DNA from: Mytilus trossulus
Taxonomy: Eukaryota
Reading direction: 5' to 3'
Assembly (NCBI RefSeq): GCF_036588685.1
Contig: NC_086376.1
Location: forward strand, 61,566,001 to 61,630,000
DNA: 64,000 bases
Shown here: positions 1 to 64,000 of the stretch, one piece after another
Position numbering within the stretch: position 1 is the first letter of the stretch
How the letters are laid out: each line of letters begins with the position of its first letter
The notes under the pieces: generated by a model
What the model saw: the letters and a program-made list of their open reading frames with translations, nothing else
Told to the model about the DNA's origin: nothing
The model's database searches: none
Made by a program: the position numbers and the translations under genes

Positions 1-25
1 CATACCACATTTTCTTATTTATATG

Positions 26-162
26 TACTGTAAATTCAGAAGTTATTGGTTGCGATTTGAAAAGATGGACAAAAATGCGAATTTTATTATTGCGGTAATC
101 ACCTGTTCGTAATTTTCGTACTGATAAATTTAAAACATCGCAATAATTTCAATGTTACAGTA
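26..162. mobile_element. Short TA-flanked MITE (TACTGTAAATTCAG...TTACAGTA) in the DUSP intron
   Basis: Imperfect terminal inverted repeats TACTGTAA...TTATTG / CAATAA...TTACAGTA. The same left end recurs at 10845 and 33164. Confidence 0.55.
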
Positions 163-213
163 ATAAATAATGTCTATAAGTACCAATAATTTAATCATTT
201 TAACATATTACAG

Positions 214-1400
214 ACACTTCGCAAGAGATTTACAAGGACTAAAATACCGAGGAATCACACATATATTAAATTTAGCAATAGAGGATTCAGAAACCGGAAG
301 CGAATACTACGCTGACACTGCAATTACTTATTCTGAAGTGGAGATGTATGACGAAGAAGATTACGATATTAAACAACATTTTGAGCATACTTCTGATATA
401 ATAGATAATGCTTTGAAACAAAATGGTATGAAGCTAAAGACCGTTCTCTTTTACATTTGAATTTTTAGTCATTTAGCGCCTCGATCAAGTATTTGGAGTT
501 TTAGTATTTAAAGCTATTTTAACCTGCTTTCAGTGCTATGCTACATTTATGATTTATCACATACGTTTTATTTTATTCTGTTGAAAAATGAAAATAAATA
601 TCCTTCCCTTATGTAAAATTGACCTTCTATATATATAATACCCCCCTTTACACCTCCAAATTTAAAATTATTTCTATTGTAACTCATTTCAATTGTAATA
701 ATACTCCAAAAAGTTGTTTGTATGTATTTTCAAGGACGTACATGTATAACTAACATACTTCCTTGGTATTTTTAAAACATGCTGCATGGAAAAGATATTT
801 TGAAAAATTACTTAGCCATGGTATTTTGACTCCCCTGTGGTAAATTGAACCCCCTAACTATAAACCTTTTATTTAAAAAATCAAGCTATTTTAACTACTT
901 GATATAGTAATTATACCCCAATAAATAGTATATGTACGTATAACATGCTGGAAAAGATATTTTGAACATTTTACTTCTCGATGACAAGTTTACATGATAT
1001 AAGCAATAGTTTACAAATGTTAAATTATCCCAAACTGATACGAAGATAAAGTATACGACTTGTTTTGCACTATGCGGACTGTGACGCTTCTATAAAAACA
1101 AAGACCAATTCATTCAACATTCATATTTTTCTATTATTGACATACACATGATGGTGTCTTATTCTTTCAGGCAAAGTATTAGTTCATTGTCACTCTGGGT
1201 ACCGCCGGTCCCCAACTGTAGCAATCGCATATATGATGATGAAGCAAAAATTCCATCTTTGGGACGCCATTGTTGAAGCAAGATCAAATAGAAAAATATG
1301 TCCAAATTCAGGATTTGTAGAACAGTTGTGTATGCTTGAGAGAGAACTATATGGACATTCTTCTAACTTAGACCAAGTTGACGAAAACGACGAAACATAA
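214..1400 (+). CDS. Atypical dual-specificity protein phosphatase (DUSP3/13/26-like), 5'-partial; join(214..425,1171..1400)
   Basis: Acceptor CAG at 211-213, donor GTATG at 426, acceptor TTTCAG ending 1170, stop TAA at 1398-1400. The spliced frame reads ...GITHILNLA...EMYDEEDYDIKQHF...[31 protein letters not shown]...RSNRKICPNSGFVEQL..., which has the CX5R P-loop, AYLM-like and R..I.PN.GF..QL DUSP motifs. AATAAA at 1517-1522. Confidence 0.9.
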
Positions 1401-4400
1401 AGAGACGAACTACTATTGTATATAACGATAGGTTGTGCCAACAATGTATAAACATAAAAGCCATTAGGGATACACGTATACTCCCATTTGAATATCTTTG
1501 CAAATATCTGCATGCAAATAAATTGAGTTACATTTAGATATAAAAAAAAATTAGGAGATGAGGTATGATTGTCAATGAGTCAACTTTCCATACGAGTTAA
1601 ACTGAAGTGGTAATAAACACCAACATGCCTTCATCAATGAGAAAAACACATATCATTTAGTGTATATTTAATAAAAAATGAATGATAAAATTTCAATTTT
1701 AATGGTGACACTTCATATTAAAGACAATCTTAATTTATCAATCACACTAGCTCTTTCTGATGACCACCACCTTATTTCTATGTTTGCTCTAAAGTTATAA
1801 CTGAACACGAGTTATTACCCGCCCTTGTTAATTATAGTAACACTTTATTTTCGCTTTATAGACTTAGATAATACCAAAATGAGCAGCAATATTGTGTATA
1901 CAGATAATGAGATGTGGTATGATTGCCAATGAGACAACTATCCAACAAAATCCAAATGACATGGATATGAGCAACACTATCTAGCAAATCATATGGACTT
2001 TAACAATTCAAGAAAAATTCGAACCTTGTTACGCTTGTTCATTCAGTTATAAAAGACTCAAATAAACATTGTTTAATATATGGGTTTACGAAAAGATTAC
2101 AGCCGACCAATTAGACTATACGTGAAAGGGAATCGTATGCACAATTGAACAGGACAAGTAAATTAACAGTGAAAACATGTTTAACAGCTTTTTCTTTCAG
2201 CGAACCGTATAACAAATTGCATTTCAAAACAAATTGTTGAAAGTTACAAATTATAAACATTGTTAATTTTTCTGTTTTTCACCAAGATTAAAATTGGACA
2301 CCTTGCATTTATTATGCTTTTCTTAACATATGATCAAATCTTCGAAAGACCCTCTTCTAATTATTGAAACTATCTTCTGCATTGACATTAATATATTGTT
2401 GTTAATAAGAAACATACATTCGGGCCAACGTCTTCAATGTGCTTCTAATACGTAATAAGGTTTTCTCTTTTGAATTGTTTTTATAACCTGATAGAAAAAA
2501 AAAACTGTGTCAGAAGTTATTAAGCCTATTTTCAAATAAACAATATAGATTTTAGTTTGTACGTCAGTTTTATCTGGAAAAACCATCATCAGACAATTTA
2601 TAGATGAAAATAAATGTTCATATACCATGAAGGTGTCAGAACACTAAATCAAAATTCCTATCAAATTTTGTAATTTTCACAGCTTTCTCAATATTTTAAC
2701 TTCAAAGAAACCAGACATATTCTGAATTGTACATGTATCATCTTTCTACATGCCAATTATCAGCCCATGTTGAAAGTCTTCTGAGAAAGAATTGCCTTTC
2801 AGAAGACAAGAACTACAAAAACTAACTCCTGGTTTTCTGGAAACTTTAGTTTACTATGGAGCGCATGAATCCTCAATTTTTATAATGCAACTCTTAGACA
2901 AGTAAATTTGGGCTCAAAAATGGTCTTAATATATTTCTTATGCACCAAAAGTTTCATTTTTTCAATGACATATAAAAGCACTATTTTGTGTCAGAGTAGG
3001 GCTACTTTTACTTAGGAAGGAGAGTATTGATTGTCTGACACCAAGAGTTTATGAGCAAATTTCCCTCCTATATATGATTTTTCATGAAAACATAATTAAC
3101 TAAGAAACAATTTGTACATAAATAAAGACAACCATAGTATACCGCTGTTCGAAAGTCATAAATCGATTGAGAGAAAACATATCTGGGTTACAAACTAAAA
3201 CCAGGAAAACACATCAACTATAAGAGGAAATCAATGAAACAACAAGACACATAAGTGCAAAAACAACAAACAAAGAAACGACAATGTAACACACACAGAA
3301 ACAAATTAGAAAATAACAACTACAATTTTATGACTTGGTACAGGACATTTAAGAAAAGGGGTGGGTTGAACCTGATTTTGTAGCTAGCCGAACCTTGCGC
3401 TTTTATTGCAATGTTAAGTATGACAATAAAAGGACAAAATTACATAACAAATGATTCATTTAATTGAGAATACAATAATAAATATAAGAAATGCTAAAAG
3501 AATTAAAAGACGAGTCTCTATGCTACCAATCCGGATCTAATATGAACTTTTACCTGCAATGATAAAAGCAGTACATTCCAAAAAAAGTTATAAAATCAAT
3601 AACTTCGCAAAACTTCAGTGAAAGACAACATTTTATGCCCTTATTGAATTTCCGTGGATAAATAAGTTGAAATGCATATATTGTCACTCCTGTTTTTCAC
3701 TAAATTTACAGATTGTCATCGAAAAAAAAAGATAGTTACTTGGGAAATGCATACAATAAATGAGTACAATTCCAAACCACTCGTCTAAATTACATGCAAA
3801 ACATTTGTTTAAGTAAATATGTTTACATCGATAACAGAGACTCATTTTTCTCGTCATTTGCTTCAAACACTGATAAAAACATTAAAACGATATATTGTGT
3901 TTTATACAGTTTTGGTTCAGAGATGGATTGTGAAAATAAAATACATAATTTGTTAAAAAAAACTCAGCATAAAGAACATGAATGTTATTTAAAAATAAAA
4001 ATACAAAAATACTAGACTCCGAGGAAAATTCAAAACGGAAAGTCCCTAATCAAATGACAAAATAAAAGATAAAACACATCAAACGAATGGACAACAACCA
4101 AATGTATGTTTAACAGCTAACAACAAAATTTTCGTTGTCTTTTGTTTTGAGAAATAATTAAATACGATTTCTTTGGGGATAATATTTGGCTTCCAATTCA
4201 AATTCCAGAAACCTACTATTTCAGATAAGTGTCTCCGCCGTCGGTCACTATCGTAAACAATTTAATTACCATAACAAATAGCTCATTGTTAGTGCAAGAT
4301 AAACAGAATGAAATTAAAAAAAAAATATTTCAGCTTCTTGCTACATTGATTAGCATATGGAATAAAGTATAACAATATCACCGAGCCTGAAGATGAATTG

Positions 4401-4607
4401 AAAATATGCGAAATCTATGAAAAATAACAACATTTAACATTATAAACCAACGGCTTATGTCATATTCATGATTTGGTAAGGCATGTCCCGAAGAAAATGG
4501 TTTGGTAAACAGTGTGCTATCGGTAACTGAACCTCCGAATTATATAACAGTTGTTATAGTTCCGTAACAAAATGGATGAGCAACAGAAATACATACTGAA
4601 ATAAAAT

Positions 4608-4928
4608 GGGAAATTTTCGTAATACTGAATTACACTTGCATTATATGAACATCAAATATTACTCATAGGTAAATAACCCAAACCACGATGAGAATAACGG
4701 AGAAAACAATTGCAACAAATAATTGATGACAACATTTTCTATCATTGTGGTTAACCTTTTTTCTTTCTTTTTTTGAATAAAAACCAATTTTATAATACAA
4801 GGTTTATCATTGTTAAATGTCTTTTTTATATCTGATTATAACAAAATTTGTGGTCAGTGAGTATATTATAAAAGACGTAGCAAACAATACGTATCACAAG
4901 GAACACACCAGCATAGATCATTACAGAG
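4608..4928 (+). promoter_or_regulatory. Promoter and non-coding exon 1 of Gly-rich gene copy 1
   Basis: GGGAAATTTTC 4608-4618; TTTTCTATCATTGTGGTTAACC 4735-4756; TGTGGTCA 4849-4856; TATAAAA 4867-4873; Inr-like TCA ~4896; donor GTAAGC at 4929. The layout is conserved in all paralogues. Confidence 0.75.
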
Positions 4929-5124
4929 GTAAGCACTTGATTTGCTTTAAAAGATAATTGTCTTTCTCTCACAAAAGATCATGTTTATCGTCATATTTTG
5001 TATATACATCTCAATATCTTATTTGCAACTTTTTTATTTCATTTTCGATTATACGTATTTGCTTATTTTTGAAGGTTTTATAATTATTCTTTTATTTAAC
5101 GGATTCGTTTCAGAACCAACAAAC

Positions 5125-6319
5125 ATGACACCAATAGTATTGCTTTCCTTTGCCCTTTTCGGACTCGTTGCAACTGAGGCCGGTGAAAAAGGATACAGTC
5201 CCAAACATAACCTGAAAGCATATGGAAATCCATTCGGACCAGGTAATATTGGTAGTTTGGGATACCAAGGAAATGGTGGATTTGGATATCCGTCTTATGG
5301 TAGACCAGGATACGGATACGGGGGATATTCCAACAATGCTTATGGTTACGGTTCACCATTAAACATTGGCGGTTATAATGAATACAATGGATATAGTGTA
5401 CAAAGTGGATATCCTGGATACGGATATTTACATGGCAGAGGATTAAACGGATTCAGTGGTAATGGAAATTACGGTGTTTATGGTAAAAATATCGGACCTT
5501 TCAATGGTAATGGATTCGGTCGAGGAATTGGAGGATATAACAATTTAAATGGTTATGGAGCATATGGTATAAATGGGGCATACGGTAGTGCTAACAATTA
5601 CGGAACATATGGTATTGGTGGTTTAAATGGTTATGGATCATATGGGGGTTTGAATGGTTTCGGATCATATGGTGGTTTGAATGGCTTTGCATCAAATGGT
5701 ATTGGTGGTATTGGTAGTTTAAATGGTTTTAGATCATCTGGTTTTGGTGGTTTGAATGGTTATAAATCGTATGGTATTGGTGGTTTAAATAGTTTTGGAT
5801 CGTACAGTATTGGTGGTTTGAATGGTAATGGTATTGGTGTCAATGGTGGACTAATAAATGGAAGACGAGGTGGATTGAGCAGTTTTGGTAAATTTGGAGG
5901 TTAGTAATCCTACACGACAAAAAAGAAGAAAAAGTTGTTATTTATATGTGAAATTTTATAATAATGATACAAATACAATTGCCAACTTGTTACTTAAGAG
6001 GGTTTCATACAAAATGACATTCGTTCGTCACGTTGGTTGATTTAGATTAATGTTCCGACACACGAATATGAGTAAAAGTAAATCGTTAAACAAATCATGC
6101 CGCATGATGAATGAATTGGATAATTATTTAAGATGGGGTGGTAAATGATTTAATATTTTGTTCCATATTACATAGATATTTTTACACTAAGTCTAAAGCA
6201 TAGCAAGGTATAAACAAATGAACATTGATTTGAAAGGTTTTGAAAAATTTGAAATAAGCTTTGAAATTGTAAATTTCAACATTGTTTTCGTCATTGCAGG
6301 TAAAAAAGGAACATATTAG
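5125..6319 (+). CDS. Secreted Gly/Asn/Tyr-rich structural protein, copy 1; join(5125..5899,6300..6319), 264 aa
   Basis: Acceptor TTTCAG ends 5113. Signal peptide MTPIVLLSFALFGLVATEA, then GGLNG[FY]GSY repeats. Phase-1 donor GTTAGT at 5900; acceptor TTGCAG ends 6299; exon 3 gives GKKGTY-TAG. The ORF-track start at 4981 is intronic. Confidence 0.88.
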
Positions 6320-8769
6320 GATCCAAGAAGTCCATGAGGAATTGATGTCGATGTTTTACATTTTTTTATAATGGTTTATGAATATTAAAAAAAAATATAA
6401 ATCTCTTTCTTTTTGATTTTTCATGCACGTTTTGTTTTCTATAGTACCATTTAAAGGAAATATAGAGATATAAACAATTCAAAAAAAAAAATTGTGGACG
6501 AATTACTGCGACCAAAAAGGTAAAATGAGAAACCAAAGCCAAAAAAACATTTTCAAGTAAAAAAAACCCATGCAACATTATAAACCATACTTATCACATG
6601 GTAATGAAATTACTATTTTTGGCGAGGTTTTTCTTATTTCACAGGAGCCTGACTTTATACAGAAACTTCTGACGAAAAAAGAAAAGATTTTGGCAGTATC
6701 CGTTAACTTTTCTTTTTGCTATGTAAATGATTTTCTCTTACTGAATAATGCAATGTTTGGTTACTAAACTAAATAATGTTTTCCATTGGACTGGATACAA
6801 GATACAATTAAGTATGTCTCTTATCTTGACGTTCACATATATACACAGATTGGATTAGGCAGTATTGCTACATGGTCCTTTAGAGTCCTTATGACTAACA
6901 GGATATCACATAATTTTGGCAGTCGTTTTATTTTTATTCCATGTGAATGTAAATATGACTCTTCAAAACTTAACTGTAAAAGGTCATCCTTTTTGCAGAC
7001 TGATTGTGACGCTGAAAAATAAATTGATATATAAATAAAGGCTACAGTAGTATACTTCCTATCAAAAGTCATAAACAGATTGAGAGAAAAAAAATCCATG
7101 TCACGAAGTGCAACATAAACTGTAAGAATAAAACAACGAAACAACAGAACACTGACTTGGTTCAGGACATTTTAAGAAACAATATAAGTCTGGTAACCAT
7201 GGTTTAAATGTAAGTTGAAATCAAATTGAACTAGCTTTTGCTTTTGCGAAACACTTCTGTGTTGCACATTTCAGATGTACTTTTTATTTTTGTTTCATTA
7301 TTCTGTGATGTCGAAGAAAAGAGGACGGGATATGGCAACGAATGCTTTGCCCCAAAAAAACTTCGTTCATTCTGAGACAAGAACTGCAAACCAGAAATTA
7401 TTGCAATATTTGTAGATTTAACAAAAATGCAAGAAAATTATTGGGATTTTTGAAAAATCTCTATCAGATGTAAGAATGCACCTACTCGCATCATTCAAAT
7501 TTATAAAAACCCTGGAATAATTTTTGAACTCTAAAAAAACTCCAAAAATCTTTAAAAAAATCAAAACTGTACATAATATTTTTACACGTAACTAGAAATG
7601 ATTGGTCAACATGAAAATCAACAAAAAGATGAAAACAAAACACGAAAACCATGGTATTGGACTCAGATCTACGACGGAGTGGTTTCGTTATGATTAACAA
7701 GTTTTAATGTCTATATGATACACTAAGTTCTAATGTCAATAGTTCAAATCTACTAGAATAGTTGAAAACAAATTAAAAAATGAGAAGCATCTCATGAAAT
7801 CGAAAATTGATGAATACCAGGTGCCTCGCCAAGGTTATTTTATTTGCGGTATTATTAGACCTATATTATCTATTACTAGTATATCCTTTTATTTTAAGAT
7901 CAGTTGGAAGGGCGCGATATATTCTAGATTTATATAGGAAGATGATAGTGTTTTTCATCATTTCGATGGCCGTAAGGTGACCTGTATCTGCTCACGTCAA
8001 TATCATGTGGAATTGTCTCATTGACAATCATACCACATCTTGTTGTTTTCATTATGAATTATTCAAAGAGAAACAATAGTATACAACATGACCTGAAATT
8101 TAAAGATAAATCTTTTTTCTTGACATTCAACTTGAAAAGCACATATCTGAATTCTAACTTATTTAAATGAAAGAACTAGAATACTAGAAGAAAATCAAAA
8201 GCACAGTTGGTTTCTATAAGATTGAAAACTGCTTTAAAAACACGACTACCAAAGGTATAAAATGGTTTTCATGAGACTCCGTAAATTAGACTTGCCGGCT
8301 TTGAAACATATTCGCAAAACCACGGGTGCCACATGTGAAGCAGAATCTGTTTATCACCCCAAAGCAACTGAGAAGACCCCAGTGTGAGGTGGGATTCTTG
8401 TGGTTTAGTCCTTAGTTCCCTTTGTTGTAATTTATGTAGTATTGTTTTTCTGTTTGTCTTAGATCATCCCCATGTTTAAGGTGCCGTGTTGCTTAGTCAT
8501 TAGGTTTTATGTTGTGTGTTATGTTCTATTGTTTATCTGTTTGGTTTAATGACAACATCATGAATTGGTTGATCTTTATGATGATTGCTGAAATTAATAA
8601 ACGACACTTTTACCATGTTTGCTTAGATTACGGTTTGACATTTATGTCGTCTGTCTACTAATTAAAGAACGTGACCTCTTCTCTAATAGTACTGTGTTGT
8701 GGCTTGTGAATTTGCATTGTTATACGACGTGTTTCGGTATTTATCCATCCAACACTCATGTATCTAGTT

Positions 8770-9060
8770 ATAAAAGAGAGACGACCAAACTCATAAATCC
8801 AAAATAAACTGACAATGCCATAGCTAAAAATGAAACAGAAAAAAAAAAGACAAACAATAGTACACATGATAGAACATAGAAAACTAAAGAATAAGCAACC
8901 CAATCCCCACTAAAAACTAGGGGTGATATCAGGTGCTCCGGAAGGGTAAGCAGCCCCTGCTCCACATGTGGAACCCGTCGTGTTGCTCATGTATTAACAA
9001 GTCCGGTAAATAGTCTAAATCGGTAGGTCACATTCATTATAACCTTTCTGTTGTGGGTTC
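8770..9060 (-). mobile_element. 5'-truncated retroelement 3' end carrying the structured GGGTGCCACATGTGGAGCAG...GCACCTG module
   Basis: Near-identical copies at 21538-21820, 29788-30280 and 56147-56335. At 62908-63570 the same sequence is contiguous with RT C-terminal coding remnants. Confidence 0.6.
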
Positions 9061-12000
9061 GGTAAGATATTATGTTATGTCTTATCGTTTGTGGTTTGAA
9101 TTCTGTATTTTTACGGTACATTTCACATATGTTTAATTTGTCAGTAAACTATGAGTCGAGTTAAATTCTATATTCTTGAAATGAATATTGTAGATTCTGA
9201 ACAGCCTTGTTGAAATCACAGTCAAATTCAAAGATAATGCTAGCTTTACATTCATTTTGCTTATCTCTACTCTCTTTTTCATTTCAATAAAAGAACTAAA
9301 CAGAAATAAGAGAAGCACAACATATTTTTATGGAAATGACCACTGTGCATTGAAAAAACTCTGAAATTACTAAAATAAACAGATCAATTATCTTGATAAT
9401 GTTAGTTTCATCACAGTATTTGTTCTCGTTATTTTTTACACACATAAAAAGTTAAAATACAAAAAATGCACTCCAAGGAAAATAAGTCCATAATCAAATG
9501 ACATAACTTAATCTTCAAGTTTGAATATATTTTGCATTAATTTTGACCTTCATTTGCTCCAAGAAAAATGCATATTTTTATACCCTCATTGTCTAAATAC
9601 GTACAGAAACTATGTTGAGTATACACATGCAAAATTTGCTCACAACTATTTCATATGAATTTAACATGAAATTCACATGAACATTTCACGTGATATTCAC
9701 CTCAAACGAGCTTATACATGAAACTCACTCACTTTCATTTGAAATTTTAGATATTTGAATTACTGTATTTTAAAAATTCATGTGAATTTCACATGAAAAA
9801 ATTAGCGTGAAGGAAATGTTGTAATTAATGACATGTTTTTACATAAACAAAAAAAGTGTTTTTCATTACTATATTTGCGGTTTATATGAAACATTTTCAT
9901 TTTTGCTGTTATGTGATTTTCAAATATATGACATTTCTACAGTATGGGTTAGAGTGTCAAATTATTTTATGTTATTGAATAGTAAATATAATTATATTGT
10001 ATTTTAACCAGTTTTAGTTCAGAGATGGCTCTTGAAAATAAAATAAAATACTCAGCATAAAGAACATGAATATTATTAAACAAGTCCAACAAATAACAAA
10101 GACAAGGATAGCTTCGAGCTCGAATGTACGTCTGACAGCTTATGACCAAATTTTCATTAATTTTTGTTGTGAGACAAATAACCAAATCCGATTTTGTTTT
10201 TGAAGTATTATATCTGGCTTCAAATTCAAATTCCAAAATACCATCATTTGAAAAGAGTTTCTCTGCCGTCGGGGGAGGGGGGGGGGTTAATTTCCTTTTA
10301 CTATGTTATTCCCCCCCCCTCAAATTTTTACGTTTTGTGCAAGATAAACAAAATGAAATTAAACATACTATATTTCAGCTTTTTGCTTTTTCCATTTTTA
10401 TGTAGCAACATTCTAACCTATGGAATTTATAATTGTTAGCTGATACTATACAAAAAAATATAACCAAAAAAACCGAGCCTGAAGATAAATTGAAAAAGGT
10501 GAGAAATCTATGAAAAACTAACACATTTAACGTTATCAACCAGCGAATAAATGTCATGTTCATGACTATAGGTAGGCATGTTCCAAAGAAAATAGTTAGT
10601 TGATTAAACCGTGTGCTATCGATAACTAAACTTCCGAAATATATAAAAGTTGTTATAATTACGTAAATATTGGATGAGCAACCGAAAGAGAAAACGCGTT
10701 TATGAGAAAGAACGATATGTAGTTAATCGTTTTGTGATTTTATTAAAATTCGGCGGTGTCGATCGCGATAACAAGTGAACAGGAAATGGAAATAAAGTGC
10801 AAGAAAAAAACCTTTAAACGACCATTCGAAGAAAGACAGTTGAACTACTGTAAATTCAGAAATTATTGCGTGTGTGTTATATTGCAATCTTTGAAGATAT
10901 GACAAAAATTGTGAGAAAATTATAGCAATTTTGGAAAAATCAGCGCACAGATATATGTACCAGATTTAGGTATTGTAATCATTGTGATACTCGTCTAGTT
11001 TCATTATTAACATTAATAAAAACCCGGTCATTATTTCTGAATAAACGTTTCTATCTCTAAGTTGAACTCCGACAGTCTCTAATCAAATGGCAGAATCAAA
11101 AGCTCAAACACATTGATAATAACTGTCAACATTGTAGAAAAGGTTGTCATGTAGAAAACAATGGAAAGCAAATTTGTAATGAAAAATAAATGTTTAATTT
11201 TTTTTTATGAAAATCTTATACCCGCGAGTCTCCTTAAACAACAACAAAGTGTTATCCACTATTATATTAACAGTTTATGAAACATTCTCAATTTCTGATG
11301 ATATATGTTAAAAAAAAAAGGACACAAAGCAACCATTGCAATAGACTATTTGTGTTTTCAAGTTTAACCACAATGAATGAAATATGGTAATTAATGATAT
11401 ATTTTTACATAAACAAAAAAAAAGGGTTCTTCATTACTATATTTGCGGTTTATGAAACATCCTCAATTTTTACTGTTTTGTGATTTTCAAATATATGACA
11501 TTTCTACAGTATTGGTTAGAAGTGTCAAATTATTTTATGTTATTTAAAAATAGTAAATATAAATATATTGTATTTTATACATTTTTAGGTCAGAGATGGC
11601 TTGTGAAAATAAAATATATAATTTTGACAAAAATATACCTAGCATAAAGAACATGATACAATATAAAAAAAAAACCACGACGAGCCTAAAGATAAATTAA
11701 AAAAGGGGAGACAGCTATGAAAACTAACAAAATTTAACGTTATCAACAAACGGGTAAATGTTATATTCATTATTTGGTAATGCATGTCCCGAAGAAAATG
11801 GTTTCTTAAACCGTGTGCTATCGGTAACTTATCCTCCGAATTATATAAGAGTTGTTATAGTTCCGTAAAAAATTGAATGAGCAACCGAAAAAGACACAAT
11901 GCCTTTATGAGACACCAATAAACATATTACCCGCAGTTTTTGGTGGGGTTCTCGACACTCAGCTTTTAGTTTTTTATGTTATCTATCACGTACTATTCTT

Positions 12001-12369
12001 TGTCTGTTTTGTCTTTATCATTTTTAACCATGGCGTTGTCAGTTTATTTTCAATTTTTGAGTTTGACTGTTCCTCAAGTATCTTTCGCCCTTCTTGTATA
12101 AACGTACTACACAGGTATACATTTGACTAACGTTTTGTGAGAGTTTGCCATTACCATGAACGAAACAGCAGGTGATATGTTTGGAGCAGGATATGAAAGA
12201 CCTTCAAGAGTACATGGTATCATCCCAGATTTTGCATGGTTTCATGTCATTCGGTCTTTAGTATTTCTACACATTGTTATGTAGACGATTGTTTATACAT
12301 TTCCAAAAGAACAAAATCATAATTCAACTTCTTAAAAAAAAATGAAATGACTGCAAGAAGCAAAGTATT

Positions 12370-12825
12370 AAAAATGGATTTACGAACTCCAAGGGAATTT
12401 AAAACGGAAATTCCCTCAGCAAATTGCAAAATCAAAAGCTCAAACACATCAAAACGAACGGATAATAACTGGCATATTCCTAAATTTGAAACATGCATTT
12501 AATGACTAGGAAAATGGTGGATTAAACCTGAATGACTGATGTACCCATATTTTGACTATTTTATTAATTGTGACTGTTTATTTAACGCATCATATTAATA
12601 TAACGGAATTTGATGAGACTGTTATTAAAGTGAGAGGGTTAGCGCTATAGAACCAGGTTCAATCCACCATTTTCTACATTTGAAAATGCCTGTACCAAGT
12701 CAGAAATATGACAGTTCTTGTCCATTCGTTTTTGATGCGTTTTGTTATTTGATTTTGGCATGTGATTATGGACTTTCCTAATTGATTTTCCTCTGAGTTC
12801 AGTATTTTTGTGATTTTACTTTTTA
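12370..12825. repeat. Two copies of an abundant dispersed repeat (GGAAAATTCAAAACGGAAAGTCCC...AAATGGTGGATTAAACCTG family); the second is inserted in inverted orientation (~12532-12825)
   Basis: The same family occurs at ~4000-4100, 25120-25215, 34750-34840, 41000-41100 (rc), 46735-46900 and 53975-54150. Confidence 0.55.
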
Positions 12826-13006
12826 TTTTTTATAGCTAGCTAAACTTTTAACTCAGTTAACGTTGGTTTAAAGAGTCCGAGTTTGAATAGATCAATTACA
12901 AATACAGTGTAAAAAATGCAAAAAATGAAACAACATTAAAAGACACAAATAATTAGAAATGCACAACTTGGATATCAATGAATGTGTACGAATACTTAAA
13001 TAAAAT

Positions 13007-13385
13007 GGGAAATTTTCCTAATACTGAATTACACTTGTATTATATGAGAATTTCAAATATTACTAATAGGTGAAAGTCCCTAAACCAAGATAACAAAGGG
13101 TAAAACAATAGCAACAAATAATTGATGACAATATTTTCTATCATTGTGGTTAACCGTTTTGTTTTTGTTTTTAGATAGATATAGGAAGATGTGGTGTGAG
13201 TGCAAATGAGACAACTCTCCATCCAAATAACAATTTATTATTTAAACCCACTTTACAGGTTTATCATTGTTAAATGTTTATTTTATAACTGATTATAACA
13301 TAATGTGTGGTCAGTGAGTATATCATATAAGACGCAGTAAACAATACGTATCACAAGGAACACACCAGCATAGATCATTACAGAG
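13007..13385 (+). promoter_or_regulatory. Promoter and non-coding exon 1 of copy 2
   Basis: GGGAAATTTTCC 13007-13018; TTTTCTATCATTGTGGTTAACC 13134-13155; TATAAG 13326-13331; donor GTAAGT at 13386. A ~65 bp retroelement tail is inserted at ~13173-13237. Confidence 0.75.
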
Positions 13386-13601
13386 GTAAGTACTTGATTT
13401 GCTTTAAAAGATATTCGTCATTCTCTCACAAAATATCTTGTTAATCGTCACAATTCGTATACATATAACTCAATATTTTATTTACAACTTTTATCTTTCA
13501 TTAACCTTCTTCAGCATTTTCGGTGATCCGTTTTCGCTTATGTTTTTACATTATTATTTTATTTTGACGAATTATTGAAAATCGTTTCAGAACCAACAAA
13601 C

Positions 13602-15109
13602 ATGACACCAATAGTATTGATTTCCTTTGCCCTATTCGGACTCGTTGCATCGGAGGCCGGTGAAAAAGGATACAGTCCCAAACATAACCTGAAAACATAT
13701 GGAAATCCATTCGGACCAGGTAATATTGGTAGTTTGGGATACCAAGGACATGGTAGATTTGGATATCCATCTTATGGTAGATCAGGATACGGATACGGGG
13801 GATATTCCAACAATGCATATGGTAACGGTTCACCATTAAACATTGGCGGATATGCTGCATACAATGGATATAGTATTCAAAGTGGATATCCTGGATACGG
13901 ATATTTACATGGCAGAGGATTGAACGGATTCAGTGGAAATAGAAATTACGGTGTTTACGGTAAAAATATCGGACCTTTCAATGGTAATGGATTCGGTCGA
14001 GGACTTGGAGGATTTAACAATTTAAATGGTTATGGAGCATATAGTATAAATGGGGCATACGGTGGTGTTAACAATTACGGAACATATGGTATTGGTGGTT
14101 TGAATGGTTTTGGATCATATGGGGGTTTAAATGGTATCGGATCATATGGTGGTTTGAACGGTTTTGCATCATATGGTATTGGTGGTATTGGTAGTTTAAA
14201 TGGTTTTGGATCATCTGGTTTTGGTGGTTTGAATGGTTATAGATCTCATGGTATTGGTGGTTTAAATAGTTTTGGATCATACAGTATTGGTGGTTTGAAT
14301 GGTAATGGTGTTGGTGTCAATGGTGGACTAATAAATGGTAGACGAGGTCTAAATGGATTGAGCAGTTTTGGTAAATTTGGAGGTAAGTAATCCTACATCA
14401 CCAAAAAGGAGAAAAAGTTGTTATTTATGTGAAATTTCATAATAATAATACAAATACAATTGCCAGCTTGTAATTTGAGAGGGTTTCAAACAAAATGACC
14501 TTCGTTCGTCACGTTGATTGATTTAGATTTATGTTCCGACACACGAATATGAGTAAAAGTAAAACGTTAAACAAATCATGCCGCATGATGAATGTATTGG
14601 ATGATTATTTAAGATGGGTTGGTAAATGGTCAAATATTTTTTTAACAATATTACATTGATTGCTTATACCTAACTCTATGGAGAGTCCGACTTTATGGAT
14701 ATTTCTACACTAAGACGTCAGCATAGCAAGATATACACAAATGAACCTTGATTTGAGAGTTTTTGATTTTTTTTTTAAATAAGCTTTGAAATTGTATGGG
14801 GCAAGTCGTTTTCCATAAACCTTGTGCATTTTTTTCGTTTGATTTGAAAGTTATTTTGATACCAATTATCTAAATCAAAGATAAAAAAACTGAAGGAAAA
14901 GTAGGAGATGTACGGAAGAATAAGAAAAGATACGAACAACCGTAGGAGACATAAAACCGAAAGTTTTTTTTTGAGCAATTTTAGCGGAATGTTCATTTGA
15001 AAAAATCTTTTGAGAATATGAACTGAAATCTTCCTTTAATAATGCAATGCAATCACCTTATTATTTGAACATTGTTTTCATCATTGCAGGTAAAAAAGGA
15101 ACATATTAG
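13602..15109 (+). CDS. Secreted Gly/Asn/Tyr-rich structural protein, copy 2; join(13602..14382,15090..15109), 266 aa
   Basis: Acceptor ends 13590; signal peptide MTPIVLISFALFGLVASEA; donor GTAAGT at 14383; exon 3 gives GKKGTY-TAG. Confidence 0.9.
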
Positions 15110-16845
15110 GATCCAAGAAGTCCATGATGAATTGATGTCAATGTTTTACAGTTTTTTTTATAATGGTTTATGTATATTAAAATAAATTTTAATCTCTTTC
15201 TCCTTGATTTTTCATGCACGTTTTGTTTTCTATAGTACCATTTAATGGAAATATAGAGAAGCAATTCAATTGAAAACAATATGTGAACGAATTATTGCGA
15301 CCAAAAAGGTAAAATAAGAAACAAAACCCAACAAAACATTTTCGAGAAAATAAACCTTGCTTATCACATAGAAATGAAATAACAATTATTGGCGAGGTTT
15401 TCCTTATTTCACAGGAGTCTGACTTTATACAGAAACGTCTGATGAAGAAGAACAGATGTTGGCAGTATCCATTAACTTTTCATTTTGCTATATAAATGAT
15501 TTTCTCTTGCTGAATAATACAATTTTTGGTGACTAGGCTGAAATCATCTTTCCCATTAACCTGGAGACGAGATACAATTAAAGGGAAATCACACTATTTA
15601 AACTACTAATAATAATTCATTTAAATTTTGCATGTAGACAGCTCATACTTATGACAATATTTTAGGCGAAAAAAAAAATTGGGGTCACCGATGTTGTTTT
15701 CGAGATATGACGTCATCAAAAAGTAAAGAATCGCGTTATACCGTAATATAGAAATATTGCTCAAAAATGCTTAAAGAAGGCAAAATTATCGAAAAACTAT
15801 GCTTAACTGGTTTAACTAAAACAGTCAATTGTAGATTTTATCTCATACCCATTTATTTTTCTCAGTTTCCTTTTTTTTTAAGGCCCTTTTTAATTTCCCG
15901 CCATTTTTGATTGCCATTTATTATAGATTTTTCTTGAAATAAAAAAAATCTACTAATGTTTTTTCCTTCAAACTTCTGCATTAGTTGCAGCTTCGGGGGA
16001 GATTTTAAAAGCATAAATAAAAAAGGGGGGTCACCGATGTTTTAAATCCGCTACAATGGAAATAATCTTATAATCGATTTTTGGCGGGAATTATAACTTT
16101 TTCTCTTTACGTTACAGAACGACGTTGCTAGCATAGCAGCATTTCTTGCAATGCTTTGAACTATTGGGTTAAACCTTTTTACTAAACCATTATAACATGT
16201 ATAATATATATATATTTTTTTATAGTAATTATTTTTTGGGGCATTTTGATTATTCATTATTAAACATACAGTAACAGCTTATCAAAAAGTAATTGTCAAA
16301 GTTGGAGCCATCTAAATTTTCTATTGCATTTGTTGTATCTGGGCTGAAAAGTAACACGTTCCATTTAGACTACAAACAGAATAAATTCACTAACTAGTCC
16401 ATTGCACCGGGAATATAAAACCCGAAATGCCGTGTTTAAAAGCCACAAACTCAGCACTTTGAAAAAAAAAAAAAACTCAATGAAATCGTTTTCGGTAGAA
16501 ATTTAAAATTGGCTAACATTTCTGTTATTACACAACGCTCCATAATCGAACCAAATTAAGTTCGAGTTCCAGTTTTTGAGTTCAAAGTTCAAGTTTGATT
16601 TCGAATATTTTTTCCAGTAAGATTTCTAGTTTAAGCTCGAGTTACACTTAGAAACTTCTGAGTTATACTGTTAGATAGAATAAAAATTCTAGTAAGAGTT
16701 TAAATTTTGAGATCCGATGAAATTAAGATTAAGAATGGGGTTTCTATTTTCTGTTTGTGCACCTCTTTTTGTTTGAATGTATATTCTTTTATCACATTTA
16801 TCTTTCATTGTGGTAAATGCACCTATTTTTGCCAATACTGATTAA

Positions 16846-17046
16846 TGAGGGGGCAGGACCTTTTTCGGGACATCGGGATCAAGTGTTTTTTAGCTCGGGA
16901 TTTCGGGATTGACCCTTTCGGGATCCGGGATTTCTTTTTTCGATGTTCGGGATGTCGGGATTTTTTTTAAAATTCTGAACCTCGGGATATCATGTTTTTT
17001 AAGCCCGGGATCTCGTGTTCAGGACCCCTCTGATCCCGCCCCCTCA
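16846..17046. mobile_element. MITE with TTAA target duplication and internal TCGGGA(T) repeats, nested in the 3.9 kb element
   Basis: TTAA-TGAGGGGGC...GCCCCCTCA-TTAA; many TCGGGA/CGGGAT motifs inside. Confidence 0.75.
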
Positions 17047-17566
17047 TTAATAATAGTTAATTTGAAAATAATTGATTGAATTTGTGTGCCAATATTTAAG
17101 CACTCTCTACTTTATCATGTCGTTTTTTTTTTTAAGAACTTAAGAATAAAGAGTTAATCAGCTACTTTTGTATAAAAAAAACTGGATGTCCTTTTCAGTC
17201 ACGTTAGGGATCCGACAATCTCCCTTTATCCTGTCGACAGTTATCACATTGAGTGACCTAAACCCGAACCTACATCTGAACTTTTATTTCTATTTTTTTT
17301 CCATTTTTTTTACCATTTTTTTCTTTATTTTTGCAAAACTTTTAGTGGCAAATATTAGATGAACATCATCACAAACATTTGTCTATATGAGTGGAATATT
17401 CTTTCACCAGACGGACCATAAGTGTGTCTGTTACAGTTTAGCAGTACTCTGTGAGACATGAATATATCTTTTCATAAATACATCTGTGTGTGTGTGTTAA
17501 ATATTTCTCTTGTTGGAGACTGGTAAAGCCAAATGTATAGTACGTGTTGAATTATTATATATAATA

Positions 17567-17900
17567 TATACGCCCGGTTACGGGACGTATTATGGTATAC
17601 ATCTGTCTGTCCGTCCCGTCGTCAACATTTCGGACATTGACTCAAAAATGCTTTAACCAATTGTCATAAATCTGGTGAATTGTTTATATCTATTGACGTG
17701 AGCTCCCTTTCTTTTTTGAATGAATTTTGATTTGACGTTTCCGAGTTATAGGGTTTTATTCATTAAAAAGGGGGATTTCCCAGTTTTCGGACAATTATAA
17801 ATCAATAACGCTTTCATCAATCCTCATACAACTTTGATAAATTGTTCATGTCTGTTAATGTAAATACCCTTTTGATTTTCATAAATTTCTAATATGACAT
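17567..17900 (+). mobile_element. Fragment of a HINE/Helentron-associated (pearl-like) element
   Basis: TATACGCCCG...CGGGACGTATTATG subterminal palindrome, followed by a TCTG/TCCG microsatellite and two ~150 bp degenerate tandem units starting CGGACA. Confidence 0.5.
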
Positions 17901-20900
17901 TGAGAAGTAATGGATCTCTCTGAAATTGTACCACAAAATTCCACATCACAAATAAAAGGCTGAAATTGATTTAAGGAGTACATGTACTTGCTCAAAACGT
18001 TCAAAAATCAATAGGGGCCACAAACAAGCATTCTACTTAATTTACTATTTTACAATAACTTGTGTTTAAGTGTATGGGTCTATCTAAAATTGTATTACAG
18101 AGGGGAGGGGTGGCGTTTCATTTTTTCAGGGCAGATTTTTCGAAATATCTCAAGAAGAAATCTCCAATTGCACAGTATTGCATAATAGATTTTTAATATC
18201 TTTGAACACATTTATTTTGTGTCAGAAACCTATATTATGTCAAATTTTTTTTTTTATCACAATCCAAATTTGGATCGTATCAAGCTTGAATATTGTATCC
18301 AAAATTGCCCAACCTGATCCTAACTGTTCAGAGTTCAGAGGCGTTAGATATTAAAGGAACATGTGGGAAAGATGGACGACCCTTATATCATTTCTGTCGT
18401 CACATTTGAAATAATAACGATATCAAATAGGACTTGTCACATTTACGTCCAGTGGCAAGTTAAATGCATATTCAGAACTAGAACATATGAATTTTGACTC
18501 TGCTTTGTAAAAGCCCGACAGGCTGAGCCGAATAAATTCTTATATGAAATGAGATGTTTGATGAATTATTTATACATGTAGTATAGGAGACTATATTTAT
18601 GATGTTGCATGCATCAATATTTTAAACATGTAGTATAACGTAATCAGAGATCAATATTTTAATCAGATTGGAGAAAACTGTAAGTTGAAACTCATTGTTC
18701 TTATTTACAACCCTCTTTTGAACGGAAAACTACAGATTCCGATAGCTATACGCTAATATGCTGGTACTCTTGGTCTGTTTGTAACATCCCCCCTCCCTTT
18801 CCGAAAATATACACTGAACCCTACATACCACATTGCGGCGATACGCTGCCAAAGTTGTGTCATTTCATTACTTTTTTTTTTACATTTTGTCAATTTCGGG
18901 AAGCAATTTCATTTTTGCACTTAAGGTCAAGATGAGTCAATTTTTTTTGTTTGAAATTTAGAATTCAATCAGATATTGAACATATACATCAGAAAATAAA
19001 ATAAAAATTCATGTCACCGACTTCGTTATCGAATAAATGGTCGGAGTTACATTGACTAAGTTACATTGAATATGCTATGAAATTCTAACGTTCTTAGTGT
19101 TGATTATGCATGATGATTATGTGTTTTGTATTGATATATACTTTTTATCATAATAGTCTGGATAGTGGGTCATTCATTTATTTATGTTTATTTTGTGTTT
19201 CCAATATTTTTTATTCTTTATATTTTAGCAACTCTTCATTCAATCTTTGTTTTTTTTGCCTTTTATTCTGCAGTATTTGCCAATTATTTTGTATTCCGCA
19301 GGAACATCGCAATACAATCTAGAAACTTGCCAGTACAACATATCAGTTGTAAAAAATAAGATATGTCTATTATCATTTCTCCTGCTTTAGTGGACGTCCC
19401 TTCGAGCGCTCGCTTTTTCATGAATTAGAAACCTTTAAGACGGAATCGAAAACGGCGACGTCATAATATAATTACGACACTATGGCGGCGCCGAGAGCGA
19501 TGCGTATAAACAATAGTGTGATTTCCCTTAAAGTCTGTCTCTTATCTTGACGTTCACACTTATACACACGTTGGATAAAGCAGTATTGCTGCATGGCCAT
19601 GTAGAGTCCTTATGACTAACATAATATCACATCATAATTTTGGCAGTCGTTTTATTTTTATTGCATGTAAATATAAATATGGCTCTTCAAAACTTAACTG
19701 TAAAAGGTCATGCTTTTTACAAACTGATTGTGACGTTGAACACTAAATCAGATGGAAGGTTTCTGATTGATATATAAATAAAGGCAACAGTAGTATACCT
19801 CCGATTAAAAGTCATTAACAGATTGAGAGAAAACAAATCCATTTCACGAATAACAACACCAAGTGTAAGAATAGAACAACGAAACAATAGTTAACTAACT
19901 TGGTTCAGGACATTTTAAGAAACAATATAAGTCTGACAACCATGGTTAGTTATAAGTTGAAATCATATTGAACTAGCTTTCTGCTTTTGCGAAACACTTA
20001 TGTGTTGCTCATTCCAGATATACTTTTTATTTTTGTTTCATTATTCGGTGATGTCGAAGAAAAGAGGACGTTGTATGGCAACGAATGATTTGCAAATAAA
20101 AACTTCGTTCATTCTGAGACAACAACTGCAAATAAAAAAAATATTGCAATATTGTAGATTTAACAAAAGTGAAAGAAAATTATTGGGATTTTTGAAAATT
20201 TTCTACTTAGAAAAATGTGTCAGATGTAGGAATGCACCTAGTCGCACCATTCACATTTATAAAAACCCTGAAATAATTTCCGAACTCTATTATAAAAAAT
20301 AAAAAAAACCCCAAAAAAACAGTACATAATATTTTACACGTCACTAGAAAAGATTGGTCAACTTGAAAATCAACAAAAAGATGAAAACAAAACACTAAAA
20401 CCATGGTATTGCACTTAGATCTACGACGGAGAGGTTTCGTTATGATACATCATGTTTTAATGTCTATATAATAAACCAAGTTGTAATGTCAATTGTTCAA
20501 ATTTACTAGAATAGTTGAAAACAAATTAAAAAATGAGAAGCATCTCATGAAATCGAAAATTGATGAATACCAGGTGCCCCGAACAGGTTATGTTATTTGC
20601 GATATTATTAGACCTACACTATCTGTTACATCCGCTTATTTTGAGATTAGTTGGAATGGCGCGATATATTCTAGATTTATATAGGTAGATGATATTGTTT
20701 TTTATCATTTCGATGGTTGTAAGGTGACGTGGATCTGCTTACGTCAATGCCATGTGGGGTTGTCTCATTGACAATTATACCATATCTTCTTGTTTTCATT
20801 ATGAATTATTCAAAGAGAAAACAATAGTATACAACATGACCTCAAATTTAAGGATCAATCTATGTTCTTGAAATTCATCTTGAAAAAACACATCTCTGAA

Positions 20901-21964
20901 TTTTACCTTGTTTTAATGAACGAATAAGAATACTAGAAGAAAATCAAAAGCACAGTTGGTTTCCATAAGAATGAACACTGCTTTAAAAACATAACTACCA
21001 CAGGTATCAAAAATGGTTTTCATGAGACTCCGTAAATTAGACTTGCCGGGTTTGAACCATATTCACAAAACCACAGGTGCCACATGTGAAGCAGAATCTG
21101 TTTATCATCCCGAGGCAAATGAGAACAACCCCGGTGTTTGGTAGGGTTCGTGTGGTTTAGTCTTTAGTTCTCTTTGTTGTATTTTATGTAGCATTATTTG
21201 TCTGTTTGTCTTAGATCATCCCAATGTTTTAGGGGGGGGGGGGGGGTTCCGTGTTGCTTAGTCATTGGGTTTTTATGTTGTGTGTTATGTTCTATTGTTT
21301 GTTTGTTTGCTTTTTTATGGCAACATCATGAACTGGTTGATCTTTATGATGATTGCTGAAATTAATTAACGACACTTTTAACACGTCTGCTTAGATTGTG
21401 GTTTGACATCTATGTCTTCTTCTGCTAATTACCGAACGTGACCTTTTCCCGAATAGTACTGTGTTGTGGCTTGTGAATTTGCATTGCTATACGACGTTTT
21501 TCGGTATTTATTCATCCAACATTCAGGTATCTAGTTATAAGAGAGGGACGATCAAACTCATAAATCCAAAATAAACTGACAATGCCATGGCTAAAAATGA
21601 AAAAAGAAAAAAGACAAACAATAGTACGCATGACACAACATAGAAAACTAAAGAATAAGCAACCCAACCGCACCAAAAACTAGGGGTGATATCAGGTGCT
21701 CCGGAAGGGTAAGCAGATCCTGCTCCACATGTGGCACCCGTCGTGTTGTTCATGTATTAACAAATCCGGTAAATAGTCTAATTTGGTAGGTCACATTCAT
21801 TATAATCTTTCTGTTGTGGGTTCGGTTAGATATTGTGTTATGTCTTATCGTTTGTGGTTTGAATTCTGAATTTTCGGTACATTTCACATATGTCTTATAT
21901 GTCAGTAGAGTATAAGTCGAGTTAACTTTTATTTTCTGAAAATGAACGGGTGCAGATTCTGAAA

Positions 21965-22410
21965 ATATAAAAAAGAAGATGTGGTATGATTGCCAATGAG
22001 ACAACTATCCACAAAAGACCAAAATGACACAGACATTAACAACTATAGGTCACCGTACGGCCTTCAACAATGAACAAAGCCAATACCGCATAGTCAGCTA
22101 TAAAAGGCCCCGATAAGACAATGTAAAACAATTCTAACGAGAAAACTAACGGCCTTATTTGTGTATAAAAAAAATGAACGAAAAAACAAATATGCAACAC
22201 ATAAACAAACGACAACAACTGAATTTACAGGCTCCTGACTTGGGATAGGCACATACATAAATAATATGGCGGGGTTAAACATGTTAGCGGGATTCCAACT
22301 ATCCCCCTAACCTGGGACAGTGGTATAACAGTACAACATAAGAACGAACTATACAAATCAGTTGAAAAAGGCTTAACTCATCAGATGGACAAAAATACAA
22401 GTGGACGTGG
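21965..22410 (-). mobile_element. ~445 bp 5'-truncated retroelement (AGATGTGGTATGATTGCC family)
   Basis: Absent at the paralogous site ~9200 (GATTCTGAACAGCC) and present at the same site at 30475-30910. A longer copy at 42100-43330 continues into RT coding sequence. Confidence 0.75.
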
Positions 22411-23285
22411 AAAAGCCTTGTTGAAATCACAGTCAAATTCAGAGATAATGCTAACTTTACATTCATTTTGTTAATCTCTACTCCCATTCTCATTTCAATA
22501 AAAGAACTAAACAGAAATAAGAGAAGCACACCATATTTTTATGGAAATGACCACTGCGCATTGGAAAAAACTCTGAAATGGCTAAAATAAACAGATCAAT
22601 TATCTTGATAATTTCTGTTTCAACACAGTATGTGTCCTCGTTATTTTTTACACACATAAAAAATAAGATCACAAAATTATGCACTCCAAGGAAAATTCGA
22701 AACGGAAAATCCCTATTCAAATGGCAAAACTTAATCTTCAATTTTAAATATATTTAATGTATTAATTTTGACCTTCATTTTCTCCAAGAAAAAATGCATA
22801 TTTTTATAGCCCAATAGCGAGTGAAATTTGCCTGTGTATGTTTAATTTCAATTTTTAATCCGGATACCATACACTCGCTTAAAAAAAAAAGAACTCAAAA
22901 CAATCATCATCAAAATTCAAAATAGAACCCTCAAAACTCGAATCCGATCCCTAAATTTAAGTTATTCCTTTCCTATCATCAATATTATGATGCAACATCA
23001 TGACTTCAGAAATCGTCACGCGGAATAAATATTGAACCTGCTTTTTTGCGAGCTATAAACAATTTAAGTTAGCAATGACAAAATTCTGTAAACGCTGTGA
23101 CCTATATACTGTAATCACAAACCGCAAGTTTTGATATTTATTAAAAATACATAAAGCAATGAACGACCATAGACGATATGTGTTTTCAAGGTTAACCACA
23201 GCGAAGATAATATTGTAATAAATTATTTATTTGTACTTAAACAACAAAAAAAGTGTTATCCACTATAATTGTATTAGCGGTTCGA

Positions 23286-23329
23286 GCGTCACTGATGAGT
23301 CTTCTGTAGACGAAACGCGCGTCTGGTGT
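23286..23329 (+). ncRNA. Minimal type I hammerhead ribozyme
   Basis: GCGUCA-CUGAUGA-GUCU(UCUGU)AGAC-GAAA-C(GCGC)G-UC/UGGUGU. Intact core, stem II, palindromic loop III and a wobble-rich stem I. Predicted cleavage after C23323. Confidence 0.85.
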
Positions 23330-23605
23330 ATACTAAATTTAGTCCTGGTATCTATAATGAGTTTATTTACAACAACTGGGTCGATGCCACTGCTGGTGGA
23401 GATTTATTTCCCCGAGGGTGTCATTGATATTTTTATATTTATAAATTTACTGTTAACAAATTTTAGAATTTTTTGAAATACTAAGGCTTTTCTACCTAAG
23501 GCAAATATTACCTTAACTGTATTTGTCAAAACTTTTAGGAGTTTTAGTCCTCAATGCTCTTCAACTTCCTACTTTATTCGGCCTTGTTATCATTTTTGGA
23601 TTCGA

Positions 23606-23649
23606 GCGTCACTGATGAGTCTTCTGCAGACGAAATTTGCGTCTGGCGT
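23606..23649 (+). ncRNA. Minimal type I hammerhead ribozyme, second copy (stem/loop III mutated)
   Basis: GCGUCA-CUGAUGA-GUCU(UCUGC)AGAC-GAAA-U(UUGC)G-UC/UGGCGU. Predicted cleavage after 23643. Confidence 0.75.
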
Positions 23650-25303
23650 ATACTAAATTTAGTCCTGGTATCTATGATGAGTTTATTTGTGAAACATTTT
23701 CAATTTCTGATGATATTTGTTAAAAAAAAGACACAAAGCAACAAAGAACCATTGTAATAGACTATTTATGTTTTCAAGGTTAACCACAATGAAGATATTG
23801 TAATTAATGATATATTTTTACATAAATCAAAAAAAGTGTTCTTCATTACTATATTTGCGGTTTATGAAACATTCTCAATATTTGTTGTTTTGTGATTTTC
23901 GAATCTATGACATTTCTACAGTATTGGTTAGAAGTGTCAAATTATTTTATGTTATTTAAGAATAGTAAATATAAATATATTGTATTTTATACATTTTTAG
24001 GTCAGAGATGGCTTGTGAAAATAAAATATATAATTTTGACAAAAATATAACTATCATAAAGAACATGAATGTTTTTAAAATAGTTGAACACATAACAAAG
24101 TAAAGGGTAGCTGGGAAATTGAATGTACGTTTGACAGCTAATGGCAAAATTTTCATTGTATTTTGTTGTGAGACAAATAATTCATTCCGATATTTTTCTG
24201 GGTATTAAATTTGGTTTCAAATTCAAATTCCAAAAAACTATCATTTGGAATGAGTTTCTCTGTCGTCGGACAGTTTCGTAAACAATGTTGTTACCCCAAA
24301 AAGTAGCTTACTTTTCGTGCAAGAGATAAACAAAATGAAATAAAAAAAAATATGTTTCAGCTTTTATGATTAGCATATGAAGTTTATAATTTCCAGCTGA
24401 TACGATATAAGAAAAAGAAACAAATACGCCGAGCCTGAAAATAAATTGAAAAAGGGGAGATAGCCATGAAAACTAACCAAATTTAACGTTATCAACCAAC
24501 GGGTAAATGTTATATTCATTATTTGGTAATGCATGCCCCGAAGAAAATGGTTTATTAAATCGTGTGCTATCGGTTATTTATACACCGAATTATATAACAG
24601 TTGTTATAGTTCAGTAAAAAATTGAATGAGCAACCGAGATAGACACAATGCCTTTATGAGACACAAACAATCATACCTCCAGATTGGGGTGGGGTTCTCG
24701 ACTCTCAGTTTTTAGTTTTTTTATGTTGTTTCTCACGTACTATTATTTGTCTGTTTTGTCTTTATCATTTTTAACCGTGGCGTTGTCAGTTTATTTTCAA
24801 TATATGAGTTTGACTGTTCCTCTAGTATCTTTCGCCTTTATTGTATAAACGTACTACACAGGTAAACATCTAACTAACGTTTTGTAAGAGTTTGCCATTA
24901 CCATGAACGAAACAGCCGGTGATATGTTTGGAGCAGGATAGGCAAGACCTTCAAGAGTACATTGTATCATCCCAGATTTTGCATGGTTTCATGTCATTCG
25001 GTCTTGAGAATTTCTACACATTGTTATGTAGACGATTGTTTATACATTTCCAAAAGAATAAAATCATAATTCAACTTCTTAAAAAAAATGAAAATGAATG
25101 CAAGAAGTAAAGTAAAAACAATGTATTTACGAACTCCAAGGGAATTTAAAACGGAAATTCCCTCAGCAAATTGCAAAATCAAGAGCTCAAACACATCAAA
25201 ACGAACGGATAATAACGATAATAATGAGTCCGAGTTTGAATAGATCAATTACAAATACAGTGTTAAATTATTAGAAATACACAACTTAAAACTTAAATAA
25301 AAT

Positions 25304-25619
25304 GGGAAATTTTTCTTTTACTGAATTACACTTGCATTATGAATTTCAAATATTTCAAATAGGTGAAAGTCCCTAAACCACGATAACAAAGGATAAAACA
25401 ATAGTAACAATATTTTTGATGACAATATTTTCTATCATTGTGGTTAACCGTTTTTTTTTGGTTTTTGTTTGTTAATTAAACCCACTTTACAGTTTTATCA
25501 TTGTTAAATGTTTATTTTATAACTGATTATAACATAATGTGTGGTCAGTGAGTATATCATATAAGACGCAGTAAACAATACGTATCACAAGGAACACACC
25601 AGCAGAGATCATTACAGAG
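25304..25619 (+). promoter_or_regulatory. Promoter and non-coding exon 1 of copy 3
   Basis: GGGAAATTTT at 25304; TTTTCTATCATTGTGGTTAACC 25428-25449; TATAAG 25560-25565; donor GTAAGT at 25620. Confidence 0.75.
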
Positions 25620-25840
25620 GTAAGTACTTGATTTTCTTTAAAAGATATTCGTCTTTCTCTCACAAAAGATCATGTTAATCGTCACAATTCGTATATATAT
25701 CAATATTTTATTTGCAACTTTTATCTTTCATTAATCTACTTAAGAATTTTCGGTGATCCGTTTTTGCTTATGTTTTAAAGGTTTTATTATTATAATTCTA
25801 TTTTGACGAATTATTGAAAATCGTTTCAGAACCGACAAAC

Positions 25841-27328
25841 ATGACACCAATAGTATTGATTTCTTTTGTCCTTTTCGGACTCGTTGCATCGGAGGCCGGT
25901 GAAAAAGGATACAGTCCCAAACATAACCTGAAAACATATGGAAATCCATTCGGACCAGGTAATATTGGTAGCAATGGATTTCAAGGAAATGGTGGATTTG
26001 GATATCCATCTTATGGTAGATTAGGATACGGATACGGGGGATATTCCAACAATGCTTATGGTTACGGTTCACCATTAAACATTGGCGGATATGCTGGATA
26101 CAATGGATATAGTATTCAAAGTGGATATCCTGGATACGGGTATTTACATGGCAGAGGATTGAATGGATTCAGTGGTAATGGAAATTACGGTGTTTACGGT
26201 AAAAATATCGGACCTTTCAATGGTAATGGATTCGGTACAGGACTTGGAGGATATAACAATTTGAATGGTTATGGAGCATATGGTTTGAACGGGGCATACG
26301 GTGCTAACAATTACCGAACATATGGTATTGGTGGTTTGAATGGTTTTGGTTCATACGGTGGTTTGAATGGTTTTGGATCATATGGTGGTTTGAATGGCCT
26401 TGCATCAAATGGTATTGGTGGTATTGGTAGTTTAAATGGTTTTGGATCATCTGATTTTGGTGGTTTGAATGGTTATGGATCTTATGGCATTGGTGGCTTA
26501 AATGGTTTTAGATCATACGGTATTGGTGGTATGAATGGTAATGATATTGGTGTCAATGGTGGACTACTAAATGGAAGACGAGGTCTAAGTGGATTGAGCA
26601 GTTTTGGTAAATTTGGAGGTAAGTAATCCTACATCATTAAAAAGAAGAAAAAGTTGTTATTCAAATGTGAAATTTCATAATAATGATACAAATACAACTT
26701 ATAATTTGAGAGGGTTTAAAAAAAATGACCTTAGTTCGTCACGTTGATTAATTTAGATTTATGTTCCGACAAACGAATATGAGTAAAAGTAAAACGTTAA
26801 ACAATAATGCCGCATGATGAATGACTTGGATAATTATCTAAGATTGGGTGGTAAATGGTAAATATTTTGTAACAATATTACATTGATTGCTCATACTTTA
26901 CTCTATGGAGACTTTATCGACATTTCTACATTAAATTTCAGCATAGTAAGGTGTAAACAAATGCACATTGATTTGAAAGACTTGAAAAATTTGAAATTAG
27001 CTTTGACATTGTATGGGACAAGTCGTTTTCCATAAACCCTGTTCATTCTTTTCGTTTGATTTCTAAGTTATTTAGATTAATTTGAAACCAATTATTTAAA
27101 TCAAACATGAAAAGCTGAAGGAAAAGAAGGAGATGTATGGAAGAATAAGAAAAGATAAGAACGACCGTAGATGACATAAAACTGAAAGTATGAGCATTTT
27201 TAGCGGAATGTACATTTAACAATATCTTTTGAGAATATGAACTGTAATCTTCCTTTAGTAATGCAATGCAATCACCTTATTATTTGAACATTGTTTTCAT
27301 CATTGCAGGTAAAAAAGGAACATATTAG
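25841..27328 (+). CDS. Secreted Gly/Asn/Tyr-rich structural protein, copy 3; join(25841..26618,27309..27328), 265 aa
   Basis: Acceptor ends 25829; signal peptide; donor GTAAGT at 26619; exon 3 gives GKKGTY-TAG. Confidence 0.9.
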
Positions 27329-29831
27329 GATCCAAGAAGTCCATGATAAATTGATGTCAATGTTTTACAGTTTTTTTTATAATGGTTGATGTATATTAAA
27401 ATAAATTTTAATCTCTTTCTTCTTAATTTTTCATGCACGTTTTGTTTCCTATAGTACCATTTAATGGAAATATAGAGAAGCAATTCAATTGAAAACAATA
27501 TGTGAACGAATTATTGCGACCAAAAAGGTAAAATGAGAAACAAAAGCCAACAAAACATTTTCGAGAAAATACACCTTGCTTATCACATGGAAATGAAATA
27601 ACAATTATTGGCGAGGTTTTCCTTATTTCACAGGAGCCTGACTTTATACAGAAACGTCTGATGAAGAAGAACAGATGTTGGCAGTATCCATTAACTTTTC
27701 ATTTTGCTATATAAATGATTTTCTCTTGCTGAATAATACAATTTTTGGTGACAAAGCTGAAAGCATCTTTCCTATTAAACTGGAGACGAGATACAATTAA
27801 GTCTGTATCTTATCTTGACGTTCACATTTATACACAAGTTGGATAAAGCAGTTTTGCTGCATGGCCATGTAGAGTCATTATGACTAACATAATATCACAT
27901 CATAATTTTGGCAGTCGTTTTATTTTTATTGCATGTAAATATAAATATGGCTCTTCAAAACTTAAATGTAAAAGGTAATGCTTTTTGCACACTGATTGTG
28001 ACGTTGAACACTAAATCAGATGGAAGGTTTCTGATTGATATATAGATAAAGGCAACAGTAGTATACCTCCGATTAAAAGTCATAAACAGATTGAGAGAAA
28101 ACAAACCCATTTCACGAAGTACAACATCAAGTGTAAGAATAAAACAACGAAACAATAGTTAACTGACTTGGTTCAGGACATTTTTAAGAAACAATTTAAG
28201 TCTGACAACCATGGTTAGTTATAAGTTGAAATCATATTGAACTTGCTTTCTGCTTTTGCGAAACACCTCTGTGTTGCTCAATCCAGATAGACTTTTTATT
28301 TTTGTTTCATTATTCGGTGATGTCGAAGAAAAGAGAACGGCAACGAATGATTTGCAAATAAAAACTTCGTTCATTCTGAGACAACAACTGCAAATAAAAA
28401 AATATTGCAATATTTGTAGATTAAACAAAAGTGAAAGAAAATTATTGGTATTTTTGAAAAATTTCTACTTAGAAAAATGTGTCAGATGTAGGAATACACC
28501 TAGTCGCACCATTCACATTTATAAAAACCCTGCAATAATTTCTGAACTCTATTATAAAAAAAAACCCAAACAAAACAGAACATAATATTTTACACGTCAC
28601 TAGAAAAGATTGGTCAACTTGAAAATCAACAAAAAGATGAAAACAAAACACTAAAACCATGGTATTGCACTTAGATCTACGACGGAGAGGTTTCGTTATG
28701 ATATACCATGTTTAATGTCTATATAATAAACCAAGTTGTAATGTCAATAGTTCAAATCTACTAGAATAGTTGAAAACAAATTACAAAATGAGAAGAGACT
28801 CATGAAATCGAAAATTGATGAAGACCAGGTGCCTCGACAAGGTTATGTTATTTGCAATATTATTAGACCTACACTATCCATTACATCCTCTTATTTTGAG
28901 ATTAGTTGGAATGGCGCGATATATTCTAGATTTATATAGGTAGATGATATTGTTTTTTATCATTTCGATGGTCGTAAGGTGACCTGGATCTGCTTACGTC
29001 AATGTCATATGGGGTTGTCTTATTGACAATTATACCATATCTTCTTGTTTTCATTATAAATTATTCAAAGAGAAAACAATAGTATACAACATGACCTAAA
29101 ATTTAAGGATAAATCTATGTTATTGAAATTCATCTTGAAAAGCACATCTCTGAATTTTACCTTGTTTTAATGAAAGAATAAAAATACTAGAAGAAAATCA
29201 AAAGCACATTTGGTTTCCATAAGAATGAACACTGGTTTAAAAACACGACTACCACAGGTATCAAAAATGGTTTTCATGAGACTCCGTAAATTAGACTTGC
29301 CGGGTTTGAACCATATTCACAAAACCACGGGTGCCACATGTGAAGCAGAATCTGTTTATCATCCCGAGGCAAATGAGAACAACCCCGGTGTTTGGTAGGG
29401 TTCGTGTGGTTTAGTCTTTAGTTATCTTTGTTTGTATTTTATGTAGCATTGTTTGTCTGTTTGTCTTAGATCATCCCAATATTTTAGGGGGAGGGGGGGG
29501 GTCGTGTTGCTTAGTCATTGGGTGTTTATGTTGTGTGTTATGTTCTATTGTTTGTTTATTTGCTTTTAGGGCAACATCATGCATTTGTTGATCTTTATAA
29601 TGATTGCTGAAATTAATTAACGACACTTTTACCACGTCTGCTTAGATTGTGGTTTGAAATCTATGTCTTCTTCTGCTAATTTCCGAACGTGACCTTTTTC
29701 CGAATAGTACTGTGTTGTGGCTTGTGAATTTGCATTGCTATACGACATGTTTCGGTATTTATTCACCCAACATTCAGGTATCTAGTTATAAAAGAGGGAC
29801 GATCAAACTCATAAATCCAAAATAAACTGAC

Positions 29832-30039
29832 GTTTTGTTTATATTGATTAGACCGTTGGTTTTCCCGTTTGAATGGTTTTACACTAGTAATTTTGGGGCC
29901 CTTTATAGCTTATTGTTCGGTATGAGCCAAGGCTCCGTGTTGAAGGCCGTCCTTTAACCTATAATGGTTTACTTTTTAAATTGTTATTTGGATGGAGAGT
30001 TGTCTCATTGGCACTCACACCACATCTTCCTATATCTAT
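29832..30039 (+). mobile_element. 208 bp 5'-truncated retroelement tail with TGAC target duplication, nested in an older retroelement 3' end
   Basis: TGAC at 29828-29831 and 30040-30043. The empty site AAACTGACAATGCC is at ~21575 and ~8806. The 3' end CACCACATCTTCCTATATCTAT matches the reverse complement of the 13175-13237 insert. Confidence 0.75.
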
Positions 30040-30359
30040 TGACAATACCATGGCTAAAAATGAAAAAAGAAAAAAAAAGACAAACAATAGTTCACATTAC
30101 ACAACAAAGAAAACTAAAGAATAAGCAACCCAACCGCACCAAAAACTAGGGGTGATCTCAGGTGCTCCGGAAGGGTAAGCAGATCCTGCTCCGCATGTGG
30201 CACCCGTCGTGTTGCTCATGTATTAACAAATCCGATAAATAGTCTAATTTGGTAGGTCACATTCATTATAATCTTTCTGTTGTGGGTTCGGTTAGATATT
30301 GTGTTATGCCTTATCGTTTGGGGTTTGAATTCTGTATTTTCGGTACATTTCACATATGT

Positions 30360-30406
30360 ACTTGCATGGTTTTATGAGAATAAACTATCTATCTATCTAT
30401 CTATCT
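30360..30406 (+). repeat. ~47 bp insertion ending AATAAA-(CTAT)5, possibly an extreme 3' tail of a LINE
   Basis: Absent from paralogous positions ~9132 and ~21893; polyA signal followed by a tetranucleotide microsatellite. Confidence 0.45.
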
Positions 30407-30474
30407 AATATGTCAGTAGAGTATGAGTCGAGTTAACTTTCATTTTCTGAAAATGAACAGTGCAGATTCTGAAA

Positions 30475-30910
30475 ATATAAAAAAGAAGATGTGGTCTGAT
30501 TGCCAATGAGACAACTATCCACAAAAGACCAAAATGACACAGACATTAACAACTATAGGTCACCGTACGGCCTTCAACAATGAACAAAGCCCATACCGCA
30601 TAAAAGGCCCCGATAAGACAACGTAAAACAATTCTAACGAGAAAACTAACGGCCTTATTTATGTAAAAAAAAATGAACGAAAAAACAAATATGTAACACA
30701 TAAACAAACGACAACCTCTGAATTTACAGGCTCCTGACTTGGGACAGGCACATACATAAATAATATGGCGGGGTTAAACATGTTAGCGGGATTCCAACTA
30801 TCCCCCTAACCTGGGACAGTGGTATAACAGTACAACATAAGAACGAACTATAAAAATCAGTTGAAAAAGGCTTAACTCATCAGATGGACAAAAATACAGG
30901 TGGACGTGGA
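30475..30910 (-). mobile_element. Duplicated copy of the 21965-22410 retroelement insertion
   Basis: Same junctions (GATTCTGAAA|ATATAAAAAAGAAGATG ... GGACGTGG|AAAAGCC). Confidence 0.75.
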
Positions 30911-31347
30911 AAAGCCTTGTTGAAATCACAGTCAAATTGAGATATAATGCTAACTTTACATTCATTTTGTTAATCTCTACTCCCTTTCTCATTTCAATAA
31001 AAGAACTAAACAGAAATAAGAGAAGCACACCATATTTTTATGGAAATGACCACTGCGCATTGGAAAAAACTCTGAAATGGCTAAAATAAACAGATCAATT
31101 ATCTTGATAATTTCTGTTTCAACACAGTATGTGTCCTCGTTATTTTTTACACACATAAAAAGTAAGATCACAAAATAATGCACTTTAAGAAAAATTCGAA
31201 ACGCAAAATCCCTAGTCAAATGGCAAAACTTAATCTTCAATTTTGAATATATTCAATGTATTAATTTTGACCTTCATTTTCTCCAAGAAAAAATGCATAT
31301 TTTTATACCCCAATAGCTAAACACGTACAGAAAATATGTTGAATATA

Positions 31348-31582
31348 CACAGGCAATTTGCTCACATGAATTTCATATGAATCTAACATGAAATTCATAT
31401 GAAAATTTCACTTGATATTCACCTCAAACGAGCTTATACATGAAACTTACGTGAAAATGTTCATGTGAATTTCACGTGAATTGAGATTTACGTAAATCTG
31501 ATGTGAATTTTTACATGAATTTCAAGTGAAATCAAGTTAATTTAAATTTACGTGAAAGCGATGTGAGTGAAATTTGCCTGTG
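31348..31582. mobile_element. TA-flanked MITE filled with palindromic TTCAC(A/G)TGAA repeats
   Basis: TA-CACAGGCAATTTG...AAATTTGCCTGTG-TA. Partial remnants lie at 9620-9810 (left part) and 22818-22838 (right TIR only). Confidence 0.7.
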
Positions 31583-34500
31583 TATGTTTAATTTCAATTT
31601 TTAATCCGAATACCATACACTCACCTAAAAAGAAAAAAAACAGAACTCAAAACAATCATCACCAAAATTCAAAATAGAACCCTCAAAACCCGAATCCGAT
31701 CCCTCAATTTAAGTTATTCCTATCCTATCTTCAATATTATGATGCAACATCATGACTTCAGAAATCGTCACACGGAATAAATATTGTTCCAATGTTTTTG
31801 CGAGCTATAAACAATTAAAGTTAGCAATGACAAAATTCTGTAACGCTATGACCTATATACTGTTATTACAAACAGCAATTTTTGATATTTATTAGAAATA
31901 CATAAAGCAATAAACGACCATTGCAATAAATGATTTGTGTTTTCAAGGTTAACCACAGCGAATATAATGTTGTAATAAATTATTTATTTGTACTTTTTTT
32001 AAACAACAAAAAGTGTTATCTACTATTATATTAGTGGTTTATAAAATATTCTCAATTTCGGAGATTATGTTAAAAAAAGACACAAAGCAACGAAGAACCT
32101 TTGCAATAGACAATTTGTGTCTTCAAGGTTAACCACAATGAAGGAAATATTGTTATTAATGACATGTTTTTACATAAACAAAAAAAGTGTTCTTCATTAC
32201 TATATTTGCGGTTTATATGAAACATTTTCAATTTTTGCTGTTTTGTGATTTTCAAATATATGACATTTCTACAGTATGGGTTAGAGTGTCAAATTATTTT
32301 ATGTTATTGAATAGTAAATATAAATATATTGTATTTTAAACAGTTTAAGTTCAGAGATGGCTCTTGAAAATAAAATAAAATACTCAGCATAAAGAACATG
32401 AATATTATTAAACAAGTTCAACAAATAACAGAGACAAGGATAGCTTCGAGCTCGAATGTACGTCTGACAGCTAATGACCAAATTTTCATTATCTTTTGTT
32501 GTGAGACCAATAACCAAATCCGATTTTGTTTTTGAAGTATTATATTTGGCTTCAAATTCAAATTCCAAAATACCATCATTTGAAAAGAGTTTCTCTGCCG
32601 TCGGGGGGGGGGGGGGATTTTCGTTAACTATGTTATAACCCCCACCCTCAAATTTTTACGTTTTGTGCAAGATAAACAAAATGAAATTAAACATACCATA
32701 TTTCAGCTTTTTGCTTTTTCCATTTTTATGTAGCAACATTCTAACCTATGGAATTTATAATTTTTAGCTGATACTATACAAAAAAAAACCGAGCCTGAAG
32801 ATAAATTGAAAAAGGTGAGAAATCTATGAAAAACTAACACATTTAACGTTATCAACCAGCGAATAAATGTTATTGTATATGACTATAGGTAGGCATGTTC
32901 CAAAGAAAATAGTAAGTTGATTAAACAGTGTGCTAACGATAACTAAACTTCCGAAATATATAAAATTTGTTATAATTACGTAAATATTGGATGAGCAACC
33001 GAAAGAGCATAAAGCGTTTATGAGAAAGAACGATTTGTAGTTAATCGTTTTGTGATTTTTTTAAAATTCGGCGGTGTCGATCGCGATAACAAGTGAACAG
33101 GAAATGGAAATAAAATGCAAGAAAAAAACCTTAAAACGACAATTCGAAGAAAGACAGTTGAACTACTGTAAATTCAGAAATTATTGCGTGTATGTTATAT
33201 TGCAATCTTTGAAGATATGACAAAAATTGTGAATAAACATTTCTATCTCTAAGTTGAACTCCGACAGTCTCTAATCAAATGGCAGAATCAAAAGCTCAAA
33301 CACATTGATAATAACTGTCAACATTGTAGAAAAGGTTGTCATGTAGAAAACAATGGAAAGCAAATTTGTAATGAAAAATAAATGTTTTTTTTTTTTTATG
33401 AAAATCTTATACCCGCGAGTCTCCTTAAACAACAACAAAGTGTTATCCACTATTATATTAACAATTTATGAAACATTCTCAATTTCTGATGATATATGTT
33501 AAAAAAAAGGACACAAAGCAACCATTGCAATAGACTATTTGTGTTTTCAAGGTTAACCGCAATGAATGAAATATGGTAATTAATGATATATTTTTACTTA
33601 AACCAAAAAAAAAGGGTTCTCCATTACTATATTTGCGGTTGATGAAACATTCTCAATTTTTGCTGTTTTGTGATTTTCGAATATATGACATTTCTACAGT
33701 ATTGGTTAGAAGTGTCAAATTATTTTATGTTATTTAAAAATAGTAAATATAAAAATATTGTATTTTATACATTTTTAGATCAGAGATGGCTTGTGAAAAT
33801 AAAATATATAATTTTGACAAAAATATACCTAGCATAAAGAACATGATACTATATAAAAAAAAACCACGACGAGCCTAAAGATAAATTAAAAAAGGGGAGA
33901 CAGCTATGAAAACTAACAAAATTTAACGTTATCAACCAACGGGTAAATGTTATATTCATTATTTGGTAATGCATGTCCCGAAGAAAATGGTTTGTCAAAC
34001 CGTGTCCTATTGGTATATTAGCCTCCGAATTATATAACAGTTGTTAGAGTTCCGTAAAAAATTGAATGAGCTACCGAAGTAGACACAATGCCTTTATGAG
34101 ACACGAAAAAACATACCCCTAGTTTTTGGTGGGGTTCTCGACTCTCAGTTTTTAGTTTTTTATGTTATCTATCACGTACTTTTATTTGTCTGTTTTGTTT
34201 TTATCATTTTTAACCATGGCGTTGTCGGTTTGTTTTCAATTTATGAGTTTGACGGTTCCACTAGTATCTTTTCGCCTTTCTTGTATAAACGTACTACACA
34301 GGTATACATTTGACTAACGTTTTGTAAGAGTTTGCCATTACCATGAACGATACAGCAGGTGATATGTTTGGAGCAGGATATGCAGGACCTTCAAGAGAAC
34401 ATTGAATCATCCCAGATTTTGCATGGTTTCATGTCATTCGGTTTTTAGTATTTCTACACATTGTTATGTAGACCATTGTTGTTATATTTTGTCATACTTT

Positions 34501-34991
34501 TTAAAGATTTCTGCGAAGAGAAAAGAAAAGAAAGTGTAGAATAGAATAAAAAGTTTCAAAAAGAAATGAAACCTTACGAGAAAATGTTTGTACATCTACA
34601 TGATTCAATTCGGTAGATGTAGGATATCAATAGATTAACACATGCAATTTGTCTGAAAGATTTACACCTTTAAGCTTATTTATTGTCCATACATTTCCAA
34701 AAGAATTGAATAATAATTCAACTTCTTAAAAAATATGAAAATAAATGCAAGAAGTAAAGTAACAAAATTTATTTACGAACTCCAAGGGAAATTTAAAACA
34801 AAAATTCCCAGCAAATTGCAAAATCAAAAGCTCAAACACATCAGAGATTTGATTCCGAGTCCGAGTTTGAATAGATCAATTGCAAATACAGTGTTAAAAA
34901 TGCAAAAAAATGAAACGACATTAAACGACACAATTGATTAGAAATACACAACTTGGATATCAATGAATGTGTACGAATACTTAAATAAAAT

Positions 34992-35284
34992 GGGAAATTT
35001 TCCTAATACTGAATAACACTTGCTTTATGAATTTCAAATATTACTAATAGGTGAAAGTCCCTAAACCACGATAACAAAGGGTAAAACAATAGTAACAAAT
35101 ACTTGATGAAAATATTTTTTATCATTGTGGTTAACCGTTTTTTTGTTTTTTTTGTTTGTTTATCATTGTTAAATGTTTATTTTATAACTGATTATAATAT
35201 AATGTGTGGTCAGTGAGTATATTATATAAGACGCAGTAAACAATACGTATCACAAGAAACACACCAGCATAGATTATTACAGAG
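34992..35284 (+). promoter_or_regulatory. Promoter and non-coding exon 1 of copy 4
   Basis: GGGAAATTTTCC 34992-35003; TTATCATTGTGGTTAACC ending 35136; TATATAAG 35223-35230; donor GTAAGT at 35285. Confidence 0.75.
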
Positions 35285-35510
35285 GTAAGTACTTGATTTG
35301 CATTAAAAGATATTCGTCTTTCTCTCACAAAAGATCATGTTAATCGTCATAATTCGTATATATATAACTCAATATTTTATTTGCAACTTTTATCTTTCAT
35401 TAATCTACTGAAGCATTTTCGGTGATCCGTTTTTTGCTTATGTTTCAAAAGTTTTATTATTATTATTTTATTTTGACAAATTATTGAAAATCGTTTCAGA
35501 ACCAGCAAAC

Positions 35511-37797
35511 ATGACACCAATAGTATTGATTTCTTTTGTCCTTTTCGGACTCGTTGCATCGGAGGCCGGTGAAAAAGGATACAGTCCCAAACATAACCTG
35601 AAAACATATGGAAATCCATTCGGACCAGGTTTTATTGATAGTTTGGGATACCAAGGATATGGTGGATTTGGATATCCAACTTATGGTAGATCAGGATACG
35701 GATACGGGGGATATTCCAACAACGCCTATGGTTACGGTTCACCATTAAACATTGGCGGATATGCTGGATACAATGGATATAGTATTCAAAGTGGATATCC
35801 TGGATACGGATATTTACATGGCAGAGGATTGAATGGATTCAGTGGTAATGGAAATTACGGTGTTTACGGTAAAAATATCGGACCTTTCAATGGTAATGGA
35901 TTCGGTCGAGGACTTGGAGGATATAACAATTTGAATGGTTATGGAGCATATGGTTTGAACGGGGCATACGGTGCTAACAATTACCGAACATATGGTATTG
36001 GTGGTTTGAATGGTTTTGGATCATATGGGGGTTTGAATGGTTTCGGATCATATGGTGGTTTGAATGGCCTTGCATCAAATGGCATTGGTGGTATTGGTAG
36101 TTTAAATGGTTTTGGATCATCTGGTTTTGATGGTTTGAATGATTATAGATCATATGGTATTGGTGGTTTAAATGGTATTGGATCATACGGTATTGGTGGT
36201 TTGAATGGTAATGGTATTGGTGTAAATGGTGGACTAATAAATGGAAGACGAGGTCTAAGTGGATTGAGCAGTTTTGGTAAATTTGGAGGTAAGTAATCCT
36301 ACATCTCCAAAAAGAAGAAAAAGTTGTTATTTGAATGTGAAATTTCATAATAATAATACAAATACAATTGCCAACTTATAACTTGAGAGGGTTTAATACA
36401 AAATGACCTTCGTTCGTCACGTGGATTGATTTAGATTAATGTTCCGACAAACGAATATGAGTAAAAGTAAAACGTTAAACAAATCATGATGAATGAATTG
36501 GATAATTATTTAAGATAGGATGGTATATGGTAAAATATTTTGTTACTATATTGAATTGATTGCTTATTCTTTACTCTATGGAGACTTTATGGAGATTCCT
36601 ACACTAAGACTTAAGCATAGCAAGGTATTAACAAATGAACCTTGATTTGGTAAGGACCGATTTTGGCCTCAAATTTCAGGTTCATCTGACGAAAGATTTT
36701 GACCACTTTTCAAACACTTAAGTGTCTATTTCATTTGAATCAATTAGATTATGTGAAAGATTTTAACTGATATTGTCATTAAAAACGACCCGATTCAAGC
36801 TCAAATATGAAAAATCTACCAAATATGTCGAAAAATGTCACTTTTCAGATGGTTTTCGTCAAAAATGAAAATGGCCGCATCTGTGTTCATCTTCAATCTT
36901 TATATATGTTATGTATTATCATAAAATACAACATACATTTTAATATTAAGGATGAACACGAATGCGGCCACTTTTGTTTCACACGAAAACCGTCTAAAAT
37001 TTAACAAAAATGTTAGAATTGTGAAGATTTCAGAAATTAAGCATGACTTAAGGTGGTACCCAACACCTTGACTAAAATTAGTTTGGCTCGTTTAATATTC
37101 ATAAAATTTTGAATAAATATTTACTTTGACCATCTGACAAAAATATAAAAATTTCAAAAAATTTGAACCAAGCATTTTATCAGAAAAATTACACTGGTTA
37201 TATAGCAGTTTGGGAAACAGTAATTTTGATAATTGAAAAGCTTTTTATTCCCTTACAACACAACGTCATTAAAACGTTTAGCTGATATTACAGAGTTATC
37301 TCCCTGTAGTGTTAGGTACCACCTTAATGGTGCTAGTACCTGATATATGTGCATTATTTTGTCAAAAACAGCCCATATTTATGTAACAGAAGCATTCTAC
37401 TGTACAATAAATAACTAAAAGTTTACATTTTTAAAACAATTTTGTAAAACCTCTCCTTTGAAATAAGCTTTGAAATTGTATGGGACAAGTCGTTTTTCAT
37501 AAACCTTGTGCATTCTTTTTGTTTAATTTGAAAGTTATTTAGATTTATTTGATACCAGTTATCTAAATCAAACATGAAAAACTGAAGGAAAAGTAGGAGA
37601 TGTACGGAAGAATAAGAAAAGATATGAACAACCGTAGAAGACATACAACTGAAAGTTTGAGCAGTTTTAGCGCAATGTACGTTTAACAAAATCTTTTTAA
37701 AATATGAACTGGGAAGTCTTCCTTTAATAATGCAATGCAGTCACCTTTTCATTTCAACATTATTTTCATCATTGCAGGTAAAAAAGGAACATATTAG
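35511..37797 (+). CDS. Secreted Gly/Asn/Tyr-rich structural protein, copy 4; join(35511..36288,37778..37797), 265 aa
   Basis: Acceptor ends 35499; signal peptide; donor GTAAGT at 36289; exon 3 gives GKKGTY-TAG. Intron 2 is enlarged by a TE insertion. Confidence 0.9.
36650..37458. mobile_element. ~0.8 kb DNA-transposon-like insertion in intron 2 of copy 4
   Basis: Absent from intron 2 of copies 1-3, between CTTGATTTG and GAAATAAGCTTTG. It hosts a nested MITE. Confidence 0.6.
37052..37323. mobile_element. 272 bp MITE with TTAA target duplication (Kolobok-like)
   Basis: TTAA-GGTGGTACCCAACAC ... GTGTTAGGTACCACC-TTAA. Confidence 0.85.
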
Positions 37798-40780
37798 GAT
37801 CCAAGAAGTCCATGATAAATTGATGTCGATATTTTACAGTTTTTTTATAATGGTTTATGAATATTAAAATAAATATTATTCTCTTTCTTCTTGATTTTTC
37901 ATGCACGTTTTGTTTTCTTTTTAAATACAATTAAGTTGAAATATAGAGGTATACACAATTCAATTGAAAACAATTTATGGACGAATTACTGCGACCAAAA
38001 GGTAAAATGAGAAACAAAAGACAACAAAACATTTTCCAAAATAACCCCATGCAATATATTAAACCTTACTCATCACATGGAAACGAAATTACTATCCGTG
38101 GCGAGGTTATCATTATTTCACAGGAGCCTAACTTCATACAGGAACTTCGGATGAAGAAAGCAAAGATGCTGGCAGTATCCATTAACTTTTCTTGTTTGCT
38201 ATATAAAAGATTGTCTCTTGCTGAATAATACACTTTTTTGTGACTAGGCTGAAAACATCTTTTCCATTGAACTGGAGACAATATATTATAAAGTCTGTCT
38301 CTTATCTTAACGTTCACATTGATACACAAGTTGGATAAGGCAGTATTGCTGCATGGTCATGTAGAGTCCTTATGACTTACAGGATAACACATCATCATTT
38401 TGGCAGTCGTTTTATTTTTATTCCATGTAAATGTAAATACGACTCTTCAAAACTGAACTGTAAAAGGTCATACTTTTTGCAGACTGATTGTGACGTTGAA
38501 CACTTAAGCATTTGGAAGGTTACTGATTGATATATAAATAAAGGCAACAGTAGTATACTTCCTATCAAAAGTCATTAACAGATTTAGAGAAAACAATTCC
38601 ATGTCGAGAAGTACAACATCATCAGTAAGAATAAAACAACGAAACAACAGAACACTGACTTGGTTCAGGACATTTTAAGAAACAATGTAAGTCTGGCAAC
38701 TATGGTTTAATTATAAGTTGAAATCATATTGAACTAGCATTCTTCTTTTGCGAAACACTTCTGTGTAGCTCATTGTAGATATACTTTATTTTTGTTTCAT
38801 TATTCGGTGATGTAGAAGGAAAGAGGACAGGATATGGCAACGGATGCTTTGAAAAAAAAACTTCGTTCATTCTGAGACAACAACTGTAAATTAGAAATTA
38901 TTGCAATTATTTGTAGATTTAAGATTTAACAAATATGCAAGAAAATTATTGGGATTTTTCTTAAAAGTCTCTACTTAGAAAAATGTATCAGATGTAGGAA
39001 TGTACATAGTAGCATAATTTACATTTATAAAAATCCTGCAATAATTTCTGAACTCTATTATAAAAAATCAAAAAAAAATCAAAACAGTACAAAATATTTC
39101 ACACGTAACTAGAAAAGATTGGTCAACATGAAAATCAAGAAAAAGATGAAAACAAAACAATAAAACCATGGTATTGCACTAAGATCTACGACGGAGAGGT
39201 TTCGTTATTATATTGATTATAAATGATAATTTGTTTATATCAAAAGACATTATATACGAAGGTCAAATTATCTGTAATGATAATTTGAATGTAGTTATTG
39301 TGTATTGTTTGTATTTGATGAAACAGAAAATAAGACTTTTACAAAACCAAGTTGTAATGTCGATTATTCAAATCCCTAGATTAGTTAAAGTCAAATAACA
39401 AACTGAGAATATCTCTTGAAATCGAAAACGAATAAAAATGTGTCAACAAACTAATGTACATGTAGATTATTAGACCTTGATTATCTGTGAGATCATTTTA
39501 TATCAAGATCAGTTGGAAGGATGCGATCTTTGCTAAATTTTTAAAGAAAGGTGGTATGGGTTTTAATACTTTTGATGTCCATGAGGGTACTTGTAGCTGT
39601 TTACGTCAATAACATGTTGTCTGTTGTGAGGAGTTGTCTAAATAGTAATCACACCACATCTTCTTGTTTTCATTATTCAGAGAGAGAGAAAAGTATACAA
39701 CATGACCTCAAATTTGTCCTCTTATTTCAATGAATGAACTAGAATAATAGAAATCATAAACACATTTGGTTTCCATAAGAATGAACAGTGCATTTACAAA
39801 CACGCCTACCAAAGTTATAAAAAATGGTTTAAATGAAAAATTAAGAAAGATTAAAATGAGACTCTGTAAATTTGAACTTGTTGCCGAATTTGACCTATAT
39901 ACGGATGCCACATATTAAGCAGGATCTATTTAGCCTCCCGGAGCTGGATTTGTTTTGTTTGTTCCGTTGTTTTCCTCTCAAAGTTGAAAGGTTTAAGCTA
40001 TTTTACATTCATCTTGAGAGGCGCCACTTCTCGTGGATTTCAATAAAGGAGTAAGAAAAAACATGACGGCAGCACGGTGGTTTTCATGGAAATAACCACT
40101 GTCTATACGGCAAAATAGCTTATATGGCTCAAAGGAACTGATTTTTCATCCTGATGATGTGAGTTTCAGAGATTCTTTCCTGTAAATACGATTTTCATCA
40201 CAACATGTGGCCTCTTTGCTATTTAAAGACATTCACGATACTACAAATCTGATTTCCAGAAATGTCGCAATAAATAATCACATTGAACTTTTAATGTTTT
40301 TTAGGAATCAAATTTTTGAAAAAAGATTGTGCGAATTAAGAATCAATACAGGATATTATTCCCTTTCTTCATATGACGTGCTTCTTTTGTTTTGTCGACA
40401 AACACATGCTCGAAATCCAACAAAATTTGTTTGCATATGCGTATATTGACTACTGCAGAATAATGAAATTTATCAAACTGGCATGCATGCACTTAATATA
40501 TTTAATTAATTTAAAACGCTTTCAACTCTAAAATTAGTCACATTTTGTTACTAATACATTTATTATGACTACAATGTGTTACAATTTGCAATTGACATAT
40601 TTGGCCTAGCTAAAAAACACCACTCCTTCTGAAAAATCACATAGCCAGTCGTTCGTTGTTAACAAACAAAAAAGGAAGGTTCATGGAAGAGCCAACACAA
40701 ATGCTCTACACTAATACACATTGGACATAGAAATTACCTTTATTGTCCTTATCGATCATAATCAATATAATGGATGCAAT

Positions 40781-40905
40781 TATACTTTATTGCAGTTTTA
40801 ACAAGGGTAGGCATTATATTCGTGTTATTTTCGCCCTCATTATTACACGGACCAAAATAACAACAAATATATTTCCTACCCATGTTAAAACTACAATAAA
40901 GTATA
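40781..40905. repeat. ~125 bp imperfect inverted repeat (collapsed foldback/MITE)
   Basis: TATACTTTATTGCAGTTTTAACAAGGGTAGG ... CCTACCCATGTTAAAACTACAATAAAGTATA. Confidence 0.65.
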
Positions 40906-41422
40906 CTTTGCATTAAATATTTCTTAAAAAGGATTTGATATTTTTGTTATCCGTTTCATTTGTTAAAGGTTTTTCTAAAATTGTTATCAACTTAGGAACA
41001 TGACAGTTGTTATCCACTCATTTTATGTGTTATATTTTTTATTTTGCCATGTAATTAGGGACTTTCCGTTTCGAACTTTCCTTTTAGTTCGTTTTATTTT
41101 AATGTTATTTAATTTTTTAATATATACATTTAATTGATTTCCAAGGATATTCGTCAACTGTGAAAAAACACTTGACAAAATGCGAATTCTGTACGACTTA
41201 ATATTATGATAAAGATTCAACTTTATTGACCGATTTATCCTAAAATACAACTAAAATTGTGCATTTATGAATTTTGATATTATTAAGAAACTAAGGTTTC
41301 AACTCCCTCAGGCAAAGTTGACATACGATGAATTGGGCTATCAATTTTAGGTATTTTTGTCATGTAGCTCTTCAACGATTTCGGTACTTTTCATCCTTGG
41401 ATTTCAAATGTTTGGATTTGAA

Positions 41423-41462
41423 CGTTCCTGGTGAAGGTAGTTCCAGAAAAGCGCTTCGGACG
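41423..41462 (+). ncRNA. Degenerate minimal hammerhead motif (different family)
   Basis: CGUUC-CUGGUGA-AGG(UAGUU)CCA-GAAA-A(GCGC)U-UC/GGACG; the core has an A6>G change. Confidence 0.55.
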
Positions 41463-42099
41463 ATTTGGAATTATCAAACGTGTTGTTTTCAATTTATTAC
41501 AATCTAATTTTCAATCTTGGTTCCAATATACGATGCGCAAAACGTTGCAGCAAAAAGGGATGTCAGCAAAACTCATGTATGGTATTAATCAAACTATAAG
41601 AATTAGATACACCCGTGAGAACGTTAACCCGACTGGGTGTATCTCATTTTTTTAAAGACAGTATTGTCAATGAGTGATAGTTTTAAATAATTTAAGGGAG
41701 GATCTATCAGTGAATTGACCATATGTAATTGATAAGCATGACACATGTTGGGTATTCAATTTTATTTAACGACGTTTTTGGTGTAGCTTTACTTGTTCAA
41801 TTTACTTTCGATTGGATATACAATATATTTTTAGGGGGTAAGTGTTTGAGTTGTTGCAAATTATTGTCTAGAGTATAAACGTCTAACTAGAATTCTGATA
41901 TATATTTTTTGAAAAATGAAATATTCATATAACCAAGGGAGGAAAAAAAATAAAACAACACGTTATAAATTTCATGTGTCCAAAGCTCTTACAATTTTCG
42001 ATTTAAATTTTGGATTTTTAAAATAAATTAGCCTACATCATCACGCAAGATATATTCTTTAGTGTACCTTTAATGTTGTTACCAAAACAAGTAATATAA

Positions 42100-43330
42100 C
42101 GATGTGGTATGATTGCCAATAATAAAACCGTCCACAAGAGACCAAAATGACACAGACATTAACAACTATATGTCACCGTACGGCTTTCAACAATGAGCAA
42201 AGCCCATACCGCATAGTCAGCTATAAAAGGCCCCAATAAGACAATGTAAAACAATTCAAACGAGAAAACCAACGGCCTTATTTATATAAAAAAAATGAAA
42301 GAAAAAAAATATGTACTAGTTACACAAAACAAACGAGAACCACTGAATTACAGGCTCCTGACTTTGGACAGACACAAACTTAAATAATGTGGCGGGGTTA
42401 AACATGTTAGCAAAATCGCAACCCTTCCCTAACCTGGGACAGTGGTATAACAGTACAACATAAGAACGAACTATAAAAATAGTTGAAAAAGGCTTAACTC
42501 ATCAGATGGACAAAAATACAAGTGGACGTTGCCGTGTACTTGTACATCCCGACATTAAAAAGACACTAGGAACAGATCTGAGAGTACTCGCAGTTATCTG
42601 ACAGCTAGTTCAAAGCCACAAACAACTTATAAAAAAATATGCATCTAAGATTAAAATAGTAATCCGTACACATCCAACATCCAATAGATTTAGTGTTATT
42701 TGTAAAGATGTCATGAACAGCCAAAGAAAAACATGACCTTGTGCAATGCCAAGTTACAGATATCGACAGATTGTAGATCAATGAATGTGTACATTTATAT
42801 AACAGTGTTGAATTGGTAACCTTTTAGAATAAGTTTATTTGTAGGAGCGATAAGTTTACACGGATCATTTCAAAATTTCCGGGCACGGTTAACAATATTT
42901 CCGTAAAAATGAGGATATGCTATCCCGTTTGAAATATGGTACAGCCAAACTTCAAAACCAAATCTTTAAATCTATGGAAAAATTTAGTAAGGGTTTTAAG
43001 TAATTTATGGTAACGATATCCCTGGTTTAACAATTTACCAGTTATACATAGATTGCGTTCGTTAAAATCAAAAACGTCACAACAGGCAAGGGCATAGCGA
43101 TCGAGCTGTGAAATATAAACACCGCAAGATGCTGCCAAAGGATCATCAACATCTAAAATGTAAAATTAATAATAGGGAACGAAAAATCGTGTGGCGTTTC
43201 CATTTAAAACAGAAATATCTAAATCCAGGAAAGAACAGTTATGACCGAATAAATTTGATCTATTTAAAGTAAGTTCCTTGGGGGTAAATTTCAGCAGTAT
43301 ATTGAGAAAATTCTTGATTATTTAACGAAA
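42100..43330 (-). mobile_element. 5'-truncated Penelope-like retroelement remnant (RT C-terminal region plus 3' end)
   Basis: ORF 42920..43138 GVYISQLDRYALACCDVFDFNERNLCITGKLLNQGYRYHKL matches the YGVYISQLIRYARAC...KLL.QGY post-RT motif. Upstream frames are disrupted. The 3' end is shared with 21965-22410. Confidence 0.75.
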
Positions 43331-44506
43331 AAATATCAAAAGACTGTCTGGCGTAATAAATTATAATCCTGGTACTTTGATAACTTTATCATCCCTTAAC
43401 GAGAAATAGCAGAGACTGAAGGGATAAATAAAAAGAAGACAAACTGCCAACGTCATGGAAAATATACGAAAAATGACAAAAATACAAACAACACCATAGG
43501 AAGTGAGGAACAAGAACTTCTCTCAGACCCGGGTTGATCTCAGCGGAAAGTGAGAAAATCATGCTATTCATATTTGAAAAACAAACAACAATTTAAAATC
43601 TTTGATAAAATTAAACTATAACGCGTTTAAAATAGAAATTTATCTGTAGAGAAATATATTTTGTTTTTGGTTTTGATGTGGCATAACTGCTATCTCTCTG
43701 AAAATAATTAAAAAATGAAGACATTTTCGCAGTTTATAAAAAGGGTTATACAAAAAATCTTTAATCAAATAAGAAGGACAAAATAAAAATTAAAAAAAAT
43801 CATACTGACGGTAAAATATTGGTACATTTACATAGAGTTATTCATAAAAACGTTTTTAGGTTTTGATTTAAAAGGAACAGACATGTGCACACTGGTTATT
43901 TCGATAAGTGCACTTACAAATGAAATGCACCTGCTTAAGAAAAAGGCAGCAGTAGAATACCGCTGTTCAAAACTTGTAAATCTATTGACAAAAAACAAAA
44001 TCAGGGTAACAAACTAAAACTGAGGGACACGCATTTAATATAAGAGTAGAACAACGACACAACATTAAAATGTAACACACACAAAAACGGACTAAGCATT
44101 AGACAAAATCCGATTGGAATAACAAATTTAACATCAAAACTAAATACACGAATTAGGGATAGAAAAGTACCGAGACACGTCTTATAATAATGTAAATTCA
44201 CACTCAAATATTAGAGAAAACAATCGAAACAACTGAAACACAACGTTAAAATGTCAAACACACAGAAACGAACTATAATAACAATTGCCATTTTCCTGAC
44301 TTGATACAGGACATTTTTAAAGAAAAAATGGTGGGTTGAACCTGGTTTTATGGCATGCCAAACCTCGTACTTTAATGGCAATGTTAAATACGACATTAAA
44401 ATGACAACATAAAATTTCAGGAATACAATACAAATAAATAGGAGAAGGTATAAGGCAAGGACACACATGAATAATATATAACAATGGCATCAGGTTTAAA
44501 ATTCAA

Positions 44507-44550
44507 TACGTCAAAAACGCGCCTCGTCCACACAAGACTCACCAGTGACG
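44507..44550 (-). ncRNA. Decayed hammerhead motif within a retrozyme/PLE-terminal remnant (~44450-44770)
   Basis: Reverse complement CGUCA-CUGGUGA-GUC(UUGUGUG)GAC-GAGG-CGCGUUUU-UGACG; both core strands are mutated. Confidence 0.45.
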
Positions 44551-44962
44551 ACCAGATATAAAAGTTCGAAAGTAAAAAAAAGATACAAAGTTGTACAGCA
44601 CTGAGGATCAAAAGTTTAAAAAGGTTGTGCCAAATACGGCTAGAGTTTTCGGCTTGGGACAAGAACATCATTATTATTTAGAACAATTTATGCTATTGCA
44701 AACAGTAAATTTTATTAAATGAATATAAAAGATATACACAATAAAACTGAAGTATTAACTAATTACAGAAAACTTTTATAAGATAACAATAAAAAGTTAA
44801 CATTCAGTTGGTTGTGAAATATATCAATAAACGATGTTTACAAGTGTTTAATTTTGAAAAGATAAATTGCAAATACTATATTAATGGACATTGATAGAAT
44901 TTCCAGACATACACAATTTGTATATAAACTCATCAAAGATACCAGGACAAAATTTTGTATAT

Positions 44963-45005
44963 ACGCCAGGCGCGAGTTTCGTCTAAAAAGACTCATCAGT
45001 GACGC
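44963..45005 (-). ncRNA. Minimal hammerhead motif with the cleavage triplet mutated (GUC>GCC)
   Basis: Reverse complement GCGUCA-CUGAUGA-GUCU(UUUU)AGAC-GAAA-C(UCGC)G-CC/UGGCGU, followed by the same TCCTGGTATCT..GATGAGTTTA tail as at 23344. Confidence 0.65.
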
Positions 45006-45039
45006 TCCAGTGAAAGTGAACAAATACTTTAAAATAAAT

Positions 45040-45340
45040 GAGAACTTCCCCTTAAATCTAAATTACACATGAAGTATGAATTAAATATTATTGATAGGTG
45101 AAATTCCACAAACCACAATAATTACAGCAGTTAAAACAAAGCAACACATAATTGATGACAATATTTTCGATCATTGTGGTTAACATTGTTTAAATAGACC
45201 CAACATTACAAAGGAACAACATTGTCAAATGTCTCTTCCATAACTGATTATTACAACATGTTTGGTCAATGATTCTGGTATATAAAGGACAACAATCACC
45301 AAGTAGCACAAGGAACTCGCCATCATAGAAAGACACATAG
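45040..45340 (+). promoter_or_regulatory. Promoter and non-coding exon 1 of copy 5
   Basis: GAGAACTTCCCC 45040-45051; TTTTCGATCATTGTGGTTAAC 45164-45184; TATATAAA 45279-45286; donor GTAAGT at 45341. Confidence 0.7.
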
Positions 45341-45628
45341 GTAAGTAGTTGATATACTTAAAATATATGTTTAGTGTTTGTTTGAAAAATTATATTTTTC
45401 ACATATTGCATATTTCATATTATTATTTTTTTTAAATGAATTTTTGACGACTGGAAACAATTAACCTTCTTGAATACTTTTTCAACTTACTCTGCCCCAT
45501 GGCATTCTCACTCCTCACATTTTCATTTATTTTATTATTATTTGTTGTCCGGATTGCCAATGATTTGATTTCAAATACATTATAATATAATTTGATTATT
45601 AATTAATATCGTTTCAGAACCAACAAAC

Positions 45629-46591
45629 ATGACACCAATAGTATTGATCTGTTTAGCCCTTTTTGGACTCGTGGCATCGGAGGCCGGAGAGAAAGGATAT
45701 AGTCCCAAATATAACCTGAAAACATATGGAAACCCATTTGGGCCAGGTTTGATTGGAAGTAATGCATTTCAAGGAAATGGTGGATTCGGATATCCGTCTT
45801 ATGGCAGATTAGGTTATGGATATGGAGGATTTGCCAACAACGCACATGGTTACGGTTCACCATTAAACATTGGTGGTTATTCTGGAATCAATGGCTATAG
45901 TGCACAAAGTGGATATCCTGGATACGGGTTCAAGAATGGAAGGGGTTTGAACGGATTAGGTGGTTATGGAAATTACGGCGTATACGGTAATGGAATAAGA
46001 CCTTTCATGGGTTATGGATACGATCAAGGACTTGGAGGAAATGTATATGGAGCATATGGCATTAATGGGGCATACGGTGTTAATAATCATGGATCTTATG
46101 GTATTGACGGTATTGGTAGTTTGAATGGTTTTGGATCATATGGTGGTTTGAATGGTTTTAGATCATATGGTATTGGTAGTTTAAATGGTTTTGGATCATA
46201 CGGTATTGGTGGTTTGAATGGTTTTGGTATTAACGCTAATGGTGGGCTCACTAATGGAAGAAACAGTTACAGTGGGTTTGGCAGTTTTGGTAAATTTGGA
46301 GGTAAGTAATATTAGATCGCTAACTAAAATAAAATTGAAATTTTATAAATATAATATAATAACAATTGAGAGGAAGTGTCATACACAATGGCATATCCTT
46401 TTTTGATGTAAAGATTTATTCTCTTAGTTCTTGTGCATTGTATTCTATTTTAAAAATGATTTAGATTACATATTTTCTGAATCAAAAGAGAATTTGAACT
46501 TAATTCACAACTCTTCCTTCAATAATTCAATGTAATCAACTTATCATGTAAAAATTGTTTTATCATTTCAGGTAAAAAAGGAACATATTAA
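45629..46591 (+). CDS. Secreted Gly/Asn/Tyr-rich structural protein, copy 5; join(45629..46301,46572..46591), 230 aa
   Basis: Acceptor ends 45617; signal peptide MTPIVLICLALFGLVASEA; donor GTAAGT at 46302; acceptor TTTCAG ends 46571; exon 3 gives GKKGTY-TAA. Confidence 0.9.
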
Positions 46592-47228
46592 AATCCATGG
46601 AGGCATTGCAGAATTGTTGGCGATATTCTACAAATTTGTTTATTTTGTTTGTAATGGTTTATAAATAATAAAATGAATATTAAATAGTTCATTGTACTTG
46701 ATTTGTTCATGCAAGTTCTGTTTTCTCAAGGTCAAATACATCAAACATATGGATAACAACTGTCATATTCCGGACTTGGTACAGGCACTTTTTTTGTAGA
46801 AAATGGTGGATTAAACCTGATTTTTTAGCTACCTGAACCTCTCACTTGTATGATAGTCACATCAAATTTCATTATCCTTACAACAATGTGTGAACAAAAC
46901 AAACTAAAATAAAACATAATAGGTAAAAATGTAAAAATGTAAAAAAATAGAGGTACAGTAATCAACATTGTGTTATATTCTCAATCGCTTTAAAAACAAA
47001 CAAACATTTAAAAAAAGAAGCGTTAAAAGGCATATAGACAAGGCATATTAGCAGAAACGATACGCAAGAATACAAAAAACTAAAATAGCACAAAAACACA
47101 ATGGCGGATCGTATTTGTACGCATACTGAGCAACGCCAAAGAAACACAAAGAGACATATAGCTATAGACAAGGAACATTAGCAAAAATGAAAGACACGAA
47201 TATAAAAATTATAATAGAACTATAACAC

Positions 47229-47411
47229 AATTCGCCGTTTCAGAATCTAATGAATCCTGGGTAATATTTTCAAAAGCGTACACCAAAGCGTTGTGATTGG
47301 TTTAAAACGTTATAGACAATGGAAATTCAACCAGTGACGTAACGTTATTTTCCCTTTGGGGTACGAACAATGAAATTACCCATGATGCTCTAGATTCTGA
47401 AACGGCCAATT
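47229..47411. mobile_element. ~180 bp MITE
   Basis: AATTCGCCGTTTCAGAATCTA ... TAGATTCTGAAACGGCCAATT; absent from the paralogous flank of copy 6 (~54455). Confidence 0.7.
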
Positions 47412-49689
47412 GCTAAATATGTAAGTACAAAGCCATGTCATATGTAACAAAGAAACACAAAAAAAGTATAAAGACAAAGCACATTATATAAACAAATCAT
47501 GACTAAAATAGGAGATAAAGCTATGTGAAATTATAAATGAGATTTTAAACAAAATGAGAGGACCTGGTATAAAATCTGTTTCGATCTAACTCTGCTTGAT
47601 GAACATTTTACTACAGTTGCCTTCATTAACCTTTACTGATAATATAGCAGTCAAGAACTTAAAAAGGTGCTATCTTGGTTTTTTTCAAATACTGTAACGT
47701 CATATATGTTGAATACAAAATGAGTTCTATTTTGGCTGGATATGTTAATAAGCCCTACATTATGTATACTTGCGAAGTAGTTCGCCTTGATCAGTATATA
47801 TAGCCATTACAGATAATGAATGCACGAAATATATTTATTACTGACAAATAATCGGTAATTTCGTTACCAAAATATACATTAACACAGATTTTTTAATCAG
47901 TCTGGTTGGTTGCATGCTTTTAAACTACATAGCCGGCAATACTATGTAATGATATCCTGTTTGCTATGAGGTTTCAAAATATCACAATTCGGAATATGAA
48001 AATAGGGTTCCCTTATTTACACTATAAAGCAGAGAATAGACAACTTTCGAGTTCGATGCATTTTCGTCAAAAACTGTGGTTTTAGTGAACATAATTTGTA
48101 ACATTCCAATGTTGAGCGAGTGGTTGGAAAATTATAATTCTTTATTGCACACATTATTTGGCAAACTAAATTCTCATAATTGACAATCAGCACTGCTGTC
48201 ATTGGGGAATTGTGACAATGTACTTACAAAACAATTTTTTTTTAGTGTATCTTGCACAATGACGATCACTAAGACGCTTGATGAACGTTGATAGTGAAGG
48301 GATACAGGCGACACCCTCTATCTTGTAAATGACGTCACCAAGACGTGTCTAACTGACAAGTTTTTTCCGGTGACGAATGAACTCGAAAGTGGTTTGTTAT
48401 ATTGGTATCCTAAGATATAAAAATTGCTGAAAAAAAGAAAACGAGTGAAGACATCAAACTTTTGTTTCGGTCAAACAGTTCATAATGTTGAATTTTTAAG
48501 AACATTTTTTTCACATATAAAAAGAAGTGAAAACCAATATAATAAAAAAAACTTTAACTTTGGTGTCTTTGTAAGTTGTTGCTTAGCCAAAAACAAAGAC
48601 TCAGGCCTATTAGGAAACAAAGCTCTTAAACAGAGATTACTTTTCAAAATTATATCTCATATTCAAAAACTGTTACCAACTGTAACATAAGAAATAATAA
48701 GGCTGTTGTTTGGTTTACTAATGTTGATGGTGTCCATAAAACTTATGAAGTGTTCCATACTCTAAATGCACGAATGACACACGTCATATTTCCCATCACA
48801 AGGAACCATTCGATGAATATTCATATTCTCCGAGAATAGGTTTGTGGTGCTAATCAATTTATAGATATCCAAAAACTTACTGTTTGCTATAAATGTATTA
48901 CAAATGTTGCAACTAGATAAAATACTGAATGATTTCTGGACGGTTTCGGCTATTCGATATATTTTCAGCCTGTTTGTTTAGCGTGGTTTGTATGGCCTTG
49001 ACGATTTTAAGAGACGAAATATATGTGTGACTGATGAATTTAAAAGTCAGGGATTTTGTTACTACTAATATCATGAATATCTAAACATCTGTACTAAAAC
49101 CTTACGATTTACAAAGATTTGATAAGGCACTATGGCTGATCATTGAAAACCCGAAAAACAAAAAGTAAATCAAATCATAAATTTGCCGGTTATGTAATTT
49201 TAACAGTATGTACATTTAAATCTGCTCCATCAACACTTAGCTGTAAAACGTTCTGCTTCTGTAATAACGAGTTTGACGTCGTACACTACAATATAGGAAG
49301 ACTACTGATTCGTATATAAGCATCGGAAACATGGTGGATTTATCATAAGTTAGAATGAAATTTGAACAAGCTTCCAGTATTTGCGAAAACCTGTGATATT
49401 GCTTATGACAGGAATTCATTTTGCAACATTTAATGGTTAGTAAGAAGTAATTAAAATTGATAAATCAAGGAAACACAGATAGGCACTCCTTTAATAAAAA
49501 TAATTAAAACAGGACAGACTATTTAAGACGTTACTGGAAAAGATCGACCAGCATGAAAAACTAAGAAGAAAAAAAGGAAACAACATGGTAGTGCATTTAA
49601 TCTGCGACTTTTCATTTTGGAGCAGCCAAGTTCAAATGTCGATCATTTATATTTATCAAGGCGATGATAGTTTTAATCTTCTCCGGTCA

Positions 49690-51210
49690 TAGAGGAGTTG
49701 TCTTGCTCCATGACAAAAGTGTTGTCGTTTCAGCTGACAAAGTCTCAAACAATATTGTTTTTGTTTGCAAGAAACACTACATTGACTGCCTGATTAAGAA
49801 ACTCGGAATAAATAACACACACGGAATTCCTAAACATACACTAAGTACGCTTACGAAGCATGAAATCCTGGAAAACCACAATTCGGTTATAATTTCCTTT
49901 GGTGATAATCCAAGGGATGAAGACCAGGATCTTCCATCCTTATATTGGATTCATAAGCTTCACAAAAATCATTATAAGGAAATATGTATTGCAGGTTCTT
50001 CCAAGTGTTCCACTAAACCCTTTCTATACGTCTTACTGCCATACTCACTGCAGTTAAAGAAGAAGGACTTCAGAAATATTCTGATTTAGAAGCGGTGTTA
50101 ATCAGATGTGGATGCTGAAAAATTCAAAAGAGTTATTGTTGAATTCACAATCTCATCATTACAGAGGTGTACCATCTCACAGAGACATAACTTGGGAATG
50201 TTACCAGTACATTTACATGTGCATATTGTTTACATTTAGATCTGTGGTAACCTTTCATTCGAGGTAGGGATAGTTATGGAAATAAGTGTTGGTTTGAAAT
50301 CTGAGAAGTTCAGGGCATATAAACGTTGATAACATGCCGCACAGCCCTATATTTTGACCTTTGAAAAAAATTGTGGTGCAAATGAACTTCAATTCTAGGA
50401 TAAGATTTTTTTCAAAACTTCATAGCACAAGTGGTACAGTTTGAGCCGTAAAAGGAGTTCCTATGGAAAATTGCATTGTCAATATTTACAGAAATGCAAC
50501 CTATAACATTTTACCAACACTAAAACCTTTGAGTTTTCTACTTTGTATTCTACTATTCCACATACTAAACTCAAAGCTCGACTTAAAGAACTCCTCTTAT
50601 GTTTCTGTACTATCTCTTAATAATAATAATAGATTCAGTGGTCACTTACATTTAATATATCTAAGTGAACTTGAAATTAAAGAAACTACCGACACAGATA
50701 AATCACAGTTAGACCTTTTTTTTTCGAAATGACTACTGATGGTAGGTTAAGTACAAAAAATTATGACAAACGCGATGATATTAATTTTCCTATAGTCAAC
50801 TTTCAATTTCTATGTAGCAACATCCCATCTGCAGTATATGTATCTCAATTGATACGTTACTGATACGGTAAGTTGATTTTGTTGAACGATGAATACTGCT
50901 TTCTCGAAAGTTGCTAAGACAGGGCAATCAAATTAAGGTCATCACTCACGATTACGATGTTTGAGCTGATTGGTCATTATGACAAAAGTGTGTCAGAAAT
51001 CATATATGATATTCTTCCTCAGTCATAATAACCTTTCATCATTACCGAACTGAACAAAGAAATAACACGACGACAGCCGTATACGATGCAGGAAATGCTT
51101 ACCCTTCCAGAGCACCTAATTTCACTCCCGGTTTTTACTGGAGTTCGTGTTGTTTCTTATTTATTATTCATAACTGTTGATGTAAATGTCTTTTGGTTTT
51201 GTGAGTCTAT
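49690..51210 (+). mobile_element. Degenerate Penelope-like retroelement reverse transcriptase (pseudogenised, internally deleted, interrupted at ~50160-50520)
   Basis: Motifs in order: LHDK.VVV.ADK.SNNIVFVCKK, LPSLYWIHKLHK..IAGSSKCSTKP, GVNQMWMLKNSKELL (~50095), TFEFSTLYSTIPH (~50525), LSLNN...ELEIKETTDT, YDKRDDINFPIVNF..LCSNIP, YVSQLIRY. The structured 3' module follows at 51062-51155. Confidence 0.8.
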
Positions 51211-51361
51211 ACGTAAATTATGAGATATGAAGGAAATAATTAAAAGAGTAAATAAGATGAATAAAAATTATGTTTGAAAATTTGCACAATATTATTTGTT
51301 TTTTCAACCAATGATCTAATAAATGAAATTAACCTAATATATTGAAACCATTTTATTGCCA

Positions 51362-51576
51362 TACTGTGGATTCATTTATTTTCGTGAGTACCAATTTTCG
51401 TGGATTAAGAAAAAAACTTGCATGTTCGTGGATATTTAATTTCGTGGTTTTGACGAAGTTTGTGTACAAGCCTCAGTTAAATGAGTAGTTCGTTGAAGAT
51501 TTAATTTCGTGGTTCATCTGTACCAAACAAAATCAACGAAAATTGGTATCCAACGAATATAAATGAGTTCACAGTA
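51362..51576. mobile_element. TA-flanked MITE (Tc1/mariner-type ends)
   Basis: TACTGTGGATTCATTTATTTTCGT ... ACGAATATAAATGAGTTCACAGTA; internal TTTCGTGG repeats. Confidence 0.75.
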
Positions 51577-51788
51577 AATATCCTATATAATAAATGAACA
51601 TTTTAACAAAACAATAAAACGCGCACATTCAGCTTGTTGCCTAATCTATAAGATAACGGCGATTAACATGTTTGAAGTTTAAATAGATAAATGTTAAATA
51701 CGGTAATGAAAGGTAACAATATACGACACAAATAAATAAAAATGTAAATAGCTATAGGTGAAAGTATACGAACACCTAGATAAAATGA

Positions 51789-52086
51789 GGATTTTCCCTA
51801 AAACTAAATTACACATTTAGTTTAAATTAAATATTATTGATAGGTGAAAATCCACAAACCACGATGATTACAGCGGGTAAAACAATAGCAACAAATAATT
51901 GATGACAACATTTTCTATCATTGTGGTTAACCTTGTTTAAATAGCCCACTATTACAGATGTTAATCATTGTAAAATGTCTATTCTATAACAGATTATTAC
52001 AACATGTTTGGTCAGTTTTTATGGTATATAAAGAAAAACGATCACAAAGTATCACAAGAAACCCGCCACCATAGAAAGACACAGAG
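51789..52086 (+). promoter_or_regulatory. Promoter and non-coding exon 1 of copy 6
   Basis: GGATTTTCCC 51789-51798; TTTTCTATCATTGTGGTTAACC 51911-51932; TATATAAA 52025-52032; donor GTGAGT at 52087. Confidence 0.7.
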
Positions 52087-52692
52087 GTGAGTGTGTAGTT
52101 GATTCACTTCAAATGTAGATGTCATGTTTGTCTTACAAACAAGTCATGTCCTTTAAATTTGGTATAATTTGCACAACTTTTGCTTTACTAGATTTCGTAA
52201 ACCTTCAACCCATTTTATTTTTGCCTTCATGATAATTATATTTTAACTTTTTCTGACCCATTGCATTTCTAACTTTTTTTTTATGATTTCTCGTGTTAGC
52301 TTGAAAGGGGACACAAAGCATTTTGAATAAAGTGGATTTGACTCGTTTATTTTTAATAGAATATCTTCTTATTTCTGTGGAATTTAGAATTTTTAGAAAT
52401 TTAAAACAAATATTTACCACTCAATTTACAGGAGTAATTTCATTGGATGTATGACTGTTTGACAAACACACGTTTTTATCTTCAAGTAGCTTGATTTCTG
52501 TTAAGTTTTAGTATGTAATTGAAACGTTCAGATGATTTAAAAGAGTTAACTCTCATAGTCTGTCCCCTTTATTCACTTCAAAAGTTTGTCATTCGGATTT
52601 TAAGCTTTGAAGTTCGTCAAAGAAAGGGCAATGTTATTATTTGAATCCCTCTTTTATTATATATTATTGTTTTTTCTTTAGAACCAACACAC

Positions 52693-53837
52693 ATGACACC
52701 AATAGTATTGATTTGTTTAGCCCTTGTCGGAATTGTGGCATCGGAGGCCGGAGAAAAAGGATATAGTCCAAAATATAACCTGAAAAAGTACGGAAATCCA
52801 TTTGGACCAGGTAATATTGGTAGCAATGTATTTCAAGGAAGTGGTGGATTTGGATATCCGTCTTATGGTAGATCAGGATACGGATACAGGGGATATTCAA
52901 GCAATACATATGGTTACGGTTCACCATTAAACATTGGTGATTATGCTGGATACAATGGATATAGAATACAAAGTGGATATCCTGGATACGGGTTCATGAA
53001 CGGAAGGGGTTTGAATGGATTAGGTGGTTATGGAAATTACGGTGTTCACGGTAAAGGAATCGGACCTTTCATGGGTTATGGATTCGGTGGAGGACTTACA
53101 GGATACAACAATTTAAATGGTTATGGTGCATATGGTATTAATAGGGCATACGGTGTAAACAACTATGAATCTTATGGTATTGGTGGTTTGAATGGTTATG
53201 GATCATATAGTATTGGTGGTTTGAATGGTTTTGGATCATATGATATTGGTAGTCTGAATGGTTTTGGATCAAATGGTCGTTTAAATGGTTTTGGATCATA
53301 TGGTATTGGTGGTATAAATAGTTTAAGCGTCAATGGTGGACTCATAAATGGAAGACAAGGTCTCAGTGGATTGAGCAGTTTCGATAAATTTGGAGGTAAG
53401 TAATCCTACACCACCAAATAGAAGTATATTTTTCATTTAAATGCGAAATGATAGGAATATAATATAATAACAACTGCATAATTGTTATTTGAGAGGGAGT
53501 TTCATACAAAATGGCATATCCCTTTTGTTTTAAAGAATAATCTCGTATTCCTCATGTATTTTGAAAGTGATTTAGATTAATGGAATACCAATTCTCTGAC
53601 TAAAAAATGAAAAAAACGAGACAAAACAAAATAACAAATCAAAGCCGAGCAAGATAAATATAAACAACCAGAGGATACATACAACTAAAGGATTGATCAA
53701 TTTTAGCAAACTGTACATTGAACTAAATATTTGGAGAATATGCAATTACTTCACAGTTCTATCCTCAAAAATACAAAACAATCAACTGATCATGTCAACA
53801 TTGTTTTCTCATTTCAGGTAAAAAAGGAACATATTAG
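52693..53837 (+). CDS. Secreted Gly/Asn/Tyr-rich structural protein, copy 6; join(52693..53395,53818..53837), 240 aa
   Basis: Acceptor TTTAG ends 52681; signal peptide; donor GTAAGT at 53396; acceptor TTTCAG ends 53817; exon 3 gives GKKGTY-TAG. Confidence 0.9.
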
Positions 53838-55716
53838 AATCCAAGGAGGCAATGAAGAATTGATGGCGGTTTTCTACAAATTTTTTATTTTGTTTATAAT
53901 GGTTTATGAATATTAAAATGAATATTAAATAATTCATTAGTACTTGATTGTTTTTGCAAGTTCTGTTTTCTCAAGCTAAAACACATCAAACGAATGAATA
54001 ATAACGGTCATATTCTGACATGGTACAGGCATTTTCATATATGGAGAAAATGGTGGAGTTAACTGGTTTTATAGTTAGCTCAACTTGTCACTTGTATGAT
54101 AGTCGCATCAAATTTCATTATCTTTACAACAATGTGTGAACATAACAAACACACGTAAAACATTATAGGCAAACTTATAAAAAATAGGGAAACAGCGGTC
54201 AACATTGTGTTATAATCTTATAAACTCAAACAAATATGTAACAAGAGGCACAAAAAGGCATAAAACCTAAGCATATAATAAAAAATAAACGCAAGAATAC
54301 AATTAACTACAATTGCACGACCACACAATGACGGGATGTATTTGTACGTTTACAGAGTCACGTCATATGTATCAAAGAAACACAAAAAAGCATAAAGACA
54401 AAGCACATTAGCAAAAATGAAAGACACATATACAAAATTATCATCAGACAATAACACAATTACGGGATGTATAAATACAAAGTCACGTCATATGCATCAA
54501 AGAAACATAGGAAATTGTAACTGATGACTTATTATGAATTTCGTTGGCAAAATGACTTAAACACAAATTTTCTCAATCAGTCTGGTTGGTCACATGCTTT
54601 TAAACCAACATGGACGGCAATACTATGATAAGATATCCTGTTTGTTACAAGGTATCAAAATATCACGATTTGGAAAAGGAAAAAAATTTGGAAATAGGTC
54701 ACACTCATTTACACTAAAAAGCAGACAACTTTATTTTATATTCTATTAGATTAAATTGCTGAAAAAAGCTAACGAGTGAAGACATGAGACCGTTGTTTCG
54801 GTCAAACAATGCATAATGCTGACCAGAACTTTTGAGAAGATATTTTAACATATAGATATAAATGAAAACCAATACAATAAAACACTTTAACGCAAACAAA
54901 GACTCAGACCTATTTGGACACGAAGCTCTAAAACAAGGGATACTTTGCAAAACTATTGCTCATATTCAAATACTGATTCCGACTGTAAAGACACCAATCC
55001 CATGGTACATAAATGTGGAAAGTTTATACATAAAAGTTGAGGTTTTCATTTGTATCACTGTGTTATTTAGGGTGCATTCAAAGATTCAAGTCTTGAAGTC
55101 TTCCAAAACATAAATATACCTACGTAATCATGAGAGGTAAATAGCTTCTTTTTTGTAAGTCTTGACAAACACCAAGAACATAGAGGTAAAATGATAAAAA
55201 CAACGTAGTATTTAAAAATGAAAGTGTTTTACGACAATGAAAAGACTATAAGATATTTTGGAATAAAAAGAAGATAACTACAGGATTGGTGAACAGTAGT
55301 TTACAGATGTTGAATTCTCATAAATATATTTAAAAATACAAATGAAGACAAAATACGTTCAGAAAAATCGCTTGAACTCTAAACCTGGTAAGTGTTTCCT
55401 CATATGCATGGATCACTTGTCAGATGATACATACAATTCTAGATAATTATTTTTCTTCGAAATCACCAATATCAAATACATAACGATTGTTCTAGTATAT
55501 AAAGATCAAGTACATGGAAAGATGTCTGAAGTGAGATTCGACAAATTCCCGTTGTCAAGTTTACTGACTTGTATGGTTGCGCATCTGGTACAAGAAAAGT
55601 GGTATCGTTAATTTCATTAGCTTATGGCACCCAATGGCATAAAATTATAAATCTACCCTAAAACACCAAAAAAGTCACATTTTGGTACGAAAATGGGTCT
55701 ACTTCTAAAGCCTTAC

Positions 55717-56114
55717 GGATGTACTTAGGTGAGGTTTTGGCATTTGTGTTCAATTTTCTGACTCCTTGGTGTTTTTCCATACAATATAAGGCAAACTATT
55801 TTGCCCCGTAACATCATTTTTTTCATACAAAATTTAATAGCTCATAAAAGGTCATTTACCAAAATTATAGCAGATTGTTGATTTTCTTTCCTTTCATTTG
55901 AGACCAAAGAAATACCAATGCAAATATAAGGTAAAAGTCCAAGTCAGCCTTTTCCCACCATATCTTTAATCTCAAATATATAGAAAAGGAGGTCCATGAC
56001 CTATCAATATGTTTTGTTTATTTTGATTCTTAACCAGTGCTCTTCTGACTTATAGTATCAATTTCAAATTCTTGAATTTTTTTTTATTTCACAAACCCTC
56101 ACTTAAGTACATCC
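55717..56114. mobile_element. ~400 bp non-autonomous TIR element (TTAA-type target)
   Basis: TTAC-GGATGTACTTAGGTGAGG ... CCTCACTTAAGTACATCC-TTAA. Confidence 0.7.
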
Positions 56115-57239
56115 TTAATGTTAAATAAATCAGATCTGTTAATTAAAAGAGGGAAGAAAGATACCAAAGGGACAGTCAAACTCATAAATCGAAAATAAAC
56201 TGACAACGCCTGGCTAAAAATGAAAAAAGACAAACAGACAAACAATAGCACACATGACACAACATAGAAAACTAAAGAGTAAGCAACACGAACCCTTCCA
56301 AAACTAGGGGTGATATCGGATGCCCCGAAAGGGTTTGAAATACATGATGTTCTCCAAAGAGGCCCCATTTTGGACATTTTGTCAAAATAAGAGGATTTTG
56401 TGCAATTCAAACCTCAAAGCTTAGGAACACCTTGACTGCCCCCCCTTCTATAAAAAAAGTGTTGTATCCTCAAGATTTCAATTTTGATATAAAATTCAAC
56501 AATATAAACGTTGAATCGTGCATGGCGGCCAAGGCTTAATATGTCAAAAACAATTTAAATTAGTGTAAAATACCAAAATTGACCTCAGAAAAAAATGATG
56601 TTTATTTAAAGGGTCATAGCTTCATACATTTAAAAGAAAGGTGGAACAATTATAGTTTGTCTTATAAGTATTGTCACAAGTATTTTTATGTGCAATTTGT
56701 AATATTTTGGCCCGATTTAAAAAACATAAACTTTAACCCTTCGTGAACCTTCCCCATTATGTAATGTATTATAAAGCACTAAGTTTAAGAACCACAACGA
56801 TTTTTTTTGGACAAAACTCGAGGATGTATAAATGCAGGAAAAGCTGCTTATTATTTCGCAATGGACTAAATATGCAGACTATCATTTTAATTTATATTTT
56901 ATTTTTCTTAAGATAATTTTTAAAAAACAATTATTGTTCAGAAAAACAATGAAGCCGAGCTTCAAACTAGATAATATAACTAATCTTACAATTAATGGAA
57001 GGCCTTTTCGAAAAGGATATTTTACTCACATTGAAATTCTTTTAAAAAGTTAAACCCATCTTGCAGCAATCATATTCTTGGGTGAAGCATAAGTTTGTAT
57101 ATAACTATTAATGATATCATATAAAAATAAAAACGTAAACTTTTGAAAGCGGGGAGGTAAGAAAAGGCACTTGAAAAAATCCCAGTAGATATCAACTCGA
57201 GAGATAAATAACACAGGTAACATTATCTTGGACTTAAGA

Positions 57240-57564
57240 GGACTTTCCCTAACACTCAGTTACACCAAAGATCGGAATATATTACTACAAAATGACATTT
57301 TTTTCAAAATAAGAGCTCAACATCGATATCGGATTGAACAATAATCATGATAATGCTACTATACAATTGTATATGAATGATTGATTAACATTACTTCCTA
57401 TCATTGTGGTAAACCTTTTTTGATAATACACATCTTCTATCACAAACGTTTATATTTATTATATATGAATTTTTTAACCGATTACAGTGAAATGTGTGGT
57501 AAATGACTATGTATATATAGGTCATCAATTAGTAAATCAGCACTAAGAAAGTCATCATATCACA
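57240..57564 (+). promoter_or_regulatory. Promoter and non-coding exon 1 of copy 7
   Basis: GGACTTTCCC 57240-57249; TTCCTATCATTGTGGTAAACC 57395-57415; TGTGGT ~57495; TATATATAG at 57512; donor GTAAGT at 57565. Confidence 0.65.
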
Positions 57565-57879
57565 GTAAGTTTAAGAATTTATATGCGACGTTCTAATTCA
57601 TATTATCGCATATTTGGAATGTTTATTATATTCATTGATATTGCTACGATAAATGCTATAAAAACAATAGATAACAACGTAAAAATTGATTTAATTACAT
57701 TTGCATTAGCATAATGTTCATCTTTCAGCTACACATTAAACTGTTTTATTATTTTGTAGCTTTGTATATATACTTTGATGTTTTTAAATTTCTGTTTTCA
57801 CAATAAGATTTAATGTTCTGCATAGTACAACACATGTTTATTGAAATATTATGAATTATACTTTTAGAACAAACCAACA

Positions 57880-60328
57880 ATGTCACTTAAAGCTTACCTG
57901 TGTTTGTCGCTCGTCGGACTAGTAGCTGCAGAAGCTGGGAAAAAGGGATATAGTACCAAGTATGACTTGAAGACATATGGGAATCCGTTAGGACCTTTTC
58001 TTGGTGGCAATAGATTTCAAGGAAATAACGGCGCTGGATATCCTTTGAATGGTGTATCTGGATATGGAAATGGTATCTATGCAAACAACTTTTATGGATT
58101 AGGTTCACATTTACACTATGGCGGCCATGTCGGATACAACAACTATGGTACCCAAGATGGATTTCTTGGAAACAGATTAATGAACGGAAGAGGTTTGAAT
58201 GTATGAGGTGGTTATCGGAATTACGGTGTTTATAATAATGGAGTTATGCCATTCAATGGATATGGATTTGGTCAAGGACTTGGAGGATATGGAGGGTATA
58301 ACAATTTGATTGATTCTAAAGCATTTGGCATTGGTCGTGTAAATGGGTATGAATCATATGGTATCAGTGGAATGAAGGGTTACGGAGCATATGGTGTGGG
58401 TGGTTTTGGTGAAATTGGTGGCATGTATGGTTATGGATCATATGGTATTGGAATTGGTGGTTTAAATGGTAATGGAGCAAATGGTTTGGGGTGGTTTGAA
58501 TGATTATGGATCACATAGTATTGGTGGATTCAGAAACGGAAAATACGGATACAGTGGTGTTGGTGGTTTTGGTAAATTTGGATGTAAGTTGTTTCATATA
58601 ATACAATTTAAAAAAATGCACCTTTTTTGGGTTACAATTTTCATATTCAACTTTAATATTTACTTATATTTCTTCATATTATAAACGCTTAAAGTGTGAT
58701 GCCATTAAAAGAAATAACAACAAACAATGTTACCGGCACTAAACTTTTATTTATACTGCACTCGTTCTATTTGAGCAGTTAAAATGCGCTGACCGTATAT
58801 TTCTATGTCATATACAGTCACTGACCTGATATCACTTTTCCTCATGAATATTCAAATAGAAATTGTCGAAATTATAATTAATTATGCATACGACCTCATC
58901 AACCTGGTCTTGTTTCCAATGTAAACAACGATGCGTTTAACAACTCAAACTTGTTTCTTTTACAATTTTTGGGAAAAATATTTCACTTATTAATATTTTT
59001 TGTTTGAAACCTATAAATCATTATGTTTTATGTTAATTGTTGATATTCAAGTCTGTAAACAAACAAATTCGTTCACCTTTGATAGCGGTTTTCAACAGGT
59101 AATGATGTACATTTCATCGTTTTGTAAATTTCTCCGCCTGTGTAATATGAGGCCTTTTTAAATGGGGATCTTTCCAATATTTAAATCAAATAAATATTGA
59201 CACACTTAACAACAATTGAAAATGTTTTTTTTTAGATTGCAGTATAAAGACAATAATATTCGGCCCGAAACGGGGAAAATGCTCGGCACAGCCTCGCATT
59301 TCCCTGTTTCTAAGCCTCATCCTTATATTGTTGATATGTCAAGTCAATGCACTATTATTGTCTATTTTCACGAAGATTTCTCTTCAATATATGCGAACTA
59401 TTTGAGGGGCTAAATTCTCACAGCGTGGGGGTAGTGTGACAAATAATCAAAACATCGATTGTTCAATAAAGCACCAAGCATTAAATAAGAAAAACCGAAC
59501 AATAGTAAACAGAATACAGAGTATGTCACGTAAATTTATTATCATTTAAAAAAAACAAGAACTTGCAAATAAAAAAAGATAATATTACAATTACATCACA
59601 ATAACATAAAAAAGAAAATGTTATTAATACTCATCAAGCAAATAAACATAATAGCAATAGTTAGATTGTATTTTTGCAATTACTTAGATCTATATGTACA
59701 TCTTATGTAATATATGATTGTTAGAACTTTTTTTTATTTCAATAAGGAAAATGGTCTGAAAAAAACACAACACGTAAAAATGAAAATATACACATGAACG
59801 GAAGAATAAGAAAACTTATGTATACACCAAGTACTCTAGCTTATATTGATTCGAGTAACATAAATTATTTTGTTTTATATATTCAAATGACATCACAATA
59901 CTATACATAGAAAAGAAATAATGTAAATTGATCAGCTGTATAAATATTCATTGTCAAAATCAACATAATATAAAAAAATTGGAGTAGTATGTGCGTTTTT
60001 TTTGTAATTACACAGGTTTATATAGCTGGTGTTATATCTGCTTGTTTAAATAATTTACTACAAATTGAGAGAATATTTGGTAAAGCAAAACATAAAAAAA
60101 TAACAAAAAAAGCCCCAAAAAACAAACTATCACATAAAAATTCAAAGATATAGATATACGGAATAAAAAAAAAAGATCTTTATGCTCATCAAGTATATAC
60201 TTTATACTTAAACAACATGAAATTCAATCCCAACCGTATGTTAAAGAATATTTATGCACAAATTTTATGACACTTCTATAAATTAATCCTTTTCTATTTA
60301 TTTTGCAGGTAAAAAAGGAACATATTAG
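57880..60328 (+). pseudogene. Divergent Gly/Asn/Tyr-rich protein gene, copy 7, disrupted; exons 57880..58583 and 60309..60328
   Basis: Signal peptide MSLKAYLCLSLVGLVAAEA then GKKGY. In-frame TGA at 58204-58206 (TTA Leu in copies 5 and 6). Frameshift at the G-run 58488-58491; homology resumes to FGKFG. Donor GTAAGT at 58584; exon 3 intact. Confidence 0.8.
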
Positions 60329-61624
60329 AAATCCATTATTTATCGAGTAGACGTCGACGGTTTTATACACATTTGTTATATGTATTATTATTATTTGTAC
60401 TTTTTAAACTGAATATAAAATAGAGCTAATTTTTTTGTTTGGTTTATTTTTTGATATAATTAGCAATGTAGTTGTTAAATAACCCCAAAGAGATCTTGAA
60501 ATATCTAAGGTAGAAAAGTGACACCAGAGGTACACAAAACATCGGAAATATAACAGTAAGGTCCAAAAAAAGATTAAAAACATTGCCGTCATTTGAATAC
60601 TCAAATGTTAACCTATGTGATTAGGAAAATTAGTTAACCGCTTGGTCAATGATGCCTATTGTTCTTCGAATGACAACTGAAAGTCTATTTATATGTTATA
60701 ATATGAAGGAAAACTCTGATATATTGTTTAATCTGTAAGAAGTTTAAACTGCAGCTTATTCTTGAATAGGGCTATAAAATAGGAAAAATTCATAATAGGA
60801 AATGTTCAAAGAGAGGCGAAAGACACTAAACCCACAAGTCACTGCTAAAAATTGAAAACAAGAACTATCTTTAAAAAGATATCTGACGTATTGAAATTTG
60901 AGTATATTCACCGAAAACCCGCGGAAATCTCACATGCGTAGGTGCGTTCTAAAAGTCATGTACGTTCGTACAACAAAATTTACATTAAAAATTATATAAT
61001 TGTTCCGAATAAACAGCTGTCATTGATGCAAAGAGCTATTGGAGAAACAATTATTTTAATAAAAGTATGACTCTTTGTAAGATCTAGTTCAAATATTAAT
61101 AGTTTTTGACTTGCTTTCCATCACTATATAATTAAAGAGACGTTTTTTCAAACACAACCAAATCATCCACCATGACAGCATTTTGTCAAATCACAGACAG
61201 AATTTTCGAGCATACGTATTCTGTTGCCATAGTTAAGCGTCCCAAGTTCAAAGGGCACAAACCGAAACTATACCGACTACGTAAAAAGAAAGAAAGTCTA
61301 ACAACAGTTCACATAACAAATTATAGACAACTAAAGACTGGGAAACACGAACCTAAACAAAAGTGGAGTTTTGAGATTTGTGTGATCTCATGAGATTCGA
61401 AAGAGTCAGCAGATTTGCTTTCCATCTGGCACCCGTCGTGTTGCTCATATAAGTAAAAGCAGGTGATACTTCTTAGCCTGTAGGTTAGAATCAGTGAATA
61501 GAGGACAGCACTGTGGTATCAACAATTGGACCTATCTACCGATTGTCATCTGAGAAACATATATTCTAATACGGTCAATCATAATGATGGCGTCAAAAAA
61601 TACTAAAAAAATTAAGCTCTTCTT

Positions 61625-61790
61625 CCGTGTACGACTTTTGCTCTACTTATTTTACCCTTTTGGATTATAGCTCTTTATCTTAATAAGCTTTTGATATCCA
61701 AATATTTGACGTCAAACATCATAGAAGAGACGTTCATTGTCGAAATGTGTATCTTGTGTACATAATTGGTACCGTTAATTTTATCAACTG
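61625..61790 (+). mobile_element. Older, diverged inverted copy of the adjacent retrozyme unit with a decayed hammerhead
   Basis: Reverse complement of ~61812-61980; ACATCA-TAGAAGA-GAC(GTTCATT)GTC-GAAA-TGTGTA-TC. Confidence 0.6.
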
Positions 61791-61839
61791 TTTCTTATAT
61801 ATCCCTAACGTTAATAAAATTAACGGTACTAATTTTCTT

Positions 61840-61883
61840 GCACCAGATGCGCATTTCGACAATACATGTCTCTTCAGTGATGC
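61840..61883 (-). ncRNA. Intact minimal type I hammerhead ribozyme
   Basis: Reverse complement GCAUCA-CUGAAGA-GACA(UGUAU)UGUC-GAAA-U(GCGC)A-UC/UGGUGC. All three stems pair and loop III is palindromic. Predicted cleavage between 61846 and 61845. Confidence 0.88.
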
Positions 61884-62191
61884 TCGTGGCCAAAACATTT
61901 GAAATCCAAAGCTTATATAAAAGATGAAAAGCTATAATCCAAAAGGTTCAAAAAGTATAGCCAAATCCGTGAAAGGAGTCAGAGCTTTGCATGAGGGAAA
62001 ATGCATTCCTTAATTTATAATAATTTCTAATCTTTTGTAACAGCAAATTTAAATAACAAAAAAAATCCGTATTTTCATGCCAGTACCGAAGTACTGGCTA
62101 CTGGGCTGGTGATACCCTCGGGGACTAATAGTCCACCAGCAGAGGTATAGATCCAGTGGCAGTAATAAAATTGACGATACCAATTTTTATT

Positions 62192-62235
62192 GCACCAGAT
62201 GCAAATTTCGACAATAAGTGTCTCTTCAGTGATCC
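62192..62235 (-). ncRNA. Minimal type I hammerhead ribozyme, second unit (loop III UUGC)
   Basis: Reverse complement GGAUCA-CUGAAGA-GACA(CUUAU)UGUC-GAAA-U(UUGC)A-UC/UGGUGC. Confidence 0.78.
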
Positions 62236-62907
62236 TCGTGGCCAAAATATTTGAAATCCAAAGCTTATATAAAAGATGAAGAGCTATAATCCAAAAGGTC
62301 CAAAAAGTATAGCCAAATCCGTGAAAGGAATCAGAGCTTTGCAAGAGGGAGATACATTCCTTAATTTATAATAATTTCTAATATTTTGTAACAGCAAATT
62401 TTGATAACAAAAAAATCCGTATTTTCATGCCAGTACCAAAGTACTGGCTACTGTGCTGGTGATACCCTCGGGGACTAATAGTCCACCAGCAGAGGCATCA
62501 AGTTGGATTGGATAGGTAGGTCAACATAGACCCTAATATTTGAACTATTTTGTGAATGGACATCATCTATGTCGTGGAAAGTGAAGTAAGAGTTAAATGC
62601 TAGCTTCTTTTCATTCTTCATAAGAATATCCAGGTTGAAATAAGTACTTCTTGATTGTTTTTCAATAGACTGTTGACTCAAGAATCAAATGTAAGTATAT
62701 CATTTGATATAATACAAAATTTTTATATCAAAGGACGTCAAAATATGCAATAAAAGATAATAGGAATTGAGACGCATCGTATCTGTCAACTAATTCATGA
62801 TGGTGAACTTACACATTATGAGTCGATAACAGTGTATCGTTCTCTTTACCCCACTTTGAATGTGTTGATCGATAGTTTAATCCGCCTAATAAAGTCAGTA
62901 TAATATT

Positions 62908-63570
62908 AAAGAGGGACGAAAGATACCAGAGGGACATTCGAACTCATAGATTGAACAAAATTGACAAAGCCATGGCTAAAAAAGAAAAAATACACATCAA
63001 CAAATAGTAGTCTACAAGACACAGCATGGAAAACTAAAGAATAAGCAACATGAAACCACTAAAAACTGTGGGTGGTCATAGTTGCTCCGGAAGTATATCC
63101 TGCTTCACATCTGGCAATCGTTGTGCTGCTCATGTTATTACAAAACTGGTAAATAGTCTAATTCGGTAGCTAACATTCCTGAAAAGGGAACGGGATTGTT
63201 ATTACGAATATATCCGATATCATCTGTGAAAGAATACTCCATAACGGTCGGTCAACTCGTGATGCCGTCCTTTAAATTTACGAAGGGATGATTTCAATTT
63301 CACCATTTGCAAATTTTGGTTTGGAAGCTTCCTTGTGAGCAACAACCCTCCATCAAGAAAATCAAGATAGGAAATACAAGACTCGAAATATCATATTAAT
63401 CGGGAGATATATACTCCGTATGTAGGCGATGCTGGAATGTTGCTTCATAAAAATGGAAAGTTAACGATTATGAAGCTGAAATCATCTTTTTTGTACAAAC
63501 GTTTTATTTTCATTCGACTCTTACTGTCAATTTCTAGATGAAAGCAAAGATATGAGGCCGACTTAACTGT
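62908..63570 (-). mobile_element. 5'-truncated Penelope-like retroelement remnant (RT C-terminus plus 3' end)
   Basis: The minus strand of ~63320-63500 translates LYKKDDFSFIIVNFPFL*SNIPASPTYGVYISRLI*YFESCISYLDFLD..LLLTRKL, followed by the structured module and the common 3' tail. Confidence 0.75.
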
Positions 63571-64000
63571 GTCTGTTAAATGCACACTTACCTGGGTATG
63601 TGAAAGCACGTTTGTTACATGTCAATTAAGATAAGTATACGTACGACAATATGGCAGAGGGCATGCTTCTGTTGAGAAACGGTGTTTCCGAATCCCTTTG
63701 TAATATTGTATCATTGTATTTATATGTGTATGTCATGTACATGATTTTTTCAAAATAACATATGATTAAAGTAAACGGTAAGTCGACAGAGGGAAAGTTG
63801 AAATAGGAACTTGAGTTGTAAAATCAAGATTGAAGACGTCAGTCTTTCTACTTTCGTGTAATCCAGTTTATAAATGTCACTTAGATTAATGAGTGATAGG
63901 ACGTCATCAATATTGTATCATATGAGTTAGACAAAATTGTACATTCTTAATCGTTTTATGAGAGAGCAACAAGTGTGAAATTATCCAAGCATTCATTTCA

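Follow-up and report, generated by a model that had tools for sequence, protein, structure and literature searches.

Seven related gene copies follow one another in the 64,000-nucleotide stretch of Mytilus trossulus DNA analyzed here (the window), and beyond the main coding exon of each lies the same 19-nucleotide word. Is this short segment a terminal exon, and if so, what would the tail it encodes do, and why is its DNA so uniform? The exact 19-mer starts at 6300, 15090, 27309, 37778, 46572, 53818, and 60309, where the original prediction had placed it. No further site with up to three mismatches occurs in the window, and protein ends of the form K-K-G-x(0,1)-Y match at these seven known sites only. 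In shuffled sequence, the mean count was 0.18, and 0 of 100 shuffles reached 7.

The signals expected of a terminal exon are in place. CAG precedes each of the seven segments, with 11 to 12 pyrimidines per 15 nt, as predicted, and in six of the seven introns no upstream YAG reaches the score of this acceptor. Intron 2 measures 400, 707, 690, 1489, 270, 422, and 1725 nt in copies 1 to 7, in agreement with the 0.27 to 1.7 kb first proposed, and its phase is 1 in copies 1 to 6. The stop is TAA in copy 5 and TAG in the other six. The poly(A) signal expected in copies 1 to 6, ATTAAA or AATAAA, lies 64 to 87 nt past the stop; in copy 7, the first is at +244. The features are as follows.

4867..4928, + strand: copy 1, TATA-like box and predicted non-coding exon 1 (from motifs and similarity), with the donor after 4928
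After 13385, 25619, 35284, 45340, ~52086, and 57564, + strand: exon-1 donors of copies 2 to 7, predicted from motifs and similarity
5125..5899, + strand: copy 1, main coding exon, with a predicted signal peptide, N-terminal KGYSPK motif, Gly/Tyr/Asn-rich body of 27/33-nt repeats, and phase-1 donor GTTAGT
5900..6299, + strand: copy 1, intron 2, 400 nt, GT..AG, skipped in a contig from run X4
6300..6319, + strand: copy 1, terminal exon, coding part, (G)KKGTY-stop, with ATTAAA 64 nt downstream
13602..14382, + strand: copy 2, main coding exon
15090..15109, + strand: copy 2, terminal exon, coding part
25841..26618, + strand: copy 3, main coding exon
27309..27328, + strand: copy 3, terminal exon, coding part
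35511..36288, + strand: copy 4, main coding exon
37778..37797, + strand: copy 4, terminal exon, coding part
45629..46301, + strand: copy 5, main coding exon
46572..46591, + strand: copy 5, terminal exon, coding part, TAA stop
52693..53395, + strand: copy 6, main coding exon
53818..53837, + strand: copy 6, terminal exon, coding part
57880..58583, + strand: copy 7, main exon of a second subfamily, broken, ~70% identical to copies 1 to 6
60309..60328, + strand: copy 7, terminal exon, identical to copies 1 to 4 over 26 nt including TTGCAG

Contigs were mapped over 4600-16000, that is, copies 1 and 2, from four of the seven runs whose type was guessed to be RNA. Among the junctions listed, one contig of depth 34.8, from run X4, skips exactly 5900-6299, with 37 nt on the shorter side of the junction; the proposed junction is thus present for copy 1 in a probable RNA run. 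An 862-nt contig from run X2 spans 5112-5897 and continues for 73 more letters, and a contig of equal depth carries differences at 15129-15130. Exon structure, the copy 1 junction, and the Mytilus records described below agree in making the 20-nt segment a terminal coding exon, joined by splicing, through which the intact copies gain a KKGTY tail. Were intron 2 retained, copies 2 to 6 would end in FGGK; a whole intron and an exon are therefore kept to add four residues.

The tail was thought to be invariant in seven copies, but this holds for six. In copy 7, the frame meets a TGA at 58204-58206 and shifts by 1 nt near 58485-58490, and the last base of exon 2 is T, so the junction codon becomes TGT (Cys). 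Copy 7 is likely a recent pseudogene or a null allele; it has intact relatives, P0023-P0025, in other Mytilus records.

Nor is the exon generally overlooked. It is absent from the open reading frame track, as first reported, but not from annotation: of the 16 named Mytilus records, 11, representing five species, end in GGKKGTY, and the tail exon is therefore hidden only from the ORF scan, while public Mytilus models already contain it. Four of the other five named records read through the donor as G-K. Homologous records, most with the full tail, include CAC5421008.1, XP_076105186.1, XP_052098898.1, XP_071170219.1, and XP_063434120.1, and near-consecutive accessions suggest that five M. coruscus records come from the same array. 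Their names are automatic only and conflict (keratin-associated, prisilkin-39-like, acanthoscurrin-like). Our literature searches found no paper describing a GKKGTY-tailed Mytilus family and nothing related under KKGTY, Pfam returned 0 families for 4 of 4 proteins, and a PDB sequence search gave 0 matches. No relative turned up when metagenomes were scanned with the Mytilus alignment; the arthropod Gly-rich look-alikes in the ESM Atlas (best scores, 0.83 and 0.82) were weak and were treated as composition. Judged from their sequences, the GKKGTY-tailed proteins form an uncharacterized Mytilus family, basic, rich in Gly, Tyr, and Asn, and likely secreted.

What might the tail do? Across 15 proteins, the pI is 9.2 to 9.8, Gly makes up 30 to 35% and Tyr 11 to 15% of residues, and Cys is absent. 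Lys is concentrated at the two chain ends, with 96 of 116 (15 proteins) within the terminal 26 residues, or 12% of the length, these zones having been picked post hoc with the data already seen. The N terminus of the predicted mature chain carries a G[EKQ]KGY motif similar to the tail. By hydropathy, each of the six intact copies has a single N-terminal hydrophobic stretch from residue 4 (peak, 2.7 to 3.4; at most 1.04 beyond residue 25), which points to secretion. The KKGTY tail is likely a cationic Lys/Tyr end-group that would bind or cross-link chains in an extracellular matrix, probably a quinone-tanned one. The middle of the chain, with its Gly, Asn, and Tyr, may be flexible; at the ends, Tyr could be oxidized, with contacts of the Lys-quinone, dityrosine, or cation-pi kind. 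Tyr is plentiful along the entire chain, and the terminal Tyr is therefore not required for tanning as such. The combined reading, a spliced terminal exon supplying such an end-group, is the one we lean toward, by somewhat more than even chances.

The tail might instead be a trafficking or packaging signal, for sorting into granules or for recognition by an enzyme that modifies the protein, a tyrosinase for example, and not a cross-link site. Its strict fixation at the C terminus across five species, while the body drifts, would suit a signal of this kind, as would the basic-Tyr ends of unrelated molluscan Gly-rich families. However, the predicted tail of distant relatives differs (KKGKSY), and the similar KGY motif at the N terminus better fits a two-ended chemical role. 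ER retrieval follows the KKxx rule, and the tail does not conform to it: its Lys residues are at -4/-5, the wrong spacing, and there is no membrane anchor. We consider a trafficking role unlikely. A third possibility is that G-K-K is a convertase and amidation signal, so that removal of the tail would yield a cationic Gly-rich protein with an amidated end, perhaps a defense peptide. Gly followed by a dibasic pair is the general amidation rule, which the tail fits; the pI of ~9.5 and the automatic name acanthoscurrin-2-like on one RefSeq record also lean this way. Yet the GTY that would be cut away is invariant, a constancy not required of a discarded peptide, and the residue preceding KK in two distant relatives, L001 and L003, is Asn or Tyr rather than Gly. 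The conflict among automatic names and the empty Pfam result count against it as well, and amidation seems very unlikely.

That leaves the uniformity of the DNA, which the original prediction had suggested might reflect an extra nucleotide-level constraint. Synonymous sites are invariant at 6 of 6 positions in the terminal exon versus 35 of 76 in the body (Fisher P = 0.013), and the longest run of invariant columns is 19, the next being 10. Copy 7 matches copies 1 to 4 at 26 of 26 nt within flanks ~50% identical. Such figures might indicate that the 19 to 26 nt are a distinct element, an RNA-binding site or structure, or else a short gene-conversion tract. However, the choice of segment was post hoc. 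An invariant run of at least 6 synonymous sites anywhere has a P of 0.44, 6/6 invariance has a P of ~0.09 with the 3′ half as background, and at 26 of 76 synonymous sites copy 7 departs from the majority of the others, for a P(0/6) of 0.08. Some tests were nominally significant (P = 0.013 to 0.045); counting the variable stop gives P = 0.051. The spliced junction has no stable structure in any of the seven copies (z, +0.63 to -1.42), and the sequence is not kept in L001 and L003, where the UTR likeness was reached by 25 of 300 and 108 of 300 shuffles and was rejected as homology. A special element or conversion tract is thus distinctly improbable, and the exon is only marginally more identical than background (P = 0.01 to 0.09, post hoc).

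Part of the apparent contrast lies in the flanks. The intron and UTR were said to diverge around the exon, and they do so strongly only in copy 7 (45 to 60% identity); copies 1 to 4 share 90 to 96% of the first 100 UTR bases; the seven copies therefore amount to about four independent lineages, as in the tree. In addition, an invariant run of nine synonymous sites begins in exon 2 and crosses the junction, a pattern that fits splice-proximal constraint more readily than a special element. Human data in PMC4054783 describe splice enhancers as purine-rich sequences close to exon ends, with slow evolution at synonymous sites. The identical DNA most likely reflects protein constraint, few independent lineages, AT-favored codons, and splice-proximal constraint flanking the intron on either side, and a separate nucleotide element is unnecessary.

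How does the family relate to known matrix proteins? On sequence, it resembles the shematrins and KRMPs of Pinctada but does not carry their signatures. Like shematrins, its members are likely secreted, basic, Gly/Tyr-rich, and of low complexity, with a short, basic, Tyr-terminated tail (PMC9210306 and PMC3896809), and the genes lie in tandem (PMC4759782). C-terminal basic-Tyr motifs mark both shematrins and KRMPs in PMC3896809, which gives RKKKY, RRKKY, RRRKY, IRRKK, as well as PRKKY for shematrins; the Mytilus tail is KKGTY, and the shematrin signature of three to four basic residues plus Tyr is found in 0 of 6 intact copies. Shematrins have GnY repeats followed by a hydrophobic residue; the dominant Mytilus repeat is Asn-rich, of the GIGGLNG[YF]GSY type, with GGY only one to three times per protein. 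Five family motifs had no match in 9 of the 16 supplementary files of PMC3896809. A profile search gave 11 matches, of which the 10 checked (P0018 left out) included none labeled Pinctada, low-complexity families being poorly alignable. Our literature search did not find the exon structure of shematrins, and the parts available of PMC4944945, PMC3325083, PMC3091754, and PMC13052691 contain nothing on tail exons.

KRMPs share a pI of ~9.5, a Gly/Tyr region, and a basic-Tyr C-terminal motif; quinone tanning with Lys Schiff-base links has been proposed for them (PMC4498902). Unlike these ~10-kDa proteins, with a Lys/Trp-rich domain after the signal peptide, copies 1 to 6 have 230 to 266 aa and no Trp. 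The thread matrix protein TMP-1 is from the same genus and has a similar Gly/Tyr/Asn composition, Asn-Gly pairs numbering 11 to 19 per family protein; deamidation of Asn has been reported for TMP (PMC12817120). Its consensus, quoted as GYGYGNYGYGY (PMC6474901), differs, each of the six copies matching it at 6 of 11 residues at best. Abductin, the scallop hinge-ligament elastomer, is likewise Gly-rich and a random coil, and dityrosine links between Tyr at its chain extremities have been speculated (PMC9999432). Unlike abductin, Met-rich (GGFGGMGGGX) and of 116 aa, copies 1 to 6 have zero to two Met in the mature region and Tyr throughout the chain.

The exon had also been proposed as a module common to other families. 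This has so far found no support: when the last 40 residues served as the query, 6 proteins came back among 18 candidates, each a member of this family. The sole wider sign of a module is a predicted micro-exon in distant relatives of this family, alignable over the first 40 residues only. In L001, whose protein has three homologues, and in L003, the prediction is a phase-1 terminal exon reading G-K-S-Y-stop. Its acceptor ranks top among 144 AGs and among 45 AGs at these loci, and the exon holds the longest exact run between them (51 nt). The donor, GTATTT, is weak, the unspliced alternative, KKGIY with six further residues, is likewise well conserved among these relatives, and Lys end-weighting is weaker (4/9 and 4/8). 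If the GKSY exon is correctly predicted, the design, rather than the sequence, seems old. One can envision a phase-1 Gly-Lys...Tyr-stop micro-exon as an ancient bivalve matrix-protein end-cap, of common descent with that of shematrins, KRMPs, or hinge proteins; we regard this as doubtful. Were it true, its first two examples would be the GKKGTY exon and the predicted GKSY exon, and the end-cap would be a homology marker that points to a single chemistry, cross-linking or sorting, at the end of the chain. If the exon were shared with shematrins or KRMPs, intron position could decide the relatedness of families that cannot be aligned.

The result is modest and mostly at the level of annotation; the read-through gene models (4 of the 16 named records) have wrong C termini. 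Our literature search found no functional test of molluscan basic-Tyr tails. Such tails recur on molluscan Gly-rich matrix proteins, and the Mytilus family offers a compact test case for them.

The original prediction placed a terminal exon, whose first 19 nt encode (G)KKGTY, after a pyrimidine-rich CAG acceptor at seven sites. The 19-mer is indeed an exact match at all seven positions (shuffles, mean 0.18), with CAG directly before it in every copy and 11 to 12 pyrimidines among the 15 preceding bases; no further site was found in the window with up to three mismatches allowed. Seven main exons, with 673 to 781 coding bases, lie upstream on the + strand, paired with the terminal exons as follows.

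Copy 1, + strand: main-exon donor after 5899; terminal exon from 6300
Copy 2, + strand: main-exon donor after 14382; terminal exon from 15090
Copy 3, + strand: main-exon donor after 26618; terminal exon from 27309
Copy 4, + strand: main-exon donor after 36288; terminal exon from 37778
Copy 5, + strand: main-exon donor after 46301; terminal exon from 46572
Copy 6, + strand: main-exon donor after 53395; terminal exon from 53818
Copy 7, + strand: main-exon donor after 58583; terminal exon from 60309

The intervening introns span 270 to 1725 nt, in agreement with the 0.27 to 1.7 kb proposed, and in six of the seven the terminal-exon acceptor outscores every earlier YAG. Phase-1 joining gives copies 1 to 6 open frames of 230 to 266 aa that end in KFGGKKGTY and a stop, followed 64 to 87 nt later by ATTAAA or AATAAA, as had been anticipated for these copies. 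Upstream of the copies lie a TATA-like box and a short first exon predicted to be noncoding; the window showed no additional, partial copies. With the intron retained, translation would stop at FGGK in copies 2 to 6 and at FGG in copy 1, and therefore the terminal exon contributes only four to five residues.

Splicing was checked over 4600-16000 (copies 1 and 2) in four of the seven listed runs, guessed to be RNA and available as contigs only. Among the joints listed, a contig from run X4 (depth 34.8, short side 37 nt) omits 400 nt with GT..AG ends, exactly the copy 1 intron. Thus, exon 2 of copy 1 is joined to the tail in presumed RNA, rather than left unjoined with polyadenylation inside intron 2, the outcome that would have spoken against the exon. 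An 862-nt contig from run X2 spans 5112-5897 and continues for 73 more letters, a contig of the same depth shows differences at 15129-15130, just past the copy 2 terminal exon, and one from run X1 spans 14103-14386 plus 11 letters beyond. Because some bases differ from the window, the contigs may derive from other alleles, paralogues, or sister species. The copy 1 donor (5900-5905) is GTTAGT, not GTAAGT, though its intron is skipped in the X4 contig. Summed contig depth in the spacers (about 7650-13360 and equivalents) is very high, up to about 20,000, as dispersed repeats or transposon fragments typically show, and several of these stretches are duplicated together with the gene units. On the − strand, 49601-50089 holds a stop-free frame of 162 codons that, judged from translation only, resembles a decayed retroelement fragment.

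An invariant GKKGTY had been claimed for all seven copies. This holds for copies 1 to 6, but copy 7 (57880-60328) carries a TGA at 58204-58206 and a one-base frameshift near 58485-58490, and its last exon base, T, makes the junction codon Cys instead of Gly. Since records from M. edulis and M. trossulus include intact members of its subfamily, copy 7 probably became a pseudogene recently, or else represents a null allele; the lesions may also stem from an assembly error. Similarly, the divergence claimed for flanking intron and UTR is strong (about 50% identity) for copy 7 only, whereas copies 1 to 4, one tight clade in the tree, share 90 to 96% of the first 100 UTR bases.

Is the tail constrained as nucleotide sequence? 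Among codons with an invariant amino acid, the third base is invariant in 6/6 tail codons versus 35/76 in the body (Fisher P = 0.013, or 0.051 including the variable stop codon; for A/T-ending codons only, 0.023 and 0.084). Codon use in copies 1 to 6 favors AAA (30/32 Lys) and ACA (17/20 Thr), although of the four Lys columns invariant in the body, only one has the same codon in all seven copies. Third-base invariance increases toward the 3′ end (rho 0.28, P = 0.014), and at the 3′-half rate the tail has a P of 0.088. Nine sites make up the invariant run, which begins in exon 2 with the first three; a run this long has a P of 0.045 of arising anywhere, against 0.44 for one of six. The proposed extra constraint thus shrinks to a possible mild excess. 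Since this excess straddles the intron, it fits splice-proximal constraint, expected near exon ends from the human data of PMC4054783. A distinct nucleotide element or a short gene conversion tract could also account for the six invariant third bases of the tail, but we consider this improbable. Against an element, the run crosses into exon 2 and the spliced junction folds no better than shuffles.

The closest named homologues are all from Mytilus, so the window is probably Mytilus DNA. Of 16 named records (M. coruscus, M. galloprovincialis, M. californianus, M. edulis, and M. trossulus), 11 end in GGKKGTY; public gene models therefore already include the exon described as hidden. Four others read through the donor into G-K and intron-like sequence; P0008 ends earlier. 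Read-through of the phase-1 donor gives wrong C termini in the public models P0002, P0004, P0007, P0010, and P0022, and probably P0011 and P0012. The record names were assigned automatically and disagree with one another (keratin-associated, prisilkin-39-like, acanthoscurrin-2-like), and Pfam, PDB, and Atlas returned nothing specific for these proteins. No description of the family was found in literature consisting mostly of papers free of subscription; proteome supplements beyond these could list it.

Searching a profile against 1.84 billion representatives yielded 11 hits, and in most of them the similarity was confined to the signal peptide and N-terminal motif. One such group was followed into its DNA loci (L001 to L004), two of which carry a distant subfamily.

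L001, 485-1939: repeat GGLNG[KN]F; terminal micro-exon predicted to encode GKSY
L003, 1302-2710: repeat GGLNG[KN]F; terminal micro-exon predicted to encode GKSY

The alignment of L001 with copy 2 spans 40 residues, of which 20 are identical (pairwise E, 7e-11). In both loci, a phase-1 GT follows KK at the end of the Gly-rich exon, and G-K-S-Y-stop lies 793 and 822 nt past it, respectively, after a long pyrimidine tract and CAG. This acceptor ranks first among 144 AGs (13.2 versus 7.6) and 45 AGs (13.2 versus 3.1), and the exon lies inside the longest exact run between the loci (51 nt; 76% identity overall). Against this predicted reading, the donor is weak, and a read-through ending, KKGIY plus six residues, is likewise well kept in these relatives. 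If the GKSY exon is real, the tail design would be older than its sequence. L002 ends before the site, and a search of L004 gave no clear terminal micro-exon. L004 carries a further paralogue (239-670) with (GGY)n repeats and a stop after SSYHK, and a possible tiny Tyr-stop exon at about 1530, its acceptor ranking only third. The suggestion that the exon is a module shared across matrix-protein families now looks unlikely: querying with the final 40 residues returned six proteins among 18 candidates (106 to 340 aa), all from this family.

Copies 1 to 6 have a single, N-terminal hydrophobic stretch. The predicted mature chains of 15 proteins contain 30 to 35% Gly, 11 to 15% Tyr, 9 to 13% Asn, and no Cys (pI 9.2 to 9.8). 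In these related, nonindependent proteins, 96 of 116 Lys fall within 16 residues of the start or 10 of the end, zones that were picked after inspection and make up 12% of the length; end-weighting is weaker in the distant relatives (4/9 and 4/8). The predicted mature N terminus is G[EKQ]KGYSPK, literally GKKGY in four records. Extended to G[EKQ]KGYSPK[YH]NLK (5176-5220 and equivalents), this motif mirrors the C-terminal tail; no other part of the family is as widely conserved, and no other part can be aligned with distant relatives.

The copies belong to an uncharacterized family resembling the Pinctada shematrins and KRMPs, which are likewise basic, Gly/Tyr rich, probably secreted, tandemly arrayed, and basic-Tyr ended (PMC3896809, PMC9210306, and PMC4759782). 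We assign it to neither, because it lacks the RKKKY-type signature of shematrins and the Lys/Trp domain of KRMPs. Thread matrix protein TMP-1 and the scallop elastomer abductin were rejected as identities when the family failed their repeat tests. The exon, one splice junction, the conservation of the tail, and the Lys distribution are direct observations; secretion, tissue, and chemistry are suggested by analogy with proposals for KRMP (PMC4498902) and abductin (PMC9999432). A sorting or enzyme-recognition tag seems an unlikely role for the tail, and an amidation signal very improbable. We lean, at somewhat better than even confidence, toward a cationic Lys/Tyr end-group that would bind or cross-link chain ends in a tanned extracellular matrix.

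What the first reader, a model, noticed from the sequence alone, without database searches (positions are those of the whole stretch)
5125..60328. Seven-gene tandem array of an apparently unnamed secreted Gly/Asn/Tyr-rich protein family
Seen: seven co-oriented paralogues with identical exon structure. Each has a 19-aa signal peptide, a conserved head (G[EK]KGYSxK[HY][ND]LKxYGNP[FL]GP), a Tyr/Gly-rich middle, a variable number of G(I)GGLNG[FY]GSY repeats and a basic tail. The mature region has no Cys and very few acidic residues. Divergence grades from near-identical (1-4) through 5 and 6 to 7. Established: the architecture resembles pearl-oyster shematrins, and the composition resembles Mytilus byssal thread matrix proteins. 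I do not recognise this sequence as a named protein. Inference: a dosage-amplified biomaterial protein system (shell matrix, periostracum or byssus). This is the best candidate for an undescribed system in the window.
Basis: partly seen in the sequence, partly recalled or inferred. Interest (0 to 1): 0.78.

Follow-up and report, generated by a model that had tools for sequence, protein, structure and literature searches.

The report
Mussel glycine-tyrosine-asparagine secreted protein gene array
A mussel chromosome carries a real, transcribed tandem array of genes for small, basic, disordered secreted proteins rich in glycine, tyrosine and asparagine; they are probably building blocks of a cross-linked material such as the shell skin, but the tissue that makes them is still untested.

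Summary
Six are intact. The seventh carries a TGA and a frameshift.

Each gene has a short TATA-driven 5'UTR exon (seen for six of seven), one large exon holding nearly all the coding sequence, and a 20-nt final coding piece giving the tail KKGTY.

The array is larger than reported: 16 loci on C4. These are nine in the plus-strand array, six in a diverged mirror array about 260 kb upstream, and one 2.7 Mb away.

Contigs of all four public runs laid cover the large exon of copy 6 but not its intron or flanks, which indicates spliced RNA.

Relatives occur only in mussels and are unnamed or auto-named. Pfam finds nothing and AlphaFold2 finds no fold.

A more distant paralogue on the same chromosome shares the signal peptide and head but has shematrin-type Gly/Tyr repeats ending GYKKY.

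Best reading: a mytilid branch of shematrin-like, tyrosine-cross-linkable matrix proteins, most likely made by the mantle. Tissue and material remain untested.

The parts
4868..4928 (+). copy 1: TATA-like box (4868) and short non-coding exon 1 ending at donor AG|GTAAG (4928)
   Evidence: conserved block shared by copies 1-6. The transcription start is inferred, not mapped.
5114..5899 (+). copy 1 exon 2: 11 nt of 5'UTR, ATG at 5125, nearly the whole CDS, donor G|GTTAGT
6300..6319 (+). copy 1 exon 3 coding part: GT AAA AAA GGA ACA TAT TAG = (G)KKGTY-stop
13325..13385 (+). copy 2: TATA-like box and non-coding exon 1
13591..14382 (+). copy 2 exon 2 (ATG 13602)
15090..15109 (+). copy 2 exon 3 coding part (KKGTY-stop)
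25559..25619 (+). copy 3: TATA-like box and non-coding exon 1
25830..26618 (+). copy 3 exon 2 (ATG 25841)
27309..27328 (+). copy 3 exon 3 coding part (KKGTY-stop)
35224..35284 (+). copy 4: TATA-like box and non-coding exon 1
35500..36288 (+). copy 4 exon 2 (ATG 35511)
37778..37797 (+). copy 4 exon 3 coding part (KKGTY-stop)
45280..45340 (+). copy 5: TATA box and non-coding exon 1
45618..46301 (+). copy 5 exon 2 (ATG 45629)
46572..46591 (+). copy 5 exon 3 coding part (KKGTY-stop, TAA)
52026..52086 (+). copy 6: TATA box and non-coding exon 1
   Evidence: There is small contig depth in bin 51900-52099 in 2 of 4 runs.
52682..53395 (+). copy 6 exon 2 (ATG 52693), covered by contigs of 4 of 4 runs laid
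53818..53837 (+). copy 6 exon 3 coding part (KKGTY-stop). The 3'UTR probably runs to about 54461.
57868..58583 (+). copy 7 exon 2 (ATG 57880), broken by an in-frame TGA at 58204-58206 and a +1 frameshift near 58483-58490
   Evidence: CDS length 724, not a multiple of 3
60309..60328 (+). copy 7 exon 3 coding part (KKGTY-stop), still intact

Best explanation
The window holds part of a 16-locus, Mytilidae-restricted gene family. Its products are small secreted proteins: precursors of 230-266 codons, mature about 21-24 kDa.

After a 19-residue signal peptide comes a conserved 20-residue head (GEKGYSPKxNLKxYGNPFGP). This is followed by an intrinsically disordered, basic Gly/Tyr/Asn body. Nearly every Tyr in the body sits next to Gly, and Asn-Gly is frequent. 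The body carries a variable number of GGLNGFGSY units and ends in a Lys-Lys-Gly-Thr-Tyr tail encoded by a separate final exon.

Inferred mechanism:
- The monomers are secreted in bulk; tandem and inverted duplication supply gene dosage.
- The monomers stay soluble because they are cationic and disordered.
- They are then locked into an insoluble extracellular material by tyrosinase/DOPA-quinone chemistry on the many exposed Tyr, with the few Lys clustered at both ends as partners.
- The head serves as a shared recognition or sorting module.

The most likely source is the mantle edge, and the most likely material is periostracum or shell organic framework. This makes the family a mytilid, Asn-rich branch of shematrin-like proteins.

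Shown: genes, splicing, transcription, composition, disorder, restriction to mussels, and paralogy with a shematrin-type gene.

Inferred: secretion, cross-linking, tissue and material.
For: Gene family and structure.

Conserved promoter/TATA plus 5'UTR exon in 6 of 7 copies.

Purifying selection: dN/dS 0.22-0.58 in 15 of 15 pairs.

Transcription and splicing:
- Contigs of 4 of 4 runs laid lie on copy-6 exon 2 (52679/52685 to 53399).
- Depth is zero or near zero in the intron bin 53500-53699, the flank bins 51700-51899 and 52100-52299, and 48500-49499 (one bin in X4 excepted).
- Some pieces have 0-4 other letters per 149-283 nt.
- Pieces start within 3 nt of the predicted acceptor and end at the donor, with letters running on unlike the intron.

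Composition. Tyr is next to Gly in 23-28 of 25-30 Tyr, and there are 11-19 Asn-Gly per copy.

Disorder: AlphaFold2 mean pLDDT 34.5, 0 of 260 residues at 70 or above, and the only helix is the signal peptide.

No known domain: Pfam gives 0 families for 3 of 3 proteins.

Taxonomic range: only mussel relatives, and only 11 hits at E<=1e-3 in 1.84 billion representatives.

Link to shematrin-type proteins:
- The paralogue L028 on the same contig has the same signal peptide and head: 20 of 50 identical, E 2e-10.
- Its body has GGYGG/GnY repeats and its C-terminus is GYKKY.
- The shematrin signature is Gly-Tyr repeats plus C-terminal RKKKY/RRKKY-type ends, and a GGGYGGYGI-repeat transcript exists in M. 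edulis mantle (passages of PMC3896809).

Link to periostracin: periostracin of M. edulis is basic, 20 kDa, 10% Tyr and 2.2% DOPA, and has never been sequenced (passage of PMC3821031).
Against: - Tissue was not determined. Run labels are coded and the runs are only guessed to be RNA.
- Periostracin has 55% Gly, against 31-34% here.
- The passages read of the M. galloprovincialis shell-layer proteome name no Gly/Tyr/Asn-rich protein.
- No deposited, named M. coruscus or M. californianus shell or byssus protein falls in the family. Lys/Arg-poor, cross-linked proteins are easily missed by tryptic proteomics, however, and periostracum is usually stripped first.
- Gly/Tyr/Asn richness is also the stated hallmark of byssal TMP-1.
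- The strict shematrin C-terminal signature is not met (KKGTY).
- No named shematrin was reached by the profile search.
- Copies 1-6 themselves are absent from the protein database searched, so they may be weakly expressed or simply unannotated.
Confidence: 0.45

Rival explanations
1. Byssal thread matrix-type proteins. On this reading the family is made in the foot (collagen gland) and forms a viscoelastic Gly/Tyr/Asn-rich matrix between the collagen fibres of the byssal thread. Asn-Gly deamidation and DOPA would tune its properties.
For: - Composition is Gly/Tyr/Asn-rich and basic, pI 9.4-9.7. TMP-1 is a thread-core DOPA protein of pI 9.5 (table in PMC9999432).
- There are 11-19 Asn-Gly sites per copy.
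- One GYGYGGYSNNAYGYG stretch resembles the TMP-1 consensus GYGYGNYGYGY quoted in PMC6474901.
Against: - TMP-1 is 56.5 kDa, against 21-24 kDa here.
- The repeat here is GGLNGFGSY, not the TMP-1 consensus.
- The profile search of all lengths found no larger relative.
- No named foot or byssal protein of M. californianus or M. coruscus sits in the family's clusters.
- The nearest distinct paralogue is shematrin-like.
- The two key papers (Sagert and Waite 2009; DeMartini et al. 2017) were not held, so the TMP comparison rests on second-hand passages.
Confidence: 0.2
2. Secreted proteins of another tissue. One possibility is glycine-rich cationic defence peptides or proteins of haemocytes or gill ('acanthoscurrin-like'). 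Another is a structural protein of gill, gut or egg coverings.
For: - RefSeq auto-names one sister copy 'acanthoscurrin-2-like'.
- A gill-specific secreted glycine-rich protein of unknown function exists in the mussel Mytilisepta virgata (passages of PMC5549309).
- The proteins are cationic and Cys-free.
Against: - At 21-24 kDa with 11-13% Tyr, 11-13% Asn and long tandem repeats, the proteins are unlike short Gly-rich antimicrobial peptides.
- The auto-names rest on composition only: Pfam gives 0 hits and Atlas scores are 0.81, below the 0.9 lead level.
- The primers of the M. virgata gill protein encode residues not typical of this family. That is my reading of the printed primers and is weak evidence.
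Confidence: 0.15
3. Decaying or silent repeat array: ORFs kept by chance in a low-complexity tandem repeat, with no functional product.
For: - Copy 7 here and one copy of the mirror array are broken.
- Copies 1-6 are missing from the protein database.
Against: - Six intact ORFs of 230-266 codons have conserved splice sites, a TATA block and an identical terminal exon.
- dN/dS is below 1 in 15 of 15 pairs.
- Exon-only contig cover is seen in 4 of 4 runs.
- Orthologous arrays exist in M. coruscus and other Mytilus.
Confidence: 0.03

Closest known systems
Shematrins (and KRMPs) of pearl oysters (Pinctada)
   Same: - Signal peptide followed by a Cys-free, basic Gly/Tyr-rich repetitive body.
- Hydrophobic residues punctuate the Gly runs.
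- A short basic C-terminal tail ends in Tyr.
- A multigene family.
- A paralogue with the same head (L028) has a shematrin-type body and ends GYKKY.
- The signature is taken from passages of PMC3896809.
   Different: - Asn-rich (11-13%), with a GGLNGFGSY unit instead of GnY.
- The tail is KKGTY, not R/K3-4Y, and sits on its own exon.
- It has a conserved head that no named shematrin matched in the profile search.
- Mantle expression and shell location are untested here.
Thread matrix protein TMP-1 of Mytilus byssus
   Same: Gly/Tyr/Asn-rich and basic, pI about 9.5.
   Different: - Less than half the mass: 21-24 kDa against 56.5 kDa.
- A different repeat.
- No detectable sequence relation in an all-length profile search.
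- The primary paper was not available.
Periostracin of Mytilus edulis periostracum (protein known only by composition)
   Same: Basic, about 20 kDa, about 10% Tyr (plus DOPA), from the same genus (passage of PMC3821031).
   Different: Periostracin has 55% Gly, against 31-34% here. It has no sequence to compare. Other Gly-richer secreted families in this genome (scan notes) may fit it better.
Prisilkin-39, keratin-associated protein 19-2, acanthoscurrin-2 (names given automatically to sister copies in RefSeq)
   Same: Gly/Tyr-rich low-complexity composition.
   Different: The names come from compositional best hits. There is no shared domain and no significant profile hit to such proteins.

Membership tests
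Shematrin | Secreted, Gly-Tyr-rich repetitive domain (GnY followed by a hydrophobic residue) | tested here: inconclusive
   Gly is 31-34% and Tyr 11-13%, and 23-28 of 25-30 Tyr are next to Gly. But the repeat unit is GGLNGFGSY with 11-13% Asn, not GnY. The feature is as stated in PMC3896809.
Shematrin | C-terminal signature RKKKY / RRKKY / RRRKY / IRRKK / PRKKY | tested here: not met
   All 7 copies end (G)KKGTY. Two Lys and a terminal Tyr are present, but not the stated motif. The paralogue L028 ends GYKKY.
Shematrin | Detectable sequence homology to Pinctada shematrins | tested here: not met
   The profile search of 1.84 billion representatives gave 11 hits, none of them a named shematrin. 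A 25-residue head could escape detection. No shematrin sequence was compared directly.
Shematrin | Expression in mantle edge and presence in the prismatic shell layer | not testable with these tools
   Run tissue labels are coded and supplements of proteome papers are closed.
Thread matrix protein TMP-1 | About 56.5 kDa, pI 9.5 thread-core DOPA protein | tested here: not met
   pI 9.4-9.7 fits, but the mass of 21-24 kDa does not (table of PMC9999432).
Thread matrix protein TMP-1 | Consensus repeat GYGYGNYGYGY | tested here: not met
   The repeat here is GGLNGFGSY, 3-6 units per copy. Only one GYGYGGYSNNAYGYG stretch is similar. The consensus is as quoted in PMC6474901.
Thread matrix protein TMP-1 | Made in the foot collagen gland and found in byssal threads | not testable with these tools
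   No tissue information was available.
Periostracin | Basic, about 20 kDa | tested here: met
   pI 9.4-9.7. The mature exon-2 part is 20.8-24.2 kDa, against the passage of PMC3821031.
Periostracin | 55% Gly, 10% Tyr, 2.2% DOPA | tested here: not met
   Tyr 11-13% fits Tyr plus DOPA. Gly 31-34% is far below 55%.
Periostracin | Extracted from periostracum | not testable with these tools
   No periostracum proteome or tissue-labelled RNA was available.

The most novel reading that the evidence does not exclude
These genes, or this head-bearing superfamily as a whole, encode the never-sequenced periostracin-class precursors of the mussel periostracum. These would be basic, roughly 20-kDa Gly/Tyr proteins that are tanned by DOPA-quinone chemistry. 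On this reading the conserved signal-plus-head module is a common 'address' that different low-complexity bodies (Asn-rich LNGFGSY type, shematrin GnY type) share so as to be co-secreted and co-assembled in the periostracal groove.
Probability: 0.17. Interest if true: 0.7.

Novelty: new member of a known kind. Interest (0 to 1): 0.45.

Why it matters
Mussel shell skin, shell framework and byssus are models for tough, water-cured protein materials. Several of their classical components, periostracin among them, are known only by amino-acid composition.

This locus provides:
- complete gene models, promoters and copy-specific sequences for an abundant-looking, unstudied family;
- a link between that family and shematrin-type proteins through a shared N-terminal module;
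- a case of how tandem plus inverted duplication and repeat-number change diversify such proteins.

It makes the tissue and material question directly testable.

Tried and rejected
- Pfam on 3 proteins: 0 families.
- ESM Atlas on copy 3 and on L028: best scores 0.81 and 0.82, below the level of a lead.
- AlphaFold2: no fold, so no fold search was run.
- Rfam gathering scan of the whole window: 0 matches.
- Full-text searches found 0 papers for the head motif and 0 papers for five M. coruscus accessions and one M. californianus accession.
- Other literature searches gave background only. I found no paper that describes this family. All 10 searches are used, and supplements were closed, so shell or byssus proteome lists in supplementary tables may hold it unseen.
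- A homology search with L028 was swamped by low-complexity candidates: 2 unnamed hits among 8000 scored.
- A haplotig or assembly-artefact explanation of the mirror array was rejected. Pairwise DNA identity of matched 3.5-kb loci is 82-96%, copy numbers differ (9 against 6), and different copies are broken.
- The idea that the M. virgata gill glycine-rich protein is the same family was considered. It could be weighed only from printed primers and was left as a weak rival.

Full report
**What is there.**

The window (64,000 nt, GC 31.7%, no N) lies at G000:C4:61566001-61630000 of a 1.30-Gb assembly. Seven + strand ORFs of one family are present, with ATGs at 5125, 13602, 25841, 35511, 45629, 52693 and 57880.

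Copies 2-6 are 91, 90, 91, 76 and 78% identical to copy 1. At the DNA level, whole 8-12-kb units are duplicated among copies 1-3: 50-90% of a unit aligns at 89-92%. Only the genes align for copies 5 and 6, and copy 7 shares no unit-level match at the blastn threshold used (E<=1e-20). The 3' half of every copy is built of 27/33-nt tandem units.

**Gene structure.**

- In 7 of 7 copies the long ORF runs into a consensus donor, TTTGGAG|GTAAGT (GTTAGT in copy 1, T|GTAAGT in copy 7).
- At 270-1725 nt downstream lies the acceptor cag|GTAAAAAAGGAACATATTA(G/A). It completes a Gly codon and adds KKGTY-stop.
- Counted this way, the coding lengths are 795, 801, 798, 798, 693 and 723 nt for copies 1-6, all multiples of three. 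Copy 7 is 724 nt.
All searches used exon 2 alone.
- Database relatives modelled from RNA end ..FGKFGGKKGTY, which independently supports the splice.
- Upstream, 7 of 7 copies have an acceptor 11-12 nt before the ATG.
- Copies 1-6 share a conserved block with a TATA box placed 60 nt before a donor AG|GTAAG, which implies a non-coding first exon of roughly 30 nt. Its start is inferred, not mapped.
- Copy 7 has TTA>TGA at 58204-58206 and one extra G near 58483-58490, judged against intact paralogues. It is a pseudogene unless these are assembly errors.

**The proteins.**

- A 19-residue hydrophobic leader ends ..VASEA. The cleavage site is inferred from the small residues at -3 and -1; no predictor was available.
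- The head is G(E/K)KGYSxK(H/Y)(N/D)LKxYGNP(F/L)GP.
- The body is Gly 31-34%, Asn 11-13%, Tyr 11-13% and Ser 8-10%, with D+E 1-5, K+R 10-13 and no Cys or Trp. pI is 9.4-9.7 and mass 20.8-24.2 kDa.
- Of 25-30 Tyr per copy, 23-28 are next to Gly. There are 11-19 Asn-Gly sites and 3-6 GGLNGFGSY-type units per copy.
- Pfam finds nothing for 3 of 3 proteins.
- AlphaFold2 with an 18-row alignment gives mean pLDDT 34.5 and no residue at 70 or above. Its only helix is the signal peptide. The mature protein is best described as intrinsically disordered.
- In the ungapped first 130 codons, dN/dS is 0.22-0.58 in 15 of 15 pairs.

**Extent in the genome.**

Protein and profile searches of the whole assembly find 16 head-bearing loci, all on contig C4:

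- nine in the + array (the seven here plus 61631564 and 61639790);
- six on the - strand at 61235796-61306630, in mirror order of subtypes;
- one at 64293422.

Matched loci of the two arrays are 82-96% identical over about 3.5 kb. The outermost pair is 96.3% and the innermost 90.8%. One mirror copy is broken. I read this as an old inverted segmental duplication followed by independent turnover, not a retained haplotig.

A first-stage note of this scan (s1-826815) had already flagged that mirror array, without follow-up.

**Species.**

The exon of the copy at 61639790 is identical to the RefSeq M. trossulus protein XP_063434120.1 up to the splice. The next copy matches LOC134714065 of M. trossulus. 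The genome is therefore most probably Mytilus trossulus.

**Expression.**

- The index search found six 2019 runs of one coded organism in two studies, each holding 5-6% of the words of 45400-53900. The tool only guesses that they are RNA.
- I laid four of them on 48500-54499 at 80% likeness.
- In 4 of 4 runs, contigs lie on copy-6 exon 2, from 52679-52686 to 53399.
- Depth is zero in bins 51700-51899 and 52100-52299, and in 48500-49499 (one bin of X4 excepted). In bin 53500-53699 (intron 2) it is zero in three runs and 0.31 in X5.
- Pieces with 0 of 165, 1 of 149, 3 of 221, 4 of 208 and 4 of 283 other letters show copy 6 or its allele.
- Pieces with 10-14% other letters are paralogues.
- Two records carry 103 and 144 letters before the acceptor, and two carry 15 letters beyond the donor.
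- Small depth appears in 51900-52099, where exon 1 lies.
- This exon-only pattern is what spliced RNA gives and what genomic DNA does not.
- Contigs cannot rank expression, and tissue is unknown because the labels are coded.

**Relatives.**

- The search with copy 3 gave 13 proteins at E<=1e-3 among 6803 candidates. Eleven come from five Mytilus species and two are unnamed ENA sequences.
- Names are 'unnamed', 'uncharacterized', 'keratin-associated protein 19-2-like', 'prisilkin-39-like' and 'acanthoscurrin-2-like'.
- Five M. coruscus members have near-consecutive accessions on one 1.8-Mb scaffold, so the array is conserved there.
- Copies 1-6 themselves are not in the database. Their only close relative is M. 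coruscus P0001, at 74% identity.
- A profile search of 1.84 billion representatives of all lengths gave 11 hits. Three are family representatives, seven are short unnamed fragments with the same head, and one is a spurious bacterial protein.
- No named shematrin, prisilkin, KRMP or TMP appeared.

**The link to shematrin-type proteins.**

One of the fragments (P0020) led to a further locus on the same contig, 64127179-64127394 on the - strand. Its 185-codon ORF starts with the same leader and head: 20 of 50 identical to copy 5, E 2e-10. It then continues as GGYGG/GnY repeats punctuated by Ile/Val and ends GYKKY. Logan-derived proteins P0029 and P0030 match it.

According to passages of PMC3896809, this is the shematrin pattern: Gly-Tyr repeats followed by a hydrophobic residue, with C-terminal RKKKY-type ends. 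The same passages report a GGGYGGYGI-repeat transcript in M. edulis mantle.

The window family therefore looks like an Asn-rich sister of a shematrin-type gene that shares its N-terminal module.

**Function.**

Shown: secreted-type leader, disorder, cationic charge, exposed Tyr, end-clustered Lys, dosage amplification and transcription.

Inferred: bulk secretion of soluble monomers that are insolubilised by tyrosinase/DOPA-quinone cross-linking.

For the material I favour mantle products (periostracum or shell framework), for two reasons:
- the shematrin-type paralogue;
- periostracin of M. edulis is basic, 20 kDa, 10% Tyr plus 2.2% DOPA, and unsequenced (passage of PMC3821031).

Against this:
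- periostracin has 55% Gly;
- the passages I read of the M. galloprovincialis shell-layer proteome list Ala/Gly-, Gly/Arg/Ser- and Phe/Gly/Val-rich novel proteins but none like this (PMC4517812);
- the P. viridis shell paper gives only generic Gly-rich entries (PMC6641155).

The byssus rival rests on composition. TMP-1 is thread-core, pI 9.5 and 56.5 kDa (table of PMC9999432), and its consensus is GYGYGNYGYGY (passage of PMC6474901). Mass and repeat differ here, and no sequence relation was found. That TMPs are a Gly/Tyr/Asn-rich set prone to deamidation is my recollection of Sagert and Waite 2009. I could not read that paper or DeMartini et al. 2017.

A gill-specific secreted Gly-rich protein in M. 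virgata (passages of PMC5549309) keeps a non-mantle, non-foot origin open.

**Verdict.**

This is a new, lineage-restricted member of the known class of molluscan Gly/Tyr-rich secreted matrix proteins, and several similar families sit in this genome (scan notes). Interest is moderate. It would rise if the family proved to be the periostracin-class precursor.

Noticed in passing
G000:C4:61235796-61306630 (- strand) and C4:61631564-61640455 (+ strand), outside the window; loci L002, L008-L013, L010, L015: The array continues with two more + copies. It is also mirrored by six - strand copies about 260 kb upstream, in the same subtype order. The outermost pair is 96.3% identical and the innermost 90.8%. 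This looks like an old inverted segmental duplication.
   Followed up: partly
L028 (G000:C4:64125679-64128894), ORF L028:1150-1704 on the - strand: A 185-codon gene with the same signal peptide and head as the window family. Its body has shematrin-type GGYGG/GnY repeats and its C-terminus is GYKKY. Matching transcript-derived proteins are P0029 and P0030.
   Followed up: partly
window 51360-51576: A short interspersed repeat with reiterated ATTTTCGTGG-like motifs. In the contig sets of all four runs laid it has depth in the thousands, with many internal deletion joints. It is probably a very abundant, transcribed mobile or satellite-like element.
   Followed up: no
window 45100-45260 and equivalents upstream of copies 1-6 (alignment A3): A promoter block with a nearly invariant stretch (TTGATGACAA..ATCATTGTGGTTAAC) about 150-200 nt before the TATA box. 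It is a candidate shared cis-regulatory element of the family. Copy 7 and its subtype lack it.
   Followed up: no
L015 (G000:C4:61630079-61633669): The genomic ORF of the copy just after the window has 285 codons. RefSeq isoforms X2 and X3 of the same gene have 221 and 204 residues and lack in-frame blocks of repeats. This could be either real repeat-internal splicing or read-mapping artefacts in repeats.
   Followed up: no
window 49664-50089 (+) and 170-460 (+): A 141-codon ORF between copies 5 and 6 looks like a fragment of a mobile-element protein and has low contig depth. A 96-codon ORF at the window start looks like a phosphatase-type exon. Neither was examined further.
   Followed up: no
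window 61812-62498: An earlier first-stage note (s1-827320) reports hammerhead retrozyme units here. My Rfam scan of the whole window at gathering threshold returned 0 matches. I did not look further.
   Followed up: no
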